Made by a program: the position numbers and the translations under genes
Notes under the pieces: model-generated
Database searches by the model: none
Told to the model about the DNA's origin: nothing
What the model saw: the letters and a program-made list of their open reading frames with translations, nothing else
Virus record (IMG/VR): IMGVR_UViG_3300036766_000988
Location: 1 to 64,000 of that record
DNA: 64,000 nt
Reading direction: 5' to 3' (one strand)
In this document: one piece after another, positions 1 to 64,000 of the stretch
How the letters are laid out: the number at the start of each line of letters is the position of its first letter
Position numbering within the stretch: position 1 is the stretch's first letter

Positions 1-1193
1 CATCCACCAAAAGGGGCAGGGATGGCGACCGTCATCGTTTCGAGAACCGGGCGATCCGAGAAGATACGCCGAGCTGCATCGAAGTCCCCAATGAGGTCTG
101 CTCCTGGCGTGTCGATGGGCCCGATCTCGACCGCGTAGAAGGGCGAGTGACCACTCACGCCTCCACCAATGATCGTTGTTTCCCAATCGGAACGAAGCGC
201 GTTGTCGAAGAGATACGTGAGATTCTTGTCGAGAAGCTCTTCGTAGCTCCACGTGCCCGATACCGAGCGTAGATCCGCGATGTCGTCCGAAACGATGACA
301 TCGTAGAAAAGGCCGTCGGGACGATCTGAAGGCCCAGGCGAGGCCACCCCACCGTTGTGGTTCGTGTCCTTCTGGAACGAAGCGGAGTTCCGTCGAAAGA
401 CAGCCATGAGCGGGATCGCGTACATGTACCCATCGACGGTCCCAAGAGCGTTCGCCGGGTTGCCATCTCCTGCACGCCAGAGACCCCCATCCCCGCTCGG
501 ACTCTGGTTCACGTAGGCGAAAGCAGTCGCCACCCCATCGGGCAAAAGGGCGGCTGCTGGCACCGAGTTCGCCACGACCGAAGGATCGTTGAGAGCGTAG
601 GGGTACGAGAAGATGTCCACACCCGAGATGACGCGAAGGCGGTACTGGATCTGAACCCGCTTTGTACTCTCGACCCCCAGAACGACATCCTTGATGTCAT
701 CGGGCAGGTTGAGAACAGCGTCATCAGCCGGGGCGATCTTGACGTTGCCGTTCAACCAGATAAGACCAGTCGGACTCTTCCCTGTCGCATCAGGAGCGGC
801 CGAGAGAAGCCGACGCCAAACTTCAAGAACGATGAGGTCTGTCCGCTTGTCCCCTGCCACGACAGGCGGAGCGGCGAGCGTCAACTCGTTGTGCCCGTTC
901 GCATTCGAGTTCGCGATGCGGATCCCCCACCCGTTGACCGAAGCCACCAAGTTCGGGAACGCCATCAGGTTCCCAGCCGAACCGGAAGTGAAGATCGCGT
1001 TGAGGTTACCAGCCGATGCAGCCAGGAAATCTGGCGAGATCCAGCCAGAGATCATCTCCCGAAGTTCAAGGTCTTGGCCGAGATTCAGTTCCTTGTCGAG
1101 AACAGGCTTACCTGCCTCGAAGACAACTGTCTCCCAGTTGCGCCCCGTGGGGTCGAGGTAGCCAGAGACCGACGGTCCGTAATTCTTGCTCAT
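1..1193 (-). CDS. Virion structural protein, baseplate/tail-associated (DUF4815/DUF6519-like N-terminus); runs off the left edge
   Basis: Not in the ORF track. Manual translation from ATG 1193 (ATGA overlap with the HNH stop) gives MSKNYGPSVSGYLDPTGRNWETVVFEAGKPVLDKELNL..., resembling the 'V.FQ.G.P.LD.ELNE' N-terminus of phage baseplate/tail proteins. Confidence 0.6.
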   Translation of the reverse strand, partial: MSKNYGPSVSGYLDPTGRNWETVVFEAGKPVLDKELNLGQDLELREMISGWISPDFLAASAGNLNAIFTSGSAGNLMAFPNLVASVNGWGIRIANSNANGHNELTLAAPPVVAGDKRTDLIVLEVWRRLLSAAPDATGKSPTGLIWLNGNVKIAPADDAVLNLPDDIKDVVLGVESTKRVQIQYRLRVISGVDIFSYPYALNDPSVVANSVPAAALLPDGVATAFAYVNQSPSGDGGLWRAGDGNPANALGTVDGYMYAIPLMAVFRRNSASFQKDTNHNGGVASPGPSDRPDGLFYDVIVSDDIADLRSVSGTWSYEELLDKNLTYLFDNALRSDWETTIIGGGVSGHSPFYAVEIGPIDTPGADLIGDFDAARRIFSDRPVLETMTVAIPAPFGG

Positions 1194-1870
1194 GCTGCCC
1201 TCTGATTCGTACGAATCTGCGTACGAAGCCGATGACAAATGCAGCAAACGAGATCGCATTTCGCAAGCTCGACCAGCACCTTGTCTCGACCCCAGGACCA
1301 CATGTCTGTGATCTGCGCCACTTTCTCACCTCGAACATGATCGAAGTCCATCGCAACCGAAGGGCGGGATCGCCCGCAATCAAGACATGGTTTCGACTTG
1401 AGGGTGTTGAGCCATGCACGAAACGTGATCACACGAGGGGTCTTCGAATCCCCCTTCCGTTCTTGTGTTCGTACCCTGTGACAAGCACAGCACACGAGAT
1501 CACACTTGGCAATCTCTTCAAGAACGGCTTCACGACGATGGTTTGACATCTTCCCAAGCGCCCAACGCTTGACTCCACGAACGTGGTCGTATTCCATGCA
1601 GAACGCGACATATGTGTCCCCGCAATCGAGACACGATTTCCCAGCTTTCGTAGAATCGATGAACGCCCGGTACTCTACCCCTCGTCGTCGCTCATCAGCG
1701 AGCAAATTGTCCCGATGTTCGGCTCGCCATAGATCTCCGGCGATTTTGTAGGTGGCTTTTTTAACCCCCCACCGCGCACGGTTCTGCGCAAGACGTGCTG
1801 CTCGAACGTCGTCGGGAAGAGCGGCGTAATCCGCCCTTCGTTGTTCGTTGATGGAGATCGCAGAGGCCAT
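1190..1870 (-). CDS. HNH endonuclease with two tandem HNH/zinc domains
   Basis: Two copies of CLDCG..M[ED][YF]DHVRG.K...AKCDLVCC.CHR.RT. Confidence 0.85.
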   Translation of the reverse strand: MASAISINEQRRADYAALPDDVRAARLAQNRARWGVKKATYKIAGDLWRAEHRDNLLADERRRGVEYRAFIDSTKAGKSCLDCGDTYVAFCMEYDHVRGVKRWALGKMSNHRREAVLEEIAKCDLVCCACHRVRTQERKGDSKTPRVITFRAWLNTLKSKPCLDCGRSRPSVAMDFDHVRGEKVAQITDMWSWGRDKVLVELAKCDLVCCICHRLRTQIRTNQRAA

Positions 1871-1872
1871 GA

Positions 1873-2520
1873 CTAAAAAGTCAATCTCCAGACGATAGTG
1901 AGAGTCGAAGTGGCAGGCTTTGAGATGACAGGGAAGGGCAAGTAGTTGACGAGCGTGTCCTTCACCGTGAGATCAACGGTAGGATCATACGGTCCGTTCG
2001 GGGGCAAGACCGGGTTACGGATGCTCATGTTCGAGGAGAGGTTCCCTCCGAGAAGTCCCATCTCATCGAGCGGCCCGACAGCTTCCGACTCGGAAAACGT
2101 CGTCGTGAAGTCCACGATGTGGGTCGGGTAAGCGACCGGGGCACCGACGCTGTTGACGAACTGGGTGTTGGCAAACGTCTTGCGGGTCAACTCCGAGTAG
2201 AGTGACCGCTGCGTGTTCGTCGCCGCTGGGGGCGCCAACGGGTTCCATCCGACATCCCCGGTCCCCACCGCAAGCGCGTAGATGCCATGCGGGGGCTCGG
2301 CGCTGTTTTTCATCAGACGAGCGATCAAGATGCTCGCGTCCAAAACAACGAGGTTTCGAAGCTCTCGTTCTTCCTGGATCTCGCCCGTTGGACCATCCCG
2401 GAGCGTGAAAAAGACGTCTCCACGGATGTAGTAGCGCCGGAAGTCTTCCTCGTTGGCCGTACGAACGGCGAAAGTCGGTGGGGCGGCGTATGGCGCACGG
2501 AAGGCTTCGCCGATTTTCAT
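1873..2520 (-). CDS. Baseplate/tail-fibre-attachment-like structural protein
   Basis: ALAVGTG...LYSELTRK...FTTTFSESEAVGPLDEMGL...ISKPATSTLTIVWRLTF pattern; GAGGAG SD 6 nt before ATG 2520 (start revised from 2730). Confidence 0.6.
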   Translation of the reverse strand: MKIGEAFRAPYAAPPTFAVRTANEEDFRRYYIRGDVFFTLRDGPTGEIQEERELRNLVVLDASILIARLMKNSAEPPHGIYALAVGTGDVGWNPLAPPAATNTQRSLYSELTRKTFANTQFVNSVGAPVAYPTHIVDFTTTFSESEAVGPLDEMGLLGGNLSSNMSIRNPVLPPNGPYDPTVDLTVKDTLVNYLPFPVISKPATSTLTIVWRLTF

Positions 2521-2563
2521 GTGCATCTCCTCTACAACCGAGGAGGCGATAAGAGAAAAACGC

Positions 2564-3862
2564 CTAGACGACCGTCGGGTTCGCCGCCACGGAAGCCCCC
2601 GCCACAAGGACCGCAGTCGGGCCCAGTATCCGATGGGCGGTAGCGCCCAAGGACGAGTTGCCACCAAGGCCCATGTGAAGGATGGTGATGGCTTCCGGCC
2701 CAGGAGGGATCGGGCCGAGATTGTTTGCACAGATGAAAATCGGGGGCGTGGTCATCCCTGTGTTGTCGAAGAGCTTCCACGCAGGGTTGTTGAGCAGAGC
2801 AACGTAAGTGTGATCCCAGACCTCTCGCATGAGGATGCTGCAACTGCCATCCACCGCTTCAGGCATCGGCTCAACCAAGGAAGTGCCCGGGAAGGTCAGC
2901 TCGAACCTGGCCTCAAAGAGCCTCGGGAAGGGCGCCCAGAGGGTGATCCCACTCTGTCCGAGGGTCATCTGGGGCCCAATCGGGCTCCACGTGTAGAAGG
3001 GAGCCGGATCAGGTGGGCTTGGCGGGCTGTAGACGTCGTACGCTGTTGTGCAGACGTCTACTTCATCGACCTGGATGACCGAGTTCGGGATTGACGCTTG
3101 AAGCGCGGGGCTGAAGAAGACCAGCCCTGCCGGGTTCCCGAAGAGCCCCCCGTGTACCTCCCCCGAAAAAACATCGAGGTCGACGTTGAAACTCGCCTCC
3201 GGCTGAACGAACTGGAAAACACTTTCCGTGGGCAGGGGCGAAAGGAGGGTTTCCGTCTGGATCGCCCCTGTGAGGATCGTCTGGTACCACGCCGTTGTCT
3301 TCATCGGTGTCCCAAGGGTCAGCAAAACCGACCGAGGGTGTACCGACTGCTCAGGAACGGCAGAGTTGATGGAGAGCGGAACCCCTTGGAGATCCGTCAC
3401 CTGATAGGAGAGAGGATCTGAAAGCGCTGCGTTCATCAACATCGGTGCAGAGAAGACACACCGGATGCGCGTGGGAGAAGTCCCCACCGAAAAGTAAGAC
3501 GGAGCCACAGGGAACCCTGTAAAGAACGCCTTGTTCAAAACAGGGCTGATGAGAATCCCATCCAGGCTTTGAGCTACCGCAACATCTACCTCGTAGATCA
3601 CAAAGGACTGAGGGGACGTCACCAACCGTACTGACTGCGTGGTCTCGATAGTGACTGAAAAAACCGTAAGCGACGGGGAGATCGTGTAGTTCCCAGGAGC
3701 AAGAGTTGCTGGGATAGAGAAGTCCACGGGATCGCTGAACGTGATCTCCACGAGACCAGGATTCAACGCCGTCGCCGAAGTAACCCCAAACGGTAAAAAG
3801 TTCGAGCCAAAAGGGCCCGTACCGAAGAAACTATTGCCGTATCCACCAGGAAGAGGCATCAC
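2564..3862 (-). CDS. Structural protein with Ig-like repeats
   Basis: 432 aa; VEITFSDPVD and IRCVFSAPML beta-sandwich repeats; lies in the structural cluster. Confidence 0.55.
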   Translation of the reverse strand: MMPLPGGYGNSFFGTGPFGSNFLPFGVTSATALNPGLVEITFSDPVDFSIPATLAPGNYTISPSLTVFSVTIETTQSVRLVTSPQSFVIYEVDVAVAQSLDGILISPVLNKAFFTGFPVAPSYFSVGTSPTRIRCVFSAPMLMNAALSDPLSYQVTDLQGVPLSINSAVPEQSVHPRSVLLTLGTPMKTTAWYQTILTGAIQTETLLSPLPTESVFQFVQPEASFNVDLDVFSGEVHGGLFGNPAGLVFFSPALQASIPNSVIQVDEVDVCTTAYDVYSPPSPPDPAPFYTWSPIGPQMTLGQSGITLWAPFPRLFEARFELTFPGTSLVEPMPEAVDGSCSILMREVWDHTYVALLNNPAWKLFDNTGMTTPPIFICANNLGPIPPGPEAITILHMGLGGNSSLGATAHRILGPTAVLVAGASVAANPTVV

Positions 3863-3868
3863 CTACTC

Positions 3869-6800
3869 CTACGAATCGATGAAGACTCGTACCATCGGGG
3901 CACCCGGCGGACGAACAATTCGGTACACATGATAGAGGCCATCGAAGAAGTCAAATGGGGTTCCCCCAACGACAACCTCGGAAGCGAGGTCGTAACAGAG
4001 AACGTACCGGATCCCCGTCGGAGCAGTCACGAACGCCAAAGCTAGCGTCATCCCAGGCGCCGAGAAGCCAAAGCGCACTTGGGAGTCCCCCATGCCGCCA
4101 GAGCCATCGGAGAGCACCTTGAGGCGGAATTTCACTTCAAGCCCAAGAGAGATGGCATCGGGAAGCGGGGTCGCGTTCCTGTAAATCGTCTTGGTGCCCG
4201 TCCCGTCCGTCCCGTAGGTCAAAATGCCTGCAAAAGCAGAGCGAGCAACGTGGGCCGGGTTATCCGCAGCAAAGACCCACGGCGTGCCCGCGGTAACATC
4301 GTTCTCGGGGAGCACAGAGCCATCGTACGTGAGACACACGTCCTTCTGGAAGTAGATCGGCCCGTAAGAGAGAGGATCCTCTTGATCGGAGAAAGGTGCG
4401 ATGAGCCCTATCTCTCCTGTGTCCCGCTCAATCACAGAGAGCTGGCTGTAAAGCACATCATCAGGAACGAGCAGCTTGACCTCGACTCCAGGCTCGTTGA
4501 GCTTGAAGCCGTTGTTGTTGAGTACCTGTGCAGGATTGTTGAGACCCCCAACGAAGATCTTGATCGGGGTGGGCTGTCGAACCTCGAACGTCTCGGTACT
4601 TGGAACAAGCGGCGTACCTTCGTTCAAAAGAGTGAACGCGACAAGATTCTGGTTCTTGAGAAAGTCGGGATCCTGATGCGGAGGAATGCCTGTAGAGGAC
4701 GACCAGAAATCCGTGTGGGCGTGCGGGATGTTCGTTGTCAAGTGCTCTGGCGACGCGATCACATTCCGCTGGTTCAGGACTTGGTGATGAGGAGCAATCC
4801 GCAATTCGGTTGGGGATCGGGTGACCCCAAAGCGAACGTAATCCCAGTACGTTTGGGAGAGATTCGTCGGATCGAAAGCACCCCAAAGAATACTTGGAAC
4901 CGTCCCTGCAATGATACGGGGAAGCCCTACTATACTTGGGGGTAGAGTCGAATTATCGTAGTCCACAACCAAGAGCGGCGCAGGATCGGCGTCTAGAAGG
5001 ACCGTGACGAAGCTTCCTGCTGGATCTTCCACGATTCGGTAACGATGTTGCTGCGTCCAGTCCGTTTCCTTGAGGATTCGGTAACTGATGCTGCTGGGCT
5101 GTTGAGGCCACAAGCCTGCGATGGTGAGGGTGTGGGCCGCGGGAGGAGCTGCGATTTCGTACGTGCCCTTGTTCGGTCCCGCATCGACCACCAGCAGGTC
5201 TCCAGCGACAACCCCTGCCGTGATGAAGTTCACGTTCCCATCCGCAAGGGCGTTGCCCACGATGAGAGCTTGGGTGCCTGTCGTCTTCGTCGGCAGATGG
5301 TAGCCCGTGAAGCTGTCGGGGTCGTAGCCCCGCCAGATGCCACAATAATGTCTTGTCGCCGACCCAACCCGCCACGTGTTGCAGTAGGTCCAGTCGACAT
5401 TCGAGATGGCTTGAGATCCTGGAATCGAAGAACCGAAGGAGACATACCCCACGGGGCTCGCAGGAGGGGTCGCGAAGCCTGCGTATGGTTCAACAGCGAT
5501 GAACACCCCATCGATGAAGAGAGACACCAGACCCGCACCCGAGGCGTAGACCAACCGATAGGTATGGGGCTGCCCGTCTCTCCACTCGAAGGGGAGAGTT
5601 GCCACAACCGTCACTACCCCAAAGGCATCAATGCCGAAAAGGACAACCGAACGAGTACCATTGTCCTTGAGGTAGAAACCCAGGGTCTTGGTTGAGTCAT
5701 AGACCTGCGCTACCGCGCCCGTAAAGCCCGTGACAACATCCGCCGTGTAGCTCGTTGGCTGAAGACGAGCCTCCAAGATGTAGTCGTTGAGAGAACTGAG
5801 AATACGTCCTGGAGAAAGAATCGGAGCGTTGTCATCGAAGATGTAGAGCAGCCCATCCGTCGCAGCCGTGTTCGTCACACGAAGCGTTCGACCGAACATC
5901 TGAGCTGTGGGGGTTCCGGCTGTGATCTCGATCCACGGGATGGGAAGACTCGTCGGAAGAGCGTCACCACCGTAGGAAATCTTGGGCGCCGCTTGGTCGG
6001 CCAGGAACGAAAACTGGACGAGCCGGTCTCCATCATCGATTATCGCCGTGATAGCGTTTGGCGTAACCCCGTGTGTCCACGTGCGAACCGCCACGTCGAT
6101 ATCGAGCACAACTTCGGCATCCGTCGCAAGAAGCGGTTCCAGCCGCAGGAAGCCTCGGAAATCTCCTCCCACATAGGTTGTCGAAGAAGCGACGGCGCTC
6201 GTCGAATCGAGCAAGAGGAAGTCACTGCTGAGGATCGTCTCCGTCCCGTGATACCCAATGGGCGTCCACGGGTTCTGAGCCACCTCTGGCGTGACGTTAC
6301 CCTCGTACGAAACGAAGATGCTTGGTGCTGTCTGTAGAGGGTTGAGGGGCAGAACGGTGTACCGCACGTAGTCCCAAATGGTCGTGCTCGTAGCCGTCCG
6401 CGAAAGATTCCCAAAGTAGGTACCCTGCAAGCTGTTGAACGGAGTGTCGAGTTCTTCGAGATACGGTAGCTCGTCTTGGGTGACGCGCATGTTCTCGACG
6501 ATCTCTCCGTTGAGGAAGAGCTTCAAGATCCCCTGGGGGTCTTGGTAAATTCGGAAGCTATTTCGGATTGTCCAGTCGAGCGCGATGGGGGCATTCGTTG
6601 GATTGTTGTTCGAGTCGAGACCCCCCGTCCAAGCGGTGATAAGAGATGGATCGTTGCCAAAGCCCTTTTTCAAGAACCCGATCTTGGCCACCCCTCCATC
6701 GAGGAGATACCCAACAACGACCGCTTTCTGGTCATCCGAATAACCGTACGCGACGCCCGTGAAAACGCCTTGAGTCATTGGGGTTGCGGTGATGATGTTC

Positions 6801-9565
6801 CGCCAAGTGGCCGCAAAAACATGGGGGAAAGTCTGGTCGACGTCCCGGTTCCAGTAGATGAAGTTGCCGACTGGCGTGGATGTCGCTGTAACAGTCAGCT
6901 CATCCGCAACAACCGAGACGGTTCCAGTCCCCACCCGGTTCCACGGGGAAACCGAATCGTTTTCGGGTAGCCCCGTAGGTTCGTAGTTGATGAAGCTCGA
7001 TACAACCGTCCGTTGAAGAAGGGGGTAGGCGATACGGTTCGCCGGAGCGTTGAGACGAAGCGTATTGGGGTCGTTCAAGACCGCTGTGTAGGCCCGCTCG
7101 TAAGCGCGGTACTTCAGATCCCTCAAGAGAGGCTGAGGGAGCATCGCCTGGATGTCCGACGAATCCCCAATCGTCCATGGAACGGGCGTAGCCGACTCAA
7201 CTAGATGGCCTGCAACGTCCACATGGTGAGCGTCAGGTACCGCCACGATGTCGTAGATCCCAGCATTCAGACCAGAAAGAATTGCAATGCTAAGACCCGT
7301 GTAGTCGGCGAGAACATACCCGTCGTTGAGCTGGATGCGGGAAGTGGCAAACGTAATCCCCTTTGTGAAGGTCAGGTTTGCTTGAACACTAGAAGTGCTG
7401 TGAAGAGAGGCTTCCCCTACCTTCGTGAGGTACGCTGAAATATAGGAGTTGCCATGCAGCTCTGCACGGAGTGAAGGTACTGTCGCGTTCGTTCCTTGTT
7501 GGAACGGCGTCGGGCTCGTAAAGTTTGTCGGGACTGGGAGGACGTTGTTGTAACGATACTTGTGCCCCGAAGAGTCGTGTAGACGCCCAAGGTCCCGATT
7601 CCAGTTGTTGAGGCGGAACTCTTTCGAGTTAATGCGGCGAATCTCAACGGTCGGGTTTCGTACCCAATCGTAGTCCACCTTTACATCATCCGTCGAAAGG
7701 ATCGGGTTGGGCATGACGATCTGCCCGAGCAACCCAATGACCGCCGAGGGTCTTGTCGGCACTCCATTGATGCGAACCGTCACGTGCGCTGGGTCGTCAG
7801 CAATCTCTCCGTCTCTGGGGTCGAAGACTGCCCACGAAGCCAGAAGCTGACCCGCATCAGGAAGCGAGAAGCTTGCCTTCACGCGGAGCTTGTTGTTCGC
7901 GAGAACCCCGAGAATCCTGAACGTCCCATCGTTCCTCGCCGTACCACCAAGGGTGATATAGAGACCGATGAGGTTCGGGCCGAAGGCACCTCCCGTCAGG
8001 GTCAAGGTATCGGGAGCCAAGAAGGCCATCCCAAGCCCAGCTTGAAGTGTCAGGGGTGGACGGGCAATCGGCCCCTTGTTGACGAAGATACTCTGGGTTG
8101 TGATAGGGGCTGATCCGGTGAAAATAGCTGCGTTAAAGATCGGGTCAATTGGATTACCCGAAGAGTCGTGCGGCGTACCCGAAGCGTTCACCGTGAGGGT
8201 ATAGCTACCAGCCTGCATGCCATGCGTTTGGATAGCAACAGACGTTGGCGAAACTGTCTCGACCCCCAAGATTGTAACGGTTGTGGGTCCCGTGATCGCG
8301 TACTCGGCGGGACTCGTCAAGAACGAGTCGTCCAACATGGGATCCGAGAAAGTCACAAGGATCTGCCCCTCCGTGAGTCCTTGGACTGAGGTGACTTGAG
8401 GACGAGAAGCCGAAGCCACAATAACAGTGACCGACGAGTACAGTTCTCTTGTGGCCGCAACCATCAACCCACTAAGAGTGAGAATATACGAAGCGGTATC
8501 GGTAAACTTCGTCGTCCGAAGTCGGATCTCCAAAACTGGGGTCGTCCATAGCCACGGGATCGACCCGTTCATGGGATCCGTCTCAATGAGAGGCTTGTCC
8601 ACCGTGACCGTCGTCGAGTTCACAACAGTGACAACACGCAGAAAGTTGGTCGTGTTGTAGGCGCTACTCAAATAGAAATGGGTACCCACATCGGCGGGGA
8701 TGAAACTGGCTGTAGCGATGTGGATAGTATGGGGATCCAGAAGCTCTGCGTTTGTACCCGTCCCCTTGGTAGCAAACAAAGGGGTGACCCCCAGAATAGT
8801 CACAGGAAAAGCGTTCGGCGCCCCTAGAACAGGTCCCGCTGGAACCAACCCATAGTTCGAGAGGTCCATAACCCCATCAAGGCACAGTTCCAACGTCGGA
8901 GTGATCTTCAACTCCGTGTTGTGAGCGAAGATGCCTCCCGTCCCAACTGAGAGAGCTTCATCCCAAGTCACCCCATCAAAAACATGAAGCAATGCTTCTA
9001 CATGGCGCGTAGAACTATCAGAGATGGGGATCGTCTCCGATGGGAACACGTTCCGGTGCATGTGCCCAGGATCAAACGCATCGCTGACCGTAACCGTATC
9101 AACGACTGCGAGCAGCCCCACCTCATGAAGCGTGATGGGGGTGTCGCTCACCGCTACCGTGTCGGCAGTAGGAACAACAAAGTCCGTTCGGGCTCGGAAG
9201 GTAGGTGTAAACACCCCTGCGACGCCTGCGAGATCCATGACCGAGATCGAAACCGCATTGGGCCCACCCACCCAAGCAGGGTGGGTGCTGATCACAACGT
9301 CGAGCTGCTGGCCGTTGAAGGTGATGGAGCCGCCGTAGCCTGGCAGGAAGCCACCACCAGCGATGACATAGTTCAGACCCACGATCACCGACAAGGACCA
9401 CGGATCGAACTCAGCAGGATCCGTGATCGTGAAACTCACGGTTGCAGCAGGGTCAACACCTACGGATCCATTGGCAGGGGAAATGGAGACAAACGTAGAC
9501 CCAGTGGTGTCGAAAGACGTGCCACCGAAAGGTCCCTGTCCGTACGTGCCCTGCCCTGATGTCAT
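3869..9565 (-). CDS. Large virion protein (1898 aa) with Ig-like and lectin-like beta domains
   Basis: Long T/G/V-rich ORF; SISPANGSVGV and ILVTFSDPML Ig-like starts; repeated DW...H.YR[IL]V segments. Confidence 0.65.
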   Translation of the reverse strand: MTSGQGTYGQGPFGGTSFDTTGSTFVSISPANGSVGVDPAATVSFTITDPAEFDPWSLSVIVGLNYVIAGGGFLPGYGGSITFNGQQLDVVISTHPAWVGGPNAVSISVMDLAGVAGVFTPTFRARTDFVVPTADTVAVSDTPITLHEVGLLAVVDTVTVSDAFDPGHMHRNVFPSETIPISDSSTRHVEALLHVFDGVTWDEALSVGTGGIFAHNTELKITPTLELCLDGVMDLSNYGLVPAGPVLGAPNAFPVTILGVTPLFATKGTGTNAELLDPHTIHIATASFIPADVGTHFYLSSAYNTTNFLRVVTVVNSTTVTVDKPLIETDPMNGSIPWLWTTPVLEIRLRTTKFTDTASYILTLSGLMVAATRELYSSVTVIVASASRPQVTSVQGLTEGQILVTFSDPMLDDSFLTSPAEYAITGPTTVTILGVETVSPTSVAIQTHGMQAGSYTLTVNASGTPHDSSGNPIDPIFNAAIFTGSAPITTQSIFVNKGPIARPPLTLQAGLGMAFLAPDTLTLTGGAFGPNLIGLYITLGGTARNDGTFRILGVLANNKLRVKASFSLPDAGQLLASWAVFDPRDGEIADDPAHVTVRINGVPTRPSAVIGLLGQIVMPNPILSTDDVKVDYDWVRNPTVEIRRINSKEFRLNNWNRDLGRLHDSSGHKYRYNNVLPVPTNFTSPTPFQQGTNATVPSLRAELHGNSYISAYLTKVGEASLHSTSSVQANLTFTKGITFATSRIQLNDGYVLADYTGLSIAILSGLNAGIYDIVAVPDAHHVDVAGHLVESATPVPWTIGDSSDIQAMLPQPLLRDLKYRAYERAYTAVLNDPNTLRLNAPANRIAYPLLQRTVVSSFINYEPTGLPENDSVSPWNRVGTGTVSVVADELTVTATSTPVGNFIYWNRDVDQTFPHVFAATWRNIITATPMTQGVFTGVAYGYSDDQKAVVVGYLLDGGVAKIGFLKKGFGNDPSLITAWTGGLDSNNNPTNAPIALDWTIRNSFRIYQDPQGILKLFLNGEIVENMRVTQDELPYLEELDTPFNSLQGTYFGNLSRTATSTTIWDYVRYTVLPLNPLQTAPSIFVSYEGNVTPEVAQNPWTPIGYHGTETILSSDFLLLDSTSAVASSTTYVGGDFRGFLRLEPLLATDAEVVLDIDVAVRTWTHGVTPNAITAIIDDGDRLVQFSFLADQAAPKISYGGDALPTSLPIPWIEITAGTPTAQMFGRTLRVTNTAATDGLLYIFDDNAPILSPGRILSSLNDYILEARLQPTSYTADVVTGFTGAVAQVYDSTKTLGFYLKDNGTRSVVLFGIDAFGVVTVVATLPFEWRDGQPHTYRLVYASGAGLVSLFIDGVFIAVEPYAGFATPPASPVGYVSFGSSIPGSQAISNVDWTYCNTWRVGSATRHYCGIWRGYDPDSFTGYHLPTKTTGTQALIVGNALADGNVNFITAGVVAGDLLVVDAGPNKGTYEIAAPPAAHTLTIAGLWPQQPSSISYRILKETDWTQQHRYRIVEDPAGSFVTVLLDADPAPLLVVDYDNSTLPPSIVGLPRIIAGTVPSILWGAFDPTNLSQTYWDYVRFGVTRSPTELRIAPHHQVLNQRNVIASPEHLTTNIPHAHTDFWSSSTGIPPHQDPDFLKNQNLVAFTLLNEGTPLVPSTETFEVRQPTPIKIFVGGLNNPAQVLNNNGFKLNEPGVEVKLLVPDDVLYSQLSVIERDTGEIGLIAPFSDQEDPLSYGPIYFQKDVCLTYDGSVLPENDVTAGTPWVFAADNPAHVARSAFAGILTYGTDGTGTKTIYRNATPLPDAISLGLEVKFRLKVLSDGSGGMGDSQVRFGFSAPGMTLALAFVTAPTGIRYVLCYDLASEVVVGGTPFDFFDGLYHVYRIVRPPGAPMVRVFIDS

Positions 9566-9591
9566 CTAGATCTGGATCCTAGAGTAGACCT

Positions 9592-10164
9592 TTACCGTGA
9601 AATGAAGCTGAGCAGCGTCAGTTCAACCAAAGGGCCCCCGTTGGGCATGATCCCCCCGAAGCTCCCCACCGAAAGAGGAGTGCTAGTAGTGGTCCACTCG
9701 ACGTACGCAAGCGGCCCTGGCCCAGAATCTCGGGCGCGAAGCTTGTAGGTCGTCACGATGACGGTACCCCCACCCCCGTAAGGAGTGATCGAGCCGAGGG
9801 TGCTGTTGATGTATGTTGTCCCGTGATTCGGAGTCTCCGGCGTGGATGCACCAAGAGTAAACCCAACAGACTTCGCTCGATAAGGAGTAACCGAGAGGTC
9901 ATGAGCACCGCGAGCGCCTAGATTCGTATTGATATATGTCGTCCCCTGATTGGGAGTCTCAGGAGAAGCCACATTCAGTGAAGAAAGTAGACTCTGCTTC
10001 GCACGAGACACCGAAGACGAGAAGTCCACTGGGAAGCCAGGTCCCGAAGCGGAACTGTAGTAGGAGATGCCGCTCGTCTCCACAGGGGACAGCGTACTCG
10101 ACTGTCCGATGGGAGTGATCGCGGAAGTAAGTCCGCGTCGCTGGGATGCACCACCGTCAGCCAT
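9592..10164 (-). CDS. Small structural protein with an internal duplication
   Basis: ASPETPNQGTTYINTNLG and ASTPETPNHGTTYINSTLG repeat. Confidence 0.55.
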   Translation of the reverse strand: MADGGASQRRGLTSAITPIGQSSTLSPVETSGISYYSSASGPGFPVDFSSSVSRAKQSLLSSLNVASPETPNQGTTYINTNLGARGAHDLSVTPYRAKSVGFTLGASTPETPNHGTTYINSTLGSITPYGGGGTVIVTTYKLRARDSGPGPLAYVEWTTTSTPLSVGSFGGIMPNGGPLVELTLLSFISR

Positions 10165-10171
10165 AGGTCAC

Positions 10172-12688
10172 CTATCCGTTGGAAGGGATGCTTACGCCAT
10201 CCCAGGGGCCGAAGACGACAGGACAAGTAGAAGTGGTTTGCGTGGAACTAAACTGCATCCATTTTTTGCTGTCGAGGGACTCACCCATGTTCCCACCTCC
10301 GACAACGTACATCCAGCGCATGGTACCTTTACGCATCTTCTGATTGACGAACGGGGAAGCCACCATAATGGGCTCACGAACCCTGGGAGGCGGGTTGGCG
10401 AAAGTGCAGGCCACCGTCTCCGGGTTCCAGTATTGCTGACCCAACACAGGAAGGCTACTGCCTGATTGACTAGCCAAACACCACCCGAGAAACTCCTGAA
10501 AGGCGTCCCCTGTTGGCATCCCTCGACGGCGGAAACCAACGTAGGGACTCCACGCCGGGCTAGAGTCACCGCCAGCCAAATAAGTCGTAACGGCCATGTC
10601 AGTCACGCTGCCTACGGTGTTCGTTAGCGTCCGCACACGGGTACCCGCGGTGACATTTGTCATAGCCAAACAAACATAGGGATCGACATCTCCATCTTCC
10701 GTATCGTCACAGCGCTGAAAACCACTGACGACAAATGACGTTGCATTGGTGCTAGAACAGCCCACGAACTGTGCCCACGAACCATCTTGACTGATGTTCG
10801 TGTCCTCGATGCAATTCGCGGCGATGACCTGAATCATTCCTGTGATGGCGCCGCCTGCTCCTGCGAGGTTGATGCTGTTAGAAGTTACAACCCCCGCGCC
10901 CCCCTGTCCAAGACAGCACAGCGTCCCCATCGTAGGGAATCCATTGGCGGTGGGGATGCCAGTAGCCCCACCAGGGGCGATCTGCGGCGTACAGTTAGTG
11001 AGCGAAGCCATCGTAGAGAAGCGTCCGGTAAGAGACCCGGTGATACCTTCCAGGTTCTGGTCGATGCACTGGTAGTACTCATGTCCATTGGATAGGGTGT
11101 TCTTCCACCACACATACTCGCGCACGTACTCGATAACAGTCGCCGAAGGAGTAACCGAGGCACCAGAGCCAGCGGCTGCAACCGATGAGGTGTCCCACCC
11201 ACGAGGCCCAGCACCACTGCCGTTCAGACGAGGAGCAACGACAATGTAACCAGTGCCTCCTGTTGCATCGGTAACGATGCCGAGGAACTCACCCGAAGCA
11301 CCCGTGGCCGCTTGAATGACATTCTCGCCACGGATGAAAGCCGGGCTCGGCACGCTGGTGCTGATGGGGATCTTCAAAGTCGAGGGGCCCTGGAGGCAGA
11401 GCCAAGCACCAATGGCGTGATCGACAGTCGTGTAGGCGAATGCCGTAGGATAGACATCCTGAACAGGGTCCCGCTCCATCCAGTGGATCGCGTGTGGGCC
11501 GCCCGAGCCTCCATCGCTACCCACCGCAGCAGCGTTGCGAATCTTGACACTCGTCGCACTAACGTAGCCCACGATCATCCACGTACCGTTGTTGGCCGCG
11601 TTCGAGCAGTTCGAAAGCGTGATGCGGTGCCCGACGGAACTCAGGGTCATCCCCGTGAGACCTGTGACCGTAGCAACACCGTTCAGCACCGTGCTGATGT
11701 CCGCAACGAGACCGCCCGCCTTTTCAGTCCAGGTGATGAAGCCGTTGGCCAGGTCTTGGTAAGGATCGGGCGAATTGACGAACGTCTCCTGCCAACGAAT
11801 TGAGCCGTTGTTCGCATCCGTCGCACCCCCCGCGTTAGTCCACTGGACGCTCGATGAGCTGATGTACGCGGTGATCAAGAACGTGCCGTTGTTCCCGGCC
11901 GTCGTAGCACCACTGATCTTGATGTAGTGCCCAACCGAGGCGGGTGTCATGTTCACAAGACCAGTGGCCGTAATCGTGGTCACGGCCAACGTGAGGGTGG
12001 CATTATTCCCACCATTCGGAAAAGTTGTCACGCCAAACCCACACGGGTTGTAGATAGTGACACTCGTCGCAGAGATAAACGAGGCGATACGATAGGTACC
12101 ATTAAGCGCACTGTTGTACGCATTGGCGATCGTGAGCGCGTGGTTAACAGAATCCGCCGTCATGCCCGTCAGGCCAGTAACTGTCATGACCGTGTTGGTC
12201 ATGACATAGAAGTCACCGAGGTTATACGTACCCGAGGATAGGTTGGCTGTAAAACCCCCCATGGAGATAGTAGGGCTACCGTTGTTCAGAGGCACGTTCG
12301 AGGTGTAGGTGAGGCCTCCATCAATCGACCAACGAAGACGCGCGTTACCACTGAGGAGAGTGCCCCCTGTCGTAATTTCGATCCGAAGATTGAAATAAAC
12401 TGTGGGGGTGCCCGTCAAGTTAATCACCGGGGATGTGCCGGTCTGCGTGAAAGGCACACTGACGCTTGCCGCAGTGCCCGTCTGCGCCCCCACCGTAGCG
12501 AGGTTTACAAAACCGCCGACGGACCAAAGGTCAAGAGAGGCGTTTCCCGTCGTCTCCTTCGCGAACGAATCCGCACTTGCCTTGTAGGTCCAGCCTGCCG
12601 CCAACATGGCGCGTGTGGCTTTCCACACGGCGTGAAAACCTTCACCCGTCGTGTTGAGGTACGTGTTGGGAATGACGATATTCGGCAT
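10172..12688 (-). CDS. Fibre/appendage-like virion protein, paralog 4 of 4
   Basis: Shared N-terminal WKATRAMLAAGWTYKAS, LQGPSTLKIP core, C-terminal QKMRKG.MRW...GPWDG; 3 NGT repeats. Confidence 0.7.
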   Translation of the reverse strand: MPNIVIPNTYLNTTGEGFHAVWKATRAMLAAGWTYKASADSFAKETTGNASLDLWSVGGFVNLATVGAQTGTAASVSVPFTQTGTSPVINLTGTPTVYFNLRIEITTGGTLLSGNARLRWSIDGGLTYTSNVPLNNGSPTISMGGFTANLSSGTYNLGDFYVMTNTVMTVTGLTGMTADSVNHALTIANAYNSALNGTYRIASFISATSVTIYNPCGFGVTTFPNGGNNATLTLAVTTITATGLVNMTPASVGHYIKISGATTAGNNGTFLITAYISSSSVQWTNAGGATDANNGSIRWQETFVNSPDPYQDLANGFITWTEKAGGLVADISTVLNGVATVTGLTGMTLSSVGHRITLSNCSNAANNGTWMIVGYVSATSVKIRNAAAVGSDGGSGGPHAIHWMERDPVQDVYPTAFAYTTVDHAIGAWLCLQGPSTLKIPISTSVPSPAFIRGENVIQAATGASGEFLGIVTDATGGTGYIVVAPRLNGSGAGPRGWDTSSVAAAGSGASVTPSATVIEYVREYVWWKNTLSNGHEYYQCIDQNLEGITGSLTGRFSTMASLTNCTPQIAPGGATGIPTANGFPTMGTLCCLGQGGAGVVTSNSINLAGAGGAITGMIQVIAANCIEDTNISQDGSWAQFVGCSSTNATSFVVSGFQRCDDTEDGDVDPYVCLAMTNVTAGTRVRTLTNTVGSVTDMAVTTYLAGGDSSPAWSPYVGFRRRGMPTGDAFQEFLGWCLASQSGSSLPVLGQQYWNPETVACTFANPPPRVREPIMVASPFVNQKMRKGTMRWMYVVGGGNMGESLDSKKWMQFSSTQTTSTCPVVFGPWDGVSIPSNG

Positions 12689-12697
12689 GGTCTTCTC

Positions 12698-14968
12698 TCA
12701 GGCGTTCGTGGGGGTGGTCTGACCGTCCCAGGGGCCCGCAACGACAGGACCGTTGATGCCTGTCCCCAATTGTATCCAAGTGCCACTAAGGTAGGTCGTG
12801 TTCGCCACGCCACCTTCGGTAAGCATGCACCAACGCATGCGGCCTTTGCGCATCTTCTGGAGCACTTGTGTAGAGACAACCCAGACGTCATCTTTCACGA
12901 ACAAGTTGGTGGCCACCTGTGTCGCCACTTTACCCGGCTGCTGCGGGTTCGTGGAGACCAACAAAGCTGCGGCACTTGCACCGGCACAGCCCGTAGCGAC
13001 CGCCTGAAATTCTTGATACGCATCACCTGTGGGAAACCCTCGGCGACGCCAGCCCTTGTAGGGGGAGAAGGCACTGAGTAGGAAGAAAGCGTTTGCCTCA
13101 AAATAATCGACATTGCTTATTACAGATGTGTTGGTGGTTCGAGTAGATCCGTTCATCGGATAGGCGCCGCTGCTCCCGCAGGGGTTCCACACAACATACG
13201 GGTCAACGTCACCTTCCTCACCATCGTCGCAGCGCATGAACATAGTGCCGAAGTACACAGCAGGGCTAGAACCCGCTCCACCAATGGCAGCAATCCATGA
13301 CCCATCCGCGCTCACACCAGAACCCTCAATGCAATTAGTACACATGAACTGCGTGTTCCCGAGGTTCGTCGCGTTGCCTGATGTACCAAACCAGTTGTTG
13401 GCTCCCGTGCCCGCAGCGTTGCTGCCCCCCGTGCCAAGCGACACGTAGGAACCAGCAACAGGGAACGTATTGGTAGCTCCTCCGGGACAAACAGACGTCG
13501 TGGTACCGGTGTTACCAGCAAGGCTCGAAAACCGGGCAGCTCCTTCTAGGGCCTGATCAATGGTCTGGTGGAACATGTGCCCTTGAAACGCGGAGTTCTT
13601 CCAAAAGACCACCTCACGTACGTACTCAACTGGCACCGAGTTCACTGGCGTCGTGATGGTTGCACCCGAGGTTACCCCAGTGATCGTGTCAGTGTTGTTC
13701 GTATTGTTCCATCCGCGGGGCCCTGTTGCTTGAGCCCCAGTACCACTCAGACGGGGTTCGACCACGATGAACCCAAGTCCTCCCACCGTATCAAGACAGA
13801 GCCCTGTGATGAGGCCTTGGGCCCCTGTCGTCGTCTGTGTGACAACCTCACCCTTGACAAAAGTACCTGTGGGGATGTTGGTCCCGACCGGGATCTTCAT
13901 CGTTGATGGACCTTGAAGGTTCAGCCACGCACCAGCGCCCGTAGCTCCTTGAAGATGTAGACCATACGTCTGTGAAAGAGGGCTGGTCTCTGACCAGATG
14001 AGAGTGCCCACGCTGGCATCCGAAGTCACCGGCAGGGGAGAAGAAGAACTCTCAACCCAATGAATGTTGGGGCTATTGGCATCGGAGGCAACACCCGCAG
14101 GGTTGGCGTAACCGACACTTGTAGCTGAGTTGAAAACTGTGATGAGGAACGTGCCGTTGTTACCGGCCGAGGCCGCTCCTGAGATGGTGATGTAACGCCC
14201 AACCGAAGCTGCCGTGAAATTGACGCCTCCCGTGAGGGTCACAGTGGGTGTCACGAAGGTCGTAATCGAAGCAGCGATCCCGTTATTCAGATTCGCTTCT
14301 CGTGCAATTTCCACTGACGTAGCCGAAACAACGCGGGTGATCAGATACGTGCCGTTGTTTGTCGGAGTGGTCGCGTTAGCGATCGTGATGCGGTCACCAA
14401 CCGACCCTCGGCTGAGCGGAGAAGTCGTGGGGGTCACCATGCCGGTCAAACCGGTCAAAATAGCCCGGCCCGGGATAGCCCCAGCCGTTCCAGTTGCCGT
14501 AATGGTGGCCCCTGCCCCACCATGCTTCTCGGTCCACGTCGTTGTGGAGCTACCTGTCTCCAAAACAGCACCAGGATTCCAGACTGTAACGGAGGTGCCA
14601 GCCTGGGCCGTGATCCTGAATGTGCCGTTGTTGTTTGCGTTCAACGCACCGGAGATGGTGAGAAACCGGCCAACGGAGTTCGCCACGAAGCCCGAAACGA
14701 GCGTGATGATAGAGGTACCGCTGGAGGCCGCTGCGATCTGGGGAGCCGTACCTGTCTGGGCGCCAACCTGGATTAGGTTAATCCCCCCACCAACAGCCCA
14801 CTGGTCTTTTGACGCATCGAAGGTGGTGTCTTTGGCCGCTCCTGTCGCAGTACCGCTTGCCTTGTACCTCCACCCGGCAGCAAGCATCACCCGCGTGAGC
14901 TTCCATTGGATGTTGAAAGGCTCCGTCTGAAGGAATGCTTGATAGTTGGGGACGACGACGTGGGACAT
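12698..14968 (-). CDS. Fibre/appendage-like virion protein, paralog 3 of 4
   Basis: Same conserved blocks; 3 NNGT repeats. Confidence 0.7.
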   Translation of the reverse strand: MSHVVVPNYQAFLQTEPFNIQWKLTRVMLAAGWRYKASGTATGAAKDTTFDASKDQWAVGGGINLIQVGAQTGTAPQIAAASSGTSIITLVSGFVANSVGRFLTISGALNANNNGTFRITAQAGTSVTVWNPGAVLETGSSTTTWTEKHGGAGATITATGTAGAIPGRAILTGLTGMVTPTTSPLSRGSVGDRITIANATTPTNNGTYLITRVVSATSVEIAREANLNNGIAASITTFVTPTVTLTGGVNFTAASVGRYITISGAASAGNNGTFLITVFNSATSVGYANPAGVASDANSPNIHWVESSSSPLPVTSDASVGTLIWSETSPLSQTYGLHLQGATGAGAWLNLQGPSTMKIPVGTNIPTGTFVKGEVVTQTTTGAQGLITGLCLDTVGGLGFIVVEPRLSGTGAQATGPRGWNNTNNTDTITGVTSGATITTPVNSVPVEYVREVVFWKNSAFQGHMFHQTIDQALEGAARFSSLAGNTGTTTSVCPGGATNTFPVAGSYVSLGTGGSNAAGTGANNWFGTSGNATNLGNTQFMCTNCIEGSGVSADGSWIAAIGGAGSSPAVYFGTMFMRCDDGEEGDVDPYVVWNPCGSSGAYPMNGSTRTTNTSVISNVDYFEANAFFLLSAFSPYKGWRRRGFPTGDAYQEFQAVATGCAGASAAALLVSTNPQQPGKVATQVATNLFVKDDVWVVSTQVLQKMRKGRMRWCMLTEGGVANTTYLSGTWIQLGTGINGPVVAGPWDGQTTPTNA

Positions 14969-14980
14969 AGCTTCCTCAGA

Positions 14981-16741
14981 TCACTGATTGACCGGCGTGG
15001 TCGTGCCGTCTGCGGGCCCCGCAACGATGGGAAAAGGCGAAGCGAGTGTGCCACCGCTTGAGAGCTGGATCCAACGTTTGGTATCGAAGGTGTCGTTACC
15101 CGCGTTGCCGCTGCTGATATACCACCAGCGGAGACAGCCCTTGCGAATTTTGAAATTGGTCTGCTGCCCGACGGGCGGCGATGGGTTCACGTGGTCATTC
15201 ACCACATAGATAGGGTCCCGCACCTTTGTAGACGTTATGGTACAAGCAACCGTATCAACAGTTGTAGGAGTAACGCCCATGAGCAAGGCGTTCGCACCTT
15301 GCGCTGCACCGTAGGCGAGGATCCAGGAATCCCCGTTCATCACCCCACCCGAGGCGTAGCCACGCCGACGCCAACTGGTGAAACAAGTCTCCCCCGAGAT
15401 CGCGAAGTTGTTCGTAGTGAACGCATCCCCAGAAGCTGAATTCACATTGGAGTTGGCCGTGCGGGTTGCGTTGAGCCAACTGCCAGATGAAGTGGGAAGA
15501 GCCCATGCGTAGGGCTCAACATCCCCATCCTCCTGATCATCAAGGCGGTGAAAACCGAAGCCTTCGTAGGTGGTCGTCCCCGTAAGGGGCGTACCCCCAG
15601 CCCATGTAAAAGTACCATCCGCAGAGATATTGGCGTCCTCGATGGCATTGGCGCAGAGAAACTGGCATTTACCAAGATTGATAGCGACGCCGCCCCCGGA
15701 CCACGTGACGCTCGTGCCGGTAATCGCAGCCCCAGAACCCCCAGTCCCCGTCACTGCGTACGTACCGTAGAGCGGAAAACCATTGGTGGCGGGGTTGTTT
15801 CCTATGCTTCCACCTGGGCAGATCACAATGGTGCTCTGCCCTCCGGTGATCATAGTGGAAAAGCGACCCGTACCGATAGGCGAGGGTGCGGCCTCCGAGG
15901 CTTGATCAATCACTTGGTAGTAGGTGTGCCCGATGGTCGCGCTTCCTTTCCAAAACACAACCTCGCGTACAAACTCGATGACCGTTGTCGACGGCGTGAT
16001 GGTCGCACCCGATTTGGCCCCGGTGAGGAGATCAGTGGACCAACCGCGTGGGCCCGAACCAATACCGCTGACCCGCGGAGCAAAGACCATGTAGCCCTGG
16101 CCCCCAGCATCGGTGACGATGCCCATGAACTCGCCCTGGGCTCCGCTCGTCGTCTGAGTAACGTTCTCACCAGGAATGAACGTGCCCGTAGGGGTCGCGG
16201 CACCGATGGGCACCTTCATCGTGCTGGGGCCCTGCCCGCACCACCAAGCGCCCACACCCGAGGCCCCGGTGATGTTCGCCGGAAGCGTGTCAGTAAGCGC
16301 GCTCAGTTCCGTCCACGTGGCGGTGCCCGGTGTGGTCTCAGCAATGGCCGCTGGGTTCTCGATGTCCACCGAGGTCGCCGAATTGTACTTCGTGATGAGC
16401 CATGTGCCGACATTCGCCCCGTTGGTCGCACCCGTAATTTTCAGAAAGTGGCCAGGCGAAGTCGACGTGAAGCCAGTAAGCCCGGTAATAACTGCACGTC
16501 CCCCGAACTTCGTGGAGTTTGGGGCAGCGATCGTGAACGCGACTGTGGCCGTTTGCGCTCCGACCTGTACGCCAGCTCCCCACTTGTCATTGTTGGGGTT
16601 GCCCGTCGTGTCCTGCGCGACCGCATCAGAACTACCCTTGTAGCGCCAGCCCGCAGCCTTCATGGCACGCGTCAACTTCCAGATCCCGCTGGATTGGTCG
16701 TTCGACGTGTTGAGCAGGAAGTTCTCGACTTGGATGTCCAT
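14981..16741 (-). CDS. Fibre/appendage-like virion protein, paralog 2 of 4
   Basis: Same blocks; 1 repeat; start revised to MDIQVEN at 16741, 2 nt after the upstream TAG. Confidence 0.7.
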   Translation of the reverse strand: MDIQVENFLLNTSNDQSSGIWKLTRAMKAAGWRYKGSSDAVAQDTTGNPNNDKWGAGVQVGAQTATVAFTIAAPNSTKFGGRAVITGLTGFTSTSPGHFLKITGATNGANVGTWLITKYNSATSVDIENPAAIAETTPGTATWTELSALTDTLPANITGASGVGAWWCGQGPSTMKVPIGAATPTGTFIPGENVTQTTSGAQGEFMGIVTDAGGQGYMVFAPRVSGIGSGPRGWSTDLLTGAKSGATITPSTTVIEFVREVVFWKGSATIGHTYYQVIDQASEAAPSPIGTGRFSTMITGGQSTIVICPGGSIGNNPATNGFPLYGTYAVTGTGGSGAAITGTSVTWSGGGVAINLGKCQFLCANAIEDANISADGTFTWAGGTPLTGTTTYEGFGFHRLDDQEDGDVEPYAWALPTSSGSWLNATRTANSNVNSASGDAFTTNNFAISGETCFTSWRRRGYASGGVMNGDSWILAYGAAQGANALLMGVTPTTVDTVACTITSTKVRDPIYVVNDHVNPSPPVGQQTNFKIRKGCLRWWYISSGNAGNDTFDTKRWIQLSSGGTLASPFPIVAGPADGTTTPVNQ

Positions 16742-16743
16742 GG

Positions 16744-18756
16744 CTACATCCCTAAGTTCGGAAGGGTGGCGCCATCCCACGGACCAACGACAATAGGTCC
16801 TGCGGCGGCACCGGTTACTATCGCAGGAGCAAGCTGAATAAAAGCCCCATTGAACAACAGTCGGTTACAAGGCCCCCCTTCCGTAGCAAACCACCAACGT
16901 GAGTAACCCTTGCGCATCTTCTGACCTGATTGGAAGCTCGCGACGTATAGCGCCTCACGTGTCGGCATATTGTTGTTGGGGTGATTAGCTACCTTGTATG
17001 GGTATGTCTGGTTGCTATTGTTGAATGGAGCGTTGCTACAGAGCTGACCGAAACCGAAGTCCTGGTACGCGTCAGCCGAGGCAAAGGTACGTCGACGCCA
17101 ACCCCGACCGCAAGTAACGAGAGCCGTCCCGATGGTACCCGTGTAAAGAATCGGCCCGCTCTGAAACGCGGCCGACACAAAAACAGTGCGCGTTGCAGAG
17201 TTCACCGCAGAAGCATTATAGACGAATGCGACGTAGGGATCGAGATCGCCGTCCTCGGACCCATCCACGTGCATCCACGCCGTGCAGATGTAGAGGCCAA
17301 CAGCCGAGGACAATGCCCCCTGAAGAAGTGTCCAAGAACCATCCGCGCTGTGGGTGGAATCCTCAATGCAGTTCGCACAAAGGGCGTGTACGGCACCTCC
17401 ATAGGTCAAACCTGAATAGGCATTGTGCCACTGGGTAGTCCCTGTGCCCGCCGCGTTCGAACCGCCCGTCCCGAAGAGCACGTAGGAACCCGCTGCTGGG
17501 AACGTGCCGGTTGGGCCGCCAGGAGCAACAGTATTGGTAACACCTGCTGCTGCCGCAAGGACAGAAAAGCGGGAGGCATTCTCCGCCGCATTGTCGACGA
17601 CCTGCGTCCAGCAGTGCCCCAACGCTCCGGTGTTCTTCCAAATAACCAATTCGCGGACTAGTTCGATGGTCGCCACGTTAGCTGAGGTCACGGTGACCCC
17701 CGAGGCACCACCAGTGATAGTATCGGTGCCCCCGGTAGTCCAGCCGCGAACACCACCCCCTGTACCGTTGAGACGCGGTTCAACCACAAGGAATCCGAGG
17801 CCACCGCCAGTGTCGGTAACGCATCCGAGAATGGTGCCCGTGGCTCCTGATGTTGTCTGGGTGACCAACTCGTTAGTGAGGAAGGCGCCCGAGGGAACAT
17901 TCGTGCCAATGAAGACCTTCAAAGTCGATGGACCCTGAAGATCAATCCATGCTCCGTTACCCGTCGCGCCCGTGATGCTGAGCGGGTAAGTCTGCTGCGT
18001 CGGACTACACTCTGACCAGACAAGAGAGCCGTTGCTCGCATCCGTCGTCGCCGAAGCGTTGTCGATCTCCACCGAGGTCGAGGAGATCACCCTCGTGATC
18101 ATGAAAGTACCGTTGTTTGCGCCGGTGGTTGCACCAGCGATCGTGATGCGATCTCCGACGGAGCCTCGCACTACGGGGAAGGCAACCGACGCGACGAAGG
18201 GCGTGCCAGAGGAGACCGCGAAAATGGAGCGGCCCACCGTCGCGCCACCCGTCGATACGGCGGTGATTGATCCGTTGGCCCCACCCTGCTTCTCCGTCCA
18301 CGTGACCACAGTCGTCTCTGTAGTAGACGCTGGATTCCAGACCTTGACCGTCGTAGCGCTCGTAAAGGACACGATACGGAAAGTGCCGTTGTTCACCGCG
18401 TTGGCGGCCCCAGAGATGGTAAGAAACCGACCTGGAGACAGCGTGCTAGAGAAGGTAGCACCCGTGATCACATGCGTGACGGTGCCATCGTTGTTGGCGG
18501 TCATCGCGTCTGAACTAAAGCCCGTCTGTGCGTTCGAGTTCAGTGCGACACCGCCGCCAACGCCCCACTTCTCGTTGAGAAAGTTGCCATCTGTACTCTT
18601 AGTACCACCGGCGGTCGCATCCCCCGAACCCTTATACTTCCAGCCTGCCGCGAGGAGACCCCGAGTAAGTACCCAAAAGGCAAAGAAGGCATCCGTTGGC
18701 GCAGATGTAGCGGGCGCCGTGGGAGGATTGCGGTTGGTGAGGATAGCGTGCGGCAT
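16744..18756 (-). CDS. Fibre/appendage-like virion protein, paralog 1 of 4
   Basis: Same blocks; 2 NNGT repeats. Confidence 0.7.
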   Translation of the reverse strand: MPHAILTNRNPPTAPATSAPTDAFFAFWVLTRGLLAAGWKYKGSGDATAGGTKSTDGNFLNEKWGVGGGVALNSNAQTGFSSDAMTANNDGTVTHVITGATFSSTLSPGRFLTISGAANAVNNGTFRIVSFTSATTVKVWNPASTTETTVVTWTEKQGGANGSITAVSTGGATVGRSIFAVSSGTPFVASVAFPVVRGSVGDRITIAGATTGANNGTFMITRVISSTSVEIDNASATTDASNGSLVWSECSPTQQTYPLSITGATGNGAWIDLQGPSTLKVFIGTNVPSGAFLTNELVTQTTSGATGTILGCVTDTGGGLGFLVVEPRLNGTGGGVRGWTTGGTDTITGGASGVTVTSANVATIELVRELVIWKNTGALGHCWTQVVDNAAENASRFSVLAAAAGVTNTVAPGGPTGTFPAAGSYVLFGTGGSNAAGTGTTQWHNAYSGLTYGGAVHALCANCIEDSTHSADGSWTLLQGALSSAVGLYICTAWMHVDGSEDGDLDPYVAFVYNASAVNSATRTVFVSAAFQSGPILYTGTIGTALVTCGRGWRRRTFASADAYQDFGFGQLCSNAPFNNSNQTYPYKVANHPNNNMPTREALYVASFQSGQKMRKGYSRWWFATEGGPCNRLLFNGAFIQLAPAIVTGAAAGPIVVGPWDGATLPNLGM

Positions 18757-18762
18757 GGTCTG

Positions 18763-19953
18763 TTATGCCCAGGTAGCAGTCACGCGAGCCGAAGTGCATT
18801 CGACGTGATCGTTGGTGCCGCCCGCCGCCATGAACATCTGCACTTCGTAGTCCTTTTGGGAACCAGGAAGTGTGAGAGCGCCTGACGTGACGGTAGTCGA
18901 GAGCGTCGCTAGAGATGTCAGGACAGATCCCGCGACGATACCGCTGTCCGTGAGGTTGTAGAGCTGGATCGTGACCTGTGGGGCAGTCGTATCGACCACC
19001 GCTTGAAAGATGAATTGCGCGTTCGACGGGTACTTACTTGGATCCAAACGGAACGAGCCAATACGGGTTGCCACCGTCTGGCTGGTTGTTTGAAGACCAA
19101 TGACCCCTTCGATGTCATCCGAGTGAGGAAGCACCAGGGGATCAATCGCGGCAAGATACGTCCGCGTCCAGTTCGTCCCATCGAACCCGACCTCAAAACC
19201 ATACGAGAACGTGCCGCTAGGTGGAGCCGGAAGAGATACGATCACGGCCCCACCGACACCGCTGTGAAGCACGAAGTTGCCAGCACCTGCGGTCATGTTG
19301 ACTCGGTACTTGAAGCGCTTGCCCGTGGACGGGGGCCCTGTTGTCACCAGCTCTTCGGTGTAAACCCCCGTACCGGTCATGTTGATGACCCGCCAAGGGT
19401 TGCTAGTACCATCCGTGATCGAAACGGTACTCGGACCTGCCGCTACGAAGTTGACCGTGCTGGAAAGACCCAAGAATCGTCCGACACGAGACCTCAAGAA
19501 GCGAAAGACGGCATCAAGAAAAACATTCGTGGAAGCGTCCGCTCGGCCTTCCCAGCCTGCCTGTTGGGCTGCGGCAGATCCCCCGATGTTGGTCATCGGG
19601 CCAGTCATCCCAGCGCTTGGCAAGACGAGGCTGTAGTCAGCGTCTCCGATGGCGAAGAACCGGACATCCGTGGTCACCACAGGTCCAGGGTCGGTTCGAA
19701 CCAATTTGATGATGTAGACGCCGTCTGTCGTCAGATCACCAGCGCTGATGTTCGCTGTCTGGGTCGAGGCGTTGTTGACGGTAGGAGGTGAGCCGAGAGG
19801 CCCAGGGAACCCCACGATCGTCCACGCCCACGTCGCACCAGCACCTGCCGCATCGGTGAAATTCACCTGTACGCCAGTCGTGTACCCAAGCGCCGACTGC
19901 CCCGCTGGGGTCGTGGTGATTCCCTGGGAAAACTGGATCTGCGCAGCAGGCAT
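18763..19953 (-). CDS. Structural protein (PKD/Ig-like N-terminus)
   Basis: 396 aa T/G-rich; TWAWTIVG..P..S and GVYIIKLV pattern. Confidence 0.5.
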   Translation of the reverse strand: MPAAQIQFSQGITTTPAGQSALGYTTGVQVNFTDAAGAGATWAWTIVGFPGPLGSPPTVNNASTQTANISAGDLTTDGVYIIKLVRTDPGPVVTTDVRFFAIGDADYSLVLPSAGMTGPMTNIGGSAAAQQAGWEGRADASTNVFLDAVFRFLRSRVGRFLGLSSTVNFVAAGPSTVSITDGTSNPWRVINMTGTGVYTEELVTTGPPSTGKRFKYRVNMTAGAGNFVLHSGVGGAVIVSLPAPPSGTFSYGFEVGFDGTNWTRTYLAAIDPLVLPHSDDIEGVIGLQTTSQTVATRIGSFRLDPSKYPSNAQFIFQAVVDTTAPQVTIQLYNLTDSGIVAGSVLTSLATLSTTVTSGALTLPGSQKDYEVQMFMAAGGTNDHVECTSARVTATWA

Positions 19954-20108
19954 CGACTAGGCTCCCGCATCGAAGGAAATTCGGGCGACCCCTCGTAACT
20001 CCACGTTCTTTGCAACGAGCGCTCAAACCATGGTCTCAACAGGTCAAGCCCTGCCATGCCTCGGTAAATCGCTTATACGGCCTCCGGACCCACCCGGCAC
20101 AAGCCTTG

Positions 20109-20879
20109 CTAAAGTCCAGCCCAAGAATCAAAACCCGTCCCCTTGCTTCTTCCCTTGAGAGTAGTGCTGATCTTAGCCCTAGTCTCAGCACTGACCTGGT
20201 GCCCTTTTTTCGCAGCACTGATCTTGGCTTTGGTCTCAGCACTGTGTCCTCTAGGTCGTTCCACACTACCGGGAAGCCGCCATCCTTTGTGAGATGCCTG
20301 TCTACCTTTAGCAACCCCACACATCTTTGGTGCAGACAGCTCGCGTGAAGCACAGAAAACCCGCATGTTCGTGAACGTGATCTCCTGTCCAGAAGGATCA
20401 ACGAAGCAGTAGGTCTTCCCTGGGTTGATGCAGGCTACTGGCATCTTCCGACCCTGCATTGTCTCCGCTCGTTTTTTACGAGCTTCAGGAGATGTCCGCA
20501 AACCCGTATGGACTCTGGACATGAGCGCCCGAGTTTGGGCACTGTGCCGATACCCACCCCTCTTTCTCCCTTCTGAAATGAGGCGTTTCATCTCAGGGGA
20601 TGCCGCCCCGTACCCATCCCCAGCGAACAAGTTGTACCCGTTGGGAGCAAAGGTGTTCAGAGTGGTCGCCCAGAACTTTTCCTTCTCATTCAGATCGGTC
20701 TGGCTGGTGCATTCACACAAAACCTCGGCCGAGAAGTTCTCTTTACCGTACTTCTGCATCGCTGCTGAAATCGGCATGTGCTTGCCGGAACTGGGCCAGC
20801 CATGACGATACAGACGGTACTTCAACGACTTCGTCGTTTGCCCTACGTACCGCTTACCGTTCAGCAGATTCGTCAGGCG
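20109..20879 (-). pseudogene. GIY-YIG homing endonuclease with NUMOD3 repeats, 5'-truncated
   Basis: RLTNLLNGKRYVGQT...PNGYNL and HSAETKAKIS repeats are present, but the GIY strand and a credible start are missing. Confidence 0.7.
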
Positions 20880-21144
20880 TTTTCTCGGAGCAAAGCCTGC
20901 TGAACCTGTAGGCAAATTCGAGCTACCTCCCGATCACCTGTTCGGGATGGAAGTGCCGAAAAACGGATCGGCCTGCTCCAAGTGCAAGTTCCTCCAGAAG
21001 CGTTCCGAGGGGGAGACGGTCGATCACTGCACGTCGGACTACTTCAAGAACTGGCGAAAGAGCCTCGGGAAAACCGACCCAACCCTCATCCCAGCCCCCG
21101 CCGACCAGTACTGCTGCGACGTCTTCGCCCAGACGTCTGGCTAG
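20872..21144 (+). CDS. Cys-rich small protein, apparently 5'-truncated (VRRFL tag)
   Basis: Frame is open upstream of ATG 20947 (VRRFLGAKPAEPVGKFELPPDHLFGMEVPKNGSACSKC) with no start codon back to the stop at 20803-20805. Confidence 0.55.
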   Translation, partial: VRRFLGAKPAEPVGKFELPPDHLFGMEVPKNGSACSKCKFLQKRSEGETVDHCTSDYFKNWRKSLGKTDPTLIPAPADQYCCDVFAQTSG

Positions 21145-21173
21145 GGCACTTATCGCAGGTTCTTCGTAGAACC

Positions 21174-21509
21174 ATGCGACTGACAATCCTCGTCCTCTTC
21201 GCCCTCACGCTCCTCATCGGATGTCCGCAGCAGGCGACCTCGCCGACGTTTGTGCAGGTCCCCGATACGGAAGTCTGCCCCACCATGTGCGCGCACTTCC
21301 GCGAACTGAAGTGCCCCGAGGGGGATGACTACTACGACAACGACAAGCCCGGCCCCAAGGGCGTGCCGAACGCCAAGTGCGAAGAGTTCTGCCAGCGGCA
21401 GCAGACCAACGGGGTCTATGAGAACCCCAGGTGCCTCTCGAAAGTCCCGTCCTGTGCCCTCATCGAAGATTGGCGCAAGAAGGACTGTTCGGTGGATGGG
21501 GGCCCCTGA
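21174..21509 (+). CDS. Cys-rich lipoprotein
   Basis: MRLTILVLFALTLLIG-C lipobox followed by multiple further Cys. Confidence 0.7.
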   Translation: MRLTILVLFALTLLIGCPQQATSPTFVQVPDTEVCPTMCAHFRELKCPEGDDYYDNDKPGPKGVPNAKCEEFCQRQQTNGVYENPRCLSKVPSCALIEDWRKKDCSVDGGP

Positions 21510-21934
21510 TGCCTGTCTGTGCCGAGAACGTCGTCCGACGATTCCTCGCGAAGCAGGTGACGTACGTAGGGGTTTTGCTCAACCGAGCAAGCCAACAAAA
21601 ACTCATTCACTGGTGGAACAAGTACGTGAAGATCCCGCTACACCCAGAGATCTTCGCCCATCACATGACCATCAAGTTCATGCCCACCCCAGAAGAAGTC
21701 CAAGCGTTTCCCATTGGGGAGCGAAGAAACCTCAAGGTCATCGGATGGGCGGCTGACGACAAGGGTCAGGCGGTCTTGGTTGTCCCTCAAGGGATCGAGA
21801 GCGACTACACACGTCCCCACATCACGATGGCCTGCGCCCCAGGGACAGGAGCCGTCTACTCGAACGAGCTGCTCGCCCAGGGGGTACATCGTGTGAACGG
21901 CCCCATGCTCACCGGCACCATCGACACCCGCTAG
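21509..21934 (+). CDS. 2H phosphoesterase (tRNA-ligase cyclic phosphodiesterase-like)
   Basis: Two HxT motifs (HHMTIKF, PHITMA) and C-terminal YSNELL; TGATG-coupled start. Confidence 0.8.
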   Translation: MPVCAENVVRRFLAKQVTYVGVLLNRASQQKLIHWWNKYVKIPLHPEIFAHHMTIKFMPTPEEVQAFPIGERRNLKVIGWAADDKGQAVLVVPQGIESDYTRPHITMACAPGTGAVYSNELLAQGVHRVNGPMLTGTIDTR

Positions 21935-21947
21935 GTCTAGGAACGCC

Positions 21948-24900
21948 ATGCCCCTTTCACCCGTCTGCCAAGTTCAGGTCAACGCCGGTCCCTGGGTCGC
22001 CACGACGAACGGCGTGGACGCCAGCAGCGGAGATGTGATCAGCATCCGTCTTGCGGATACCACCTCCGTCGTCGACTGGTATCTCCAATTCAACGGGACG
22101 GATGAAACCTCGACGGCACCCGCCCTCACAAGCGTCAACGGGGTCACCCACAAAGTCACCACGCCTTCGACGGTCCCGACTTTCACACTTCCGGCAGGCC
22201 TGGGAAAGGCGTTCCTTCTACAGTCCTTGGTCACGGGGATCGGCGGCCCCATCCAGACGACGTTCTCCGTCTTCATCCAAAATGCGACCGGGGATCGAGT
22301 TGGTGCTATCGGAGAAGCACGCGAGGGTGATCAAAACTTCGGGTGGATCACCAAGGTCAATCCTCTCATCCGATATGGCGCCAAGCTTCTACAAGGCGCC
22401 ACGATCCCTGCATCCCCAGGATTCGGGGACATCGGCAAAGTCCTCACGGTCACAGGCACAGGCGCCTACGGTCTTACGGCGACAGGCGGCTTCATCGCCG
22501 GGGGGGATCTGTCGGGAACCTCGATCAACCAGAGCGTCATTGGTCTAACGAACGTTGCCTCTGATCTCTTCTTCTCGAACGCCGCTTCAAGGTTCATCAG
22601 CTTTGGTATCGTAGCTCCTCCCCTGGCCACCGCAGGCAAAAGCCTCACCATCTCCCCAGAAGGAGGCGGTGCTGCAACTGCGGGCGCGGATGGGGGACCG
22701 GCGGGAAACGTCTCCCTTCAAGGCCTGACGGGCGGAGCTGCAAGTGCAACCCATCGGGCAGGCGCCGGAACATCGGTCTTCATCGACGCTGGGGATGCAG
22801 GATCAAACTCTCTAGGGGGCGGCGGAAACAGCGGTGGGGATGTCTGGATTCGAGCAGGCGCCCACACAGGGGGTCTCGCACCGATGCCGCCATGGGCGGC
22901 GCCAGCCCTTCCTCCGGGAGTAGACGGTACGATCTACATTGGTCGAGCCGATGACACCCCCGTCCAACTTGCGACGACTTTCTTCGTGGGAGTGGCAACT
23001 CACTGGGCGAATGTCAACTTCGACACGGGTGCCGATGCAACGCTTGACGTGCTCGGGACGCACAAGCTGCTGCTGGCCCCCACAGCCTCCGGGATCGATG
23101 TCGCAGCATCGGGCAAACCCACTCATGTTTTGGGTAGCCTCACAGTCGATCAGGCTTTGGTTGCGCCCACACTTCCAACAGCAATTGGGGGTGTAGACAT
23201 TGGCAAGGTACTCACCCAAACGGGAGTCGATGGCGCGATCTGGCAAACACCAATCACTGCTGGCATAACCGCCCTGACTGGGGACGTAACTGCCTCGGGT
23301 TCTGGTTCGGTGGCGGCTACTGTCGTCCAAATCCAAGGACAGACGGTCAGCTCGGGAGCGCTCACCAAGGGCCGCTTCTTGATGGCGACGAGTACAAGCA
23401 ATTGGGCTCAGACCGATCTCTCAGGCGACGTAGCGAACTCCAACGCAACAACAGGGCTCATTACTGTCACCGCTCTTCAAGGCTTCGCTGTCGACACCGG
23501 AGCCCCTGGCAACGGCAACGTCCTGACGTGGAACTCCGGCACTTCAAAGTGGACCGCAACTGCTCCTGCTGGGGGCTCCGGGATCACTCAGCTCACGGGC
23601 GACGTGACAGCAGGCCCTGGTACTGGATCGCAAGCAGCCACTGTCGTCAAGGTAAACGGCACCACTGTACCCACAACAGCAGGCGGTGACGCGACAAAGG
23701 TTCTCACCTGCACAGGAGCGGGATCGGCCACTTGGCAAACCCCTGGTGCGGGCTCGTACGCAAGTCCTTTGGCGGTGCCGGATGCCGTTCGGGTCCTGCG
23801 GCAGCTCAGCTCTACGACAAGAAATCTTCCGACAAATCTGGTCCGAGATATCGTCAGTGTTGTCCCCCAACTCGGTGCCAACAACTACCAAGAGATCGAT
23901 GCTGTAGATAGCTACGTGCTCGGGATAGATAACGGTAACCCCAACACCAATCTCAATGTTCGGATCACCGACGTGAGTACAGGGCTGTTGACCACCTACA
24001 CTCAAGGTGGTTTCGCAGCGGCCAACAACTGGCTCCATATCAAGACAGGCTCCTTCAGCACCCAACGCCTCATCTTGTGCTCAGGATTGCTAGGTCTTGC
24101 ATCGTTTGATTGGACCACTGGTTCCTACACAGCTCCTGCGACGTGGGGTATCACAGGTACCTGTTCGAACATCTGGACAGGACCCGATCTCGCGGTTGTC
24201 ATGTCAGGAGGAGTGATCTACAAGATCGCTCCGTCAGGTTGGGGGGCGCTCACATTCAGCGTCACGACAGTGCCTGGTGGGCCTTATGCCCAAACGGACT
24301 ACCTATTCTGCCAGAATGGTTTCGTGTATTTCGTGAACCGTCTCGCCGCTCCCTCAACGTTAAACGAGGTGAATCTGGCAACAGGGGCAACCCGAACGCT
24401 TCTTATCCACCTGACCGATCAATTCGCAACCACCATGATCGACTCCGACGGTCGATACATCTTCCTGGTTGGCGTTCTCTCTGGAGGTGGTGGGACGGTG
24501 GTCAACGCCATCGAGATTTCGACTCTTACTGTTGCTGTCAGCGCTGCACACGCAGTGGGGCCCTGTGTCTGGGATGGGCGCTATGTCTGGGGGGAGTCCC
24601 CCGATTTCACCGCAGGCATCCGATGGGATCCCTACTCCGGTGAGACAGTGTTGTTCCCTATCGACAACACAGCTTCCCGACAATGGGTACGTAATCCCAG
24701 CCCAACAAGTACAAGCGATTTCGGGGTCTACACCCACAACACCTTCCGCATCTACGAGCTTCAAGACCACCAGTACATCCCGATCGACACGATTCGAGTC
24801 CGCGCCCTCGCCGGGATCCCAACGACGTTCGCGACAACTCCCAACATCATCTCAAGCCAAAGCTCGTTCGTCTGTCTCAACAACAGCGGCGCAGGCTTGA

Positions 24901-25127
24901 CAGTCACCTTGCCGTTGGATCTGCGTGCGGGCCAGACGGTCATCGTCATGGACGCCAGCGGGGCTGCCGCAGCCCACAACCACACGATCTCAACCCCTGC
25001 GGGGCACAAGTTCGCTGACGGAACAACCTCAAAGACCCTCAACACCAACGGCGGGTCGATGCAGTTCTACTTCACGGGGCTCACCCTGGGGGGGTCCCTG
25101 GTTTGGGTAGTAACTTCGGTCACTTAG
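21948..25127 (+). CDS. Tail-fibre/receptor-binding-like protein (1059 aa)
   Basis: Repeats ITALTGDVTA...AATVV and DIGKVLT, Gly-rich segments, beta-propeller-like C-terminal region. Confidence 0.65.
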   Translation: MPLSPVCQVQVNAGPWVATTNGVDASSGDVISIRLADTTSVVDWYLQFNGTDETSTAPALTSVNGVTHKVTTPSTVPTFTLPAGLGKAFLLQSLVTGIGGPIQTTFSVFIQNATGDRVGAIGEAREGDQNFGWITKVNPLIRYGAKLLQGATIPASPGFGDIGKVLTVTGTGAYGLTATGGFIAGGDLSGTSINQSVIGLTNVASDLFFSNAASRFISFGIVAPPLATAGKSLTISPEGGGAATAGADGGPAGNVSLQGLTGGAASATHRAGAGTSVFIDAGDAGSNSLGGGGNSGGDVWIRAGAHTGGLAPMPPWAAPALPPGVDGTIYIGRADDTPVQLATTFFVGVATHWANVNFDTGADATLDVLGTHKLLLAPTASGIDVAASGKPTHVLGSLTVDQALVAPTLPTAIGGVDIGKVLTQTGVDGAIWQTPITAGITALTGDVTASGSGSVAATVVQIQGQTVSSGALTKGRFLMATSTSNWAQTDLSGDVANSNATTGLITVTALQGFAVDTGAPGNGNVLTWNSGTSKWTATAPAGGSGITQLTGDVTAGPGTGSQAATVVKVNGTTVPTTAGGDATKVLTCTGAGSATWQTPGAGSYASPLAVPDAVRVLRQLSSTTRNLPTNLVRDIVSVVPQLGANNYQEIDAVDSYVLGIDNGNPNTNLNVRITDVSTGLLTTYTQGGFAAANNWLHIKTGSFSTQRLILCSGLLGLASFDWTTGSYTAPATWGITGTCSNIWTGPDLAVVMSGGVIYKIAPSGWGALTFSVTTVPGGPYAQTDYLFCQNGFVYFVNRLAAPSTLNEVNLATGATRTLLIHLTDQFATTMIDSDGRYIFLVGVLSGGGGTVVNAIEISTLTVAVSAAHAVGPCVWDGRYVWGESPDFTAGIRWDPYSGETVLFPIDNTASRQWVRNPSPTSTSDFGVYTHNTFRIYELQDHQYIPIDTIRVRALAGIPTTFATTPNIISSQSSFVCLNNSGAGLTVTLPLDLRAGQTVIVMDASGAAAAHNHTISTPAGHKFADGTTSKTLNTNGGSMQFYFTGLTLGGSLVWVVTSVT

Positions 25128-25136
25128 CGATTTCCT

Positions 25137-25163
25137 GCTGATCAGGGGAGCTTTTCGGCGTAG
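25137..25163 (+). promoter_or_regulatory. Class A promoter GCTGATC-N15-CGTAG
   Basis: Matches three other copies; ATG 7 nt downstream. Confidence 0.6.
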
Positions 25164-25170
25164 TAGAGGC

Positions 25171-25326
25171 ATGGCTACTCAAGTCCTCCGCGTCGAAAAG
25201 CCCACCCCCCGCAGCGGCCTTACCTGGGCCATGCGGAAGCGCCACGGCGTCACGATCCGTCCGATGAAGGACCGCCGTCTCAAGCGGCAGAACCGCCGGT
25301 CTTGGACCCGCGAGGAACAGGCCTAG
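25171..25326 (+). CDS. Small basic hypothetical protein (51 aa)
   Basis: MATQVLRVEKPTPRSG...; below the ORF-track cutoff; directly follows the promoter motif. Confidence 0.5.
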   Translation: MATQVLRVEKPTPRSGLTWAMRKRHGVTIRPMKDRRLKRQNRRSWTREEQA

Positions 25327-25328
25327 CT

Positions 25329-25535
25329 GTGGCCCGCGATGCCGAAGCCCTCCTTCAGGAGGCCTGCCGCCGCCTCGACGCTCTCATCGACGACGAGGCG
25401 TGCTCGTTCTCGGCTGACCGTCGGGATGGCGAAACCTGCCGTGAGTCCCGCACCCGCATCCAGGGCGTCCCCTGCGCCGGATGTGCCCAGTGCGAAGGCC
25501 GAGCTTTCCTGAAGCGCGTGAAGGAGCAGTCGTGA
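25329..25535 (+). CDS. Hypothetical Cys-rich protein
   Basis: GTG start just after the upstream TAG; CAGCAQC. Confidence 0.5.
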   Translation: MARDAEALLQEACRRLDALIDDEACSFSADRRDGETCRESRTRIQGVPCAGCAQCEGRAFLKRVKEQS

Positions 25536-25831
25536 GCGTCCACTCGATGATCCTGGTCAGTAGGGAATCTCCTGACCATCTCACCCAAGAAACTTGGGGT
25601 TTCGTGCTCATCGACGAGAAGCTCGTCCTGGACACCTACACGAAGGGCGTGAAGCCCACGAAGCGGCACAAGCCCGTGCGGCAGGTGTACTACTCGCGGC
25701 TCAACAGCCGCGATGCACCGTGCCCCGAGGCCGAAGTGCCGTGGCGTGAGGACGTGAACGCCGAAGCTCTCGCGCAGCTCCTCGCCCTGTTCAAGGTCGG
25801 TCGATGGAAGGCCGACTTCGGCCGCCGGTAG
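25532..25831 (+). CDS. Hypothetical protein
   Basis: GTGA overlap with the upstream stop; protein-like composition. Confidence 0.6.
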   Translation: MSVHSMILVSRESPDHLTQETWGFVLIDEKLVLDTYTKGVKPTKRHKPVRQVYYSRLNSRDAPCPEAEVPWREDVNAEALAQLLALFKVGRWKADFGRR

Positions 25832-25833
25832 AA

Positions 25834-25860
25834 GCTGAACCCCCGCCCTTGGAGGCGTAG
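25834..25860 (+). promoter_or_regulatory. Class A promoter GCTGAAC-N15-CGTAG
   Basis: Exact consensus; ATG 25868 is 7 nt downstream. Confidence 0.7.
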
Positions 25861-25867
25861 TACCCGC

Positions 25868-26146
25868 ATGAACTTCAAACCCAACCTCGCCAACGAGTTC
25901 GCCTACGCGACCGAGTGCAACCTCGCCACCCTCTCCGGCCTGTTGCTCAAGAAGCGCAGCCCCAAAAACGAGATCGAGCGGCAGACCAACATCTGTCTGC
26001 GGATGTTGGTCTGGTGTCGATTGGAGAAGGCCGTGATCGAGTGGGGCAGCCCGGTCTACAAGAACTTCGGACGCGTCGAGAAACTCGTGGCGGAGACGGA
26101 TCTTCCCACGGCGCTCAAACTCTGGGTCTTGGAACACAAGGCATGA
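25868..26146 (+). CDS. Hypothetical protein
   Basis: ORF behind a class A promoter. Confidence 0.65.
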   Translation: MNFKPNLANEFAYATECNLATLSGLLLKKRSPKNEIERQTNICLRMLVWCRLEKAVIEWGSPVYKNFGRVEKLVAETDLPTALKLWVLEHKA

Positions 26147-26391
26147 GCCAGCCAGACTGGGAAAACCGTTTCCGCGACGCAGCCTTCGTCGCCATCTGGA
26201 GTCGCTGGCAGACCGCTCGGGCCATGTGGCGCAAAGCCTGGTGGTTCGTCGAACGCGGCCAGGGGGGCTCGGATCCTGTCTACGACCCCCAACCCGAGCT
26301 GATCCAGGACTCAGAAAAACGCGCCGAGGCCACCGAATACCAAGCTGCTCGCTCGGCGTATCTGACCGAACTGAAGCGCTACCCGGTGTAG
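26143..26391 (+). CDS. Hypothetical protein
   Basis: MSQPDWENRF...; ATGA overlap. Confidence 0.55.
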   Translation: MSQPDWENRFRDAAFVAIWSRWQTARAMWRKAWWFVERGQGGSDPVYDPQPELIQDSEKRAEATEYQAARSAYLTELKRYPV

Positions 26392-26399
26392 ATCTTGGG

Positions 26400-26648
26400 G
26401 TGACCCCCAGAGAAAAATTCCTCCTGTTCGTCGGCACCTACGCCGGAGCCGTTTGTTCGAAGACCATCGCCTCCGTGGCCATCGCATGGGCTCGGCAAGT
26501 ACAGCCCAACATCTTCGAAACCCATCCCAACGCGGAAGAGTCTCTTGCTTTCGAGTTTGTCTCGTGGCAGGCGGGAGATCGACAACGTCCGGCATGGTTC
26601 CCGATGAGCGACGGAGAACGTGCCGTCTTGGGGGCTCCTCCCCGCTGA
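26400..26648 (+). CDS. Hypothetical protein
   Basis: GTG start 8 nt after the GGTGTAG motif. Confidence 0.5.
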   Translation: MTPREKFLLFVGTYAGAVCSKTIASVAIAWARQVQPNIFETHPNAEESLAFEFVSWQAGDRQRPAWFPMSDGERAVLGAPPR

Positions 26649-26670
26649 ACGAACAAGAAAGAGAACGTAG
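26644..26670 (+). promoter_or_regulatory. Class A promoter GCTGAAC-N15-CGTAG
   Basis: Exact consensus; ATG 26679 is 8 nt downstream. Confidence 0.7.
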
Positions 26671-26678
26671 CAGCTTTC

Positions 26679-27461
26679 ATGGAACGTGTGATCTTCATCG
26701 GAGACGTCCACGGATGTCTGGCAGAGCTGGTCGAGTTACTTGACCGCCTCAACCCCGCACCGGAGGACAGTCTCATCTTCCTCGGAGACCTGATCGACCG
26801 CGGCCCCGATCCCGTGGGTGTCGTGCGGTTCGTCCGCAACCTGAGACAGACCCTCAACATGAATACACCCGGCACGACCCTGCTGGGCAACCACGAAGAA
26901 AAGGCTCTTCGGTGGCACCGGCACGAGAATCGTCGAGCCGCCGACCCCAAGTACAAGAACCCGATGAAGAGGGTTCCTGAAGCTCGGCTGGCCGAGTGGC
27001 GTGGGCTCAATGCAGACGATCTGGAGTTCCTCGGGAGCTGTCCGCCTTACCTCGATCCTCTGCCGGACTGGTACGCCGTCCACGGAGGCTTCGTGCCTGG
27101 GAAGCAGCCCGGCCTCCAGAAGGTCGGAGAGATGATCCGGTGCCGCTGGGTCGACACCGAGGGACACCATGTCGGCATGATGGAGGGCAGCCTCGACATG
27201 CCTCCGGGGGCACGCCCCTGGATGGAGGCCTTCGACGGACCGTTCAACGTGGTCTGTGGCCACGCGGTTCATTCGCTCGTCGATCCTCGCATCGACCAAA
27301 CGACTTCGGGTTTCGAGGTTTGGTCGATCGATACGGGCTGTGTCTTCGGAGGACGTCTGACCGCTCTGGTGCTGGACCCCACACACCCCGACCGACGCGA
27401 GGTCGTTCAGGTTCAAGCCCGTCAGAAGTACGCCGAGCTTCGAGGGGGCGGCGTCGAATGA
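26679..27461 (+). CDS. Calcineurin-like metallophosphoesterase (PrpA/ApaH/Pnkp-phosphatase family)
   Basis: GDVHG, GDLIDRGP, GNHE, VHGG, GH and IDTGCVFGGRLTA motifs. Confidence 0.92.
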   Translation: MERVIFIGDVHGCLAELVELLDRLNPAPEDSLIFLGDLIDRGPDPVGVVRFVRNLRQTLNMNTPGTTLLGNHEEKALRWHRHENRRAADPKYKNPMKRVPEARLAEWRGLNADDLEFLGSCPPYLDPLPDWYAVHGGFVPGKQPGLQKVGEMIRCRWVDTEGHHVGMMEGSLDMPPGARPWMEAFDGPFNVVCGHAVHSLVDPRIDQTTSGFEVWSIDTGCVFGGRLTALVLDPTHPDRREVVQVQARQKYAELRGGGVE

Positions 27462-27462
27462 C

Positions 27463-27489
27463 GCTGAACCCTCGAAGCTCCTAGCGTAG
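27463..27489 (+). promoter_or_regulatory. Class A promoter GCTGAAC-N15-CGTAG
   Basis: Exact consensus; ATG 27497 is 7 nt downstream. Confidence 0.7.
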
Positions 27490-27496
27490 CACCAAC

Positions 27497-27697
27497 ATGG
27501 AAAACTCTTCCGATATCATCGCTCAGCTCATGGCTGCCGAGGTCGCGTTCCTCATGGCCTTCGGCTGGACTCCCGTGGCGCTTCCCACCGGAAACGGATC
27601 GTACCATGCCCAGTTCAAGTGCCCCAAAACCGGCGACCTGATGGATCGGTGGGCGGCCGTGGCACGGCAGAAGCTCGCATGCGATTTCCCGGCGTAG
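27497..27697 (+). CDS. Hypothetical protein
   Basis: ORF behind a class A promoter. Confidence 0.55.
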   Translation: MENSSDIIAQLMAAEVAFLMAFGWTPVALPTGNGSYHAQFKCPKTGDLMDRWAAVARQKLACDFPA

Positions 27698-27733
27698 CTG
27701 TCAGAACCCGCCGCCCTCGGGCGTCTCAAGAAC

Positions 27734-28315
27734 ATGACCATGAAAACCCAGATCAAACTCGCCGTCTCCGACATCGTGTCCGCGTTCGAGCCCGCTGCGG
27801 TTGGCTCTCGCGTGACCGACAGCCCGTCGTTCTACCGCGTCGCCGAAGAGGCCATCGCGAAGTACGACTTCACCCAGGGAAAGGTGCCCGGTCAGGGCTA
27901 TGTGCTCTGCCCCGAGGCCGTTCCCTTCGTCTCGGCTGGCGTGGGGCTCAAGTCTTCGAACCCCGATCACTACGTCTGCCGGGAGCACCGAGGAGTCGTA
28001 TCGGCCTACCTCAAGCGGGAATTCGCCGCCAAGGTTACCGGCTGCGCGCTCGTGGTCTACACGCGGAAGGCCTACTTTCAGGATCCCGACGTGACCCCGG
28101 CCGAAGCTGCACGGATCGACTCCCAAGACCCCACCCATGTCCTGGTGGCCGTCTTGGCGTCCGCGGGCCCCGAGAGCCCGCTCTCGCCCTACCGGCTCGT
28201 CTGGAACCTCGCTGGGGGCAACAAGGAAGCCCTCGTTTGGACTGCGGACGAAATCCGCGCCAAGGCCAAGACCGTCATCGACTACAACGGATCTTGGAGT
28301 GCCGTCGCTGACTGA
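27734..28315 (+). CDS. Conserved hypothetical protein (possibly DUF3228-like)
   Basis: ALVVYTRKAY...VAVLASAGPESPLSPYRLVWNLAGG pattern recalled from the family. Confidence 0.5.
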   Translation: MTMKTQIKLAVSDIVSAFEPAAVGSRVTDSPSFYRVAEEAIAKYDFTQGKVPGQGYVLCPEAVPFVSAGVGLKSSNPDHYVCREHRGVVSAYLKREFAAKVTGCALVVYTRKAYFQDPDVTPAEAARIDSQDPTHVLVAVLASAGPESPLSPYRLVWNLAGGNKEALVWTADEIRAKAKTVIDYNGSWSAVAD

Positions 28316-28794
28316 GGCTGGAGACGGCTCAACAACTTGTCGAACATGGGGTTCGTGAGCGCTCCTCGACGAGCATGTTGTACGAGCCGCACAGCATGCT
28401 CGCCTGAACACCCAAGATGCAAGTAGAGCGCAAGGGCTGACACGAGCCCGCTTCGATTGCGTCCTTGCCAACAGGTAACGAGCGTCTTGCGCCCAGCTTT
28501 GAGGTTTGCAGCCACTTCACGCGCTGCCCTCAAAGCCAAGGCGAGGTCTTCTCGTTCGGGTAAGAAACTCCCGTTGTCATCGTTGGGAGCGTAGATGACC
28601 TGAACACCAGGGTACGGATTCGGCTCTCGAAGCCCAATCAACATCTCCATTCCATCGGGGAAAACACGCGGAGGCTGAAACTCACGTGCGCAAAGCACGA
28701 GCGTGTGAAACCCCGCGTTCGTCAGAGCGTGTCCTGGTGGAGGCCAGCCGCCTTGATAAAGCCCGGGATGGATAAGAGTCGCGTCGAAGGTCAA
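28282..28794 (-). CDS. Dual-specificity/tyrosine phosphatase
   Basis: CX5R motif LVTCWQGRNRSG; GLYQG; LTNPMF. Confidence 0.88.
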   Translation of the reverse strand: MTFDATLIHPGLYQGGWPPPGHALTNAGFHTLVLCAREFQPPRVFPDGMEMLIGLREPNPYPGVQVIYAPNDDNGSFLPEREDLALALRAAREVAANLKAGRKTLVTCWQGRNRSGLVSALALYLHLGCSGEHAVRLVQHARRGALTNPMFDKLLSRLQPQSATALQDPL

Positions 28795-28997
28795 CCGTTC
28801 GCCTTACGCACCATCGGCACGCTCATCTCACTTGGAAATGGAGAGAGCCGGATCACCCGCAATTTGCCTTTCGAGCGGCTCTTTGCATCGGGATCGTTCA
28901 ACACGGCTGCGTAGAGCGTCCGTGCAAGTTTCGCTGTCTCCGTGGTGGCCGCAGCCAGCGCCCGAATCGAGTCTTGCTCTTCACTCGAAATGCACAT
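28791..28997 (-). CDS. Hypothetical protein
   Basis: MCISSEEQDSIRAL...; fills the gap between neighbouring genes. Confidence 0.45.
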   Translation of the reverse strand: MCISSEEQDSIRALAAATTETAKLARTLYAAVLNDPDAKSRSKGKLRVIRLSPFPSEMSVPMVRKANG

Positions 28998-29010
28998 CGT
29001 CACTGGCCTC

Positions 29011-29613
29011 CTAGCGTCCCCCAGGCAGTTTGGGCTTGTCCGTGTCGATGTAGCCCAACGCGGACAGTACCCCTCGAAGCAAGCCATTGGCCGTCGCGAG
29101 CTGCTCTCGAATTTTGAGCATCTCCTCGGCACGCTGTTGGGAGTCCTTGACGTACTCGTCGCGCGAGACCACCCGTCCGTGACTCTGACCTGGAAGCTGG
29201 GTTTCGACTTCGTGTTCGATGCGCTCGATCTTCGCCTCGATGTCGTCCTCGACCCGCTTGAGGCGATCCCGGAACTCTTTCATGTTCCGATCCATGCGAT
29301 CCTCGAACTGGATCTGACCGGAAAGGTCGTTCGACGAACTCATCCGAGTTCGTGCAAGAAGACGCTTCGCCCAGTCCGGTGGATCGTCTTCCCAAGAATC
29401 CACCTCGCGACGGAGCTTCTTGGTGGTGTCCTCGACGAGCGAAAGTGCGAGATAGATCCCTGTCTTGGGATCCACCGTTCCCACCTTCTCTTCGAGCAAA
29501 GCCAGACGTTTCTTGGTGTCCTTGACGACCGTTAGAAACGTCGTAACTGCTGAGGTGCCCCCCGTCAGCAAACCGCCGACTACGCTCTCGATCACATGTG
29601 TCAGGTCGGCCAT
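29011..29613 (-). CDS. Coiled-coil protein with a hydrophobic N-terminus
   Basis: VVGGLLTGGTSAVTTFLTVV followed by heptad-rich helices. Confidence 0.6.
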   Translation of the reverse strand: MADLTHVIESVVGGLLTGGTSAVTTFLTVVKDTKKRLALLEEKVGTVDPKTGIYLALSLVEDTTKKLRREVDSWEDDPPDWAKRLLARTRMSSSNDLSGQIQFEDRMDRNMKEFRDRLKRVEDDIEAKIERIEHEVETQLPGQSHGRVVSRDEYVKDSQQRAEEMLKIREQLATANGLLRGVLSALGYIDTDKPKLPGGR

Positions 29614-29672
29614 CGTTTACCCTCGTTAAGGGAGTTCCATAAGTATGTGATTCAACTAGGAAGAGCGTCACT

Positions 29673-30212
29673 TCACGCACCTCCCTTCGAATCGAAGCAC
29701 ACGACACAGCGTGGCTCGTACGTTTCGGATCCCCCGACGAGAATGGCAGCGTCAGATCGAATCAAACGATGAGAACGGGTGCTGGGACCTCCACATTTCG
29801 AGCACCGACCCGAAAGCTTCACGACTTCATTCGCGAAAGCCATCAAGACAGGCATGGGCCCGAAAGGACGACCGAAACAATCCAGGTCGAGCCCTGCAAC
29901 GATAACCCGCACTCCAGCGCGAACCGCGTCGAGAAGGCGCGGAACAGCATCCGACGAAAGGAACTGGGCCTCATCGATGGCGATGATCTCGGCGCCCAAG
30001 GGTAGGTCAGGAGCATCAGGAGCGAGACACTTCGCCTCGATCTTCAACCCATCATGCGAGTGGATGAACTCATCCGCATGCCGGGTATCCGTCACCGGCT
30101 TGAAGGCAACAGTGCGGGAAAGGTCCCTGGCAAGCCGAACGCGGTAGATGAGCGTCTCGGTCTTGCCGCTGAACATCGGCCCGGCGATCACTTCGAGACG
30201 TCCTGCGTTCAT
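29673..30212 (-). CDS. tdk: Thymidine kinase
   Basis: GPMFSGKT, IDEAQF, AGLDLD, CSKC...YEPRCVVC. Confidence 0.95.
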   Translation of the reverse strand: MNAGRLEVIAGPMFSGKTETLIYRVRLARDLSRTVAFKPVTDTRHADEFIHSHDGLKIEAKCLAPDAPDLPLGAEIIAIDEAQFLSSDAVPRLLDAVRAGVRVIVAGLDLDCFGRPFGPMPVLMAFANEVVKLSGRCSKCGGPSTRSHRLIRSDAAILVGGSETYEPRCVVCFDSKGGA

Positions 30213-30343
30213 CTCAGTTGTCCCTGCGCACAAGTAGATCTGGGACTATTTGGAAGAAGCCTCGACGATCCGGGGCCAGAGAGCTTCTCGTAGGTCTGCC
30301 CACCTGCACGGATGCTGAGCAGCCCCTAGGCACCCTTTGGGTG

Positions 30344-31438
30344 CTACAGCATCGACTCCACGACCCTCATGCACAAAGCGTTGAGGGCGTGGATGTCCGA
30401 AGATCGGGGAAGAGACGAGAGCTTGTCTGCCTTCTCGATCCTGTGGGACTGAGCCTCGAACCACTCAGCGAGCTTCTCGAAATTCCAGGCTCCGGCACGG
30501 ATGCCGAGCAGCTCTTCGGCATCGTCACGTCGCACGTGAACCTGACCCGTCGTGAGGATCTCCTCGCAGCACCTGGAAAGACGAACCAGGTGCATCGCGT
30601 GTTTTGTGTCAAAGCCGAACTTCTCTTCGAGAGCTGCCCGCGCAGGATTGCGCTCCGTTTTCCACGTCTGGAACTGGATCCAGTTTCGGTGGGCAGCCCC
30701 ATATCGACGCTCCTGGTCAAGCAACTCGATGAAATTCGTCGTGAAGCCGATGTGCCGTGCTGCCGAAAGCCACACATGCTCGTCGAAAGAGTCCTCACCC
30801 CAAAGAGTGATCTCGGCAAGAAGCCGAAGAAACTCGTCCTTGATGGCCTGTCTCATACCCGGCTCGACACCTTCGAGTTCGTGCCATGACCATTTGTCGA
30901 GCTGCTTCTGGATGGCTGCCTGGGCTGCCGCAAGCTGATCAGCCGGGATGACAGTGCGCTCGGGAAGACCGAACTCTGCCCGCGTCGGAGGAGCCGCAAC
31001 GGGGTTGAGAAGCCAACGCCTATGCGTGAGGATGCGCTTCATCTGAGCGTGGGCGTACCCCTGGAACGTGTGCTTGACCTTCCGACTCAGAAAAAGGTGT
31101 CGGTTGTCGAGAAGCACTCGGGCAGGAGGCGTCACGAGAAGATGATCGGATTCATCCGTGTAGAGCAGCTCCAACACGTTCGGGTTGCACTCGGCAGCGA
31201 GCTTCAAGAACTTCTTGACCTCAAAGATCACGAGGTCGGGTTCCTTCTGCACGGCTTGCTCGAAAACCTGAGAAAACCCGAGGTAGTACTCTTTCGGAGC
31301 GATGGCGACGCCTCGAAGGTCGAGATCCGAAGTCGGTAGACTCGTCCCATAGGCATGAGATCCATGTCGAGTGACATAGATCGTCCGCTCGGGAAGCCAC
31401 GTGAGATTACCGGTGTAGATCTTCCAGTCGAAAGCCAT
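30344..31438 (-). CDS. Pol-beta-superfamily nucleotidyltransferase (YcgL/Nuc-transf-like)
   Basis: GSHAYGTSLPTSDLDLRG, NPNVLELL, FGFDTKHAMHLVRL. Confidence 0.9.
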   Translation of the reverse strand: MAFDWKIYTGNLTWLPERTIYVTRHGSHAYGTSLPTSDLDLRGVAIAPKEYYLGFSQVFEQAVQKEPDLVIFEVKKFLKLAAECNPNVLELLYTDESDHLLVTPPARVLLDNRHLFLSRKVKHTFQGYAHAQMKRILTHRRWLLNPVAAPPTRAEFGLPERTVIPADQLAAAQAAIQKQLDKWSWHELEGVEPGMRQAIKDEFLRLLAEITLWGEDSFDEHVWLSAARHIGFTTNFIELLDQERRYGAAHRNWIQFQTWKTERNPARAALEEKFGFDTKHAMHLVRLSRCCEEILTTGQVHVRRDDAEELLGIRAGAWNFEKLAEWFEAQSHRIEKADKLSSLPRSSDIHALNALCMRVVESML

Positions 31439-31859
31439 GCGGGATCCCTACACCGAGTTGTTGGAAGCGTGGGCCGACATCCGAGCGAAACCCGACTCGC
31501 TTCCGCCCGAACTCGTGGACGAGATGGTGGAGATCGCGACGAATATCCGGCAGTGGATCTCCCGGGGCGAGAACGATCGGTTCCGCCAGACCCTGGACGA
31601 GCTGCGAGCGCACATCCCCAAAACAGCTCCTCCAAGGCGAACAGCCTACGAGATCGCCGTCACGTTGCTCGACGCTCTTCCGTTCGAGGTTGACGATCCC
31701 GAGACGCCCAGCGAGCCGTTCGCCTTCCGATGTTGGCGAACCGTAGAATGTGGGTACTCGGTCATGGATGCGAAGCTCGCCACAGACCCCAGCTTCCGAG
31801 TGTACCCACGCATCGAGTACCCACCCCCTTCACGTCACTTCTTGGAGACGAAGGCGTAG
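31437..31859 (+). CDS. Hypothetical protein (internal RRTAYE..LL tag-like segment)
   Basis: Divergent ORF with protein-like composition. Confidence 0.5.
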   Translation: MRDPYTELLEAWADIRAKPDSLPPELVDEMVEIATNIRQWISRGENDRFRQTLDELRAHIPKTAPPRRTAYEIAVTLLDALPFEVDDPETPSEPFAFRCWRTVECGYSVMDAKLATDPSFRVYPRIEYPPPSRHFLETKA

Positions 31860-32029
31860 AGCTTCTCTGCCTCCGCAATCACCTGCTCCGTCGTGTACTT
31901 CGACCACTCTTTGGCCGTCGTCTGCTGCGTTTTCTGTTGCTCGAACGTCATGTGAGCGTTCTCGGCGATGATGTCTCTCGCAAGGTGCAGTAGACCAGCG
32001 CGGATCTCGTAGGGCTTCGGGTCAGACAT
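31835..32029 (-). CDS. Small phage hypothetical protein
   Basis: MSDPKPYEIRAGLL...VIAEAEKLYAFVSKK; GGAG SD. Confidence 0.65.
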   Translation of the reverse strand: MSDPKPYEIRAGLLHLARDIIAENAHMTFEQQKTQQTTAKEWSKYTTEQVIAEAEKLYAFVSKK

Positions 32030-32115
32030 GGGTGTTCTCCGTGTGTGTGTTGCGGCCTCTCCATGAAGCCGCACCGCGCCTCTACACCACAACGAAGGCG
32101 GGGAGCGTCGCTCCT

Positions 32116-32388
32116 TCACCACCACTTCGTGGGGGATTGCGGACCTTCACCCTTGGCGCACCACGCATAGGCGTCGTAGCCAACGTAGTGGTCAGAACGG
32201 AGATGCGGGTAGGTGAACTCGACAGGCTCGTCCCAGCCCACGTGGCCGAGCCAGCCCTTGTCCGTGATGAGGAACCGTACATCGTTGAGGTTGGCGTGCA
32301 TCTCGACGAGAGTGGCCTCAATGGGACCGATGATGTGCCCGTCCCCGGCGCCGAACCAGACCTCGATATCCAAGACGTTCTCGCTCAT
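32116..32388 (-). CDS. Hypothetical protein
   Basis: MSENVLDIEVWFG; start directly after the upstream stop. Confidence 0.55.
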   Translation of the reverse strand: MSENVLDIEVWFGAGDGHIIGPIEATLVEMHANLNDVRFLITDKGWLGHVGWDEPVEFTYPHLRSDHYVGYDAYAWCAKGEGPQSPTKWW

Positions 32389-32389
32389 G

Positions 32390-33025
32390 TTACAGGGCCT
32401 CGCGGGCTCCTCGAAACCTAGAGGCTTCCAGAGGCTCGCGTTCGTACGCTCGCCGGAGGCCTTCACGCAGCTCGATCGTGTCCGTCCCGTCGTAGCGGAT
32501 GATGTTCGGATGCGCCTTGGAACCTCCGCTTGCGAAGTCCGCGTTCCACGGATGCGCGAGACAGATGACGAGACCACGCGGCCTCACCTTGAGCCACGTG
32601 AGGAAGTAGGGCGGAAAGTCGTCGAACAAGACCCGACCGTAAACGAGCGACTTCTGGCCGGTCACCGTGACGGTCGCGTCCGGGAGATGCTCGCAACACC
32701 ATTCGAGCTTCTCTCCCCAAGCGGGCCCGTTCTTCTGAGGTCCCTTGGTGAGCACATGAAGCCCGAATCCGAGCTGGCGAAGCTCCTCAACGACCTGGAA
32801 ACCCAACGGAAGGGGCTTGAGGTTGCGCCAAAAGCCGGGCTGGCGCTGAATCATCTTGCGGCGAGCCTCGACATGCGGGGGTTCACTGCCCGTCGAGTAC
32901 CGGTCCCCGTAGAGGGGCTCGTCAGGGCTTTGGAGCGACCGCATCTGGTTCCGCATCTCCGTGTCGTAGTCCGCCACGGTACCGTCGAGGTCGATGAGCG
33001 CTACCCGATCCTGTTCGTCTTCCAT
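32390..33025 (-). CDS. HAD 5'(3')-deoxyribonucleotidase (NT5C-like)
   Basis: DLDGTVADY, PGFWRNL, K..W, LFDDFP, HPWN. Confidence 0.88.
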   Translation of the reverse strand: MEDEQDRVALIDLDGTVADYDTEMRNQMRSLQSPDEPLYGDRYSTGSEPPHVEARRKMIQRQPGFWRNLKPLPLGFQVVEELRQLGFGLHVLTKGPQKNGPAWGEKLEWCCEHLPDATVTVTGQKSLVYGRVLFDDFPPYFLTWLKVRPRGLVICLAHPWNADFASGGSKAHPNIIRYDGTDTIELREGLRRAYEREPLEASRFRGAREAL

Positions 33026-33054
33026 GCTGTAAAGTACACCGAAAGTAATCCTAG

Positions 33055-33097
33055 AAACGCGAAACCCCCGCTGCCACCAAAGGCGCGAGGGTTGCGA
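33055..33097 (-). terminator. Hairpin/terminator after the ncRNA array
   Basis: CGCAACCCTCGC...GCGGGGGTTTCGCG followed by TTTC. Confidence 0.45.
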
Positions 33098-33102
33098 TGA
33101 AG

Positions 33103-33243
33103 TCGGCCGACAAGTTGTCGTCTAGACCTTGCGGGCAGCGTCCGACCTGAGAGTCATGTCTCAGCGTTCGGCGGGACAGGGTCGTTCACCCCTGGCGTCC
33201 CCGCTCCCATTTTGGCGATGTAGTCCAGACAGTATTCGGTCGA
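33103..33243 (-). ncRNA. Y-RNA-like unit 5
   Basis: 5' UCGACCGAAUACUGUCUGGACUACAU ... 3' GACAACUUGUCGGCCGA closing stem; downstream of Ro60. Confidence 0.7.
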
Positions 33244-33268
33244 GCAGGCAGCGTAAGCCGTGGAACGA

Positions 33269-33354
33269 GCACGGGCAAGGGTTGACGGTTAGGGCCATTT
33301 TAGAGGCCCGCCTTGTCTTAGTATGTAGACCCAATCGGCATCTGACCCCCGCAC
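33269..33354 (-). ncRNA. Y-RNA-like unit 4
   Basis: 5' GUGCGGGGGUCAGAUGCCGAUUGGGUCUACAU ... CCGUCAACCCUUGCCCGUGC. Confidence 0.6.
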
Positions 33355-33365
33355 CTAGATGCGGA

Positions 33366-33496
33366 AACCAGCAAAAGTTGACGGAGTCCGTTGGCGCCAC
33401 GTAGGACGCCTTGTGAGATTCAGGTCTTCTTCATGTATGGGAGTTCCCTTGGAAGATCGATTTTTAGATGTAGACCCTGCGGGCATTCCCCCGGTT
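33366..33496 (-). ncRNA. Y-RNA-like unit 3
   Basis: 5' AACCGGGGGAAUGCCCGCAGGGUCUACAU ... CCGUCAACUUUUGCUGGUU. Confidence 0.6.
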
Positions 33497-33520
33497 GCTT
33501 TCGGGAGACAAAAGGTGCCG

Positions 33521-33576
33521 AGTCAAAAAGTGACGTCTACTTCACCAGTGAGATAGTGCCACTCCGTTGTCCGACT
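33521..33576 (-). ncRNA. Y-RNA-like unit 2 (divergent)
   Basis: AGUCGGA...UUUGACU stem; GCACUAUCU in place of GGUCUACAU. Confidence 0.35.
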
Positions 33577-33604
33577 TAGAGTGTTGGATGGCTCGTGGAA
33601 GACA

Positions 33605-33632
33605 AGACTAAAGCAACTCGTAACCGTGTCAA
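33605..33632 (-). promoter_or_regulatory. Sigma70-like promoter inside the ncRNA array
   Basis: TTGACA-N16-TAGTCT. Confidence 0.5.
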
Positions 33633-33644
33633 GGAAAGAAAATC

Positions 33645-33707
33645 GGGGCAACAAGAAATGCTGAGTCGTTGTCGAAGGGTGATGTAGACCCAGACTGCAT
33701 TCGCCCC
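33645..33707 (-). ncRNA. Y-RNA-like unit 1
   Basis: 5' GGGGCGAAUGCAGUCUGGGUCUACAU ... GCAUUUCUUGUUGCCCC; contains the GNCGAANG bacterial Y-RNA motif. Confidence 0.7.
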
Positions 33708-33724
33708 AAACTTGTAGACGCGCA

Positions 33725-33750
33725 GGGGGTCTGCCATCTGACAGACCCCC
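33725..33750 (-). terminator. Strong hairpin after the TROVE gene
   Basis: Plus-strand GGGGGTCTG-ccatctga-CAGACCCCC inverted repeat; no U-tract. Confidence 0.5.
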
Positions 33751-33758
33751 CACACGGT

Positions 33759-35504
33759 TCACGTCATCGACTCGATGACCTCCACCCAGCTTGAAGCCGA
33801 GCCCGAGTGGAAGGACTTCACGACCTCGAACACCTGATCGGAGAAGCCGCCGACATTCAGGATGTCGTTCCTCGAAGGAGCGGGCGACGTGGTGTTCGGC
33901 TGTACGTCGTTGCACACGAGCCGTGCATCCGAACGGCCCTTCTTGATGAGGTCCCACTGACGGAGGGTCTCGGTCCTCGACCCACCCCAGTTACCGTACC
34001 TCGGCGAATCCATCCACGACTCGTTGTCCGAGACGTACATGGCGAGCGCCGGGCGGATACCCATGGTGGTGATGGCCGCGAGTGCCGCCGAGCAGTTGGT
34101 GCCGCCACATGGCAGCGCCGTGAGCTTCTGCGCGTTCGTCATGATCGAATCACGCGGGTTGAGACGAACGTCCGTGAGGGCCTTCGACTCGAACGGGATG
34201 ATGACCGCGTGCGGGTTCACCCGCAGCATCGAAGCCGCGATGACGGCTGCAACGTCGATGCAACGAACCTTCGACGTGTGCTGCTCGACCCGGCCGGTCT
34301 TCGGGTTCATCTGCATGCCCGTGATGGGCGAGTGCATGGAGCCCGAGATGTCCGGCATGATGACCACGACGTCATCGACGGTCGGAACGTTCTTGGTCGC
34401 GATCTCCATCGCGTCCTGGAGAGCATTCGTGATCTCGCGCGGCATCTCCGCGTTCATGTTGAGGTAGGCGACCAAGAGCTGGTACGGGAGAGCCCGTGCC
34501 TTCGAGATCGACTGCGCATCGGCAAGCTTGGCCGCAACCGCCTTCACGACGTCGGCGCTCTTGAACGCCCCCTTCTTGTTGAAGAGGTTGAGCCGCTGAC
34601 GAAGCGACTGCCACGACTGGCGCAGAGCCAGCTCCTGCCACTGCTCGACGCTGAGCGGCAGACCTTCGAGCATCTCGAAAGGCACCTTCGGGGTCTCCCC
34701 CTGCGGCTCCTTCTTGAAGCGCTCGTAATCCGCCACGACCGACGGAATTGCATCGGACACTACGAAATCGTTGCCCTCGAACTTCCCGGCGGTCTTGTCG
34801 AGCAGATAGCCGAAGAGAGCCGCGCGTTCGCGGGTCATCGGGTGCGGGTGAACGAGCGACACGATGTCCCCAAGGGACGGATCGTTGCCGATCGACTGGA
34901 AAAACACCTGCTCGTCGGTCTTGGTGTCGAACCAGCTACGAATGAGCCGACGCGGCGCCGTACCCAGGGACTTACGGCCCGCTTCGCCCGAGCGGACGAT
35001 CTGGACGAAGTTCTTGAGCATCTTGCCGTTGTCGATCACACGCGGGAACACGGCCCACACGATCTCGTTGAGACGCTCGACCTCCTCATGAGCCGCAGCG
35101 ATCTGGGCTTCGAGCGACACCGGGACGTCACGCTTCTCCGTGCGGAGAGCCGCACGCTGCTGAAGCAGAATCTCCTCGACCTTGTGTGCCTCAGCCACAC
35201 GACCCGAGAGAGTCGCGACGAGGAACGCGGGCATGTCCTTGAGGAAGCCCTTCTCACGGCTGTAGAGCGCGAGCTTCCCGATGAACTCGGGGTCGCACTG
35301 AGTCGTCAGCTCCTTCACCTTCGTGAGCTGATCCTCGGCCTTCGCGTAGAAGGTGTTGTTGAAGCAACCCGTCGCAGCGAGCTGCGCGAGGGCTTCCTTC
35401 GCCTTGAGCGAGTACGCCAACCCGCCCGCCTCGTTCTTCGTGTCCGCAGCCGGAGACTTCGCGGAAACGCCCTTCGCCCCCCTGAAAAGGCTCTTCGATG
35501 CCAT
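33759..35504 (-). CDS. rsr: Ro60/Rsr TROVE + vWA RNA-binding protein
   Basis: NEAGGLAY, LAATGCFNNTFY, ALPYQLLVAY, MIDAS DISGSM, GGTNCS, VSDNESW, VGGFSDQVF; GGAGG SD before MASKS. Confidence 0.93.
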   Translation of the reverse strand: MASKSLFRGAKGVSAKSPAADTKNEAGGLAYSLKAKEALAQLAATGCFNNTFYAKAEDQLTKVKELTTQCDPEFIGKLALYSREKGFLKDMPAFLVATLSGRVAEAHKVEEILLQQRAALRTEKRDVPVSLEAQIAAAHEEVERLNEIVWAVFPRVIDNGKMLKNFVQIVRSGEAGRKSLGTAPRRLIRSWFDTKTDEQVFFQSIGNDPSLGDIVSLVHPHPMTRERAALFGYLLDKTAGKFEGNDFVVSDAIPSVVADYERFKKEPQGETPKVPFEMLEGLPLSVEQWQELALRQSWQSLRQRLNLFNKKGAFKSADVVKAVAAKLADAQSISKARALPYQLLVAYLNMNAEMPREITNALQDAMEIATKNVPTVDDVVVIMPDISGSMHSPITGMQMNPKTGRVEQHTSKVRCIDVAAVIAASMLRVNPHAVIIPFESKALTDVRLNPRDSIMTNAQKLTALPCGGTNCSAALAAITTMGIRPALAMYVSDNESWMDSPRYGNWGGSRTETLRQWDLIKKGRSDARLVCNDVQPNTTSPAPSRNDILNVGGFSDQVFEVVKSFHSGSASSWVEVIESMT

Positions 35505-35600
35505 GGTACCCTCCTGCATGCGCCCCGGCCGAAGCCGAACCGCCAAAGTGCCCGCCTTCATGCGACCCGCTATGGGCCGCCAAACTGGCGAGCAGGGGTT

Positions 35601-36080
35601 CTATACACCAGGCTCGTTGAGACCGTCGAGATATTTTTCAACGACCCTCAAGGCCAGGGGGTCGTCCGCGTAGAGATACCGCTTCACCTTCCGGTACTTC
35701 TGGGGCGGACTTGGTACGGGGACCTTCGGCGGTTTCACATGCTTGACGGGCTTGGGCTTCTTGGGCGGCAAGACATGCTTCGGGGGGATCGGGGGATGAA
35801 GAGGAGCGGGCGGCGGTTCGCGAACGATCTCTGGTTTGTGAGGCTTTTTGGGCTTCCGCGGAAGATGAGGCTGCCCCGGATGACGATGCGGAGCTGGCTT
35901 TCCCTCCGTGTTGAGCTTCGAGGGCGGGATTTTCTGGTAAACCCCAGCCTCCTCCTGCAACGTCTCGGGAAGAACGTAGACGATCCGCTCCTTGTCCGTG
36001 TTGTAGACAGGGATCATGTTCTTCGGTCGCGTGTACTTCCCTTCCAGGAAGCGTGCGATGACACGATGAACGAGATCCAT
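35601..36080 (-). CDS. Pro/Lys-rich protein with RVIARFL tags
   Basis: N-terminal LVHRVIARFL, C-terminal LALRVVEKYL. Confidence 0.6.
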   Translation of the reverse strand: MDLVHRVIARFLEGKYTRPKNMIPVYNTDKERIVYVLPETLQEEAGVYQKIPPSKLNTEGKPAPHRHPGQPHLPRKPKKPHKPEIVREPPPAPLHPPIPPKHVLPPKKPKPVKHVKPPKVPVPSPPQKYRKVKRYLYADDPLALRVVEKYLDGLNEPGV

Positions 36081-36103
36081 GCTCTCCAGAGTCTACCAAA
36101 AGA

Positions 36104-36856
36104 TCAGAAGTCCTCATCAGCAAGAAGCCGCGTCCAGGCATCTCGGGGATCCTTGGGCTTCTCACAAGGTCTCCAACGCGTCGAGAAGGTCACAACATTC
36201 TCATGGAGAACTTTCTCGGTTCGCCAAACGGCCACTTGCACTCGAAGCATCGTGAGTTCTGTGATGCACGCAACGACTTGGCCCCCTTCCGCTTCAGGGT
36301 GCTGCACCCACTGACCGATCTGTAGCCAATCCGGGCGCACAAACGGGGGCACCTCGGAACCGTTCGCATCCGTGCCGGAGTCGTAGATCGGCAGCGCCCC
36401 CTCGGGAAGTTGCTCGACGAGGAACGTGCGACGACCGACCGACTGGTAGTCCATCCGCTGCCGTATAGGCGCGACCATCGCCTGAGCAAGCCGCTGACGG
36501 CCTTGCTGCGACTCTAGAGCCTGCCGGATGATCTGCTCTTGTGTGATCTGAGGAAGAACGTCACGATTGAGGTTCCCTAGATCAAGCAACCCATGGGGGT
36601 TCGTGAGCCGCTCAAACCCAAGGATAGGGCGCGTCGTGAGCGGCGTTTCAACACGACCATACTGGTCGTGGATCCTACGTAGAGCAGGTGAATCCGTCTC
36701 TAGGGACTCGTTCCGCCAATGAACAATGAGGCTCGGGACCGGCCTACGTAGGACGTCAATAGACGCAACGTCGCCAGATTCCGCGAACAGCGCCCGATGG
36801 CTGTTCATCAAGATCCGACCGTCGAGGTCGTTCGGATAGAAAAGTGTCCAGGGCAC
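36104..36856 (-). CDS. Hypothetical protein with a capsid-like segment and C-terminal AWTRLLADE tag
   Basis: GRQRLAQAMVAPIRQRMDYQSVGRRTFLVEQLPEGALPIYD segment. Confidence 0.65.
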   Translation of the reverse strand: MPWTLFYPNDLDGRILMNSHRALFAESGDVASIDVLRRPVPSLIVHWRNESLETDSPALRRIHDQYGRVETPLTTRPILGFERLTNPHGLLDLGNLNRDVLPQITQEQIIRQALESQQGRQRLAQAMVAPIRQRMDYQSVGRRTFLVEQLPEGALPIYDSGTDANGSEVPPFVRPDWLQIGQWVQHPEAEGGQVVACITELTMLRVQVAVWRTEKVLHENVVTFSTRWRPCEKPKDPRDAWTRLLADEDF

Positions 36857-36907
36857 GGGAAGGCCCGAGACTACACCATCAAAAAGAAGCTAAGAAATGT
36901 TACGCAG

Positions 36908-36981
36908 TGGAGTGTCGTACGGGGATCGAACCCGTGTACCCGGATTTAGAGTTCGGTGCCTGACCTCTAGGCTAACGACAC
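36908..36981 (-). tRNA. Amber-suppressor tRNA (anticodon CUA)
   Basis: Cloverleaf: acceptor GUGUCGU/ACGACAC, D-arm GCCU-AGAGGUC-AGGC, anticodon arm CCGAA-CUCUAAA-UCCGG (one A-C mismatch), T-arm ACGGG-UUCGAUC-CCCGU, U73-CCA. Confidence 0.9.
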
Positions 36982-36985
36982 GAGA

Positions 36986-37285
36986 TTACCGACCGATTGC
37001 CACAAGAGCTTCATCCACAGCCGTGTCGGCCAGGATAAAGCTCCGCATGGCCCGAACCCACCCAGCATTCCGAGCGAACTGAATGAACGCCGAAATTTCC
37101 TCGGGCCCCACGGTGGAACAACGCCGTTCGGCAAATTCCACCGTGAGGATGTGACCAGGGCTGGTCTCATCCTCGATGAGGACTCGAAGTCGAGGTCCGA
37201 TACTAGGCTTCAAAGCCCGAACCCTGAAGCGGTACGGAACTCCGTTGACCTTGATCTGTCGGGTGCCCCTTCGAGGCATCGTCAT
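36986..37285 (-). CDS. Hypothetical protein
   Basis: MPRRGTRQIKVNGVPYRFRV...GPEEISAFIQFARNAGW; ATGA overlap. Confidence 0.65.
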   Translation of the reverse strand: MTMPRRGTRQIKVNGVPYRFRVRALKPSIGPRLRVLIEDETSPGHILTVEFAERRCSTVGPEEISAFIQFARNAGWVRAMRSFILADTAVDEALVAIGR

Positions 37286-37680
37286 GCAGCTTCAGTACAC
37301 CGAAGAGCGAGCGGAAGACTACTGACAAGACGACGAGCTGCGGGTTCAAGAGCAAACGCCGTCAACTCGTTCCCCCGGTCGGGCTCATGGAACGGCGCCA
37401 CCGAGAAGCCCCGGTCGACTGCCCTGTTGAAGAGGCCCCAAAGAGCCTCCTCGTTGGGCACGGCAAGCATGGCGAGGTAGTTCGAGCGCGTGTACCACGC
37501 CTGATCGATTTCCGGGTGATGAGCCACGAACTCCCGCAAGGCGTGCGCCGTCTGGATGGCTTGCACCCCCGGAGGGAGATCTTCCCGCGTCACGAGGAAA
37601 AGTTTGTCGGTCGGGCCCACAACAAGACTCCGTGAACCCAGATGAGCACCCATGTTCTCCATGTCACGTCGTCCCCCCAT
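37282..37680 (-). CDS. Peptidyl-tRNA hydrolase, Pth2-like
   Basis: KLFLVTREDLPPGVQAIQTAHA...L.VPNEEAL...FHEPDRGNELTAFAL...LPLAL; start uncertain. Confidence 0.8.
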   Translation of the reverse strand: MGGRRDMENMGAHLGSRSLVVGPTDKLFLVTREDLPPGVQAIQTAHALREFVAHHPEIDQAWYTRSNYLAMLAVPNEEALWGLFNRAVDRGFSVAPFHEPDRGNELTAFALEPAARRLVSSLPLALRCTEAA

Positions 37681-38260
37681 CGGAGTCCTCGTCGTACTCG
37701 TTATCGTCTTCCGCCATAACCCTGCGTTCGTCGGCGCACTTGCGGAAGTGCATTGAAACCGCCCCGATGATGGTTTCGGGAAGACCCGCCGTCTTCAGGC
37801 TCTCCTTCCAACCCACCTCGGAACGATCCCCTGCGATCCAGTGCTTTTCCCCGATGATGAACTTGGGCGGATCACTGTAGACGTTCCCGCCAGGCGTCTC
37901 CAAGTAGGGCCACAACTCCAGCGGGCTGTCATTGCAACAACCGCAGTTATGCCGAAGATCGAAGCGGTCGACTTTCGTGTTCACGGACTTCGAATAGTAG
38001 GCCACCTTGTTCCAGCGGCCCGTAAACTGCCGAAGATCCGGGTACTCCTTGAGAAGGGACTCGATCTGGTCCGCTTGGGCAAGCGCCGCTGCGGCTTCCT
38101 TGCGAAGCTTCTCGATTGCGCGTGGAACGGCAAGTCTAGCATCCTCCTCGACCTTCTTTTGCCATTCCTCAGCGGCCTTGCGACGCGACGCTTCCGCAGC
38201 CGCTTGCTGCTCGGGGGTGGGCTCGGATGTCAGGGCCTTCAGAAGCTTCTTGCTGAGCAT
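37664..38260 (-). CDS. Hypothetical protein (HNCGCC motif)
   Basis: MLSKKLLK start coupled to the upstream stop. Confidence 0.65.
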   Translation of the reverse strand: MLSKKLLKALTSEPTPEQQAAAEASRRKAAEEWQKKVEEDARLAVPRAIEKLRKEAAAALAQADQIESLLKEYPDLRQFTGRWNKVAYYSKSVNTKVDRFDLRHNCGCCNDSPLELWPYLETPGGNVYSDPPKFIIGEKHWIAGDRSEVGWKESLKTAGLPETIIGAVSMHFRKCADERRVMAEDDNEYDEDSDGGTT

Positions 38261-39459
38261 CACGAGAGCACCTGCTTCGCATATGCGAAGGCCTCGGCCA
38301 TTGCAGCCGCCGAATGCTCGAACCACTTATCCTCGACGTGCTTGCCATCCCGATAGATGACGAGCTTGATCGGGCCGGTCTCACAGGCCCATTCGAGGTC
38401 AATGGTGCTCTTGGCCTTGTAGTGGATCCGGCGGCACCACCGCTTCTCCCGACCGGTGAAGTGCGGACACCAGTTGTCGTACGTGACCCCGAGGCCCGAA
38501 TGATCTTCGGGCGACAATGCAGGATCCTTCACCAGCTCGATGTACGCCAGGTAAAGCGGATCGGTGGCCTTGAAGTCCTCCTTCCACTGCTCGTACTTGC
38601 GATTGCCTTCCTCTCGGTCGGCCCGGACCTTCTTCTCCTGCTCGGAAACCCACTCCTCGACGAGCACGAGTTTCATACCCTCGCGGCGGAAGGTCTTGGT
38701 GGCGGCATCCACCCTCGGCTTCTGCTTACAGTGATCGGGGCAGTCGTCGTGATCGCACTCCGCCCGTTCCGTCTGGTAGCACTTGATCGTCCCATCGGGC
38801 TCGATGGTGGGGTACTTGCTGTCCTCTTCGACCCCTCCCTCAGCCTCGATCTCCGGCCAACCCTCCATGGGGTTGGAGAAGTCGAAGAAACGGAACTCGT
38901 ACGGGCAGGCCCAGTGGCAGCCACAGACCACCAACATCTGGGATCCCGCATCGAACGTGGAGTCTGCCCAGCAGAAGCCGAAACCTTCCTCCGCCTCTTC
39001 GGGCAGGAAATCCCGACGCTTGCCGGTATCCAGCTCGATGACCGTCTGCCCTTGATAGTCCTCGCCGCAGACGAGGTAATCATGACCGTTCGGATGCCCT
39101 TCGACGAACGTGTACGGGAACGCAGAGTAGTTCCTGTTCACGACCGCGATGGGCGCATCCGAGCCGAGCTTGAAGACCTTCCCCTGGATGTAAGACCAGC
39201 ATCCAGGCTTCGTCTCGTAGCTCGCGATGACAAGCTTGTACTGCCCGCTCGAACTCAGCTTCTCCCAACGATCTTTCGTGCTCTCGTTCGCGGGAACGAA
39301 AACAGCGTCCTTCTCGGCCCGATAGTACGCCTTGAGCAGACCCGGCTGAACGAGGGCCTTGAGACGCTTTCGCTCCTCGTAAGCACCCGGCTCGTGGCTA
39401 TCGAAGTCGAGGTAGGCCTGCAACTCGGGGGTCATCCCCTTGAAGGTCGTGTTCATCAC
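38260..39459 (-). CDS. Hypothetical protein (~400 aa)
   Basis: GTGA overlap with the upstream gene; GCHWACPY motif. Confidence 0.7.
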   Translation of the reverse strand: MMNTTFKGMTPELQAYLDFDSHEPGAYEERKRLKALVQPGLLKAYYRAEKDAVFVPANESTKDRWEKLSSSGQYKLVIASYETKPGCWSYIQGKVFKLGSDAPIAVVNRNYSAFPYTFVEGHPNGHDYLVCGEDYQGQTVIELDTGKRRDFLPEEAEEGFGFCWADSTFDAGSQMLVVCGCHWACPYEFRFFDFSNPMEGWPEIEAEGGVEEDSKYPTIEPDGTIKCYQTERAECDHDDCPDHCKQKPRVDAATKTFRREGMKLVLVEEWVSEQEKKVRADREEGNRKYEQWKEDFKATDPLYLAYIELVKDPALSPEDHSGLGVTYDNWCPHFTGREKRWCRRIHYKAKSTIDLEWACETGPIKLVIYRDGKHVEDKWFEHSAAAMAEAFAYAKQVLS

Positions 39460-39836
39460 GCGACCTCCGTACGGACGTAGGGCTTCTTCTCCCGCACCGG
39501 AGCCGCGATAGCCCCCTCGGGGTTGGCGAGCCACTGCTCGACCTCGGGGCTCGGCTTCGTCGCCCACGAACTCTTGGCCACCTCGGCGAAGCCAGGGATG
39601 TGCGTCCCGAGGATCGTCGTGATGTACCGTGCGTTGGGCGGGTTGTGGTTGACGACCGTGCCGTCCGGCATCACCTGCTGCCGGGTCTGGCGCTCGACGC
39701 GGCGGTACGGGAAACCCCGCACGAACGCCCACGCGAGGTTGCCCTCACGGCCTCCGGTGTTGGCACGGATGGCCCGGTGGATCGCCTTCACTTGCGCCTT
39801 CTCGTCGGCGCTCATCTGCTTGTAGTTCTCGAACAT
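39456..39836 (-). CDS. Hypothetical protein, first gene under the leader attenuator
   Basis: AAGGAG SD; LAWAFVRGFPYRRVE. Confidence 0.7.
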   Translation of the reverse strand: MFENYKQMSADEKAQVKAIHRAIRANTGGREGNLAWAFVRGFPYRRVERQTRQQVMPDGTVVNHNPPNARYITTILGTHIPGFAEVAKSSWATKPSPEVEQWLANPEGAIAAPVREKKPYVRTEVA

Positions 39837-39843
39837 GATCTAT

Positions 39844-39940
39844 CTCCTTGATTTGACTCTACTGTTTCGCGGTTGGCTGAAACAGGAGTCCAAGGAGGAC
39901 CACGTGCAAGAGCGAGGTGCAGCTAGAGGAAGTGTTTCAC
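39844..39940 (-). promoter_or_regulatory. Leader peptide MKHFL(UAG)LHLALARGPP with an SD-sequestering hairpin
   Basis: GTG AAA CAC TTC CTC TAG CTG CAC CTC GCT CTT GCA CGT GGT CCT CCT; hairpin CTCCTTG-GACTC-CTGTTTC / GAAACAG-GAGTC-CAAGGAG. Confidence 0.75.
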
Positions 39941-39947
39941 GGGGAGC

Positions 39948-39976
39948 AGCATGCGCTCTCAGATCCTGGTTGTCAA
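39948..39976 (-). promoter_or_regulatory. Sigma70 promoter
   Basis: TTGACA-N17-CATGCT; leader GTG starts 7 nt downstream (leaderless). Confidence 0.7.
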
Positions 39977-40033
39977 CGGGATCGTGACGTCAGGCTCACT
40001 TCTTCTGAAAACACCGTTGAAGTCGGAGGTGCG

Positions 40034-40360
40034 TCAGTAATTTCGGTGCCGAGACGCATCTCCCATGTCGCCGGGGAACCCCATTTTGCTCGTCGTCCGC
40101 ATCACGTCCTTGACCGCTTCGGGGATCTGTTCGCTGGTCTCGACGTAGCGGGTGTAGGGCCTTCCCATCAGGTGGCCTTCGTTGCCGTCGATCTTCACGA
40201 CCGCGACCATGTAGCCGCCCTTGCCGCCCGCTTGAGGCCTGACGACGACCGTGTACTCCCACGGACGCCCATCTGTCGTGGTGCTCTTCTCAGCCCGACC
40301 GAGTTCCTTCGGGGTGAGGCGGATGGCCTTGTCAGCACGACGATCGTACGAGTACGTCAT
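40034..40360 (-). CDS. Hypothetical protein (MTYSYDRRA N-terminus)
   Basis: ORF; TCTTGT motif upstream. Confidence 0.6.
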   Translation of the reverse strand: MTYSYDRRADKAIRLTPKELGRAEKSTTTDGRPWEYTVVVRPQAGGKGGYMVAVVKIDGNEGHLMGRPYTRYVETSEQIPEAVKDVMRTTSKMGFPGDMGDASRHRNY

Positions 40361-40382
40361 ACCCCACCCTGACACAAGAAGT

Positions 40383-40928
40383 TCAGCCGCTCAGGAACCG
40401 GGCGGTGACCCGAAGCGCTGTAGTATCCTCGGGACTGCACGCGATCTGCATCGGAGTTGTGCTGACGTGATGGATCTTGAACTCAACGCTCTTCGTCTTG
40501 AGAAACGTGTCGAAAGCCCCGACATGTTCAGCACGGTCTTCCCACATCTCAACCTGCTTTGTTGTCTCTGACAAGAGAGCAGCGATCGTCTTGAGCTTGA
40601 AAGGGAGCGTGTCATCCCCGTTAGAAAAATGGGTCTCATCGAACCGGAGGCCCACCTCAGCCAACAGAGCTTGGACCCGAGTCCGCAGCTTCGGAGGCCT
40701 GCCTGTAATCATGATCGCATAGACACTAGGATTGGAAATGGACTTGCGTGCCGCTGCCACCGTAGAAGCCACCCACCACTCAGCGTCAGGCTTTTCTGGC
40801 ACGCATGGAGGCGAGAGACTCTCAAGCCGACCCCACCAGCCCTGCGTCCACCACTCAGGTTTCGCAGGCGAGCGAAAAAGCGTCCCATCGAAGTCGAAGA
40901 CATGCAGGGTCTCGATAGTCACGGGCAT
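40383..40928 (-). CDS. HAD phosphatase, Swiss-Army-Knife RNA-repair type
   Basis: LHVFDFDGTLFRSP, MITGR, FK, MWEDR..H; C-terminal ALRVTARFL. Confidence 0.8.
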   Translation of the reverse strand: MPVTIETLHVFDFDGTLFRSPAKPEWWTQGWWGRLESLSPPCVPEKPDAEWWVASTVAAARKSISNPSVYAIMITGRPPKLRTRVQALLAEVGLRFDETHFSNGDDTLPFKLKTIAALLSETTKQVEMWEDRAEHVGAFDTFLKTKSVEFKIHHVSTTPMQIACSPEDTTALRVTARFLSG

Positions 40929-42181
40929 GCACCAGGGGGTCGAGGGTCAGCTTCACCTTTCCAGTAGGTCGTAACAAGAAGCATCGAATGGCCCTTCGGA
41001 CGCACGACGATCGAGAGGCCACTCGCCGAATCCACCCACTCAAAGCTTGTGCCCCGAGCCCAGCCTTCGGTCACCCGCTGGTACATTTGGTTCTTCTGCG
41101 ACTTCCAGTCGTTGAGCGCCTTCAAGAGAGAACGAATGCCCGCTCGAACAAGCGGAACCGTGATGCCTCGTAGATCCATCCGATACTGCGCGTGTGGAGT
41201 GATGAGGATGTTGTCGATCGACCCGATCCCATGTTCTCGATCAGGGCTGTAGATCTTCGCGGCATCTGGGTTCTGTACTTTCTCACCGTGCTCGACGTCC
41301 TCAACGAGGTCATCACGAACAGCCGGATTCCGTACTTCCTTCTCGATGCGCTCGACCACATGGCAAGGTCCGCCGGGATAGCCTAGGGGAGGATCAAGAT
41401 CCGCCTGACGGTCCAACGCCGAGGTCTTGGGTGCCACCCACGCACCCAATTCGATCGTCAGAGCCACCTGGACTTTCGATGCTGGGATGTCCCCCAGATA
41501 TGCAATTGATCCAATGCGCGCAAGGCTCTTGGTGGGATCGGTTTCGCGACTATCTTCATCGGCCGCGACCTTCGAACCATCAATGCCGCGTACTTCTAGA
41601 ACCACTGCCGTTCCGTGGTGAGCTTTCGCAGCATCCAGCGCAGCGAACTTCGCCATCGAGAGCTGGGTCGTCAAATACACAGCTTCGGCTCGGCCTACGC
41701 CAGCGCCAGACCCCACCCCATAAGCAGGAACTACGTTGGTGTGGCTGCGAGGTCGTAGTCCCTCGACCAAAATACGAGAAGCCGCCGTAGAACTCGTCCC
41801 ATGATAGAAAGTCAGATGCTCCCAGTTCACCGAAGGTGTGTGGGGTTCCCCCAATAGCTGAGAGACAGGAATCCACGGCCCGTCAAACTTGATGACGAAC
41901 TCGTGTAGCTCGGGGTACTCCCGCACCATCTCACGAAGCGCCTTGTGGAACCCTGCGTGATGTTCTGTGGCACCATCAACCATGAGATTGCGCCAGTCGT
42001 TCTCACGCGCAAGGCTGAGCGCCGCATCCCAAGCCCAACCACCACGGAGGTACCCCCCAAGCTCCCAAGAACCTGCATCGTCCCCGTGGAAAGAGCCGTG
42101 ATACTTCTTGCCCTTACGTGGCAACGAGGCGGCCTGCCTGGCGAGAAACCGGGCGACGACTCGAAGGGCCAGCGCGTTCAT
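40919..42181 (-). CDS. Multidomain protein with an ADP-ribosyltransferase/Tpt1-like domain and a C-terminal HA..RM..R.I (RelE/DUF4258-like) domain
   Basis: FYHGTS...ILVEGLRP...VYLT...VVLEV; TPHAQYRMDLRGIT; N-terminal LRVVARFL. Confidence 0.6.
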   Translation of the reverse strand: MNALALRVVARFLARQAASLPRKGKKYHGSFHGDDAGSWELGGYLRGGWAWDAALSLARENDWRNLMVDGATEHHAGFHKALREMVREYPELHEFVIKFDGPWIPVSQLLGEPHTPSVNWEHLTFYHGTSSTAASRILVEGLRPRSHTNVVPAYGVGSGAGVGRAEAVYLTTQLSMAKFAALDAAKAHHGTAVVLEVRGIDGSKVAADEDSRETDPTKSLARIGSIAYLGDIPASKVQVALTIELGAWVAPKTSALDRQADLDPPLGYPGGPCHVVERIEKEVRNPAVRDDLVEDVEHGEKVQNPDAAKIYSPDREHGIGSIDNILITPHAQYRMDLRGITVPLVRAGIRSLLKALNDWKSQKNQMYQRVTEGWARGTSFEWVDSASGLSIVVRPKGHSMLLVTTYWKGEADPRPPGACP

Positions 42182-42208
42182 CGCTAACCCATCGGCACAA
42201 GAGGTTAT

Positions 42209-42817
42209 TCAGCTCTTGGCCTTGCGAGCCTCATCCCGAGCCTTGCGAGCCCCTTCCGCTGTAGACCAGACCCGAAGCTTGATGGCTCCGAGCGAGCGCA
42301 TGATGAGAAAGAGGGTCGTCCAGAGCGACTGATCCCCGTAGATCTCGGCCGACCACTTGCACCGGTCGCTCTTCTCGGCATCGTAGTACCCGAAGACGAG
42401 ATTACGCGGGAACCCTTCGAAATAGACCGCATGGAGAGAATCCCCCGTGTAGTCAGGATCGACAGGGGGCGTCGTGTAGAAGAGACCGGAAAAGTCGGCG
42501 TCGATGGGCTTTTCGCTGATGACCGAAAGCTTCCAGTCGTGGAAGTTGTTGCGGAGGATGAGCCGAAGCCCGAGATCCGGACGCGACAGCTCGTACACGG
42601 GGAGGAGAATCGACTTCGAGACATGCGTCGAGATGACGTTGGGGATCGCGTGGGTGTCGTCATAGTCGAGCCCCGCCCCAACGAGACCGACGAGGTCATC
42701 CCGCACGAAGCTGACCTGATGCCCCCAAGCGCTCTTCCAGAGCATCTCGTCGCCAACGGCCTGTTGACTGATCCACGCTTGCAGTTTGTTGGGGGAATCG
42801 CTGGAATTGAGGGTCAT
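42209..42817 (-). CDS. Hypothetical protein
   Basis: VISTHVSKSILLPVY...RNNFHDWKLSV; start revised. Confidence 0.65.
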   Translation of the reverse strand: MTLNSSDSPNKLQAWISQQAVGDEMLWKSAWGHQVSFVRDDLVGLVGAGLDYDDTHAIPNVISTHVSKSILLPVYELSRPDLGLRLILRNNFHDWKLSVISEKPIDADFSGLFYTTPPVDPDYTGDSLHAVYFEGFPRNLVFGYYDAEKSDRCKWSAEIYGDQSLWTTLFLIMRSLGAIKLRVWSTAEGARKARDEARKAKS

Positions 42818-43044
42818 GGTTCGCTCGTCTGATGTGGATTTGGGGCGGCTACCCGGTGGTAATGAGTCAAAGCTTGGCGCACCGTTTCGGCCGTCTCGGC
42901 ATCTGGGCAAACGGCGACCGTACGACACTCTGCATCGAACACTTCACACCAACCGGTGGGGAGTTGTACTGCGGGGTTGTCGGCTGCATAGGATCGCTCG
43001 ATGGGCAGCGTGCTCAAGTCCAACTCAAGATCTTCAATCCTCAT
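42814..43044 (-). CDS. Hypothetical protein
   Basis: MRIEDLELD; AAGGA SD; ATGA overlap. Confidence 0.5.
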   Translation of the reverse strand: MRIEDLELDLSTLPIERSYAADNPAVQLPTGWCEVFDAECRTVAVCPDAETAETVRQALTHYHRVAAPNPHQTSEP

Positions 43045-43058
43045 GTTGTCCTTGCTGC

Positions 43059-43337
43059 CTACCAAACGTCCTCGGACGTGAGCATCCGTGCTCGGACCTT
43101 ACTCTCGTCCTTGATCTGCCCGTGCAACTTCGCGCTCACCAGCGCTTGCTTGCGATTCAGGTATCGACCCGATGCGTCCAAGAACCCCTCGTCGTCCTCG
43201 TCCGTGTCTACGCTCTTGACGCCCGTTTCCTCGACGATCAGACGGATGATGTCGTGATGGCGGTTCGGCGACGGCAGCGAGAAGACCCGACCTTGGAACC
43301 GGATCGCAACGTGCGTGATGGGCGTTCGTTCACTCAT
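43059..43337 (-). CDS. Conserved phage hypothetical protein
   Basis: PNRHHDII...GFLDASGRYLNRKQAL...LTSEDVW. Confidence 0.7.
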   Translation of the reverse strand: MSERTPITHVAIRFQGRVFSLPSPNRHHDIIRLIVEETGVKSVDTDEDDEGFLDASGRYLNRKQALVSAKLHGQIKDESKVRARMLTSEDVW

Positions 43338-43579
43338 GAATTGCTCGACTTGTGTCCCTCGACGGCGGCCAAGATAGCCTGAGCCGCTGGGCTTCCTTCA
43401 GCGGCACGCTTGACGACCTCATCACGCGTGATGGCCCCGCCGATCGTGAGCTGCCGTCTGTACTTCTCCCACGAATGCGGAAGGCCCGGATGCTCGAAAG
43501 CGTGCTGGCAACGCAACCGCGTGCTGTCCCAAAGCGTGAAGTCCGAAATGACTCCGCACTTGCCGTCCGTATCACTCAT
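43334..43579 (-). CDS. Hypothetical protein
   Basis: MSDTDGKCG...RCQHAFEHPGLPHSW. Confidence 0.5.
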   Translation of the reverse strand: MSDTDGKCGVISDFTLWDSTRLRCQHAFEHPGLPHSWEKYRRQLTIGGAITRDEVVKRAAEGSPAAQAILAAVEGHKSSNS

Positions 43580-43586
43580 TGGGATC

Positions 43587-44873
43587 TCACTCGTAGTCGC
43601 GACGGCCGACATAGCTCGTCTTTTGAGGCACACCCTTGTTCGACAGGTCTTGGAAGCGGTACGTGATGACAGTACCGATCGCGGGCGGGTTGCGACGATC
43701 CTTGTCCGAAAGCCCCGTCCCGAGGTTGAACTCCACCCCAGCGTTGAGCGACACCTTGTCGTTGAAGAACCGCTGGGACTTGCATTCGAGAGCGCCCACG
43801 CGACCCTTGTGCTTACCCTTCCCCGCCGTGTACCCCGTGACGTAGGCCTCGGCATCGTAGAAGGTCTTGACCTTCACGAGGGTGTCACTTCGAGCCCGTA
43901 CGTAGAGCGAGTTCGCCTTGCGGAGCATGACGCCTTCACCACCGAGCTTCTCGACCTCATCGAGGTACATGCGAAGATGCGGGATGCCACGGCAGATCTG
44001 ATGCTCGACGAGCTTGACCTCGTTATACTTCCGCGCGACCGCCTTCAACATGTCGTACCGCTTGGAGAACGGCTCCTGCACCATCGGAAGGTCGAAGGCT
44101 CGGAACTGGATCTGCTGCCAGTAGGTTCCCTGATCATGACGGCGAACGAAACCGCTCGTCTCCTGGAAGCGCTTGCGGCCAATCCAGAACTCCCCGTCGA
44201 GGTGCAGATCCTTCGGGAAGTGCTGCAAGTACCACTCGGGCACGCGGAAGATGTTGTCGAGCCGCGAACGGAAAACCCGGCCGTCCCAGTAGGCCCGCAC
44301 CCCATCGAGCTTCTCGCTCATGAGATAGCCAGTCGGATCGAGCACCCCGTCCCACGACTCCGCAAGCAGAACCGCGAACTTCGACTCGCCTTCCTCTTCG
44401 TTCTCGGTCACGAGAACGGTCTCCACGGGAGGCGGAGGATCATCCCCGAACGGATCGGCGCCGAGCAGACGAGTCCACGCCGTAGCGGGCGCTGCTGGCT
44501 TCGGGGGTGGCACGGGCTTCGACCGCACGGTGGCCAGCTTCGACGGCACGAGATAGCGTGCAGCTCGACCGTTCTGCGTCACCTGCCCACCAAGAAGAGA
44601 CGTGGGGAGAGGAGCCCTTCGTTGGGGAGTGGGGGTCGACGGCGCATTGTAGGACGCCGCAGCCTGGACCGACGTACGAACACGGACATCCTCGGCGGCC
44701 GAGCCACGGAACGCCCGCAGGTGCTTGCATGTGCGCTGATCGATGCCCAGCGACTGATTCCGCCAAGCAGGGCACGAACAACTGTAAACCCCACCCGTGT
44801 TGTAAAGCTCGTAGCTCCGTCCCGAGCTGGAACGGACCGTACGACGCTCACCATCGCGAAGATTCTCAGGCAT
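43587..44873 (-). CDS. lig: ATP-dependent DNA ligase with an N-terminal SWIM zinc finger
   Basis: SEKLDGVRAYW, LDGEFW, EGVMLR, LVKVK, OB-fold GTGLSD; YSCSCPAW...CKHL. Confidence 0.92.
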   Translation of the reverse strand: MPENLRDGERRTVRSSSGRSYELYNTGGVYSCSCPAWRNQSLGIDQRTCKHLRAFRGSAAEDVRVRTSVQAAASYNAPSTPTPQRRAPLPTSLLGGQVTQNGRAARYLVPSKLATVRSKPVPPPKPAAPATAWTRLLGADPFGDDPPPPVETVLVTENEEEGESKFAVLLAESWDGVLDPTGYLMSEKLDGVRAYWDGRVFRSRLDNIFRVPEWYLQHFPKDLHLDGEFWIGRKRFQETSGFVRRHDQGTYWQQIQFRAFDLPMVQEPFSKRYDMLKAVARKYNEVKLVEHQICRGIPHLRMYLDEVEKLGGEGVMLRKANSLYVRARSDTLVKVKTFYDAEAYVTGYTAGKGKHKGRVGALECKSQRFFNDKVSLNAGVEFNLGTGLSDKDRRNPPAIGTVITYRFQDLSNKGVPQKTSYVGRRDYE

Positions 44874-44930
44874 CGTGTACTCCTTGGGTACCTTACACCG
44901 CTGCTACGCGGGGAGACCCCCAAGTTCAAC

Positions 44931-45253
44931 CTAGGCTTCGCCGACGACCTGTTTTTTCCCGAAGATGCCGTCCCAGTTGTTGCGAAACGCCTGCGAGTTC
45001 ACCTTGGCCGGACCTTTGGTGCTCCCGGACACTCCCCCGACTTCCTCGACTTTGAAGCGCTGTGTCCCAGCGATCTGTTCGATGTGAAAGGCTCCCGCCG
45101 GGATGGGCTGGCCTTCTTTCATGGGCGTCATCACCCCGACGGCGATCTGGTGATCGGCTGTGTGTCGAACAAACGGACGCGAGCCATCCCCAAGATCAGG
45201 CCCCGCTTGAAGCTCATCCCCGCAGGGCAGGGCGCTTTTTTGTCGTCGTCCAT
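44931..45253 (-). CDS. Hypothetical protein with an apparent frameshift in an A6 run
   Basis: ATG 45253 lies 8 nt after GGTGTAA; MDDDKK followed by the -1 frame reads continuously into MTPMKEGQP...NWDGIFGKK. Confidence 0.5.
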
Positions 45254-45262
45254 GCCCTACTT

Positions 45263-45279
45263 TACACCGCTTCGGTGTA
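45263..45279. promoter_or_regulatory. Back-to-back GGTGTA promoters forming a palindrome
   Basis: TACACCG-CTT-CGGTGTA between divergent starts 45253 and 45290. Confidence 0.6.
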
Positions 45280-45289
45280 CTCTAACAGC

Positions 45290-45733
45290 GTGCCGCACTG
45301 GATCCTTCGAGACCACATACCCGTCGAGGTCGAAGACCCTCTCGTCTGGGCCCAGTTCTTTGAAGACATGGAAAACCGACGTGTTGCCGAAACCCTCATC
45401 GGTTCCGCACGCATCTCGACCGTCTTCTTGGGACTTGACCACAACTTTGGGGGAGAGGGCCCGCCCCTCCTCTTCGAAAGCATGATCTTTGAGGGACCCG
45501 AAGACCTCAACGAGCGAGAGGTGCGGTACGCCACGTGGGACGAGGCTACCGCAGGTCACCAAGAGCTTGTTCAGATTGTCTCGGAACGCCTGGGCATCAT
45601 CTCAAAACCGTCCAAGAGCCTCGTTGCCCGCATCGCCAAAAAGGTCGTCTTCGCGGAGAACCATCGGGTACCGAAGCCTTCTCTGACCGCCTGGGATCGT
45701 ATCACACGCGATGACGATGACGATGATCTCTAG
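45290..45733 (+). CDS. Phage hypothetical protein with C-terminal TAWDRI..DD tag
   Basis: ISTVFLGLDHNF...LLFESMIF...RYATWDEA.AGH; GTG start. Confidence 0.7.
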   Translation: MPHWILRDHIPVEVEDPLVWAQFFEDMENRRVAETLIGSARISTVFLGLDHNFGGEGPPLLFESMIFEGPEDLNEREVRYATWDEATAGHQELVQIVSERLGIISKPSKSLVARIAKKVVFAENHRVPKPSLTAWDRITRDDDDDDL

Positions 45734-46155
45734 ACGGGACGCATCCTAGCAGCGTAGTACGGCCCTCCAGGGCCAAACGGCGCTCCCGTAGTAGGCGTTC
45801 CCGTTGTAGCCGCACCCGTGACGTGCATGGTCGAGAACGGATGACGGAAAACCACCTGCCGGATGATGATGATCGGCTGAGGCGGCATCTGAGGAGCCCT
45901 CCGAAGCGTCATCTTTTCGATTTTTTCGTAGACCGTGGCAAGCGTCCTGAACCGCTCGGTCTTTTCAGGGTCGTTGCCCGTGCGGTCAGGATGTAGCTCG
46001 AAAGCGAGCTTCCGATAGCTCTTCCGAGCCCGTTCCTTCAGCTCTTCGAGGGCTTTTCCACCTAGCTCGAAGGGCATTCGTTCGATCGCTTGAAGATCCG
46101 CGGGGTAGTTCACCCCAAGCGCACAGAGCATCGAAACGACGAGGGCCTGGTCCAT
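45730..46155 (-). CDS. J-domain (DnaJ-like) protein
   Basis: YRKLAFELHPDR...ERFR. Confidence 0.85.
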   Translation of the reverse strand: MDQALVVSMLCALGVNYPADLQAIERMPFELGGKALEELKERARKSYRKLAFELHPDRTGNDPEKTERFRTLATVYEKIEKMTLRRAPQMPPQPIIIIRQVVFRHPFSTMHVTGAATTGTPTTGAPFGPGGPYYAARMRPV

Positions 46156-46196
46156 CGGTGTACCTTCACTTGTACCGCAACGATAGGAGAATCATC

Positions 46197-46451
46197 GTGG
46201 CCCTAGTTTCCGAAGTGCAGCATGTCTACTACATCCGATGCTGCGGCTGTTACCGACGAGCCCGGTTGGCCTTTCACCGGATCGTTGCCATCGGCTACGC
46301 CAAGAAACAGGGGTACACTCGACACGTCACCCTCAGTGGCACCAGCACTGAAGTCGTGTGGCTCTGCAAAGTGTGCTCGAAGAGTGACATCGTGCTCAAG
46401 ACCCTCGAAGAAAATTCTCCCCCCAAACCTGCAACCACCGCCAAACGCTGA
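46197..46451 (+). CDS. Small Zn-finger protein
   Basis: RCCGC...LCKVC; GGAG SD before GTG. Confidence 0.5.
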   Translation: MALVSEVQHVYYIRCCGCYRRARLAFHRIVAIGYAKKQGYTRHVTLSGTSTEVVWLCKVCSKSDIVLKTLEENSPPKPATTAKR

Positions 46452-46454
46452 TCC

Positions 46455-47960
46455 ATGCCCGAAGGACAACCGCTCGTCAGCGAGATCTGGGAAATGGTGG
46501 ACGGTACCGGACGATCTGTCCGAGGGATCGTTGCTGATATGACCCCGACCGTCGCCACCTTGGTCTCTTTCACGGGAAACCGCTTCCGCATCAGTCCTTC
46601 GAGGATGCTCACGACGTGGCGCTTTGCTCAAGCCCCTCCTCCGACCGCTCTGCGGTGCAATCGACGTGGATGCAACCAACCAGGGATGCTCCGTTTCCAG
46701 CGAGGACTATCCCCCGAGTGGGTCTGCCCCAGGCACCTGCCCGTGGGGGTTCAAGCTTCGCTCACGACCGAGAGCTTAGGCCTTCCTCAAACCCCTCAAG
46801 CTCAACAGGTCCAAGTCCCCCTATGCCCGAGATGTCACGTCGCGGGTCTGATGATTGAGGACGCGCGGGTATCGACCCTTCAAGTGCAGTTCTGGCAGTG
46901 CCCTCAGTGCAACGCACGTTGGGGATCGCTATCGATCCCTCCCACCTTGGTGGAAAACGTAGCCTCCTACGTTCGGGCAGCCATCGATGACTTCATGACC
47001 CAGACCCGTACGCACCAAGTGCGGATCGACCAGATCGAAACCCGCTCCTACATCCTCCCGCAGCTCTTCGGAGATACGCACCTTGCGGAAGCTGCGCCCT
47101 CAACGCCCCCTCAGCTACACCTCTACCGTGGATTGCATGTCGTACAGAACGACAACCTTGGAGAGGGGGTTGCGATGATCTTCCGCACCAGCGGCGCCCC
47201 CGTCGTACGGGACACCAGTCGGGATCATGTCATGGCCCTGCCCACCAACGAAGAGATGTTGATGGGGTCGCCTGCACGACGCACCGTCGCCGAAGCTGTT
47301 GCCGAAGCCCTTCGAGCGGATCGCGAAGAGAACCGAGCTGAACTCTTGGCTCGCCCTGTTTCCCAGAACGTGATCGACAGCTACCGATCCAGCGAGTCTG
47401 AGTACGTCGGCATTTTTCCGGTACGGCAAACCCTACCGGTTCTCCCAGCCGATCCTCAACCCTTCATACCTGTGCAGCAAATGGGGACAATAGAGGAAGA
47501 AGCTTGGATTCAGGAACAAGCCCCGACCCCTTTCGCGGCCGTGGGCCAACGATGGATCCAACGCAAAACCGGCGACCTCATCGAGATCACACGCGTTGGG
47601 CCCACGGACGACCGAAGCACCACCGTAGTACACTTCAAGCGGGTATCGGATGGAGTCGAGTCGTCAAACGCCATGTTGCTCGACGACTTCATGCGCGAAT
47701 GCCACCCCTACACAACAAGATCAAGTCAACCCCAGGACATCCCTGTTGTTGTGGTGCTCAAAGACGAAGAGTGGGAGCACGTGGATTCAGGAGAAGTCGT
47801 GCGGATTGATACGGTGGACTCCAAACGTGATCTCATCATCGTCATGCAGAAAGAGGGTAAACGTCGAAGCGTGCCCCTCTTCGAGTTTGCCAACGCTCGA
47901 TGGCGCAAGATCATCCGACGCACTGCTTACGACCGCCTCCTCGACTTGGAGGACGACTGA
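46455..47960 (+). CDS. Modular hypothetical protein (Zn ribbons, SH3-like modules, tag RTAYDRLLDLEDD)
   Basis: CPRC...CPQC; VGQRW and DEEW modules. Confidence 0.7.
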   Translation: MPEGQPLVSEIWEMVDGTGRSVRGIVADMTPTVATLVSFTGNRFRISPSRMLTTWRFAQAPPPTALRCNRRGCNQPGMLRFQRGLSPEWVCPRHLPVGVQASLTTESLGLPQTPQAQQVQVPLCPRCHVAGLMIEDARVSTLQVQFWQCPQCNARWGSLSIPPTLVENVASYVRAAIDDFMTQTRTHQVRIDQIETRSYILPQLFGDTHLAEAAPSTPPQLHLYRGLHVVQNDNLGEGVAMIFRTSGAPVVRDTSRDHVMALPTNEEMLMGSPARRTVAEAVAEALRADREENRAELLARPVSQNVIDSYRSSESEYVGIFPVRQTLPVLPADPQPFIPVQQMGTIEEEAWIQEQAPTPFAAVGQRWIQRKTGDLIEITRVGPTDDRSTTVVHFKRVSDGVESSNAMLLDDFMRECHPYTTRSSQPQDIPVVVVLKDEEWEHVDSGEVVRIDTVDSKRDLIIVMQKEGKRRSVPLFEFANARWRKIIRRTAYDRLLDLEDD

Positions 47961-49453
47961 TGCCCCCGCCTGGAATCCCTGATTGGGTCTTCCCCGGGGC
48001 TGTCGTACAACAGAACGGCCGCAGGCCCCGTTACGCCATCGGCACGATGGACCTACATAGCGATCTCCGACACTGTGAGATCTTCCTGCAACGAATCATC
48101 GAAGGAGATCCTCCGAGTCTCGCGAACGGAGAAGACTTCGAGACCATGTACCTCGGAGATCTGCTGGGCGGCTGGCATCACACGGGTGAGTATCTTTACC
48201 CTCGTATGTCCCAACCAATTAACGTCACAGGTCTGGGTGCGTTCCCAATTGGGTCTACTGTTGACATAACAAATTCCCGAGGAGAGCACGAATACTTCTC
48301 AGTCACGGGTCACGCAGAGAACACGAGCCAGATTATCCATCTCGACCAACAGATAGCCACTCAAGCCCCTCCGCTTGTAGGGGAGTGGTATCGTTGGGAA
48401 TCCGGAGACGTCCCGATCACTCTCTTTTTCGTCGAAGGAATTGCGAACGGCCAAGTTGAAGTATCCCTTGGGATGACCGACACGCTGGAACACATTCCCG
48501 TCGAGGACTTCATCCGAGCCTTAGCCAACGGACCTCGCGATGAGCCCCGTGGAGAGGCTTCCGCCCAACATCTCAACTACGAATGGGTGTTCTCCGAACC
48601 TTATCTAGATGACACGGACGAATCCGGCTTCCTTCCAGGGAGCGTTATGTTGGACACTGAGGGTCGAGAGTTCTTCCTTCTTGCCCGCAACCGCAACAAT
48701 ACATGGGTTTGCCGTGCTGCTCATGACATGAGCACATGCCCCGAGAACTACCTCGCTAGAGCGCATTTTCTCGCAAGTCAGTTCAGGGCGCAGTTCCACA
48801 TGGAAGCTGTCGAAGTGATGAGCGGAACCCCAGAAGGAATAGGGATGTCGTTCGCGGAGCGCGTTCTCCAACTGAACCAACCCATGGGCAGTGCATATCT
48901 CGCCGGGGAGCCGATCCATGAAGACGACCCCGATTACTTCAGACCCGTAAACGGAGATATCTCAGGCAATCCCGAACCCCCAATGCGTTTCCGTATCGGT
49001 GATCGATGGCATTTCGACGCCCCCAACGAAGGTATCTGGACGCTTGAAACGGTGGAGGATAGGTATCACGAGGGAGAGCACACGATCACCAATAGATTCC
49101 GAGGGGACGATGGGGCTGTCATGTCGGGCCCCCAGGACTGGGTCATCCGCAACGGTCGACGGATCACGCCACCGGATCCTAGGTTCACGGGCGATCCAGT
49201 CGAACCCAACCAAGTATGGGAGATCCCTACAAACACCACACGGCAGCCCACTTCTCGATGGAAAGTCACAAGTCTCGCTACCCGTTCCACTGGAGACGAA
49301 ATGGTGAACCTGACCCCCGAGAACGGAAAAGGAGCCCCCATCTGCTGGCCGGTGATCCGACTCCGGGCCCAAGGCCGATGTGTTTTTGACGGCCGCATCC
49401 GTCGAACATCCTTCGAGCGTCTCATCTCCGACGAGGGCGATGATGTCGGGTGA
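47960..49453 (+). CDS. Modular hypothetical protein (repeated G..W modules, tag RTSFERLISDE)
   Basis: TGATG-coupled start MPPPGIPDW. Confidence 0.7.
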   Translation: MPPPGIPDWVFPGAVVQQNGRRPRYAIGTMDLHSDLRHCEIFLQRIIEGDPPSLANGEDFETMYLGDLLGGWHHTGEYLYPRMSQPINVTGLGAFPIGSTVDITNSRGEHEYFSVTGHAENTSQIIHLDQQIATQAPPLVGEWYRWESGDVPITLFFVEGIANGQVEVSLGMTDTLEHIPVEDFIRALANGPRDEPRGEASAQHLNYEWVFSEPYLDDTDESGFLPGSVMLDTEGREFFLLARNRNNTWVCRAAHDMSTCPENYLARAHFLASQFRAQFHMEAVEVMSGTPEGIGMSFAERVLQLNQPMGSAYLAGEPIHEDDPDYFRPVNGDISGNPEPPMRFRIGDRWHFDAPNEGIWTLETVEDRYHEGEHTITNRFRGDDGAVMSGPQDWVIRNGRRITPPDPRFTGDPVEPNQVWEIPTNTTRQPTSRWKVTSLATRSTGDEMVNLTPENGKGAPICWPVIRLRAQGRCVFDGRIRRTSFERLISDEGDDVG

Positions 49454-49922
49454 ACCAGAGCGATACAGTCGCTACCCCGAGGTCGGGCTGTTCTACGCCA
49501 TGCGTGAGCCCCTGTGCCTCGCACAGATCACGGCGGTTAGCACCACGGGCCTTGGTAACGGACCGACCAGCGTCCTTCTCAATGCCTGGACGCCCACATC
49601 CGATAAAGAGGAGCTGTCCTTCATCGACCTACGGGCCGACATGGCAGACTACCTTTGGCACAGCGAGGAAATCGAACTCGGCTCAGGTCATTACGCCGGG
49701 TGGAAAATCGATGCTGTTGCGGGCGACGTGTACTTGGCCACCATGATCAACCGTCTCTGGTTCGCAGGACCCAAAACGACTTCCAAGATGCTTCACGTGA
49801 TCGCCAACTTTCATGTATCCGAAAGCGATCTCCTAATGGCAGTCCTCTACCAACAAGGTGCTGGACACCGCAGGCCTCGGTGTAAGACCGCCTTCGAGCA
49901 CATCTTGGAGGATGCCACGTGA
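49440..49922 (+). CDS. Hypothetical protein (tag KTAFEHILED)
   Basis: GAGGG SD; overlaps the upstream stop. Confidence 0.6.
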   Translation: MMSGEPERYSRYPEVGLFYAMREPLCLAQITAVSTTGLGNGPTSVLLNAWTPTSDKEELSFIDLRADMADYLWHSEEIELGSGHYAGWKIDAVAGDVYLATMINRLWFAGPKTTSKMLHVIANFHVSESDLLMAVLYQQGAGHRRPRCKTAFEHILEDAT

Positions 49923-50176
49923 GCGGAGTTCAACCAGGTCAGCTTTGGATATCCCCCGAACCCGAAACATATTATGTCTCGGCAATCGGCAATGACGGAA
50001 CAGTCTGCGTCGTTCCGGTGCGTATCTCAGGCACGGGACCACACGCGCAGATCATCCGCAAAGGCGACTCAAAAAGCGTCAAGACCTCGGAGATGCTTGA
50101 GCTGTGGATGCCTACCGCCAAGACCAGCGAACCCGGCCCGACGTGGCACGAGCGGATCATGGCCGACGAGGACTAG
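49919..50176 (+). CDS. Small SH3-like protein (tag PTWHERIMADED)
   Basis: VQPGQLWIS; GTGA overlap. Confidence 0.6.
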   Translation: MSGVQPGQLWISPEPETYYVSAIGNDGTVCVVPVRISGTGPHAQIIRKGDSKSVKTSEMLELWMPTAKTSEPGPTWHERIMADED

Positions 50177-50718
50177 CCGAAGTAGTTGAGCGCGATCCCG
50201 TTGAGAACAACGTGCATCGTGTTATCGCAAATGATCATCAGCCACACGGCCATGAACGCGGGCCGATCCTGGTAGTAGCCCGTTCCGACGCACTCTGACC
50301 ACGGGTAGTTGCGGATCATCGTGGGCGCACCCTCGATGGAGCACACCATCTTCGAGGAATCCTTGCATTGGGCGCACGTAGGAATGAACCTCTCGACTGT
50401 GCTCTTGACCTCGACCGGGGTCTTACAGGCCCCGCAGATCCAGGTCTTCATATAGAGCGGGATCCCCTTCGGCTGGAGGAAGTTCTTGGCCCAACAGATG
50501 TACCGAGCGAGCCGCCAGCGGTCGATGACGAAGTGGGTCCCGAGAATAATCGCAAGCGCTGCGGGGCTTCGGGTGAGCACCAGAAACGGCAGCGTATAGG
50601 TGATGACGTGTGCCAACGCAGGCCACGACGACTTCGTTTTCTGATTGGCCATCCAATCGGATTGAAGAATGTAGTCCCCGAAGGCGTGTAGGACCAACAT
50701 GTCGGCGGTGATGAACAT
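50173..50718 (-). CDS. DUF3307-like membrane protein with an inserted Zn ribbon
   Basis: HAFGDYILQSDWMA.QK, HFVIDRW, DNTMH; CGAC..CAQC insert. Confidence 0.8.
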   Translation of the reverse strand: MFITADMLVLHAFGDYILQSDWMANQKTKSSWPALAHVITYTLPFLVLTRSPAALAIILGTHFVIDRWRLARYICWAKNFLQPKGIPLYMKTWICGACKTPVEVKSTVERFIPTCAQCKDSSKMVCSIEGAPTMIRNYPWSECVGTGYYQDRPAFMAVWLMIICDNTMHVVLNGIALNYFG

Positions 50719-50745
50719 CAGGCTTTCTCCAGGGCACTCAAAGGG

Positions 50746-51012
50746 TTACTTCATCACACGCTTGGCCGCACGCCGCGTTCGTTTGCGCATGAACGGCTCG
50801 ATCTCGGACGGCCACATTTCCTGGCCCTTGATCATCTTGACGAAGAACGTGCCGCCCGCATTCGCACACTTGCTCGCCGTACCATCCTTGTGCTGCTTCT
50901 TGTGGAAGAACTCCGGTCTCGGACCGAACGGCTCACAGTCGTCCATCACCATGTGACAGCTCTTACAGACTGCGCGTGCATCTCGTCGTGTCTTCGCCAA
51001 AGTGATCGTCAT
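50746..51012 (-). CDS. Hypothetical Cys/His protein
   Basis: MTITLAK...CKSC; ATGA overlap. Confidence 0.5.
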   Translation of the reverse strand: MTITLAKTRRDARAVCKSCHMVMDDCEPFGPRPEFFHKKQHKDGTASKCANAGGTFFVKMIKGQEMWPSEIEPFMRKRTRRAAKRVMK

Positions 51013-51290
51013 GGGACTCGTTCCAAGTCGGTCGGCAGGTAACCGTACCGCAGGTTGCTTGGCTGCCACCGAACATTGACTTCGGGACCGACCTTCGCCG
51101 GATCGTAGTCCTGATGCCCCACCGGAACGTTGTTGTAGTCCATGGGACCCTCGATGATGCCCACACATCGGCGGAACTCACGAATGTGCCCTCGGCATGA
51201 CCACTCTCCCCACGGGAGCTGCGCCCAGAACATCCGCTTACGGAACGCCTTCGTCCAACGAACCCGGTCTCCCGGTTGTAAATCAGCCAT
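51009..51290 (-). CDS. Small SH3-like hypothetical protein
   Basis: LQPGDRVRW...VNVRW. Confidence 0.6.
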   Translation of the reverse strand: MADLQPGDRVRWTKAFRKRMFWAQLPWGEWSCRGHIREFRRCVGIIEGPMDYNNVPVGHQDYDPAKVGPEVNVRWQPSNLRYGYLPTDLERVP

Positions 51291-51303
51291 CGAACAACCT
51301 CAC

Positions 51304-51495
51304 CTATCGGGGTTCGGGGAAGCTAGCGTTATGTCGCGCACTGTTGCAATCGTTGCAGCCACAAGTACAGTTGGCTTTCCCACTGCAACGAGCATTTGCT
51401 TGGCAATGCGCGTACTGCCCGTTGACGTACGGTGCAGGATGTTCCCTGGTCTTGGGACGGTTGATCTTGCCCCTGGCCCCTTTGAGTTTCTTCAT
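51304..51495 (-). CDS. Small Cys-rich protein
   Basis: CTCGCNDC. Confidence 0.5.
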   Translation of the reverse strand: MKKLKGARGKINRPKTREHPAPYVNGQYAHCQANARCSGKANCTCGCNDCNSARHNASFPEPR

Positions 51496-51932
51496 GGCTG
51501 AGCCGAAAACACAGCCCCAACGCCGTTTGCGACCACCACGACAGCGAGGGCTTCCATCGAGGACAACACCTTGCCCGCCTCTGAATCGATGCTGTCGAGA
51601 GCTTCCTGGATGCCTTCGCGACCGGCAAGCCCACGAGCAATCGGCTTCATGCCCTGATCGCGGATGGCCTGCCAGTCGTGACCAGGCATGAGAACGTCGG
51701 CAAGCGCGCTCCCCGCGGGGTCGTCCACGTCCAACAGGACAATCACCGTATCGGAAGAAGACCTCCCGAGCGCGGCAACCCGACCGACGAAGTGTTGCAC
51801 CCGCTCGGCATTCGCTTCCAGCAGTAAACGGCAGTTGTGCCGCTCCACCGCCTGGACCACCGCGAATCCCACCGGGTCGACCAACACAGCCTGACCCTCT
51901 CTGTAGAGCACTTTAGCGGTTATCTCACTCAT
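51492..51932 (-). CDS. Hypothetical protein
   Basis: LADVLMPGHDWQAIRDQG.KPIARGLA. Confidence 0.65.
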   Translation of the reverse strand: MSEITAKVLYREGQAVLVDPVGFAVVQAVERHNCRLLLEANAERVQHFVGRVAALGRSSSDTVIVLLDVDDPAGSALADVLMPGHDWQAIRDQGMKPIARGLAGREGIQEALDSIDSEAGKVLSSMEALAVVVVANGVGAVFSAQP

Positions 51933-52432
51933 CTTGGCCTCGCCAGCAGAACAGAAAATCCGCCCCGCTGTTTCAGGTGTTCTCCCAGCTCGAACCAGGC
52001 CTCATGGGGCTTCGTGCGGCCCGAATCGCTCACAAGAAGTTGATACTGACCCGTCCTGCGAGAGTCGGGAGGGCCGTCCCATTTCAGACGCGTACCGCAG
52101 TAGAGGACCCAGTGGTCAGTCTCAAAAACCATGGGCTCGTGAACCGCTTTCACCTGCGCGATGGCGTAGTAGCCTGCGTCGAAGGCCATCGTGAGCCACT
52201 CGCGCCACTCCATCGACTGCGACCACGACGGGTCACCCCAAGCACGCTGGGCATCCCACGTGGGCCAAAATGGAGTGCGGGTGATGAAGCGATCGATGGA
52301 TCGAGTTTGGTAGAAAGCCTGCTTGAGGGCCTTCACCATCGAGGTGTAGTCGAAGGACTCGAACTTCTCCCCCTTGGGGTGGAGCTTGACGTACACCTCT
52401 TCCACCGACATGCCAAGAAGACCTGCTAGCAC
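51929..52432 (-). CDS. Hypothetical protein (possible papain-like remnant)
   Basis: HWVLYCG...LVSDS; start uncertain. Confidence 0.5.
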   Translation of the reverse strand: MLAGLLGMSVEEVYVKLHPKGEKFESFDYTSMVKALKQAFYQTRSIDRFITRTPFWPTWDAQRAWGDPSWSQSMEWREWLTMAFDAGYYAIAQVKAVHEPMVFETDHWVLYCGTRLKWDGPPDSRRTGQYQLLVSDSGRTKPHEAWFELGEHLKQRGGFSVLLARPR

Positions 52433-52730
52433 GCACCGCAGTCCCCTCCTGGGTGCAGCTCCGGCGTTGGCTGCTTCACGACCCGGCGCGGGAGAGCGAC
52501 AAGATTCTCTACGGTCGGATCGTCCACGGGGCCTCGATCATCCCTACACCGGGCTCAATCGAACCGGAACGTCGTCTTACCCCCCGCCTTGATATAGGCT
52601 GCGATCCACGCATCGATGAAGGTCCGCATCGGGAGCGAGATGTCTATCGTGTCGATGGCTTCATCGGCAGCATCCCGAGCGTGGGAAGAAGGGAAGTGCT
52701 CCCTGTACCAAGCTGCTGCATCCTGCTTTT

Positions 52731-52979
52731 TCAACGACCACGACTTTCAGGGGTTTGCAACATCCGCGTGCCGTTTGGAAAGATGTCGTAGTACATCCCT
52801 TCTTCGTAGCGCGTGTGACGAGTCCCGTTCTCCGTGCGCTTGGCCCATTCAAGCAAGGCAGCCGCCTTCGAAAGGGGGCCGGTCACGTCGATCCAACCAT
52901 CCGCCCAGTCGTACTCCCGAATGATGTAGAGCCCATCAGGAGACTCAGGGATCTCGGGAGCATTTCCGAGCACAGACAT
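52731..52979 (-). CDS. Hypothetical protein
   Basis: YDWADGWIDV...YYDIFP. Confidence 0.6.
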   Translation of the reverse strand: MSVLGNAPEIPESPDGLYIIREYDWADGWIDVTGPLSKAAALLEWAKRTENGTRHTRYEEGMYYDIFPNGTRMLQTPESRGR

Positions 52980-53447
52980 AGCCAGGGCTTTCTACGGTAC
53001 GACTTCGAGGAGATCTCGAATCGGGCCTGCGTCAAGTTGACCTTCAACAGGACGCACTACCGTCCAACCCGCCACTACACCAAGCGGCCTCCGAGCGCGA
53101 AAGCAGCGCCCCACTTGGTCTCGAAGTACCGCTCCTGCCTCTACCACCGCAGACACCCCGTCCTGCTCCAACCGAACCGAAGGGCCCAGACTTTCGGCCC
53201 ACGAAGGTAGTGACGTGCCATGATCTCGTACGGCATAGTTATCCGGTCTGATCAACCAGGAGGCGAAGTTTGACCAAGGCCGTGACCAGCGCGTTGTCCT
53301 GCTCGAATGTCTTGAACACAGTCAAGAGTTTCCCGCTTTGCATCCCCAGCGTAGCTGCTGCCACAAGAGATGCGATCTCTTGTGGGGTCAACTTCACATT
53401 GATCTCGGGCACAAGCTCTCCTCGTCCTTGCTGGCCCAGAACAGGGC

Positions 53448-54224
53448 TCAGATCTTAATGTCCTTCCGACGCTCCTCTTCGGCTTCGATACCCTTGAGAG
53501 CACGAGCCCAGTCGTCCACGTGCATGAGCCGCATCGACCCAAACATGGGATAGCCGTTGATCCCTCGCGGCAAGGCTGCGTTCCAGTACTCCCAGATGCA
53601 CCCGATTTGGCTGAGCGACTCCTTGTTGTACTGGGAGAGCCCTCCCAACGCGAGGGGCAGAAAGACCAACCCGACCACCTGCGCACCTCCGTTCGGGTTG
53701 ATGTGCTTGTCTGTGAAAATCGAGTTGCCGAGAAAATCGAAGACGAACTTCTTGAGATCCTCGTCAGCCATCCGAGGCAAGTCGAGCGCCGGAGCGAAGC
53801 CATCCCAGTCCCCAGGAAGCTCGTCGTCGATGCCGAGAAGCCCGAGGTGCTTGAAAAGGCCGTGGTTGTACTCCCGGAACGTGCAGTTGGGTTCGAGGAC
53901 CCTCTTGAAAGGAACCCATCCGACCCACGTGTTGGGCTCACACGCTGAGGGCTCGCCCTTGAAAGAGTCGATCCTGTAGACCCAAGCAACCTTGTTGTCC
54001 ACGGGGTCTACGCGCTCGTAGACCTTGACGGCCTCCTCGACTTCGACACCGCCCTCTTCCCGTGTTTCGCGTCTTACCGCGACAGCCGGATCCTCGCCAG
54101 GTTCGATCTTTCCCCCAGGAAGCCCAAGATCTTCGAGGTTGCCCTTACGAGAGATCGCCAGGACTTCCTTGCCGTTCTTCCCCTCACGAAGGAAGAGCGC
54201 AACAACGCTGCTCGGGGACTCCAT
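53448..54224 (-). CDS. Nudix hydrolase fused to an unknown C-terminal domain
   Basis: Nudix box GGKIEPGEDPAVAVRRETREEGG. Confidence 0.88.
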   Translation of the reverse strand: MESPSSVVALFLREGKNGKEVLAISRKGNLEDLGLPGGKIEPGEDPAVAVRRETREEGGVEVEEAVKVYERVDPVDNKVAWVYRIDSFKGEPSACEPNTWVGWVPFKRVLEPNCTFREYNHGLFKHLGLLGIDDELPGDWDGFAPALDLPRMADEDLKKFVFDFLGNSIFTDKHINPNGGAQVVGLVFLPLALGGLSQYNKESLSQIGCIWEYWNAALPRGINGYPMFGSMRLMHVDDWARALKGIEAEEERRKDIKI

Positions 54225-54241
54225 GTAAGATCACTACACCG

Positions 54242-54397
54242 CTAGAAGCGGTCGTAGTCTCTCGTCTTGCGTAGAGGTCTGTGTTTCCGGGGGTTGGGAG
54301 ACTCCCAACGAAGTACATCCGCCAGCACAACGAATAGGAGCGCCGCAAGAACAAGGGCGATCCACAAGACATCTTCGATCGAGACGCTGTCGGCCAT
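54242..54397 (-). CDS. Small membrane protein (51 aa)
   Basis: Manual translation MADSVSIEDVLWIALVLAALLFVVLADVLRW... Confidence 0.45.
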   Translation of the reverse strand: MADSVSIEDVLWIALVLAALLFVVLADVLRWESPNPRKHRPLRKTRDYDRF

Positions 54398-54467
54398 GGA
54401 AAGCGGAAGGGACGACCCTCAAGCGGTCCCTTACAGGCGGCCAAGAGCACGTCCCCTCCAGTCCCCT

Positions 54468-54710
54468 CTACACCGAAATGTCGTCGGACAAGAGACGTTC
54501 CCAGAACGTGGGCAGTTCTCGTTCCGTCGCATTCAGTTGCGCGACAAGCGGGTGTGAATGAGGCGCGTCTTGCCGCAGAACACTCCACCGCACCCCGCAG
54601 TCAGCACAAAAGATCGTGATGGGCTGCCACGGACGCTTACCTTCGTGACACCCGAGCGTATGCCCCTTCTTCCGAACGTGGTCCCGAGCTTTCTCGATAG
54701 ACGTCTTCAT
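54468..54710 (-). CDS. Small Zn-ribbon protein (tag PTFWERLLSDD)
   Basis: CADCG; ATGA overlap. Confidence 0.6.
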   Translation of the reverse strand: MKTSIEKARDHVRKKGHTLGCHEGKRPWQPITIFCADCGVRWSVLRQDAPHSHPLVAQLNATERELPTFWERLLSDDISV

Positions 54711-54991
54711 AGGAACCCCTCATCGAGGATCTTAGCCCAGGCAGAGCCGTCACGCGGAGGAATGTGTCGAAAGGCTTTTTCGAGCACAACACGAGCTTCT
54801 TCTGAGGTCAGGAGCACCCGCAGGGCCCCTGATTGGACAAGGGTGATCCTTGAAATACGCACCTGGAACGAACACGAACGGCAAAACAGCAAGACCCCGA
54901 GCCCGCGACGTACATCCGGAGTCACCAAGATATCTCGGTGGATGGTCGTTTCCACGTGCTTCCGCATGCGGGCAATAGCCGAATTGCTCAT
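54707..54991 (-). CDS. Small protein (tag SAWAKILDE)
   Basis: CRSC; ATGA overlap. Confidence 0.55.
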   Translation of the reverse strand: MSNSAIARMRKHVETTIHRDILVTPDVRRGLGVLLFCRSCSFQVRISRITLVQSGALRVLLTSEEARVVLEKAFRHIPPRDGSAWAKILDEGFL

Positions 54992-55269
54992 CTGCGTTGT
55001 TTGCGCTTGTGAGGACGGATCTTGACCCGCCCGTCTTGTTTGCTGATCCAGGCAACTGTCTTCGCGAACTCCGCATGCCCGAGAAGAGCCTCGACCGTGT
55101 AGTACGTCGCTTTCAATTCACGGTTCGTGAAGAACGCGTGAATCGACTTGTGGCAGTCTCGGCAAAGGGTCTTGGTAACCTTTCCCCCCAGACTCTTCGG
55201 CACGAGATGATGGTCAGTCGGGTGATAATTGGGCCGCAGACAGAGCGGGCACCTATCAGGTGTCGTCAT
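54988..55269 (-). CDS. HNH endonuclease
   Basis: CPLC...DHHLVPKSLGG...LCRDCHKSIH. Confidence 0.85.
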   Translation of the reverse strand: MTTPDRCPLCLRPNYHPTDHHLVPKSLGGKVTKTLCRDCHKSIHAFFTNRELKATYYTVEALLGHAEFAKTVAWISKQDGRVKIRPHKRKQRR

Positions 55270-55570
55270 CAAGGAAGTCATCTTGGAGCCTCATCCAAGC
55301 AGTCGGTCGCTCTGTCGTGATGCCGGGTATTTTGAGCATCGCCTTGAGAAGTTGCTGTGGACCATCCTGCATCTTGTAGAAAGGCGCCAGCTCAGGTTCA
55401 GCCATGATCTCACCGTGCGTGATGCTCCACTCCTTGGCGCACTTGCGACAGCGAAAGCACCAGGTCATCGGATAGGGGTGAATCCGTACCTGGGCATCGA
55501 ACTCCCGGTGCTGGGGCGTCCGCGTGATATGCTCGAAGATCTCCCCGATTGTTTGACGAGCTTTACTCAT
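55256..55570 (-). CDS. Small protein (tag PTAWMRLQDD)
   Basis: MSKARQ start; CRKC. Confidence 0.6.
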   Translation of the reverse strand: MSKARQTIGEIFEHITRTPQHREFDAQVRIHPYPMTWCFRCRKCAKEWSITHGEIMAEPELAPFYKMQDGPQQLLKAMLKIPGITTERPTAWMRLQDDFLDDDT

Positions 55571-56222
55571 CGTCTCCAAGGAGTTCCCCAACTTTCTCCC
55601 ACGCGATGGGACGATCCCGTCCTGCCGTGAGCTTCGCAGACTCAATCTCAGCTCCCCATCCGAACCTGTCCGTGAGGTCTGGGCGCCCCCCGGCAGCGAT
55701 CTCATCCTCTGAGAAGACCCAAGAACGCCGACATCTTGTAAGATCGGCGTAACACGAGATCGTCCACGCAGTGAGGAACGTGCGTCGGTCAAGGCCCTCA
55801 GCGAGCGAGCCCCCTTGCTCAATTGTGAAGCTCCGATGCTTGTCCAACGCGACGTGATCTCGAAGGTCTTTGAGTTTGCGGGTGAATCCATTCGCAAGAC
55901 CTGCAAACGCTTCGGGATTCACGCTCTCGATGTGAACCCGCACCTCGGGTTCAAGATCGAAGAGGAAGCTCACGAAGTTCGGCTCTTGAGGTCCCCCTAG
56001 GGTGCCTTCCAAGAGGACTTGGCCCATGGCCACCGTGGAGTCGTAGAACACGTTGACACCCCACGCCATCCCGGCCGGGCCATACCCGAGGGTCATACGG
56101 TCGAAAATATCGAGCCTTGGCGCGATTGGTGCAAATTCGGCCTCAGCGACCCGGATGCTGGTGACCCGACCATCCTCCCGCTGGATGAAGTCGAAGGCGG
56201 TCGAGAGCTGCTCAGGGGTCAC
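55563..56222 (-). CDS. Hypothetical protein with capsid-like segments (tag IAWEKVGELLGDDE)
   Basis: LSTAFDFIQREDGRVTSI...AWG; YADL...WGAEI. Confidence 0.6.
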   Translation of the reverse strand: MTPEQLSTAFDFIQREDGRVTSIRVAEAEFAPIAPRLDIFDRMTLGYGPAGMAWGVNVFYDSTVAMGQVLLEGTLGGPQEPNFVSFLFDLEPEVRVHIESVNPEAFAGLANGFTRKLKDLRDHVALDKHRSFTIEQGGSLAEGLDRRTFLTAWTISCYADLTRCRRSWVFSEDEIAAGGRPDLTDRFGWGAEIESAKLTAGRDRPIAWEKVGELLGDDE

Positions 56223-56249
56223 CTAGAAAGTCTACACCGGATCGTCGAA

Positions 56250-56492
56250 CTACCTACCACGACGAAGCTTCCCTACGCTCCCGCGCCCTCCCTCGGTCGT
56301 GTGCTGTACGTCGCGCCGCACGGTCGTCCCACACTCCTCGCAGGAGCCCCGGCCATGCTTGCAGAGCTTCGGAGGATCAGGCTCCACGTACTCGAACGAA
56401 GGCGCCCCCCTCCACCAGTCCTTGGTTTCCCGAGTAGGTGGCGCTTCAAAAGGATTCTTCGTAGACTCACGGGGCCAGGGCTTCGTGCTCAT
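56250..56492 (-). CDS. Small Cys-rich protein
   Basis: MSTKPW...CKHGRGSCEECG. Confidence 0.45.
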   Translation of the reverse strand: MSTKPWPRESTKNPFEAPPTRETKDWWRGAPSFEYVEPDPPKLCKHGRGSCEECGTTVRRDVQHTTEGGRGSVGKLRRGR

Positions 56493-56742
56493 GTTCGGCG
56501 GTTCCTTCGACGGTCGAGCCAGTTGAGAAAGCGCTGCCACCTGTTGGTGGGCCACCACGTGCGAACGAGCTTACTCCCGTAGGGGCGTCCGCGCAGGACT
56601 ACTTCCTTGAGGATGCCACACCGGCACTCGTGACACGTAGTGTCGATGGGATGCTCAGCAATCTTGTCCTCGGGGGGCAGCCTACTGAAGGCCCTTCGAC
56701 AGAAGGTGAAGTCGAGGAAGACGCCTCCTGGATAGTGGAGCT

Positions 56743-57105
56743 TCAAGCAAGCTTCTCCGTGGCAGTGAGTTCCATCCACCGATGATCGCACCGATTGCAC
56801 TTGAAATGAAAGTGCTTTGGTGCATTCGGGATCTCACACACGATGAAAGTCTGACCCCACCTCCGAAGAAACCAGAAACCGTTCTTCAGGACGTAGTGGC
56901 CGCTCCCGCGACAAATTTGTCCCCAGTAAGTGATGTACTCACTACTGGCCTTACACTCGGCGCACACACGTTTCCCAAACTCGACGAACGGAAGCATCTG
57001 GGAGGATGCTTCTTCCCGCGCCCGGCAGACTTCACACGCCTGGGCCCTGTAGGGGCTCTCGCTCTTGGGTTCGGATTCGGGTTTCTCCGTCACGACGTCG
57101 GTCAT
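56743..57105 (-). CDS. Zn-finger hypothetical protein
   Basis: CEVC, CAEC, CNRC; leaderless motif upstream. Confidence 0.6.
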   Translation of the reverse strand: MTDVVTEKPESEPKSESPYRAQACEVCRAREEASSQMLPFVEFGKRVCAECKASSEYITYWGQICRGSGHYVLKNGFWFLRRWGQTFIVCEIPNAPKHFHFKCNRCDHRWMELTATEKLA

Positions 57106-57124
57106 CGCGACTACTACACCGGCT

Positions 57125-57529
57125 CTAGTGCCAGTAGAGCGCCACGGGCGTTTCGGGGTCTAACCCCGCCAGGTACGCCCAGATGGCTTTGTTCTTCCGA
57201 TACTCGGTGACCCCCTTGCGCTTCGCAAGCGCTACGAGATCCTTCGCCAGCACGCAGTAGATCTCTTCTCCGTACGGAGTCGTTTTCGTGACCCCATACC
57301 CATGCTCCTCACACACCTGCTCCCCCTCGCCCACGACATAGCCTTCGGGAAGCCGATGCGTCCCCAGAAAAGAATAGAAGTTCTCGGAAACTGGTTTTCC
57401 GGTCTTCTCCTCGATCTTCTGGATCTCCTCGAAGATCGGACTGCGGTGGCAGTTGAGGATGGTGTGGGAAAACTGAAAGGAAGGCACCGGATACGAATCA
57501 AACGGCAACAGGTAGAGGTCGAGGCCCAT
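57125..57529 (-). CDS. Hypothetical protein
   Basis: MGLDLYLLP...VALYWH; 8 nt after GGTGTAG. Confidence 0.65.
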   Translation of the reverse strand: MGLDLYLLPFDSYPVPSFQFSHTILNCHRSPIFEEIQKIEEKTGKPVSENFYSFLGTHRLPEGYVVGEGEQVCEEHGYGVTKTTPYGEEIYCVLAKDLVALAKRKGVTEYRKNKAIWAYLAGLDPETPVALYWH

Positions 57530-57537
57530 GCTGTACT

Positions 57538-57834
57538 CTACACCGAAGAGTCGTCCCCCAAGAGACGTTCCCATGCAGTAGGGGCTACCGGGTTACGAAG
57601 CTCAGGCGTCCTGGCGCGGATGTAGTCAAGGACTTGTTGTTTCGTGAGACTCGGCTCATGCACCATCTTGGTCGTGATCTCACACAGAAGGGAATCATCC
57701 TGAACGATCAGCACAGCCATGGCCCGAGCTGTGATGAAGTCCCCAGCCAACACCGTCTCGACCAAAGCCTTGACCCGTACAGCCTTGGCATCCTCAAAGG
57801 CGTCGAAAGTTTGGTTGCGTTCTTCTGAGGTCAT
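57538..57834 (-). CDS. Small protein (tag PTAWERLLGDD)
   Basis: ATGA overlap. Confidence 0.6.
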   Translation of the reverse strand: MTSEERNQTFDAFEDAKAVRVKALVETVLAGDFITARAMAVLIVQDDSLLCEITTKMVHEPSLTKQQVLDYIRARTPELRNPVAPTAWERLLGDDSSV

Positions 57835-58367
57835 CGGAAAAACTTTCTCGCTCGAAAGTAGGTGTCGAGCGCCGCCTCAAGCCACTCACGAGGATCGTCG
57901 AAACCAGCCGCTGCCGTCAAACGATCCACCGTACGGGTATCCCCAAACATGGAGTCCCTGACAGTAGCGGCAAGCTTGTCCGCAGCCTCGGGCAACGAAA
58001 GAGGTATCCCGTGATCCTCCCGAAAGGATCCGGTCAAAAATTCGACGTGGCCATCGAGCAGCATTGTCAACATGCCGAGCCGAACCCCATTCGAATCCGC
58101 CAACGCTTGGACCTCTTGCGAGAGAAGAGGCTGACGCCACGACGCATTGGTCATCCGAAGCGTGATTCGAGAGCGACAAGATCCGTCCGGTGCCGCACCT
58201 TCGTTTGGAGGCGGATACGACGGCGTAATCCCAACCGTCCCCACCTCGATACCGTGGTTGATCGGCTCCCATGCCGTTGGCTCACGGACCCCAGCCACGA
58301 AGAGCTGGAGGGTGTCCGTCTCCGTGTACCACTCAACATGGTAGCCCACCCCCCGCTTGACGATCAC
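57831..58367 (-). CDS. Hypothetical protein
   Basis: GTGA-coupled start VIVKRGVG. Confidence 0.5.
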   Translation of the reverse strand: MIVKRGVGYHVEWYTETDTLQLFVAGVREPTAWEPINHGIEVGTVGITPSYPPPNEGAAPDGSCRSRITLRMTNASWRQPLLSQEVQALADSNGVRLGMLTMLLDGHVEFLTGSFREDHGIPLSLPEAADKLAATVRDSMFGDTRTVDRLTAAAGFDDPREWLEAALDTYFRARKFFR

Positions 58368-58732
58368 CGACGACCCCTGCGGATAGAAACGAATACCTGT
58401 TCGATTCGCGCTCGCCCTACAGGGTTCGCCGAGTGACATGTCAACTCTGCTGGACTTTCGAGACGGCCCAAGGCTACCTCTTCTTCGAGACAGGTCGCCA
58501 CGTCGTAGCCGGTCTGACCGGGCCCGAGATCATGGTCGAGCGACAAGCTCACAACTCGGTAGCCCTCGGTCCGCTGCCCATCCAGGATGTAGAGCGCCTG
58601 CCAGGCGGCCTCTACACGAGTCCACTCACTAGAAGGCGCCGGACGCTCGTCATCGAGCCACAGCTTCACCTGCTGGCCCTGCACGAACCGAGGACGGGCA
58701 TCCCAACAAGTCCCCCCACGGTCGATCATCAT
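58364..58732 (-). CDS. Cyclic-phosphate-processing receiver-like domain protein
   Basis: KLWLDDERPAP, SLDHDLG, GYDVA, HSANPVGRARI. Confidence 0.8.
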   Translation of the reverse strand: MMIDRGGTCWDARPRFVQGQQVKLWLDDERPAPSSEWTRVEAAWQALYILDGQRTEGYRVVSLSLDHDLGPGQTGYDVATCLEEEVALGRLESPAELTCHSANPVGRARIEQVFVSIRRGRR

Positions 58733-58740
58733 GCCGCTTC

Positions 58741-58977
58741 CTACACCGAGGACGCTTTTCGCATCTCCAGCACTTCTCCCGTGACCTTGGCGAGAAGACC
58801 CTCCAGGATACGGAGAGCTTCTCGGGCCTCCAGTTCCTCCTGGCCGGAGAAGTAGAAGACCACATGTCGGGCGCGGATCACAGCGCCTTCGATGGCTCGA
58901 AGGCGATTCGTCAGCGAGTTGCCGCCATCGCTCGCATCCCAGTCCGGTTTGTTGTACTCAGGCTTGTTGTGGCTCAC
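58741..58977 (-). CDS. Hypothetical protein
   Basis: ORF in tandem run. Confidence 0.5.
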   Translation of the reverse strand: MSHNKPEYNKPDWDASDGGNSLTNRLRAIEGAVIRARHVVFYFSGQEELEAREALRILEGLLAKVTGEVLEMRKASSV

Positions 58978-59603
58978 GGAGTAGTCCCCTCAACATCAAG
59001 CGATGCCTTCGCCTCCCTGAGCTTCTTCCCATACTCCGTCGCGTCATCCCACCAGGGGTCGATACGCCAGAAGTTGTTCCAGTAGCAGACGTCGATGGTC
59101 AGATGGTTGTCCCAACCTGCCTTGTCGATCGCGTCCCAGATATCACCCCGCTTCTTCCACGTACGACGCGAGATCCCCTCGGGCTCATCCGTGTTGTTCC
59201 AGTAACAGAAGTCGACGAGCCGCTTGTCCTCCTTCATGAAGTCGAGGACATCGCCCATAAGCATGTCGCAAAAGGGGATGAAGTACATCCGGCCTTCATA
59301 CTCCCAGATGCCCACCGAGACATCGAAGTGGAACGTGTTGCGTTCCATGAGGGTGACCTGTGCTCGGTAGCGCTCACGAACGAGATCGTGCGCCATCGAG
59401 TGGCGAGCCCCCCAGTCGTCTCGGGTCGCCCTGAGACGAAGATACTCATCCGAGTTCGGATCGATCTCCGCCATCACAGCTTCGTAGACGTTCCGAAGCT
59501 CCTTCCGAACGTTCTCGGTTCCGCGCTTCTTGATGTCGCGAACGACCTCCCAAAGCTTCGCGGGGTTCTTCAACCGGTACGCCGTGTAAATCTTGGTACT
59601 CAT
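58974..59603 (-). CDS. Phage hypothetical protein
   Basis: MSTKIYTAY...YWNNTDEPE..W..R...W. Confidence 0.7.
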   Translation of the reverse strand: MSTKIYTAYRLKNPAKLWEVVRDIKKRGTENVRKELRNVYEAVMAEIDPNSDEYLRLRATRDDWGARHSMAHDLVRERYRAQVTLMERNTFHFDVSVGIWEYEGRMYFIPFCDMLMGDVLDFMKEDKRLVDFCYWNNTDEPEGISRRTWKKRGDIWDAIDKAGWDNHLTIDVCYWNNFWRIDPWWDDATEYGKKLREAKASLDVEGTTP

Positions 59604-59716
59604 GGGCTCTAGAGAACTACACCAGGATCCCCAAACTCGCTGGTGTAAAGAACCCCATGCCGCTTCCGAACCCATTCGGTGTACCGTAGAGCAGGAGAGC
59701 CCACGCGGGCGCAACC

Positions 59717-61975
59717 ATGTCCAACGAGAAGCCTTCCATCGTCGTTGCCCCCAAGATCAAGGTGGATACCCTTCCGGAAACCCCAAGCGACTCCGCCCCG
59801 GAAATCGGACGATGGTACTGGGTTCACGAGCCCGTCGTGGAAGACTCGGAAGAGGAGCCCAACGATCTCGAACCCAAGAAAGACCGCTGGCTCGGGTGCG
59901 TCATCCACGTGGGATCGAACTACGCAGAGCTGCAAGGGGTCGGACAGTACAGCAACTCGGAACGCGTCCTGCTCGACGACTTCGAGGTTCGATGCACGTT
60001 CGTACCTGACGCGGACACCATCATCCAAACGAACGTGGCCAACTACCAGCAGAGAGTCCACAGCCTGATGGGGCAGGTGCGCGAGATCACCGCCCGGTTG
60101 GCCATCACGCCGGGCATGGCCCTTCCCCAGGGAGGGTCCGAAATGAGTGCTTTGGCGCTTCGTTCGGATCAGCCGATGGAGGACTACAAGACCGCCCTGG
60201 TCGAAGCCAAAGAGAAAACCTTGCCCGAACTGTTCAAGGCCATCCGAGCCGCGAACGAAGGGCTCGGCCGTTGGATGTCCGCAACCCTCATCCCGCTCGA
60301 AGCCCAAGCTGCCGCGTTGGAACCCGCCATCGGGGCGATCAAGAATCGCCTCTTCTCAGTCGAGCTGTACGCAGGTCTCGTCGAGGAAGTGGAGCAAGTA
60401 CGAGAAGGCGAGCCCGCTGCTCTCACCGAGAAAATCCACCTCATGCAGAGGCGTGCCTACATGGACGAGGAATGCCTCGCTCAATACGAAGTCGGGGGGA
60501 TGGAGTTCAAGGATTTACCCGCCTTTGATCGGTGGCTTGCACGCCCGGCCAACCTGAACCGACTGATGCCCTTTCCCCGGTGCATCCTCGCCTTTCGAGT
60601 TCGCCGTCACGAGAAGAACCGCGAGATGATCAACCTCCGGGACTTCCTTCGGATTCTCGATGGGATCGAAGCCGACAAGTCGACGTACCTCTACATCCGA
60701 AACGGCGAGCAACTCTTCCGGCTGGGGACCGCCATCGAGTTCGACGAGAAGCTTTTCCCGAATATGGATCACCAACGGCTCACGGGAAAGCTCTGGGCAA
60801 GGATGTTCGGCGATACCGTCGAGCACCTGATCTCGGACAACGAGTACCAAGCGCTGCTCGAACAAGACGCGAAGAACAAAAAGGAAGAGCGCTACTACCG
60901 AAGCTCCACGAGAGACTACCAGGAATTCTCGCCGGACAACGTCTACCACGACGACATCGCAAAGTACGTCCAAGAGGAGATCACGAAGCACAACCGACTC
61001 GTGTTGGTGCTGCAAGGACTTCTGGACCGATCTCCCGTGCTGCACCCGCACCCGCAGTGGTCGCTCTGGACTGCGGGAGGCTTCACGCAAGCCCTGACGC
61101 TCATCTACGACGATGCCCGTGCTCTGGTGGCGGGGCCCAAACCCGACTTCAAGCAGTACCGAGAGAAGCTCAACCGTTCGCTCAAGACCGGATCGGTGAC
61201 GGTCGGACAACAGAGGGCTTGGTTGAAAGCCGAAGCGGCCAAGGAATCGGATCGCAGAGACCGCGACTACCGGCACCAAAGTGACTACCGGCCCACGGAG
61301 TTCCAACCGCGAGGCAACCCTGGGCCTGGGTCGCTGGCCTACGTGAAGAATTTTCGAAAGACCGCCAAGACCTGTACCTACGAATGGGGTCGCCGACGAT
61401 CAGCCCAAAGCTGGAAGGATGATGCTCCCTTGGAACTTCGCTGCACCTTCACGACACCTGCCCAAAAGGTGCTCAACGTGTCGGCCTACAAACCGGGAGA
61501 TTTCCGGCTGTTCTTCAACGATCCCCGAACACGCTCCGAATACCTCAAGTGGGCCCCCATGCTTCTCGAAGCCGAGGAATTCCACGCAGGCAACCGACCC
61601 CTGAAGCCGCCGAAGGCGATCCCTCCGCGCAAGAAGACCGAGGATGGGAGCTGGCTCTACAGTCAGCGCAAGGCCCGCAAAGCTCTGATCGGGAAGGCCG
61701 TGCGATTGACCCGTGAGGTCGAGACCACGACCAACATTCGCTACAAGATTGGGAGCCTGTGGCGGGTCTACAACGACCGTGGGAAGTTCCTGCTGGTGGG
61801 CATCACACCGGAAGGCATCACAGAAGAAGAGCCTCGACGTCGCGTACGTGGAGTCGAAAGCTACTCATTCGAGGTCGACTACAAGGTACCAGCCATGCCG
61901 AAGCCCCAAACCGACCAGAAGCCGGAACCCAAGGCCGAACCGGACGAAGATGAAGACGAGGATTCCGACGAGTAG
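59717..61975 (+). CDS. Large conserved hypothetical protein (752 aa)
   Basis: Long ORF; ELYAGL.EEV, QRRAYMDEE, YIRNGE, GLLDRSPV, NPGPG blocks. Confidence 0.75.
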   Translation: MSNEKPSIVVAPKIKVDTLPETPSDSAPEIGRWYWVHEPVVEDSEEEPNDLEPKKDRWLGCVIHVGSNYAELQGVGQYSNSERVLLDDFEVRCTFVPDADTIIQTNVANYQQRVHSLMGQVREITARLAITPGMALPQGGSEMSALALRSDQPMEDYKTALVEAKEKTLPELFKAIRAANEGLGRWMSATLIPLEAQAAALEPAIGAIKNRLFSVELYAGLVEEVEQVREGEPAALTEKIHLMQRRAYMDEECLAQYEVGGMEFKDLPAFDRWLARPANLNRLMPFPRCILAFRVRRHEKNREMINLRDFLRILDGIEADKSTYLYIRNGEQLFRLGTAIEFDEKLFPNMDHQRLTGKLWARMFGDTVEHLISDNEYQALLEQDAKNKKEERYYRSSTRDYQEFSPDNVYHDDIAKYVQEEITKHNRLVLVLQGLLDRSPVLHPHPQWSLWTAGGFTQALTLIYDDARALVAGPKPDFKQYREKLNRSLKTGSVTVGQQRAWLKAEAAKESDRRDRDYRHQSDYRPTEFQPRGNPGPGSLAYVKNFRKTAKTCTYEWGRRRSAQSWKDDAPLELRCTFTTPAQKVLNVSAYKPGDFRLFFNDPRTRSEYLKWAPMLLEAEEFHAGNRPLKPPKAIPPRKKTEDGSWLYSQRKARKALIGKAVRLTREVETTTNIRYKIGSLWRVYNDRGKFLLVGITPEGITEEEPRRRVRGVESYSFEVDYKVPAMPKPQTDQKPEPKAEPDEDEDEDSDE

Positions 61976-61987
61976 CGTCTGAACAGG

Positions 61988-62215
61988 TCATGGCAGGAGC
62001 TTCTCGACTTCGACCCAAGGGCCGATGCCAAGTAGCTCCACCGAACCATCTTCCAAACGAACCTCCATCCGGACACCCGTCACGATGGAGCGACCCCGTA
62101 ATTCCATCGCCTTGGTCGTGATACTCACAACCTCGAAGACGTGTTCGGTCTCCTCGGGCTCACACGAAGCCGTCACACGGAAGAAATCCCCAGCTACCAG
62201 CTCGTAGGGCTTCAT
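61988..62215 (-). CDS. Hypothetical protein
   Basis: MKPYELVAGDFF; GGAGG SD. Confidence 0.5.
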   Translation of the reverse strand: MKPYELVAGDFFRVTASCEPEETEHVFEVVSITTKAMELRGRSIVTGVRMEVRLEDGSVELLGIGPWVEVEKLLP

Positions 62216-62219
62216 CGAA

Positions 62220-62852
62220 CTAGAACCTCCTCGCCCACTCTTCGAGCATCGACATGAAGAGGTGCCCCTGTTCGATGGCGTCATCCACCGCCACGTGAGT
62301 GTGGGGCTTGTTCGAGAACCACCGCTGCGGCATGTTCCGCTTCACGGACTCCCGGAACGAAGTTCCGAGCACCCCCATCGCGAACGTCTTGATGTCGAGG
62401 GCGCTGAAACTAAACGGACTATCGAGCCCGAATCGGCGGACGTACCAGTACACGAACGTGAAGTCGAAACCGGCGGGGTATCCGACGAAGACCGCGTTCC
62501 TGGCAACGCCGTTCTTCCCCAGCTCGATGCCGGGGAGACTGTTCACCCATGCGACGAATCGTGTCATCGCGACAGACGGCGCCAAGAGGTTCTCCCGGCA
62601 CGCCCTCCAGGCCTCGGGTTGGGTCGCCCACCACGCCATCGTGTCAGGCTCGGGCGTGGCGCCGTCGAGCAGTTCGAGGTTGGCCGAGAACGTCGAGATG
62701 ACGTTCTTGTTGAGGGTGAAAGGCTCTTTCGGATCGGTACGCTGATCTGGACGAAAAGCCGCCGCCCCGAAGCTGAGCATCGAGTTCGGGCCTGGGATGG
62801 GCCCGTCCGCTTCGATGTCCACGCTCACGTACACCTCACGCAGTAAATTCAT
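62220..62852 (-). CDS. DEDDh 3'-5' exoribonuclease (Rv2179c-like)
   Basis: [31 protein letters not shown]. Confidence 0.88.
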
Positions 62853-62870
62853 ACTGCGTCACTACACCGG

Positions 62871-62956
62871 CGGAGGCAGAGGGATTCGAACCCCCGGTGG
62901 GTATTACCCACGACTGCTTTCAAAACAGTAGGCATAAACCGCTCGCCCATACCTCC
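62871..62956 (-). tRNA. tRNA-Ser (UGA)
   Basis: Acceptor GGAGGUA/UGCCUCC, ACUGU-UUUGAAA-GCAGU, long variable arm, GGGGG-UUCGAAU-CCCUC, G73; followed by CCG, not CCA. Confidence 0.92.
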
Positions 62957-62960
62957 AAGG

Positions 62961-62988
62961 AAAAGGGACGGGATCTCTCCCGTCCCCC
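62961..62988 (-). terminator. Intrinsic terminator
   Basis: GGGACGGGA-gaga-TCCCGTCCC followed by TTTT. Confidence 0.65.
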
Positions 62989-63006
62989 GTCTACATCCTC
63001 ACCAGC

Positions 63007-64000
63007 TTACCAGCGGGTGGAGGACTTCGACTGCTTGATCTTCTTGGTCATCGACTTCTTCGCCGGGGCGGGCTTCGCCTTGGCGTCGTCATCGACGTTC
63101 GTCTGTGGAAGGGACGGCATCAGGATCGCCTGAAGAGCCGCATCGGGATCGACCGGCTGGATGATGGGGTTGATGAAGGGCTGCACGATCCCCCCGATGG
63201 GAGCCTGAACGTTGAAAGCGTTCGGGTCGCCGCCCCAGACGGCCGGGACGTTGCCCCCGATAACCGGGACGTTAGCGCCCCAGACGGGCGGGGCGTTGGC
63301 ATCCCCGACGGCCGGGATCACCTGCCCAACACCACCGGTGAACGCGTTGCTCGTCGAAGTCTGCACCGAGTTCGACATCTGAACGCCGTAGCTACAAAGC
63401 TCGTCCACCGCCGCCTCATCGCCCGCCGAGAGGCTCATCCCACGGGTACCGCCGCCTGAGAATGACCGGAGGTAGCCCTGGTTCGCCGTGTAGTTCCGTG
63501 AATCCGAGAGACGCATCCCGATGCCGTCTGCTGCGCACGCCGCTGCCGCAAGGCCTCGATGCCGGACGTTGTTCGACACCGCGTTCATGACCCCCTGAGC
63601 TGCCGCGAAGTTGCCCTTCTTGGCCTGCTCCTCCGCTTCGAGCTGAGCCCTGATGACCTCGTGGAGTCCGACGATCTTGTCCAGATCGGCGTTCGCCTTG
63701 GAGTCCTCGTCGCCCGCCTTGACGAAGTGGACCTTCGCCTTGGCCTCACCGGTCTTGTGCTCGCGCTTGCCGTTGGCGTCGATGACGTCGTACCCGAACT
63801 TCACGTCGAAGACATTGACCGCACGAGGAAACGCCTGCTTCTGCTCCTTGAGCTTCACGGCGAACACGAGATGACGCTGCTCTTCCGCGAGCACATCGGA
63901 GATCTTGATGTTGACCTCGCCCCCGACGTCCTCGCTCTCGGCCTCGACGTCGGTGATGACCCGCTCGATGGAGTGTCCGACGAGCGGAGAGACCTCGATA
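63007..64000 (-). CDS. C-terminal part of a large protein (possibly vWA-associated), 5' end beyond the window
   Basis: Frame open to the window edge; DVLAEEQRHLVF...AQLEAEEQAKKGNFAAA. Confidence 0.55.
   Translation of the reverse strand, partial: IEVSPLVGHSIERVITDVEAESEDVGGEVNIKISDVLAEEQRHLVFAVKLKEQKQAFPRAVNVFDVKFGYDVIDANGKREHKTGEAKAKVHFVKAGDEDSKANADLDKIVGLHEVIRAQLEAEEQAKKGNFAAAQGVMNAVSNNVRHRGLAAAACAADGIGMRLSDSRNYTANQGYLRSFSGGGTRGMSLSAGDEAAVDELCSYGVQMSNSVQTSTSNAFTGGVGQVIPAVGDANAPPVWGANVPVIGGNVPAVWGGDPNAFNVQAPIGGIVQPFINPIIQPVDPDAALQAILMPSLPQTNVDDDAKAKPAPAKKSMTKKIKQSKSSTRW

What the first reader, a model, noticed from the sequence alone, without database searches (positions are those of the whole stretch)
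20872..42181. Second shared tag (L/V)RV(V/I)ARFL on enzymes and small proteins: candidate capsid-targeting signal
Seen: VRRFL (20872), ENVVRRFLA (2H phosphoesterase N-terminus), LVHRVIARFL and LALRVVEKYL (both ends of 35601-36080), ALRVTARFL (HAD C-terminus), ALALRVVARFLARQA (ART-like N-terminus). These genes or their operons have (T/A)CTT(A/G/T)T motifs upstream, as structural gene 2520 does, rather than the GGTGTAG motif. Known: T4 internal proteins use a short capsid-targeting sequence. Inference: late-made 2H, HAD and ART enzymes are packaged and injected as immediate counter-defence.
Basis: partly seen in the sequence, partly recalled or inferred. Interest (0 to 1): 0.65.

Follow-up and report, generated by a model that had tools for sequence, protein, structure and literature searches.

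The report
Shared docking tag on phage enzymes
A huge sediment phage puts the same 12-15-residue peptide on the ends of a dozen otherwise unrelated proteins; the tag is real, but the evidence links it to the phage's own ClpX unfoldase rather than to the capsid.

Summary
The tag is real. Its consensus is M-D-(P)-L-A-L-R-V-V-A-R-F-L. A loose pattern gives 9 hits in 311 called proteins of this 252-kb phage record against 0.12 expected. Six sit at residues 6-8, two at the C-terminus and one inside a protein. The carriers share only the tag. In the window it sits on an ART-like protein, a HAD_SAK_1 phosphatase, a 2H-like protein and both ends of a Pro/Lys-rich 159-aa protein. The "VRRFL at 20872" instance is spurious: it lies antisense to a homing endonuclease gene.

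The tag recurs in related huge phages, on metallopeptidase-like proteins, a SAM-lyase-like protein and type IB topoisomerases.

Nothing tested supports the capsid reading: no cleavage site follows the tag, and no capsid or prohead protease gene lies in the held fragments.

Two independent lines point to ClpX. These phages encode a full-length ClpX with its zinc-finger N-domain, and tagged genes cluster next to clpX (25 of 35 hits within 3 kb in 36 loci). The tag core ALRVV equals the core of the E. coli SspB peptide RGGRPALRVVK, which tethers SspB to the ClpX N-domain.

Tagged genes also share a TCTT(G/A/T/C)T upstream motif and lack the common GGTGTAG motif. Binding, fate and timing remain untested.

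The parts
40919..42181 (-). ART-like protein (420 aa) with the N-terminal tag
   Evidence: ORF. Weak Pfam PARP hit, E 0.004, below the cut-off. Atlas structural neighbours are DarT/PARP, Tpt1/KptA and Arr families, at low TM-scores. The 240-aa homologue in another phage (L005) aligns from residue 17 and has no tag.
42134..42181 (-). Tag on the ART-like protein, residues 1-16; the core LALRVVARFL contains ALRVV
42197..42202 (-). TCTTGT upstream motif, 15 nt before the ART start codon
40383..40928 (-). HAD phosphatase of the 'Swiss army knife' RNA-repair type (181 aa). It overlaps the ART gene by 10 nt.
   Evidence: Pfam PF10307 HAD_SAK_1, E 2.2e-14, residues 29-160.
40386..40424 (-). Tag at the C-terminus of the HAD protein, residues 169-181, two residues before the stop
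35601..36080 (-). p159: 159-aa protein with a tag at each end and a Pro/Lys-rich linker. It lies between p250 and Ro60; relatives have no gene there.
   Evidence: No Pfam or PHROG family. Relatives have p250 directly followed by Ro60.
36039..36080 (-). N-terminal tag of p159, residues 1-14
35622..35666 (-). C-terminal tag of p159, residues 139-153; contains ALRVV
36098..36103 (-). TCTTTT upstream motif, 17 nt before the p159 start codon
21509..21934 (+). 2H-like protein (141 aa from the ATG at 21509). It has two H-x-T motifs and lies 14 nt upstream of a 1059-aa fibre-like gene.
   Evidence: ORF. No Pfam hit. Weak phrog_36523 hit, E 0.003. The 2H assignment rests on the two H-x-T motifs only.
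21509..21556 (+). Tag on the 2H-like protein, residues 1-16. This is the weakest window copy: N-V-V-R-R-F-L, with N where the other copies have R.

Best explanation
The tag is a modular docking peptide: a short N-capped segment on a flexible linker. Its most likely receptor is the zinc-finger N-domain of the ClpX unfoldase that this phage clade encodes. In this genome clpX lies outside the window, at 126173-127450(-).

By analogy with the SspB tail and the UmuD N-terminal arm, the tag would tether its carrier to ClpX. ClpX can then unfold or remodel the carrier, or hand it to ClpP. The carriers would form a set of ClpX clients or adaptors with their own upstream motif. They include the ART-like, HAD, 2H-like and SAM-lyase-like proteins, metallopeptidase-like proteins and type IB topoisomerases.

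p159 has two tags on a long Pro/Lys linker and no domain. It would act as a bivalent tether or a competitor for the N-domains.

Shown: the tag exists, is modular, sits at protein ends, is co-regulated, is conserved across related phages and clusters beside clpX. Its core is identical to the SspB peptide.

Inferred: that it binds ClpX, and what happens next. The outcome could be degradation for timing, remodelling, or translocation.
For: 1. Receptor present. The phage ClpX is full length and matches E. coli ClpX (8e91) at E 2.8e-105 over residues 8-425. It has zf-C4_ClpX at E 3e-10. The four zinc cysteines and the G-F of the ClpP-docking loop are invariant in 114 phage-clade sequences.

2. Gene neighbourhood.
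- In G001, clpX is flanked on both sides by tagged HExxH proteins.
- In L025 and L027, the genes next to clpX carry the tag.
- The p263 family has an N-terminal tag in most of 55 homologues and shares contigs with ClpX homologues.
- In 36 non-redundant IMG/VR clpX loci there are 35 tag hits at 10 bits or more, against 0 in reversed-sequence controls. Twenty-five lie within 3 kb of clpX (31% expected, binomial p 1e-6) and 34 are on the clpX strand.
- In the complete 411-kb relative G006, 3 of the 5 genome-wide hits lie within 10 kb of clpX.
- Ro60 loci of relatives carry no tag.

3. Motif. The E. coli SspB peptide that binds the ClpX N-domain is RGGRPALRVVK (PMC3983244, PMC8808172). ALRVV occurs verbatim in the ART tag and the p159 C-terminal tag, and the consensus is L-A-L-R-V-V-A-R-F-L. 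SspB carries its peptide at the C-terminus after a disordered region (PMC9963277). UmuD carries its ClpX recognition sequence in the N-terminal arm (PMC5342242). Both ends therefore have precedent.

4. Tether-like build. In the AF2 model of p263 (mean pLDDT 89.9), the tag forms helix 3-13. A low-confidence linker, residues 14-26, follows before the folded part.

5. A phage whose ART homologue lacks the tag has no ClpX.
Against: - No binding evidence exists. The one complex prediction gave no verdict and does not count either way.
- The E. coli N-domain residues reported as important for recognition (L12, L13, H23; PMC8808172) align to I, A and N in the phage ClpX.
- The tag extends beyond the SspB peptide with a strongly conserved R-F-L. 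It is modelled as a helix; from memory, the SspB tail binds in extended form.
- In this genome most tagged genes are not next to clpX. They lie at 21-42, 80-83, 139 and 221 kb, with clpX at 126-127 kb.
- The neighbourhood statistics are not phylogenetically independent: part of the signal is the conserved order clpX-p263-p403.
- ClpP was found in neither held fragment, and in only 1 of 5 related records, including none in a complete one. Degradation would therefore need host ClpP.
Confidence: 0.45

Rival explanations
1. Capsid-targeting sequence. The tag binds a scaffold, core or shell protein, so that the enzymes are packed into the head and injected with the DNA.
For: - A conserved short leader on otherwise unrelated, fast-changing proteins is what T4 internal proteins show. 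From memory, T4 Alt, an ADP-ribosyltransferase, is packaged that way.
- The carriers are enzymes that would be useful at the moment of injection: ART-like, SAM-lyase-like, metallopeptidase-like and type IB topoisomerase.
- The 2H-like gene abuts a fibre-like gene.
- p159 lies next to p250, which holds a segment homologous to the N-terminal part of an HK97-type capsid protein.
- Iyer et al. 2021 suggest that phage ClpX or ClpA may act as translocases or aid virion assembly (PMC7824862).
Against: - No conserved cleavage motif follows the tag.
- The tag also occurs at C-termini, internally and in two copies.
- No link to capsid, portal or protease genes could be tested. No such family was found in the held fragments.
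- The conserved core carriers, p263 and p403, lie beside clpX among nucleotide-metabolism genes, not in a structural module.
- Late timing is not shown.
Confidence: 0.15
2. Assembly peptide for a hub other than ClpX. The tags bind each other, or bind a conserved phage protein such as p403 or Ro60, and gather the enzymes into one complex or condensate. Proteins with two tags act as cross-linkers.
For: - The tag is an amphipathic segment with a wide hydrophobic face.
- p159, G001 p192 and the G001 449-aa protein each carry two tags.
- Several carriers are RNA-repair enzymes that are fused in 'Swiss army knife' proteins elsewhere.
- p159 lies directly upstream of Ro60.
Against: - Carriers reach well beyond RNA repair: SAM lyase, topoisomerase and peptidases.
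- Relatives keep p250-Ro60 and the RNA-repair genes without any tag nearby.
- No candidate hub other than ClpX shows a positional link. The second AAA+ gene, about 8 kb upstream of clpX, has almost no tags near it.
Confidence: 0.15
3. Membrane-targeting amphipathic helix or generic chaperone-binding (DnaK-type) segment.
For: It is a hydrophobic core flanked by arginines, placed at either terminus, as in MinD- or FtsA-type membrane-targeting sequences (from memory).
Against: Sequence conservation is much tighter than such signals need. R at 0 and +4, F at +5 and L at +6 are each kept in 16-18 of 19 copies, and the tag has a conserved N-cap. This speaks for a specific protein pocket.
Confidence: 0.05
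4. No function: chance, shared ancestry of the carriers, or a DNA repeat that happens to be translated.
For: None found.
Against: - Nine hits against 0.12 expected.
- The carriers share nothing but the tag.
- Codons differ between copies.
- The tag is conserved in phages whose ClpX is only 51-70% identical.
Confidence: 0.01

Closest known systems
[quoted passage not shown]
   Same: It is a short peptide at a protein end, joined by a flexible linker, and it docks to the zinc-finger N-domain of ClpX. The core ALRVV is identical. Bivalent tethering is a known feature of SspB dimers, and p159 has two tags. The phage encodes the receptor domain.
   Different: The phage tag is longer, with an invariant R-F-L after the core. 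It is usually N-terminal and carried by many unrelated enzymes rather than by one adaptor. It is modelled as a helix. The phage N-domain differs at positions reported as important in E. coli. Binding is untested.
Capsid targeting sequence of phage T4 internal proteins (IPI-III, Alt)
   Same: It is a conserved short leader on otherwise unrelated, variable proteins of a large phage, including an ADP-ribosyltransferase-like enzyme.
   Different: No protease cleavage motif follows it. It also occurs at C-termini, internally and twice in one protein. There is no shown link to head genes. The conserved carriers lie beside clpX.
Cargo-loading peptides of encapsulins and encapsulation peptides of bacterial microcompartments
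   Same: It is a short amphipathic terminal peptide, at either end of the protein, on a poorly conserved linker, and it addresses unrelated enzymes to one place.
   Different: No shell protein was found. p250 holds only a fragment of an HK97-type capsid protein, not a complete fold.

Membership tests
SspB-XB-type ClpX N-domain tethering motif | Sequence core L-R-V-V preceded by a small residue, at a protein end | tested here: met
   ALRVV occurs verbatim in two window tags. The consensus over 19 copies is L-A-L-R-V-V-A-R-F-L. The XB peptide is RGGRPALRVVK (PMC3983244, PMC8808172). Six of 9 pattern hits are at residues 6-8 and two are in the last 15 residues.
SspB-XB-type ClpX N-domain tethering motif | A ClpX with an intact zinc-finger N-domain is available | tested here: met
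   zf-C4_ClpX is present in the phage ClpX of G000 and G001. The four cysteines are invariant in 114 sequences.
SspB-XB-type ClpX N-domain tethering motif | Flexible linker between the motif and the folded part | tested here: met
   In the p263 model, the tag helix 3-13 is followed by low-confidence residues 14-26. The linkers in p159 and p403 are Pro/Lys-rich.
SspB-XB-type ClpX N-domain tethering motif | Physical binding to the ClpX N-domain, competed by XB peptide | tested here: inconclusive
   The complex prediction returned 'no answer' and is no evidence either way. Biochemistry is needed.
SspB-XB-type ClpX N-domain tethering motif | Conservation of the N-domain residues that contact the SspB tail in E. 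coli | tested here: not met
   E. coli L12, L13 and H23 (PMC8808172) align to I8, A9 and N19 in the phage ClpX. The pocket, if used, is a variant.
T4-type capsid targeting sequence | Strictly N-terminal leader | tested here: not met
   The HAD protein and p159 have C-terminal copies, p403 has an internal copy, and the G001 449-aa protein has copies at both ends.
T4-type capsid targeting sequence | Prohead-protease cleavage motif directly after the leader | tested here: not met
   Positions +7 to +11 after the core are variable, with no fixed Glu.
T4-type capsid targeting sequence | Carriers present in virions, processed | not testable with these tools
   This is a metagenomic phage. Only one DNA run holds it.
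Encapsulin or microcompartment cargo peptide | A cognate shell protein is encoded | tested here: not met
   There is no Phage_capsid or Gp23 family hit in the 252-kb record. p250 has only about 60 residues of capsid-like sequence. The record is 53% complete.

The most novel reading that the evidence does not exclude
The tag is an export or loading signal. The phage ClpX recognises it through its N-domain and, without ClpP, unfolds and threads the tagged enzymes into the procapsid or another phage-made compartment. The conserved neighbours p263 and p403 would assist; p403 has a hydrophobic, glycine-rich C-terminal part.
Probability: 0.1. Interest if true: 0.9.

Novelty: new variant of a known kind. 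Interest (0 to 1): 0.68.

Why it matters
If the tag docks to the phage's own ClpX, this clade of huge phages carries a private addressing system. It would consist of one unfoldase, one peptide address and a changing set of enzymes that attack or repair host and phage nucleic acids and proteins.

That would explain why so many huge phages encode ClpX. It would also provide a simple handle, the tag, for finding new phage effectors in metagenomes, and a candidate degron and receptor pair for protein control in bacteria.

The tag already works as a search key. It picked out an ART-like protein, a SAM-lyase-like protein, metallopeptidase-like proteins and type IB topoisomerases among proteins that mostly have no annotation.

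Tried and rejected
- Complex prediction: phage ClpX N-domain (residues 1-62, two copies, with zinc) against ART residues 1-40. Score 0.01, verdict 'no answer'. It is not used as evidence for or against binding.
- Pfam and PHROGs on p159, p87, p183, p122, p263 and p403 gave nothing usable.
- Foldseek of the good p263 model against the PDB found no match at E <= 0.001. The Atlas look-up of p263 gave nothing.
- Capsid (PF05065, PF07068), prohead protease (PF03420, PF04586) and ClpP (PF00574) families were not found in G000 or G001. Both records are fragments. For PF07068 and PF03420 the controls did not ring either, so these blanks say little.
- megablast of 33759-42181 against GenBank phages gave no match.
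- The search for relatives of p263 in IMG/VR by peptide patterns found none. The word search later found 55.
- The NCBI huge-phage assemblies behind L021 and L026 could not be searched whole.
- Neher et al. 2003 (PMC263758) is not held. The UmuD motif itself is therefore cited only through PMC5342242.
- Expression could not be tested. Only one DNA run, a sediment metagenome that is probably the source, holds the locus, and there is no RNA run.
- An Rfam search of the gap after Ro60 found nothing.
The profile was rebuilt from coordinates instead.
- Rejected readings: a DNA repeat, and shared ancestry of the carriers.


Full report
**Setting.** The window is the first 64 kb of a 252,183-bp IMG/VR virus record (G000). 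The record is 59% G+C and CheckV rates it 53% complete, so this is a huge phage. The only public run that holds the locus is a sediment metagenome.

The finding's region is rich in RNA-repair and nucleotide genes:

| Gene | Coordinates |
|---|---|
| Calcineurin-like phosphoesterase | 26679-27461 |
| Dual-specificity phosphatase-like | 28282-28794 |
| RlaP nucleotidyltransferase | 30344-31438 |
| NT5C | 32390-33025 |
| Ro60/TROVE | 33759-35561 |
| PTH2 | 37282-37680 |
| HAD_SAK_1 | 40383-40928 |
| DNA ligase | 43587-44873 |

This matches the RNA-repair repertoire described for jumbo phages (PMC7824862).

**The observation.** A six-frame scan confirms the tag at four places in the window:
- the N-terminus of the ART-like protein;
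- the C-terminus of the HAD protein;
- both ends of p159;
- the N-terminus of the 2H-like protein, if translation starts at the ATG at 21509.

The sixth instance, VRRFL at 20872, is not in a gene. That frame has no start codon before 20947, and the stretch is antisense to a GIY-YIG homing endonuclease gene.

A pattern drawn from the window finds further copies elsewhere in the same genome:
- N-terminal on p87, p183, p122 and p263;
- internal in p403.

Looser variants sit on a SAM-lyase-family protein (PF23780, E 7e-7) and on p447.

In the called proteome there are 9 pattern hits against 0.12 expected. Six start at residues 6-8 and two lie in the last 15 residues. Codons differ between copies. 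The carriers share nothing else.

The tag lies outside the conserved part of each carrier that has relatives:
- The ART homologue in a 75-kb phage begins after it.
- The PHROG family of p447 starts at residue 20.

The consensus from 19 copies is M-D-(P/D)-L-A-L-R-V-V-A-R-F-L-A-A. R0, R+4, F+5 and L+6 are nearly invariant, and nothing is conserved after +7.

**Regulation.** Two upstream signals separate the genes.
- The common one is GGTGTA(G), about 9 nt before the ATG, often with GGCTGAAC about 13 nt further up. It precedes RlaP, NT5C, ligase, clpX, a helicase and many others: 37 of 208 ATG-start genes.
- No tagged gene has it. Five of nine independently started tagged genes have TCTTNT 13-17 nt before the ATG, followed by a purine-rich stretch. 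Only 10 of 208 genes overall have TCTTNT.

The same TCTTNT motif precedes genes that carry another N-terminal tag, M-x-x-S-Y-D-R-R. With automatically called starts the association is strong: odds ratio 32, p = 3e-5.

Its reading as 'late' has no support either way.

**Relatives.** A degenerate DNA pattern for the N-terminal tag found a second huge phage, G001 (111,677 bp, 23% complete, 45-74% protein identity on shared genes). It carries the tag on at least seven proteins, including:
- two HExxH metallopeptidase-like paralogues, one of them tagged at both ends;
- one protein with two copies.

**The lead to ClpX.** Annotating the genes shared by G000 and G001 showed that both encode a full-length ClpX. 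It has zf-C4_ClpX, AAA_2 and the D2-small domain, and it matches E. coli ClpX at E 2.8e-105.

The neighbourhood evidence:
- In G001, clpX is flanked on both sides by tagged genes.
- In G000, the tagged pair p263-p403 lies 2.9 kb downstream of clpX.
- In relatives L025 and L027, the genes next to clpX start with the tag, and the p403 orthologue carries it internally or at its C-terminus.
- The p263 family has 55 members. Most have the tag at the N-terminus, followed by a conserved A-G-x-V-V-P-F-K-P stretch. Several lie on the same contigs as ClpX homologues.
- In 42 IMG/VR clpX loci, 36 of them non-redundant, a profile of the tag gives 35 hits at 10 bits or more, against none in reversed sequence. 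Twenty-five lie within 3 kb of clpX (31% expected) and 34 are on its strand.
- In a complete 411-kb relative with terminal repeats, 3 of the 5 hits in the whole genome lie within 10 kb of clpX.
- Ro60 loci of relatives have no tag and no p159.

Part of this signal is conserved gene order, so the p-values overstate independence. The gene directly after clpX belongs to different families in different phages and still starts with the tag.

**The motif.** The peptide by which E. coli SspB tethers itself to the ClpX N-domain is RGGRPALRVVK (PMC3983244, PMC8808172). It sits at the end of a disordered region (PMC9963277). UmuD carries its ClpX recognition sequence in its N-terminal arm (PMC5342242).

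The tag core A-L-R-V-V is identical to the SspB peptide's core. In the confident AF2 model of p263, the tag is a short helix on a low-confidence linker. This is the build of a tether.

**Weak points of the ClpX reading.**
- Binding is untested. The only complex prediction gave no verdict.
- The E. coli N-domain residues reported as important are not conserved in the phage ClpX.
- The tag has an extra conserved R-F-L.
- Most tagged genes in this genome are far from clpX.
- ClpP is absent from the held fragments and from 4 of 5 related records. The ClpP-docking G-F is conserved, so degradation through host ClpP remains possible. Remodelling or translocation are the other options.

**The capsid reading.** It stays possible but has no positive evidence beyond analogy.
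- No cleavage motif follows the tag.
- The tag is not strictly N-terminal.
- No head genes were available to test.
- p250, next to p159, contains about 60 residues homologous to the N-terminal part of an HK97-type capsid protein. It is the conserved upstream partner of Ro60 in relatives that have no tags. That speaks about Ro60, not about the tag.
- Iyer et al. raise the idea that phage ClpX could translocate proteins or aid virion assembly (PMC7824862). This combined model is given as the novel case.

**Verdict.** The capsid interpretation is unproven.

The best-supported explanation is a ClpX-docking tag that marks a co-regulated, fast-changing set of phage enzymes, with confidence about 0.45. 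I found no description of it in the held literature.

Noticed in passing
window 40331-40360 (-), with TCTTGT at 40374-40379; also G000 78599(-), 91912(+), 92207(+), 118281(+), 182517(+); G001 83157, 101487, 15480: A second terminal tag, M-x-x-S-Y-D-R-R-(A/T), sits on other small proteins. It is N-terminal except for one C-terminal copy in G001. It shares the TCTT(G/A)T upstream motif with the R-F-L tag. Some p263 orthologues carry M-T-Y-x-(Y/F)-R-P-P where others carry the R-F-L tag, as if the two were interchangeable.
   Followed up: partly
window 36104-36856 (-): p250 is the conserved gene directly upstream of Ro60 in related huge phages. Residues about 105-165 are homologous to the N-terminal part of an HK97-type major capsid protein (phrog_2522 E 8.5e-11; P0024 with PF05065). 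The AF2 model shows three modules and not a capsid fold. The helix before the capsid-like segment (R-Q-x-I-I-x-x-Y-L in the family) faintly resembles the tag.
   Followed up: partly
G000 222338-222799 (+), outside the window (L004:6338-6799): A 153-aa protein contains a fragment similar to the C-terminal part of the same capsid protein (tblastn E 3e-6). It lies 1 kb from the tagged p122.
   Followed up: no
window 36908-36981 (-): A tRNA gene with anticodon CUA (an amber-reading tRNA) lies between PTH2/p99 and p250. TAG still ends 106 of 311 called genes, so the genome gives no sign of another code.
   Followed up: partly
window 33026-33758: An ORF-free gap of about 730 nt lies downstream of Ro60, and gaps of 350-550 nt lie at the same place in relatives. 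This is where a Y-RNA-like partner would be expected. There is no Rfam match at E <= 1.
   Followed up: partly
whole genome, e.g. window 31454(-), 33040(-), 44899(-), 54240(-), 57544(-): The promoter-like motif GGCTGAAC-N13-GGTGTAG ends about 9 nt before the ATG of 37 of 208 ATG-start genes, with no Shine-Dalgarno stretch. It looks like a class of near-leaderless transcripts.
   Followed up: partly
L037:19351-20169, L069:20450-21184, L053:20651-21220 (other huge phages): Type IB topoisomerases (PF01028, E down to 1.4e-25) carry the tag at their N-terminus, about 10 kb from clpX.
   Followed up: partly
G000 139167-139892 (+), outside the window (L018:5168-5893): A tagged protein of the S-adenosylmethionine lyase family (PF23780, E 7e-7; also DUF3293). 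It is a likely anti-restriction enzyme.
   Followed up: no
window 20109-20915 (-): A GIY-YIG homing endonuclease gene (phrog_314, E 1.4e-36) with codon usage unlike the rest of the genome. My coding-potential caller missed it.
   Followed up: no
G000 131745-133328 (-), outside the window (L023:3746-5329): A second, highly expressed-looking AAA+ ATPase (PF00004; GC3 0.87) is conserved about 8 kb from clpX in the whole clade. Tags do not cluster near it.
   Followed up: no

What the first reader, a model, noticed from the sequence alone, without database searches (positions are those of the whole stretch)
33103..35504. Phage Ro60 gene followed by a tandem array of 4-5 modular Y-RNA-like ncRNAs
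Seen: the ~730-bp gap below the TROVE gene holds units with a constant 5' strand (GAAUGCAGUCUGGGUCUACAU, GAAUGCCCGCAGGGUCUACAU, AGAUGCCGAUUGGGUCUACAU, GAAUACUGUCUGGACUACAU), a related 3' strand (CAAC/UUUC...UUG) that pairs with the 5' end, and unrelated internal cargo, giving units of about 56-141 nt. I see no tRNA-like T-loop (GUUCGA) in the cargo, unlike YrlA. An internal TTGACA promoter is present. Known: Y RNAs bind Ro60 through a stem formed by their 5' and 3' ends and tether effectors such as PNPase through the other domain. Inference: the phage encodes a panel of Ro60 RNPs with interchangeable effector, decoy or guide modules.
Basis: partly seen in the sequence, partly recalled or inferred. 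Interest (0 to 1): 0.85.

Follow-up and report, generated by a model that had tools for sequence, protein, structure and literature searches.

The report
Phage Ro60 gene with four Y-RNAs
A jumbo-phage gene for the RNA-binding ring protein Ro60 is followed by four small RNA genes that carry the known bacterial Y-RNA docking site for Ro60 but lack the usual tRNA-like part. The same layout occurs in many other phages and bacteria, so this is a real but fairly ordinary member of a known system.

Summary
The minus-strand ORF 33759-35504 is a Ro60 (TROVE + vWA) protein. The 733-nt gap below it holds four units, not five, on the same strand: U1 33707-33645, U2 33496-33366, U3 33348-33273 and U4 33243-33103.

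Each unit has the Ro60-binding module of bacterial YrlA Y RNAs:
- a closing stem P1 ending in CGA/UCG
- an internal loop, AUGC on the 5' side and ...CUUG on the 3' side
- a 7-9 bp stem P2 with a conserved G.U pair
- a loop that starts UACAU

A covariance model built only from other phages' units puts these four at the top of the whole window (E = 1e-11, 2e-5, 0.04, 0.13). In 147 distinct related units all 14 modelled pairs covary. All 196 model hits in about 100 Ro60-centred loci lie on the Ro60 strand. Rfam-grade YrlA RNAs sit in the same kind of array elsewhere.

The window's units have no T-arm and no Rfam YrlA hit, so they are minimal, YrlB-like Y RNAs. U2 and U3 are divergent. The supposed fifth copy is the 3' strand of U4's P2. 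The TTGACA hexamer has no usable -10 element.

Ro60 binding and the idea of interchangeable effector modules remain inference. Verdict: a new member of a known kind, of moderate interest.

The parts
33759..35504 (-). Ro60 / TROVE-vWA protein gene (581 aa), with its own AGGAGGG ribosome-binding site just upstream of the ATG at 35504
   Evidence: Pfam vWA_Ro60 at 1.2e-9, TROVE weak. PDB Rsr 2NVO at E = 6e-9 and phiLo Ro60 at 5e-8. 41% identical to Mx1 TROVE protein. In the alignment of 11 relatives M1 and A2 are invariant, as is the MIDAS-type D385-x-S387-x-S389.
33720..33755 (-). 17-bp hairpin that starts at the last base of the Ro60 stop codon; no U-tract follows it. Possibly an mRNA 3' stabiliser or a processing site
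   Evidence: MFE -33.5 kcal/mol, z = -6.4, matched by 0 of 200 shuffles. Coordinates.
33645..33707 (-). U1, a canonical minimal Y-RNA-like unit. P1 GGGGCGA/UUGCCCC; AUGC; P2 CUGGGUC/GACUCAG with a G.U pair; 19-nt loop UACAUCACCCUUCGACAAC; 3' internal loop CAUUUCUUG. A U-rich tail (GAUUUUCUUUCC) follows. Contains GGCGAAUG, an exact match to GNCGAAN0-1G
   Evidence: R1 51.6 bits, E = 1e-11 over the window. The unconstrained MFE reproduces P1 and P2, z = -2.6. Coordinates.
33366..33496 (-). U2, a divergent unit. P1 AACCGG(GGGA)/(UUUU)G-CUGGUU; AUGC; P2 GCAGGGUC/GACUCCGU with one A.C mismatch and the same inner GGGUC/GACUC as U1; insert of about 84 nt; 3' loop CAACUUUUG. The motif reads GGGGAAUG, with C replaced by G
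   Evidence: R1 14.1 bits, E = 0.13 over the window and 1.5e-3 over the gap. Folding alone does not single it out, z = 0.0. Coordinates.
33273..33348 (-). U3, a divergent unit of the CAGAUGC variant also seen in L009. P1 GGGUCAG/CUUGCCC with one mismatch; P2 CGAUUGGGUC/GGCCCUAACCG with a mismatch and a bulge; 31-nt loop. A competing GGGCC/GGCCC hairpin is possible
   Evidence: R1 15.9 bits, E = 0.04 over the window and 4.8e-4 over the gap. z = -0.8. CAGAUGC units with CUG... closing strands occur in L009. Coordinates.
33103..33243 (-). U4, a canonical module with a long insert. P1 UCGACCGA/UCGGCCGA with one A.C mismatch; AUAC; 9-bp P2 UGUCUGGAC/GUCUAGACG; insert of about 95 nt predicted as two hairpins, with no T-loop or D-loop; 3' loop ACAACUUG
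   Evidence: R1 28.3 bits, E = 2e-5. The unconstrained MFE reproduces P1 and P2, z = -2.35. Coordinates.
33500..33641 (-). 142-nt spacer between U1 and U2. It contains the TTGACA hexamer at 33632-33627. No recognisable unit and no unusual fold
   Evidence: No R1 hit. z = +0.2. No promoter-like site found.
33058..33096 (-). GC-rich hairpin followed by UUUCGCGUUUCU, after U4 and before the NT5C gene. A candidate terminator for the array
   Evidence: MFE -25.7 kcal/mol, z = -2.2.

Best explanation
The gap below the phage Ro60 gene encodes four small non-coding RNAs of the bacterial Y-RNA (YrlA/YrlB) lineage.

**Architecture.** In each RNA the 5' and 3' ends pair to form stem P1. P1 is followed by a conserved asymmetric internal loop, with AUGC on the 5' side and about 9 nt ending C/U-U-U/C-G on the 3' side. 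Next comes a second stem, P2, with a conserved G.U pair, and then a loop that starts UACAU. This P1 / loop / P2 / UACAU module is the docking site for Ro60. It includes the GNCGAAN0-1G motif that Chen et al. 2014 proposed as the Rsr recognition site. The variable part sits in the P2 loop: 19 nt in U1, 31 nt in U3, and about 84 and 95 nt in U2 and U4.

**Likely mode of action (inferred).**
- The array is probably transcribed with or just after the Ro60 mRNA and cut into single RNAs. Units lie 17-29 nt apart, and a 17-bp hairpin separates the ORF from U1.
- Each RNA is probably stabilised by binding Ro60.
- As shown for other Y RNAs, the bound RNA would gate Ro60's central cavity. Depending on its insert, it could also tether Ro60 to a partner such as host PNPase for RNA surveillance or decay during infection.
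- This fits a neighbourhood rich in tRNA- and RNA-repair-linked genes.

**Shown here:** homology of the module, covariation of its stems, and linkage to Ro60 in position and strand. **Inferred:** transcription, processing, Ro60 binding and the downstream function.
For: 1. The Rfam YrlA consensus aligned to sister units shows the same 5' strand (CgaAUGC + 7-bp stem + CUAc) and the same 3' strand (AcUuGucGcc) as the window units.
2. Model R1, trained without any window sequence, finds exactly these four sites as its top hits in 128 kb of search space. On the gap alone it gives E = 1e-13 to 1.5e-3.
3. Covariation is strong. In 147 distinct non-window units 91% of cells are paired. All 14 pairs show compensatory changes, and 604 cells changed on both sides against 181 +/- 12.5 in shuffles. 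Controls with the partners slid by 1-3 columns pair in only 36-55% of cells (similar).
4. Linkage to Ro60 is consistent. All 143 hits and all 196 hits in Ro60-centred loci are on the Ro60 strand. A cruder script finds 357 same-strand units against 21 on the opposite strand, with 119 of 160 loci holding at least one unit and 63 holding at least three.
5. Rfam YrlA hits above the gathering score of 69 bits lie inside such arrays in L312, L313, L275, L247, L188, L287 and L268.
6. U1 and U4 fold into P1 + P2 without constraints, with z = -2.6 and -2.35.
7. The gene is a genuine Ro60.
8. Published work establishes the background. Y RNAs are encoded within 4 kb of rsr on the same strand in 254 bacteria and 22 phages, each species examined has at least two Y RNAs, and some are plain hairpins (PMC4201824). 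Thermus phage phiLo Ro60 binds two phage-encoded Y-like RNAs and host PNPase (PMC12135203).
Against: - There is no expression or binding data, and the host is unknown.
- Rfam YrlA gives no hit in the gap even at E <= 10.
- None of the four units has the tRNA-like domain that defines YrlA.
- U2 and U3 score weakly (14-16 bits), deviate in the GNCGAA motif, have imperfect P1 and P2 stems, and show no thermodynamic signal. They could be decaying copies.
- The nearest viral relative (L087, 52% identical Ro60) has only degenerate units. No orthologous array was found, so the specific inserts cannot be tested for covariation.
- A4 and A2 were aligned to the model's structure, which favours pairing. 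The slid and shuffled controls only partly offset this.
Confidence: 0.8

Rival explanations
1. The units are cis-acting elements of the Ro60 mRNA's 3' untranslated region, not free-standing RNAs. They would be Ro60 binding sites that give the protein feedback control over its own message, or protective structures against 3' exonucleases.
For: U1 begins only 52 nt after the stop codon. No convincing promoter precedes any unit. In many relatives the first unit starts 20-50 nt after the Ro60 stop.
Against: - In other genomes the same units lie upstream of Ro60 (L003; L045) or 3-7 kb away among tRNA genes (L024 relative to L004). A 3'-UTR role cannot explain these.
- Characterised relatives (YrlA and YrlB of M. 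smegmatis) are cut from a precursor into stable RNAs (PMC4201824).
- A 17-bp hairpin and, after U1, a U-tract separate the ORF from the array.
Confidence: 0.08
2. The array is partly or wholly a decaying remnant. On this view the units are former YrlA genes that lost their tRNA-like domains, are no longer functional, and keep the conserved strands only through recent ancestry.
For: - U2 and U3 have mismatched stems, altered GNCGAA motifs and no folding signal.
- The closest viral relative, L087, has only degenerate units.
- The 64%-identical relative L166 still has a T-arm in its first unit.
Against: - U1 and U4 keep every conserved feature, including the G.U pair and intact P1 and P2 stems.
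- Short units without a T-arm are common and well conserved: 120 of 123 distinct units of 90 nt or less lack a T-loop, and 14 of 63 multi-unit loci have none.
- The model built from these short units shows strong covariation.
Confidence: 0.1
3. The repeats act at the DNA level, as promoters, terminators, protein operator sites or recombination sites, and the apparent RNA structure is incidental.
For: The strands are short and conserved and recur at intervals. A TTGACA hexamer is present, and the two hairpins at either end of the array resemble terminators.
Against: - Both stems covary in all 14 pairs while their sequence changes freely.
- The strand bias relative to Ro60 is complete.
- The module is homologous to that of a known RNA family.
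- No promoter-like sites were found, and terminator-like sites are no more frequent than in shuffled sequence.
Confidence: 0.02

Closest known systems
YrlA (Y RNA-like A; Rfam RF02553) of Salmonella, Mycobacterium and mycobacteriophages
   Same: The Ro-binding module is the same: P1 ending CGA/UCG, a 5' AUGC internal loop, a 3' A.A.CUUG loop, a 7-bp P2 and then CUAC. The genomic rule is the same: next to Ro60, on the same strand, often in several copies. Bona fide YrlA genes sit in sister arrays.
   Different: The window units have no tRNA-like domain (no T-arm or D-arm) and get no Rfam YrlA hit even at E <= 10. In U1 and U3 the P2 helix is simply capped by a loop of 19-31 nt. In U2 and U4 it carries unrelated inserts.
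YrlB (S. Typhimurium, M. smegmatis) and Yrn2 (D. radiodurans), the second, hairpin-type bacterial Y RNAs
   Same: These are Ro60-bound RNAs encoded beside YrlA/Yrn1. [quoted passage not shown] This is the architecture of U1 and U3.
   Different: Chen et al. found YrlB homologues only within Salmonella serovars and noted that such RNAs eluded bioinformatic discovery. The units here belong to a large family that can be aligned across phages and bacteria.
Yrl1 and Yrl2 of Thermus phage phiLo with phiRo60 (PMC12135203)
   Same: A phage-encoded Ro60 with adjacent phage-encoded Y-like RNAs that have a 5'-3' stem and a CGAA-containing bulge. Binding to the phage Ro60 and assembly with host PNPase were shown experimentally.
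   Different: There are two RNAs upstream of the gene rather than four downstream. phiRo60 is only distantly related (phmmer E = 5e-8 over about 80 residues). Homology of the RNAs was not tested here.
Metazoan Y RNAs (hY1, hY3, hY4, hY5)
   Same: A small family of modular RNAs, four in humans. A terminal stem binds Ro60, and a variable loop region is thought to recruit other factors.
   Different: The conserved helix differs (GGUCCGA with a bulged C), transcription is by Pol III, and there is no detectable sequence homology. Rfam Y_RNA gave no hit.

Membership tests
Bacterial/phage Y RNA (broad class: Ro60-associated ncRNA) | Encoded within a few kb of a Ro60 orthologue, on the same strand | tested here: met
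   All four units lie 52-656 nt downstream of the Ro60 stop codon, on the minus strand. In the family as a whole, 196 of 196 model hits are on the Ro60 strand.
Bacterial/phage Y RNA (broad class: Ro60-associated ncRNA) | 5' and 3' ends pair into a stem that carries the conserved motif GNCGAAN0-1G | tested here: met
   U1 has GGCGAAUG, an exact match, within P1 and the internal loop. U4 has ACCGAAUA, U2 GGGGAAUG and U3 GUCAGAUG, which are variants. P1 pairing is present in all four and imperfect in U2-U4. P1 covaries across the family with 96% of cells paired.
Bacterial/phage Y RNA (broad class: Ro60-associated ncRNA) | Physically bound and stabilised by Ro60; accumulates as a discrete small RNA | not testable with these tools
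   This needs RIP or EMSA and Northern blots or small-RNA sequencing. No transcript data are available for this uncultured phage.
YrlA (Rfam RF02553) | Scores at or above the family's gathering threshold (69 bits) | tested here: not met
   No YrlA hit in 32900-33900 even at E <= 10, and none in the window at the gathering threshold.
YrlA (Rfam RF02553) | Internal tRNA-like domain with a T-arm (GGUUCGAAUCC-type) and a D-arm | tested here: not met
   No T-loop motif in any unit (sequence). ARAGORN and the Rfam tRNA model find nothing in the gap. The predicted U4 insert is two plain hairpins.
YrlA (Rfam RF02553) | Ro-binding module: P1, AUGC loop, 7-bp P2, CUAC, and a 3' loop ending CUUG | tested here: met
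   Compare the consensus with the unit anatomy.
Ro60 / Rsr protein | TROVE (HEAT-repeat ring) domain | tested here: inconclusive
   Pfam TROVE scores 19.1 bits, below its cut-off of 23. However, phmmer aligns residues 146-568 to Rsr 2NVO at E = 6e-9 and residues 21-101 to phiLo Ro60. No structure prediction was run.
Ro60 / Rsr protein | C-terminal vWA domain with a MIDAS motif | tested here: met
   Pfam vWA_Ro60 scores 38.8 bits against a cut-off of 27.7. D385, S387, S389, T456 and D493 are invariant in 11 relatives.
tRNA or tRNA-like gene | Cloverleaf recognised by ARAGORN or Rfam RF00005 | tested here: not met
   The only tRNAs in the window are at 36908-36981 and 62869-62956.

The most novel reading that the evidence does not exclude
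The short units (about 57-80 nt: the Ro-binding module plus a variable loop) may form a distinct, so far uncatalogued class of mini-Y RNAs. Jumbo phages and some bacteria carry them in tandem arrays of up to 8-12 copies. They could serve as a combinatorial adaptor set in which each loop or insert directs the phage Ro60, with host PNPase or other enzymes, to a different RNA or protein. One possible purpose is to counter host RNA-targeting or other defences, as hinted by the Ro60-like gp130 of phage Bas63, which counters the Ppl system (bioRxiv 10.1101/2024.10.10.617714).
Probability: 0.2. Interest if true: 0.7.

Novelty: new member of a known kind. Interest (0 to 1): 0.4.

Why it matters
This adds a clear case of a jumbo phage carrying its own Ro60 together with a set of Y RNAs. 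It also shows that the Ro-binding module alone, without the tRNA-like domain, is a widespread and strongly covarying RNA that Rfam's YrlA model misses.

Chen et al. 2014 noted that the non-tRNA-like partners of bacterial Ro60 eluded bioinformatic discovery. The covariance model built here finds them by the hundred, in phages and in bacteria. That gives a simple route to cataloguing them and to asking what the variable loops do.

For this window the practical gain is a correct annotation: four ncRNA genes, in a stretch where ORF callers would otherwise place spurious small ORFs such as 33129-33404 and 33359-33556.

Tried and rejected
- **Rfam scans.** The window at gathering thresholds and the gap at E <= 10 gave no Y_RNA or YrlA hit. 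The only hit was a chance MIR918 match on the post-stop hairpin.
- **Nucleotide search.** blastn of 32300-36100 against 50,697 phage records found no match.
- **A fifth unit.** Rejected. The 26-mer at 33144-33119 is the 3' strand of U4's P2.
- **Internal promoter.** TTGACA at 33632-33627 has at best TAGTCT 16 nt downstream. The scan found no promoter-like site.
- **Alternative distal 3' end for U2.** A closing strand near 33266-33253 that would nest U3 inside U2 was considered by hand. It was dropped because the model and the repeated CCGUCAAC-YYUUGC element favour the proximal 3' half.
- **Orthologous arrays for unit-level covariation.** The closest Ro60 relatives are L166 (64%), L167 (59%) and L087 (52%). 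Their arrays differ in unit number and type, and L167 has none downstream. No inference about specific inserts was possible.
- **Insert similarity and antisense targets.** Nothing beyond chance was found. The longest exact matches are 11-13 nt in the window. Only the conserved 5' motif matches in 2.3 Mb of related loci.
- **Stop-codon recoding.** Stop-to-stop frame statistics are uninformative in this GC-rich sequence.
Full report
**What is in the sequence**

The window is part of IMG/VR contig IMGVR_UViG_3300036766_000988, a 252-kb phage contig. On the minus strand, ORF 33759-35504 encodes a 581-aa Ro60 homologue.
- Pfam vWA_Ro60 scores 38.8 bits against a cut-off of 27.7. Pfam TROVE is weak at 19.1 bits against 23.
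- phmmer matches D. radiodurans Rsr (2NVO) at E = 6e-9 over residues 146-568, and Thermus phage phiLo Ro60 at 5e-8.
- The closest named phage protein is the TROVE protein of Myxococcus phage Mx1, 41% identical over the full length.
- An alignment of 11 relatives keeps the start M1-A2 and a MIDAS-type D385-x-S387-x-S389 invariant.

The next minus-strand gene, an NT5C-type nucleotidase, starts at 33025. That leaves a 733-nt gap.

**The repeated units**

The exact 10-mer GGGTCTACAT occurs three times in 64 kb, all in this gap.

Reading the minus strand against the Rfam YrlA consensus shows what they are. That consensus appeared when sister units in locus L003 were scanned. It reads cggCgaAUGC.uuggGgaaCUAc ... 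uucCccaaAaAcUuGucGccg, with this structure:
- P1, 6-7 bp, ending CGA/UCG
- an internal loop, AUGC on the 5' side and about 8 nt ending CUUG on the 3' side
- P2, 7 bp
- CUAC at the start of the inner region

The window units have exactly this module (coordinates):
- **U1, 33707-33645.** P1 GGGGCGA/UUGCCCC; AUGC; P2 CUGGGUC/GACUCAG; 19-nt loop starting UACAU; 3' loop CAUUUCUUG.
- **U4, 33243-33103.** P1 UCGACCGA/UCGGCCGA; AUAC; 9-bp P2 UGUCUGGAC/GUCUAGACG; insert of about 95 nt; 3' loop ACAACUUG.
- **U2, 33496-33366.** The same elements, but P1 is displaced or mismatched and the GNCGAA motif is altered.
- **U3, 33348-33273.** As for U2. Its CAGAUGC variant also occurs in L009, where it closes with CUG....

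The repeat finder's fifth copy, at 33144-33119, is the 3' strand of U4's P2 and not a unit.

**Is it more than chance?**

I built covariance model R1 from 39 short units taken only from other phage contigs (A1). Run over the whole window on both strands without filters, its four best hits are U1, U4, U3 and U2, at 51.6, 28.3, 15.9 and 14.1 bits (E = 1e-11, 2e-5, 0.04, 0.13). The fifth hit is at E = 0.5 and is just a GC hairpin. Restricted to the gap, the E-values are 1e-13, 2e-7, 5e-4 and 1.5e-3.

U1 and U4 also fold into P1 + P2 with no constraint, at z = -2.6 and -2.35. U2 and U3 do not stand out thermodynamically. I therefore treat U1 and U4 as secure, and U2 and U3 as probable but divergent.

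**Comparative evidence**

An exact-pattern scan of IMG/VR for the 5' strand returned 72 stretches. Two protein-based scans returned 80 viral and 80 metagenomic loci centred on relatives of this Ro60.
- R1 finds 143 hits and 196 hits in these Ro60-centred loci, and every one is on the Ro60 strand.
- A cruder script counts 357 same-strand units against 21 on the opposite strand. At least one unit is present in 119 of 160 loci and at least three in 63.
- Arrays often begin 20-50 nt after the Ro60 stop codon (L171, L188, L035). They can also lie upstream (L003, L045) or a few kb away among tRNA genes (L024 relative to L004).
- On the model-derived alignment of 147 distinct non-window units, 91% of cells pair and all 14 pairs show compensatory changes. 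Cells changed on both sides number 604, against 181 +/- 12.5 in shuffles. Sliding the partners by 1-3 columns drops pairing to 36-55%. The first alignment gave a similar result.
- One P2 pair is mostly G.U (92 of 147 sequences). U1, U2 and U4 retain it.

The alignment was fitted to the structure, which inflates pairing. The size of the effect and the free variation of the P1 sequence still make an RNA structure the only reasonable reading.

**Link to known Y RNAs**

In sister arrays some members reach Rfam's own YrlA threshold of 69 bits: L312 (two), L313, L275, L247, L188 (two), L287 and L268, at 69-82 bits. Others in L003 and L009 reach 16-46 bits. These long members carry T-arms such as GGUUCGAAUCC.

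Among 316 distinct script-defined units, 123 are 90 nt or shorter, and 120 of those have no T-loop. Of the 193 longer ones, 123 have one. Arrays with no T-arm unit at all are not rare: 14 of 63 loci with at least three units. The window's lack of a T-loop is therefore normal variation within the family.

The same layout of Ro60 followed by 2-6 units also occurs in bacterial assemblies, some of them contigs of 1-6 Mb. Examples are Sphingomonas spp., Erythrobacter ani, Albitalea terrae and Chitinimonas sp.; Nannocystis sp. RBIL2 has the array, but no Ro60 gene lies within its fetched stretch.

Published work already reports the following:
- YrlA-like RNAs lie next to Ro60 in 254 bacteria and 22 phages, within 4 kb and on the same strand.
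- The motif GNCGAAN0-1G is the proposed recognition site.
- The three species examined experimentally each have at least two Y RNAs, and each has one that is a plain hairpin (YrlB, Yrn2).
- Such partners eluded bioinformatic discovery (PMC4201824).
- A phage Ro60 binding two phage Y-like RNAs and host PNPase was shown for Thermus phage phiLo (PMC12135203).

**How it most likely works**

Shown here: the module is homologous to YrlA's, its stems covary, and it is tied to Ro60 by position and strand.

Inferred:
- The four RNAs are probably made from one or two precursors. U2, U3 and U4 are 17 and 29 nt apart. A 17-bp hairpin (33755-33720, z = -6.4) starts at the last base of the stop codon. A U-rich tract follows U1, and a hairpin plus U-rich run follows U4.
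- They are probably trimmed to the P1 stem and stabilised by Ro60.
- As for other Y RNAs, they would gate Ro60's cavity and, through their inserts, link it to partners such as PNPase.

The gene neighbourhood fits RNA surveillance or repair:
- an RlaP nucleotidyltransferase (30344-31438)
- a PTH2 peptidyl-tRNA hydrolase (37282-37680)
- a HAD domain of the type found in 'Swiss Army Knife' RNA-repair proteins (40383-40928)
- an ATP-dependent ligase (43587-44873)
- a tRNA with a CUA anticodon (36908-36981)

A preprint reports that the Ro60-like gp130 of phage Bas63 counters the Ppl defence system (10.1101/2024.10.10.617714), so a counter-defence role is possible.

**What is not supported**

The scan finds no promoter for the TTGACA hexamer. 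The inserts of U2 and U4 match nothing in 2.3 Mb of related loci. No complementarity beyond 11-13 nt exists within the window. The guide or decoy idea therefore has no support so far. No orthologous array close enough for unit-level covariation was found. L166 (64% identical Ro60) has different units, one with a T-arm, and L087 (52%) has only degenerate ones.

**Verdict**

The Y-RNA reading is supported, while the functional elaboration remains inference. The feature fails the membership test for YrlA proper, having no tRNA-like domain and no Rfam hit. It fits the broader Y-RNA class and resembles YrlB and Yrn2. It is a new member of a known kind. What is modestly new is that the minimal form belongs to a large family that a model can find, often in long tandem arrays in jumbo phages.

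Noticed in passing
window 36908-36981 (-): A tRNA with anticodon CUA, which would read the amber stop codon. ARAGORN labels it 'Pyl' and Rfam tRNA scores it at 56.8 bits. It lies 1.4 kb upstream of Ro60 on the same strand and may indicate TAG suppression or recoding in this phage.
   Followed up: partly
window 35601-36080 (-) and 33759-35600 (-): The upstream 159-aa ORF ends in TAG and is in the same frame as the Ro60 ORF, with 32 sense codons between them. Amber read-through would fuse the two. Ro60 nevertheless has its own AGGAGGG ribosome-binding site, and its start (M1-A2) is conserved in 11 relatives, so independent initiation is expected.
   Followed up: partly
window 25355-27046 (-), 2063-3862 (-), 11858-13081 (+): Pairs of long same-frame open stretches, each at least 120 codons, are separated by a single TAG. 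These are candidates for in-frame amber codons. The GC-rich sequence also gives many such pairs across TGA, so this is not decisive.
   Followed up: no
window 30344-31438 (-), 37282-37680 (-), 40383-40928 (-), 43587-44873 (-), 26679-27461 (+): Genes linked to RNA repair or tRNA function cluster around the Ro60 locus: an RlaP nucleotidyltransferase, a PTH2 peptidyl-tRNA hydrolase, a HAD_SAK_1 domain, an ATP-dependent ligase and a metallophosphoesterase. A thymidine kinase (29673-30233) and an NT5C nucleotidase (32390-33025) are also nearby.
   Followed up: partly
window 33720-33755 (-): A perfect 17-bp hairpin starts at the last base of the Ro60 stop codon, with no U-tract (z = -6.4). Relatives (Mx1, L087, L166) also have a hairpin at this position. 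It may be an mRNA 3' end protector or an RNase III-type processing site.
   Followed up: partly
L009 6039-6405 (also in L114): A phage-encoded tmRNA (Rfam 108.7 bits) sits between Ro60 and an array of at least eight Y-like units. In several relatives (L004, L007, L008, L013) Ro60 is embedded in long tRNA gene arrays.
   Followed up: no
L100 10614-11104: Four short Y-like units repeat at an exact 142-nt period, and three have identical model scores. This looks like a recent tandem duplication and shows how the arrays may grow.
   Followed up: no
L273 (Nannocystis sp. RBIL2), L275/L280 (Sphingomonas spp.), L287 (Erythrobacter ani), L313 (Albitalea terrae), L303 (Chitinimonas sp.): Bacterial genome assemblies carry arrays of 3-5 of the same units. 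In all but L273, whose fetched stretch holds no Ro60 gene, a Ro60 of the same clade (37-47% identical) lies immediately upstream. The layout is therefore not specific to phages. Whether these loci are prophages was not checked.
   Followed up: partly
window 40919-42181 (-) and 38260-39732 (-): Two large ORFs (420 and 490 aa) next to the HAD_SAK_1 and PTH2 genes have no Pfam match. They may be unrecognised RNA-repair components.
   Followed up: no

What the first reader, a model, noticed from the sequence alone, without database searches (positions are those of the whole stretch)
36104..57834. Shared C-terminal tag (T/S-A-W-x-R-L-L-x-D-D/E) on at least 11 unrelated proteins
Seen at C-termini: DAWTRLLADEDF (36104), TAWDRITRDDDDDL (45733), RTAYDRLLDLEDD (47960), RTSFERLISDEGDDVG (49453), KTAFEHILEDAT (49922), PTWHERIMADED (50176), PTFWERLLSDDISV (54468), SAWAKILDEGFL (54707), PTAWMRLQDDFLDDDT (55256), IAWEKVGELLGDDE (55563), PTAWERLLGDDSSV (57538). 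It also occurs internally in the ligase linker (ATAWTRLLGAD). The bodies are diverse: Zn ribbons, SH3-like modules and capsid-like pieces. Inference: an amphipathic-helix plus acidic docking motif that recruits a library of variable adaptors to one hub (protease, chaperone, clamp, RNAP or a compartment-import factor), conceptually like viral F-box adaptors.
Basis: partly seen in the sequence, partly recalled or inferred. Interest (0 to 1): 0.87.

Follow-up and report, generated by a model that had tools for sequence, protein, structure and literature searches.

The report
Shared docking tail on huge-phage proteins
An uncultured 252-kb phage puts the same short tail (a one-to-two-turn Trp/Leu helix followed by acidic residues) on at least 13 otherwise unrelated proteins, and related phages keep it, which suggests a shared address tag read by one partner that is still unknown.

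Summary
All 11 listed C-termini carry the motif at the stated coordinates. The ATP-dependent DNA ligase carries it internally, and a 12th C-terminal copy lies just past the window end.

Synonymous codons differ between copies and stop codons are mixed, so the repeat is at the protein level.

- **Enrichment:** residue shuffles give 0.6 C-terminal hits against 11 observed.
- **Controls:** complete Myxococcus phage Mx1 and 1.07 Mb of related jumbo-phage DNA give 0.
- **Relatives:** two syntenic relatives that were not used for training give 8 and 7 copies in 21 and 17 kb.
- **Bodies:** they show no pairwise similarity.
- **Add-on in three families:**
  - In the ligase, 27 of 36 close homologues have the motif; the cellular ones lack it.
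  - In the Ro60-neighbour protein, 19 of 21 have it.
  - In a 12,943-cluster domain family, 10 of the top 150 have it.
- **Structure:** AlphaFold2 places it as an isolated short helix in a roughly 95-residue disordered ligase linker.

This is the signature of a short linear docking motif confined to one clade of huge phages. It is concentrated in a 30-kb island of RNA-repair and translation genes. The receptor is not identified. A conserved phage J-domain protein inside the cluster is my leading candidate, on weak evidence. I found no published description.

The parts
36107..36142 (-). C-terminal motif D-A-W-T-R-L-L-A-D-E-D-F of gene 36104..36856 (Ro60-neighbour family)
   Evidence: 19 of 21 homologues keep it. 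AF2 predicts helix 240-245 after a beta-barrel.
36104..36856 (-). Carrier 1, 250 aa: N-terminal alpha/beta domain, a copied capsid-protein N-arm segment (aa 101-163), a small beta-barrel, then the tag. It lies upstream of Ro60 in relatives.
44439..44483 (-). Internal motif T-A-W-T-R-L-L-G-A-D-P-F-G-D-D in the ligase linker (aa 131-145)
   Evidence: Kept in 27 of 36 close ligase homologues and absent from cellular Planctomycetota-type ligases. AF2 predicts an isolated helix 132-137 within disordered residues 79-175.
43587..44873 (-). ATP-dependent DNA ligase with an N-terminal SWIM/WGR-like Zn domain, a long disordered linker and a ligase core
45686..45730 (+). C-terminal motif T-A-W-D-R-I-T-R-D6-L of gene ending at 45733 (real start probably near 45330)
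   Evidence: Orthologues in L027, L028, L013, L137 and L138 keep it. The body belongs to a family of 12,943 clusters that mostly lack the tail.
45730..46155 (-). J-domain protein (HPD motif) with a conserved basic/aromatic C-terminal extension. It is convergent with the previous gene and is the best-conserved gene of the cluster. Candidate receptor, inferred only.
47922..47957 (+). C-terminal motif T-A-Y-D-R-L-L-D-L-E-D-D of gene 46455..47960 (501 aa)
   Evidence: Orthologues in L027 and L028 end in T-S-F-D-R-L-L-D-L-E-D-D.
49406..49450 (+). C-terminal motif T-S-F-E-R-L-I-S-D-E-G-D-D-V-G of gene 48047(47900)..49453
49887..49919 (+). C-terminal motif T-A-F-E-H-I-L-E-D-A-T of gene 49440(49380)..49922
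50141..50173 (+). C-terminal motif variant T-W-H-E-R-I-M-A-D-E-D of gene 49919..50176 (85 aa)
   Evidence: The same T-W-H variant occurs in L027 and L028 orthologues and in P0178 of another family.
54471..54509 (-). C-terminal motif T-F-W-E-R-L-L-S-D-D-I-S-V of gene 54468..54710 (80 aa, CxxC)
54710..54745 (-). C-terminal motif S-A-W-A-K-I-L-D-E-G-F-L of gene 54707..54991 (94 aa, CxxC)
55259..55303 (-). C-terminal motif T-A-W-M-R-L-Q-D-D-F-L-D-D-D-T of gene 55256..55570 (104 aa, CxxCxxC)
55566..55607 (-). C-terminal motif I-A-W-E-K-V-G-E-L-L-G-D-D-E of gene 55563..56222 (219 aa)
57541..57579 (-). C-terminal motif T-A-W-E-R-L-L-G-D-D-S-S-V of gene 57538..57834 (98 aa)
   Evidence: The L027 orthologue keeps T-V-W-E-R-L-L but has a less acidic end.

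Best explanation
The motif is a lineage-specific short linear docking peptide. An N-capped helix of one to two turns (T-A-W-[ED]-R-L-L) presents Trp and two Leu/Ile on one face. It is followed by an acidic stretch, often with one Phe/Leu. It hangs on a flexible Pro/Arg-rich linker, either at the C-terminus (aromatic residue 8-15 residues from the end) or, in the ligase, inside a roughly 95-residue disordered linker. I infer that one receptor surface, a hydrophobic pocket with a basic rim, reads this tag. This would gather a DNA ligase, a Ro60-associated protein and about ten small proteins of unknown function in one place or hand them to one machine, within a phage programme centred on RNA repair and translation. 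Shown: the motif, its enrichment, its conservation, its independence from the body fold, and its predicted helix-in-disorder state. Inferred: that it binds a common partner. The partner is unknown. My leading candidate is the phage J-domain protein encoded inside the cluster, which would pass tagged proteins to host Hsp70. Other candidates are the phage vWA/MIDAS proteins (Ro60 and a 558-aa vWA protein), the phage or host ribosomal stalk protein L7/L12, and a host hub such as the sliding clamp or RNA polymerase.
For: Enrichment and controls are. Bodies are unrelated. In 9 gene families the L027 orthologue (59% ligase identity) keeps the tag; identity is 64% in the motif, 55% in the preceding 20 residues and 49% in the body. 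In the Ro60-neighbour family, 19 of 21 homologues at 31-54% identity end in the tag, and two of them carry it twice. In the ligase, the tag is a conserved island in a variable Pro-rich linker in 27 clusters and is missing in cellular homologues. In the w45062 domain family the tag is present in 10 of the top 150 clusters, always after a linker. AF2 gives a ligase linker pLDDT of 34-55 with a helix exactly at A-W-T-R-L-L, and a w36104 tail helix after a confident barrel. The consensus of 65 distinct copies has W 51/65, R 51/65, L/I 61/65, and D/E at +6/+7 in 43 and 50 of 65. For the J-domain candidate: it is the best-conserved gene in the cluster (66-70% identity against 36-54% for the carriers). 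It is convergent with a tagged gene in 5 loci and lies 2.3 kb from one in distant L013. In my sample, homologues occur only in motif-positive loci.
Against: No binding partner was tested or could be modelled, because no multimer prediction was available. The J-domain association is confounded by synteny and by how the loci were sampled. The more distant motif-positive loci L019 and L022 show no J gene within 10 kb. The motif matches no solved structure or peptide, and no host protein with the tag at its C-terminus was found, so mimicry of a known host peptide is unsupported. Motif conservation exceeds body conservation only modestly in close orthologues. Only 86 of 252 kb of the genome was read.
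Confidence: 0.58

Rival explanations
1. Timing or stability signal. The tail is a degron read by a host or phage protease (Lon, ClpXP or a phage Clp-like protease), so that a set of early proteins is cleared together.
For: The tag sits on many unrelated non-structural proteins in one island. It exposes hydrophobic Trp and Leu on a flexible tail. Its relative Mx1 encodes a Clp protease-like protein.
Against: Known C-terminal degrons depend on the terminal residues, whereas here the last residues vary (F, L, V, D, E, T, G). The ligase carries the tag internally, 290 residues from the end, and conserves it there. The acidic stretch is unlike the ssrA or MuA classes (my own knowledge). No protease was seen in the 86 kb read.
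Confidence: 0.12
2. Virion-loading signal. The tail docks cargo on the inner capsid surface or scaffold, as with the T4 capsid-targeting sequence, encapsulin cargo peptides, or the shared C-terminal helix of 80alpha scaffold and SaPI1 CpmB. Tagged proteins would then be packaged and injected.
For: Carrier 1 contains a 63-residue copy of a capsid-protein N-arm. Scaffold-type C-terminal helices are a known docking device (my own knowledge). The carriers would be useful immediately on entry.
Against: There are no copies in the structural part of the window (1-36 kb). There are 0 hits in 1.07 Mb flanking the highly conserved capsid gene of 80 related phages, so scaffolds there lack the tag even though the capsid protein is 76-87% identical. 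Tagged genes sit among RNA-repair, NUDIX and J-domain genes on the early-looking strand. An internal position in a ligase fits packaging poorly.
Confidence: 0.08
3. Self-association tag. The tails bind each other, or a nucleic-acid or condensate scaffold, and build a multi-enzyme repair or translation body without a dedicated receptor.
For: Many copies exist per cell. The amphipathic and charged character suits multivalent weak contacts. Two homologues carry two copies.
Against: A helix of one to two turns is too short for a stable bundle. The strict conservation of Trp, Arg and Leu spacing points to a shaped pocket.
Confidence: 0.08
4. Trivial origin: chance, a DNA repeat or regulatory element overlapping gene ends, or hidden paralogy of a C-terminal domain.
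For: Three of the small tagged genes (54468, 54707, 55256) are tandem and may be distant paralogues.
Against: Shuffles and 1.4 Mb of control phage DNA give about 0 hits. Codons differ and copies lie on both strands. Bodies are unrelated. The tag is appended to three families whose other members lack it.
Confidence: 0.02

Closest known systems
Clamp-binding C-terminal peptides (T4 gp45 partners gp43, gp33 and gp55; bacterial beta-clamp motif QL[SD]LF; PIP box on eukaryotic and archaeal DNA ligases)
   Same: A short peptide at a terminus or in a flexible linker, shared by unrelated proteins of one phage or cell, and read by one hub. A DNA ligase is a classic carrier.
   Different: No Gln-led or F/F pattern is present. 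A conserved Trp-x-Arg-Leu-Leu plus acidic run is unlike any clamp motif I know. Most carriers here are small non-replication proteins, and no clamp gene was seen.
Acidic C-terminal tails of single-strand-binding proteins (E. coli SSB D-D-D-I-P-F; T7 gp2.5 and gp4 tails)
   Same: An acidic stretch ending in a hydrophobic or aromatic residue on a flexible tail, used for protein recruitment. Several copies here end in D-E-D-F or D-D-A-F.
   Different: In SSB one hub protein carries the tail and many clients read it. Here many clients carry it. The conserved helix part has no SSB counterpart, and the last residue is not conserved.
Chemoreceptor C-terminal pentapeptide N-W-E-T-F that tethers CheR and CheB
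   Same: A flexible linker followed by a Trp-x-x-hydrophobic peptide, with acidic neighbours, acting purely as a tether.
   Different: The pentapeptide is the extreme C-terminus of one protein family. Here the aromatic residue is 8-15 residues from the end, position +2 is Arg/Lys, and the carriers are diverse phage proteins.
T4 capsid-targeting sequence, encapsulin cargo-loading peptides, and the shared scaffold/CpmB C-terminal helix
   Same: One short tag on unrelated proteins that sorts them to one destination in a phage-type system.
   Different: The sequence is different. There is no link to capsid or scaffold genes, and the motif is absent around the conserved capsid gene of relatives.
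Phage J-domain protein Rki of RB43 (PMC3486835), and specialised J-proteins with client motifs (HscB-IscU LPPVK; auxilin-clathrin QLMLT)
   Same: A phage-encoded J-domain protein that redirects host Hsp70, and elsewhere Hsp70/J systems that recognise one short peptide on a flexible tail.
   Different: There is no evidence here that the J-protein or Hsp70 binds the tag. Rki has no known tagged client set.

Membership tests
Short linear motif / molecular recognition feature (general kind) | Short (<=15 aa) and located in a disordered or linker region | tested here: met
   The conserved core plus acidic part is 12-14 residues. The ligase linker 79-175 has pLDDT 34-55, with only the motif helical. 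Pro/Arg-rich segments precede the tag.
Short linear motif / molecular recognition feature (general kind) | Conserved relative to its flanks and found on unrelated proteins | tested here: met
   It is a conserved island in a variable ligase linker. Identity is 64% in the motif against 49% in the body. Bodies are unrelated. It is added to three families whose other members lack it.
Short linear motif / molecular recognition feature (general kind) | Binds a defined partner domain | not testable with these tools
   No multimer prediction or experiment was available.
Bacterial beta-clamp-binding motif | Q at position 1, then L-x-L-F or L-x-L-x-L | tested here: not met
   Gln is not enriched at any position in 65 copies. 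The core is W-x-R-L-L.
SSB-type C-terminal tip | Acidic run ending in I-P-F at the extreme C-terminus of an OB-fold ssDNA-binding protein | tested here: not met
   Terminal residues vary. The carriers are not SSBs. Only a subset end in D-F.
Encapsulin / capsid cargo tags | The tag sits on cargo encoded next to the shell gene and is present wherever the shell is conserved | tested here: not met
   There are 0 hits in 1.07 Mb around the conserved capsid gene and none in the structural region of the window.
Chemoreceptor pentapeptide tether | x-W-x-x-F as the last five residues of a methyl-accepting chemotaxis protein | tested here: not met
   The aromatic residue is 8-15 residues from the end. 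No chemoreceptor domains were found.
Atg8-interacting (LIR) motif | [W/F/Y]-x-x-[L/I/V] core with acidic neighbours, bound as a strand by a ubiquitin-like protein | tested here: inconclusive
   The core spacing and residue choice fit (W/F/Y/H at 0, L/I/V at +3). However, position +2 is almost always Arg/Lys, the peptide is predicted helical, and no ubiquitin-like partner was seen.
ssrA / MuA-type ClpX C-terminal degrons | Recognition of the last 3-5 residues (L-A-A or basic) | tested here: not met
   The last residues are not conserved and are mostly acidic.

The most novel reading that the evidence does not exclude
A clade of huge phages uses its own protein-sorting code. One peptide tag, read by a phage-encoded receptor (for example the cluster's J-domain protein acting with host Hsp70, or a vWA or ribosomal-stalk protein), would assemble a ligase, a Ro60 partner and a changing set of small effectors into a dedicated RNA-repair or translation-takeover machine. 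New effectors would join simply by acquiring the tail.
Probability: 0.3. Interest if true: 0.85.

Novelty: new variant of a known kind. Interest (0 to 1): 0.7.

Why it matters
Phage proteomes are mostly proteins of unknown function, with no handle for grouping them. A shared, conserved tag links at least 13 such proteins, plus a ligase and a Ro60 partner, to one physical partner. Finding that partner with a single peptide pull-down would assign a common context to all of them across a whole clade of huge phages. It would also be a clear bacterial-virus example of effectors recruited through a modular peptide, as is common in eukaryotic viruses. The tag itself could serve as a portable recruitment handle.

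Tried and rejected
- **Sequence and family searches with no result.**
  - Megablast of the region against phage records found no match.
  - Pfam and PHROGs on the carriers gave nothing except one partial capsid hit.
  - An exact T-A-W-E-R-L-L-x-D DNA pattern in IMG/VR found only this contig plus one chance internal hit.
  - A profile of 21 tails against all PDB chain sequences gave 0 hits at E<=10.
  - Literature searches for the motif, phage short linear motifs and RNA-repair papers turned up no description.
- **Host mimicry.** A scan of 185,579 species genomes for A-W-E-R-L-L-x-D-D gave 26 hits, all internal and none C-terminal. I therefore have no sign of a mimicked host peptide.
- **Capsid hub.** I rejected this as the leading idea, because the conserved capsid gene neighbourhoods of 80 relatives have no tag.
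- **J-domain relatives.** A search of IMG/VR for J-domain relatives returned only the contig itself.
- **Stop-codon read-through.** The tRNA(CUA) made me check read-through. Tags end at all three stop codons and the extensions after TAG do not look coding, so the C-termini stand.
- **Walking the contig.** One look-up failed on a truncated ORF at the window end and one on a TTG start. I reached 86 kb and found no further copies beyond 66 kb.
- **Fold searches.** Foldseek on the w36104 model gave only weak matches to small beta-barrels and NusG/Spt5.
- **Not attempted.** I did not run a library-wide profile search for the tag, because a profile of about 14 columns cannot reach significance against 1.8 billion proteins.

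Full report
**Source and setting**

The window is the first 64 kb of a 252,183-bp IMG/VR contig, IMGVR_UViG_3300036766_000988, and window coordinates equal contig coordinates. GC content is about 59%.

The closest annotated phage is Myxococcus phage Mx1, with 41% identity in the Ro60 protein. Closer relatives exist only as metagenomic contigs. These include two 'huge phage' assemblies in GenBank, GCA_902730345.1 and GCA_902730495.1.

Positions 1-25 kb look structural, with large tail or baseplate-type ORFs. Positions 25-66 kb form an auxiliary island with:
- Ro60/TROVE, an RlaP nucleotidyltransferase and PTH2
- an RNA-repair HAD domain, a PARP-like protein and an ATP-dependent DNA ligase
- a J-domain protein, NUDIX, a cyclic-phosphate receiver domain and an exoribonuclease
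- just past the window end, a vWA protein, ribosomal protein L7/L12 and EF-Tu

The ligase core is most similar to Planctomycetota ligases among named cellular proteins. This is a weak hint about the host.

**The observation**

Stops are TGA, TAG and TAA. Codons for the same residues differ from copy to copy, and copies lie on both strands. The repeat is therefore selected at the protein level and is not a DNA element.

In 72 predicted proteins, a loose definition finds 11 C-terminal copies. Shuffled proteins give 0.60 +/- 0.77, with a maximum of 4 in 2000 shuffles.

A position matrix built from the window copies was applied to sequence it had never seen:

| Sequence | Size | C-terminal copies |
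|---|---|---|
| Syntenic relative L027 | 21 kb | 8 |
| Syntenic relative L028 | 17 kb | 7 |
| More distant relatives L019, L022, L013 | | 1 each |
| Complete Mx1 genome | 170 kb | 0 |
| Ten other Ro60-type jumbo-phage loci | | 0 |
| DNA around a conserved capsid gene of 80 jumbo phages | 1.07 Mb, 8046 ORFs | 0 |

In the contig itself I found one more C-terminal copy at 65275-65682(-), next to the phage L7/L12 gene. There are none in 1-36 kb or in 66-86 kb. The tag is therefore concentrated in a 30-kb island. There it marks 12 C-termini and one internal site.

**Anatomy of the tag**

From 65 distinct copies the consensus is P-P-P-[RP]-T-A-W-[ED]-R-L-L-[DG]-D-D-[DP]-[FD]-D-D:

| Position | Residues | Count of 65 |
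|---|---|---|
| 0 | Trp (otherwise Phe, His or Tyr) | 51 |
| +2 | Arg (otherwise Lys or His) | 51 |
| +3 | Leu or Ile | 61 |
| +6 | Asp or Glu | 43 |
| +7 | Asp or Glu | 50 |

In the 50 C-terminal copies the aromatic residue lies 8-15 residues from the end.

Thr at -2 with Glu/Asp at +1 reads as a helix N-cap. Trp, Leu(+3) and Leu(+4) would fall on one face of the helix. This is inference from the sequence.

AlphaFold2 with alignments agrees. In the ligase, residues 79-175 are disordered (pLDDT 34-55) except for a helix at 132-137, which is exactly A-W-T-R-L-L. In the Ro60-neighbour protein, a confident beta-barrel is followed by a helix at 240-245.

**The carriers are unrelated, and the tag is an add-on**

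- With tails removed, the bodies show no BLASTP similarity and have no Pfam family.
- **Ligase.** 27 of 36 close homologues carry the motif as a conserved island, [TN]-A-W-x-[RKA]-L-x-x-x-D-P-F-x-D-D, in an otherwise variable Pro-rich linker. Cellular WGR-ligases have a short linker without it.
- **Ro60 neighbour.** 19 of 21 homologues at 31-54% identity end in the tag, and two of them carry it twice.
- **w45062 family.** The body of the gene ending at 45733 belongs to a family of 12,943 clusters. 10 of the best 150 carry the tag after a linker. The others stop right after the domain.
- **Orthologue comparison.** In nine orthologue pairs between the window and L027, identity is 64% in the motif, 55% in the preceding 20 residues and 49% in the body.

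- Residues 101-163 of the Ro60 neighbour are 56% identical to the N-terminus of a 295-aa HK97-type capsid protein that is 76-87% conserved across many jumbo phages.
- Its C-terminal domain is a small SH3/KOW-like barrel.
- 'Zn ribbons' rest only on CxxC pairs.

**What it most likely does**

The properties above are those of a short linear docking motif: short, in disorder, conserved against its flanks, acquired repeatedly by unrelated proteins, and working equally at a terminus or in a linker. I put it at about 0.6.

The binding step itself is inferred, and the partner is unknown. I could not run multimer predictions.

**Candidate receptors**

1. **The J-domain protein at 45730..46155.**
   - It is the best-conserved gene of the cluster (66-70% identity).
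   - It is convergent with a tagged gene in five loci from different samples.
   - It is 2.3 kb from the only tagged gene of the distant locus L013.
   - Its homologues appear only in motif-positive loci in my sample.
   - It has a conserved basic/aromatic C-terminal extension that would complement an acidic/hydrophobic peptide.
   - A phage J-protein that redirects DnaK is known (Rki of RB43, PMC3486835).
   - The association is confounded by synteny and by sampling, and L019 and L022 show no J gene nearby.
2. **The two vWA/MIDAS proteins.** vWA sites typically bind an acidic side chain. The Ro60 neighbour and the ligase are the two carriers kept in the most distant relatives.
3. **The stalk protein L7/L12.** The phage copy keeps the basic/hydrophobic factor-binding surface and sits next to a tagged gene.
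4. **A host hub.** No host protein with the tag at its end turned up and no solved structure contains a similar peptide. Mimicry of a known host peptide is therefore unsupported.

**Rivals**

- **Common degron.** This fits the 'many early proteins' pattern. It fits poorly with variable last residues and with a conserved internal copy in the ligase.
- **Capsid-loading signal.** This is suggested by the capsid-derived segment. It is weakened by the absence of the tag from structural regions and from 1.07 Mb around conserved capsid genes.
- **Self-association.** This is possible, but a helix of one to two turns with a strict Trp/Arg/Leu pattern looks made for a pocket.
- **Chance, a DNA repeat or hidden paralogy.** These are excluded by the controls.

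**Comparison with known systems, and novelty**

The logic resembles clamp-binding peptides, SSB-type acidic tails, the chemoreceptor N-W-E-T-F tether and phage cargo tags. The sequence meets the defining features of none of them (see the membership table).

I found no description in the searchable literature. I rate it a new variant of a known kind. The principle is familiar. New here are the motif, its clade-wide use in huge phages, and the number and diversity of carriers.

The next useful steps are a full-proteome scan of the contig and relatives, a peptide-against-proteome multimer screen, and a peptide pull-down with a Trp-to-Ala control in laboratory E. coli expressing the island.

Noticed in passing
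window 36908-36981 (-): A tRNA with anticodon CUA (amber suppressor type; Rfam tRNA 56.8 bits) lies between the Ro60-neighbour gene and PTH2. TAG is still a common stop (29 predicted genes). Since bacterial Ro60 genes are usually accompanied by tRNA-like Y RNAs, this could be a Y-RNA-like module rather than a decoding tRNA.
   Followed up: partly
window 33759-36080 (-): The 159-aa ORF 35601..36080 ends in TAG and is in frame with the Ro60 ORF 13 codons downstream. In relative L027 the two genes are not in frame, so this is probably coincidence, but amber read-through would fuse them.
   Followed up: partly
window 10172-18756 (-): Four tandem large ORFs (838, 756, 599 and 670 aa) with Gly/Thr-rich composition share a different C-terminal ending, P-[VI]-V-x-G-P-[WA]-D-G-x-[ST]-x-P-x-N. 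They are likely paralogous tail-fibre-type proteins with a common C-terminal module.
   Followed up: no
contig 65825-66211 (-) and about 75135-76304 (-) (L024:1624-2010; L026:521-1690): The phage encodes its own ribosomal protein L7/L12, with a Cys-rich hinge instead of the usual Ala-rich one, and a full-length EF-Tu. A tagged 135-aa gene lies next to L7/L12.
   Followed up: partly
window 36370-36558 (-) (aa 101-163 of gene 36104..36856): This segment is 56% identical to residues 8-70 of a 295-aa HK97-type capsid protein that is 76-87% conserved in many jumbo phages. A second short match (aa 81-91) is to that protein's C-terminal end. It looks like a captured capsid N-arm inside a non-structural protein, possibly a decoy or a capsid-binding piece.
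   Followed up: partly
window 43587-44873 (-), N-terminal 75 aa: The ligase N-domain has an invariant C-x-C...C-x-H pattern (SWIM-type zinc finger) in the region where cellular homologues are annotated as WGR. The metagenome gene call starts 97 codons too late and cuts this domain off.
   Followed up: partly
L027:11311-11667 (+): In the relative, the small gene after the ligase ends in D-D-G-I-P-F, very like the SSB C-terminal tip. No equivalent ending was seen in the window.
   Followed up: no
window 38260-39732 (-): A 490-aa protein without any family match is 55% identical to a gene in the distant locus L013, more than Ro60 (42%). There it sits beside the tagged gene and near the J-domain gene. 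Its function is unknown and it is another possible partner of the tag.
   Followed up: no
window 40919-42181 (-), 58364-58732 (-) (L024:9103-9471): A PARP-like catalytic domain (weak match) and a cyclic-phosphate-processing receiver domain add to the RNA-repair / NAD-conflict flavour of the island.
   Followed up: no
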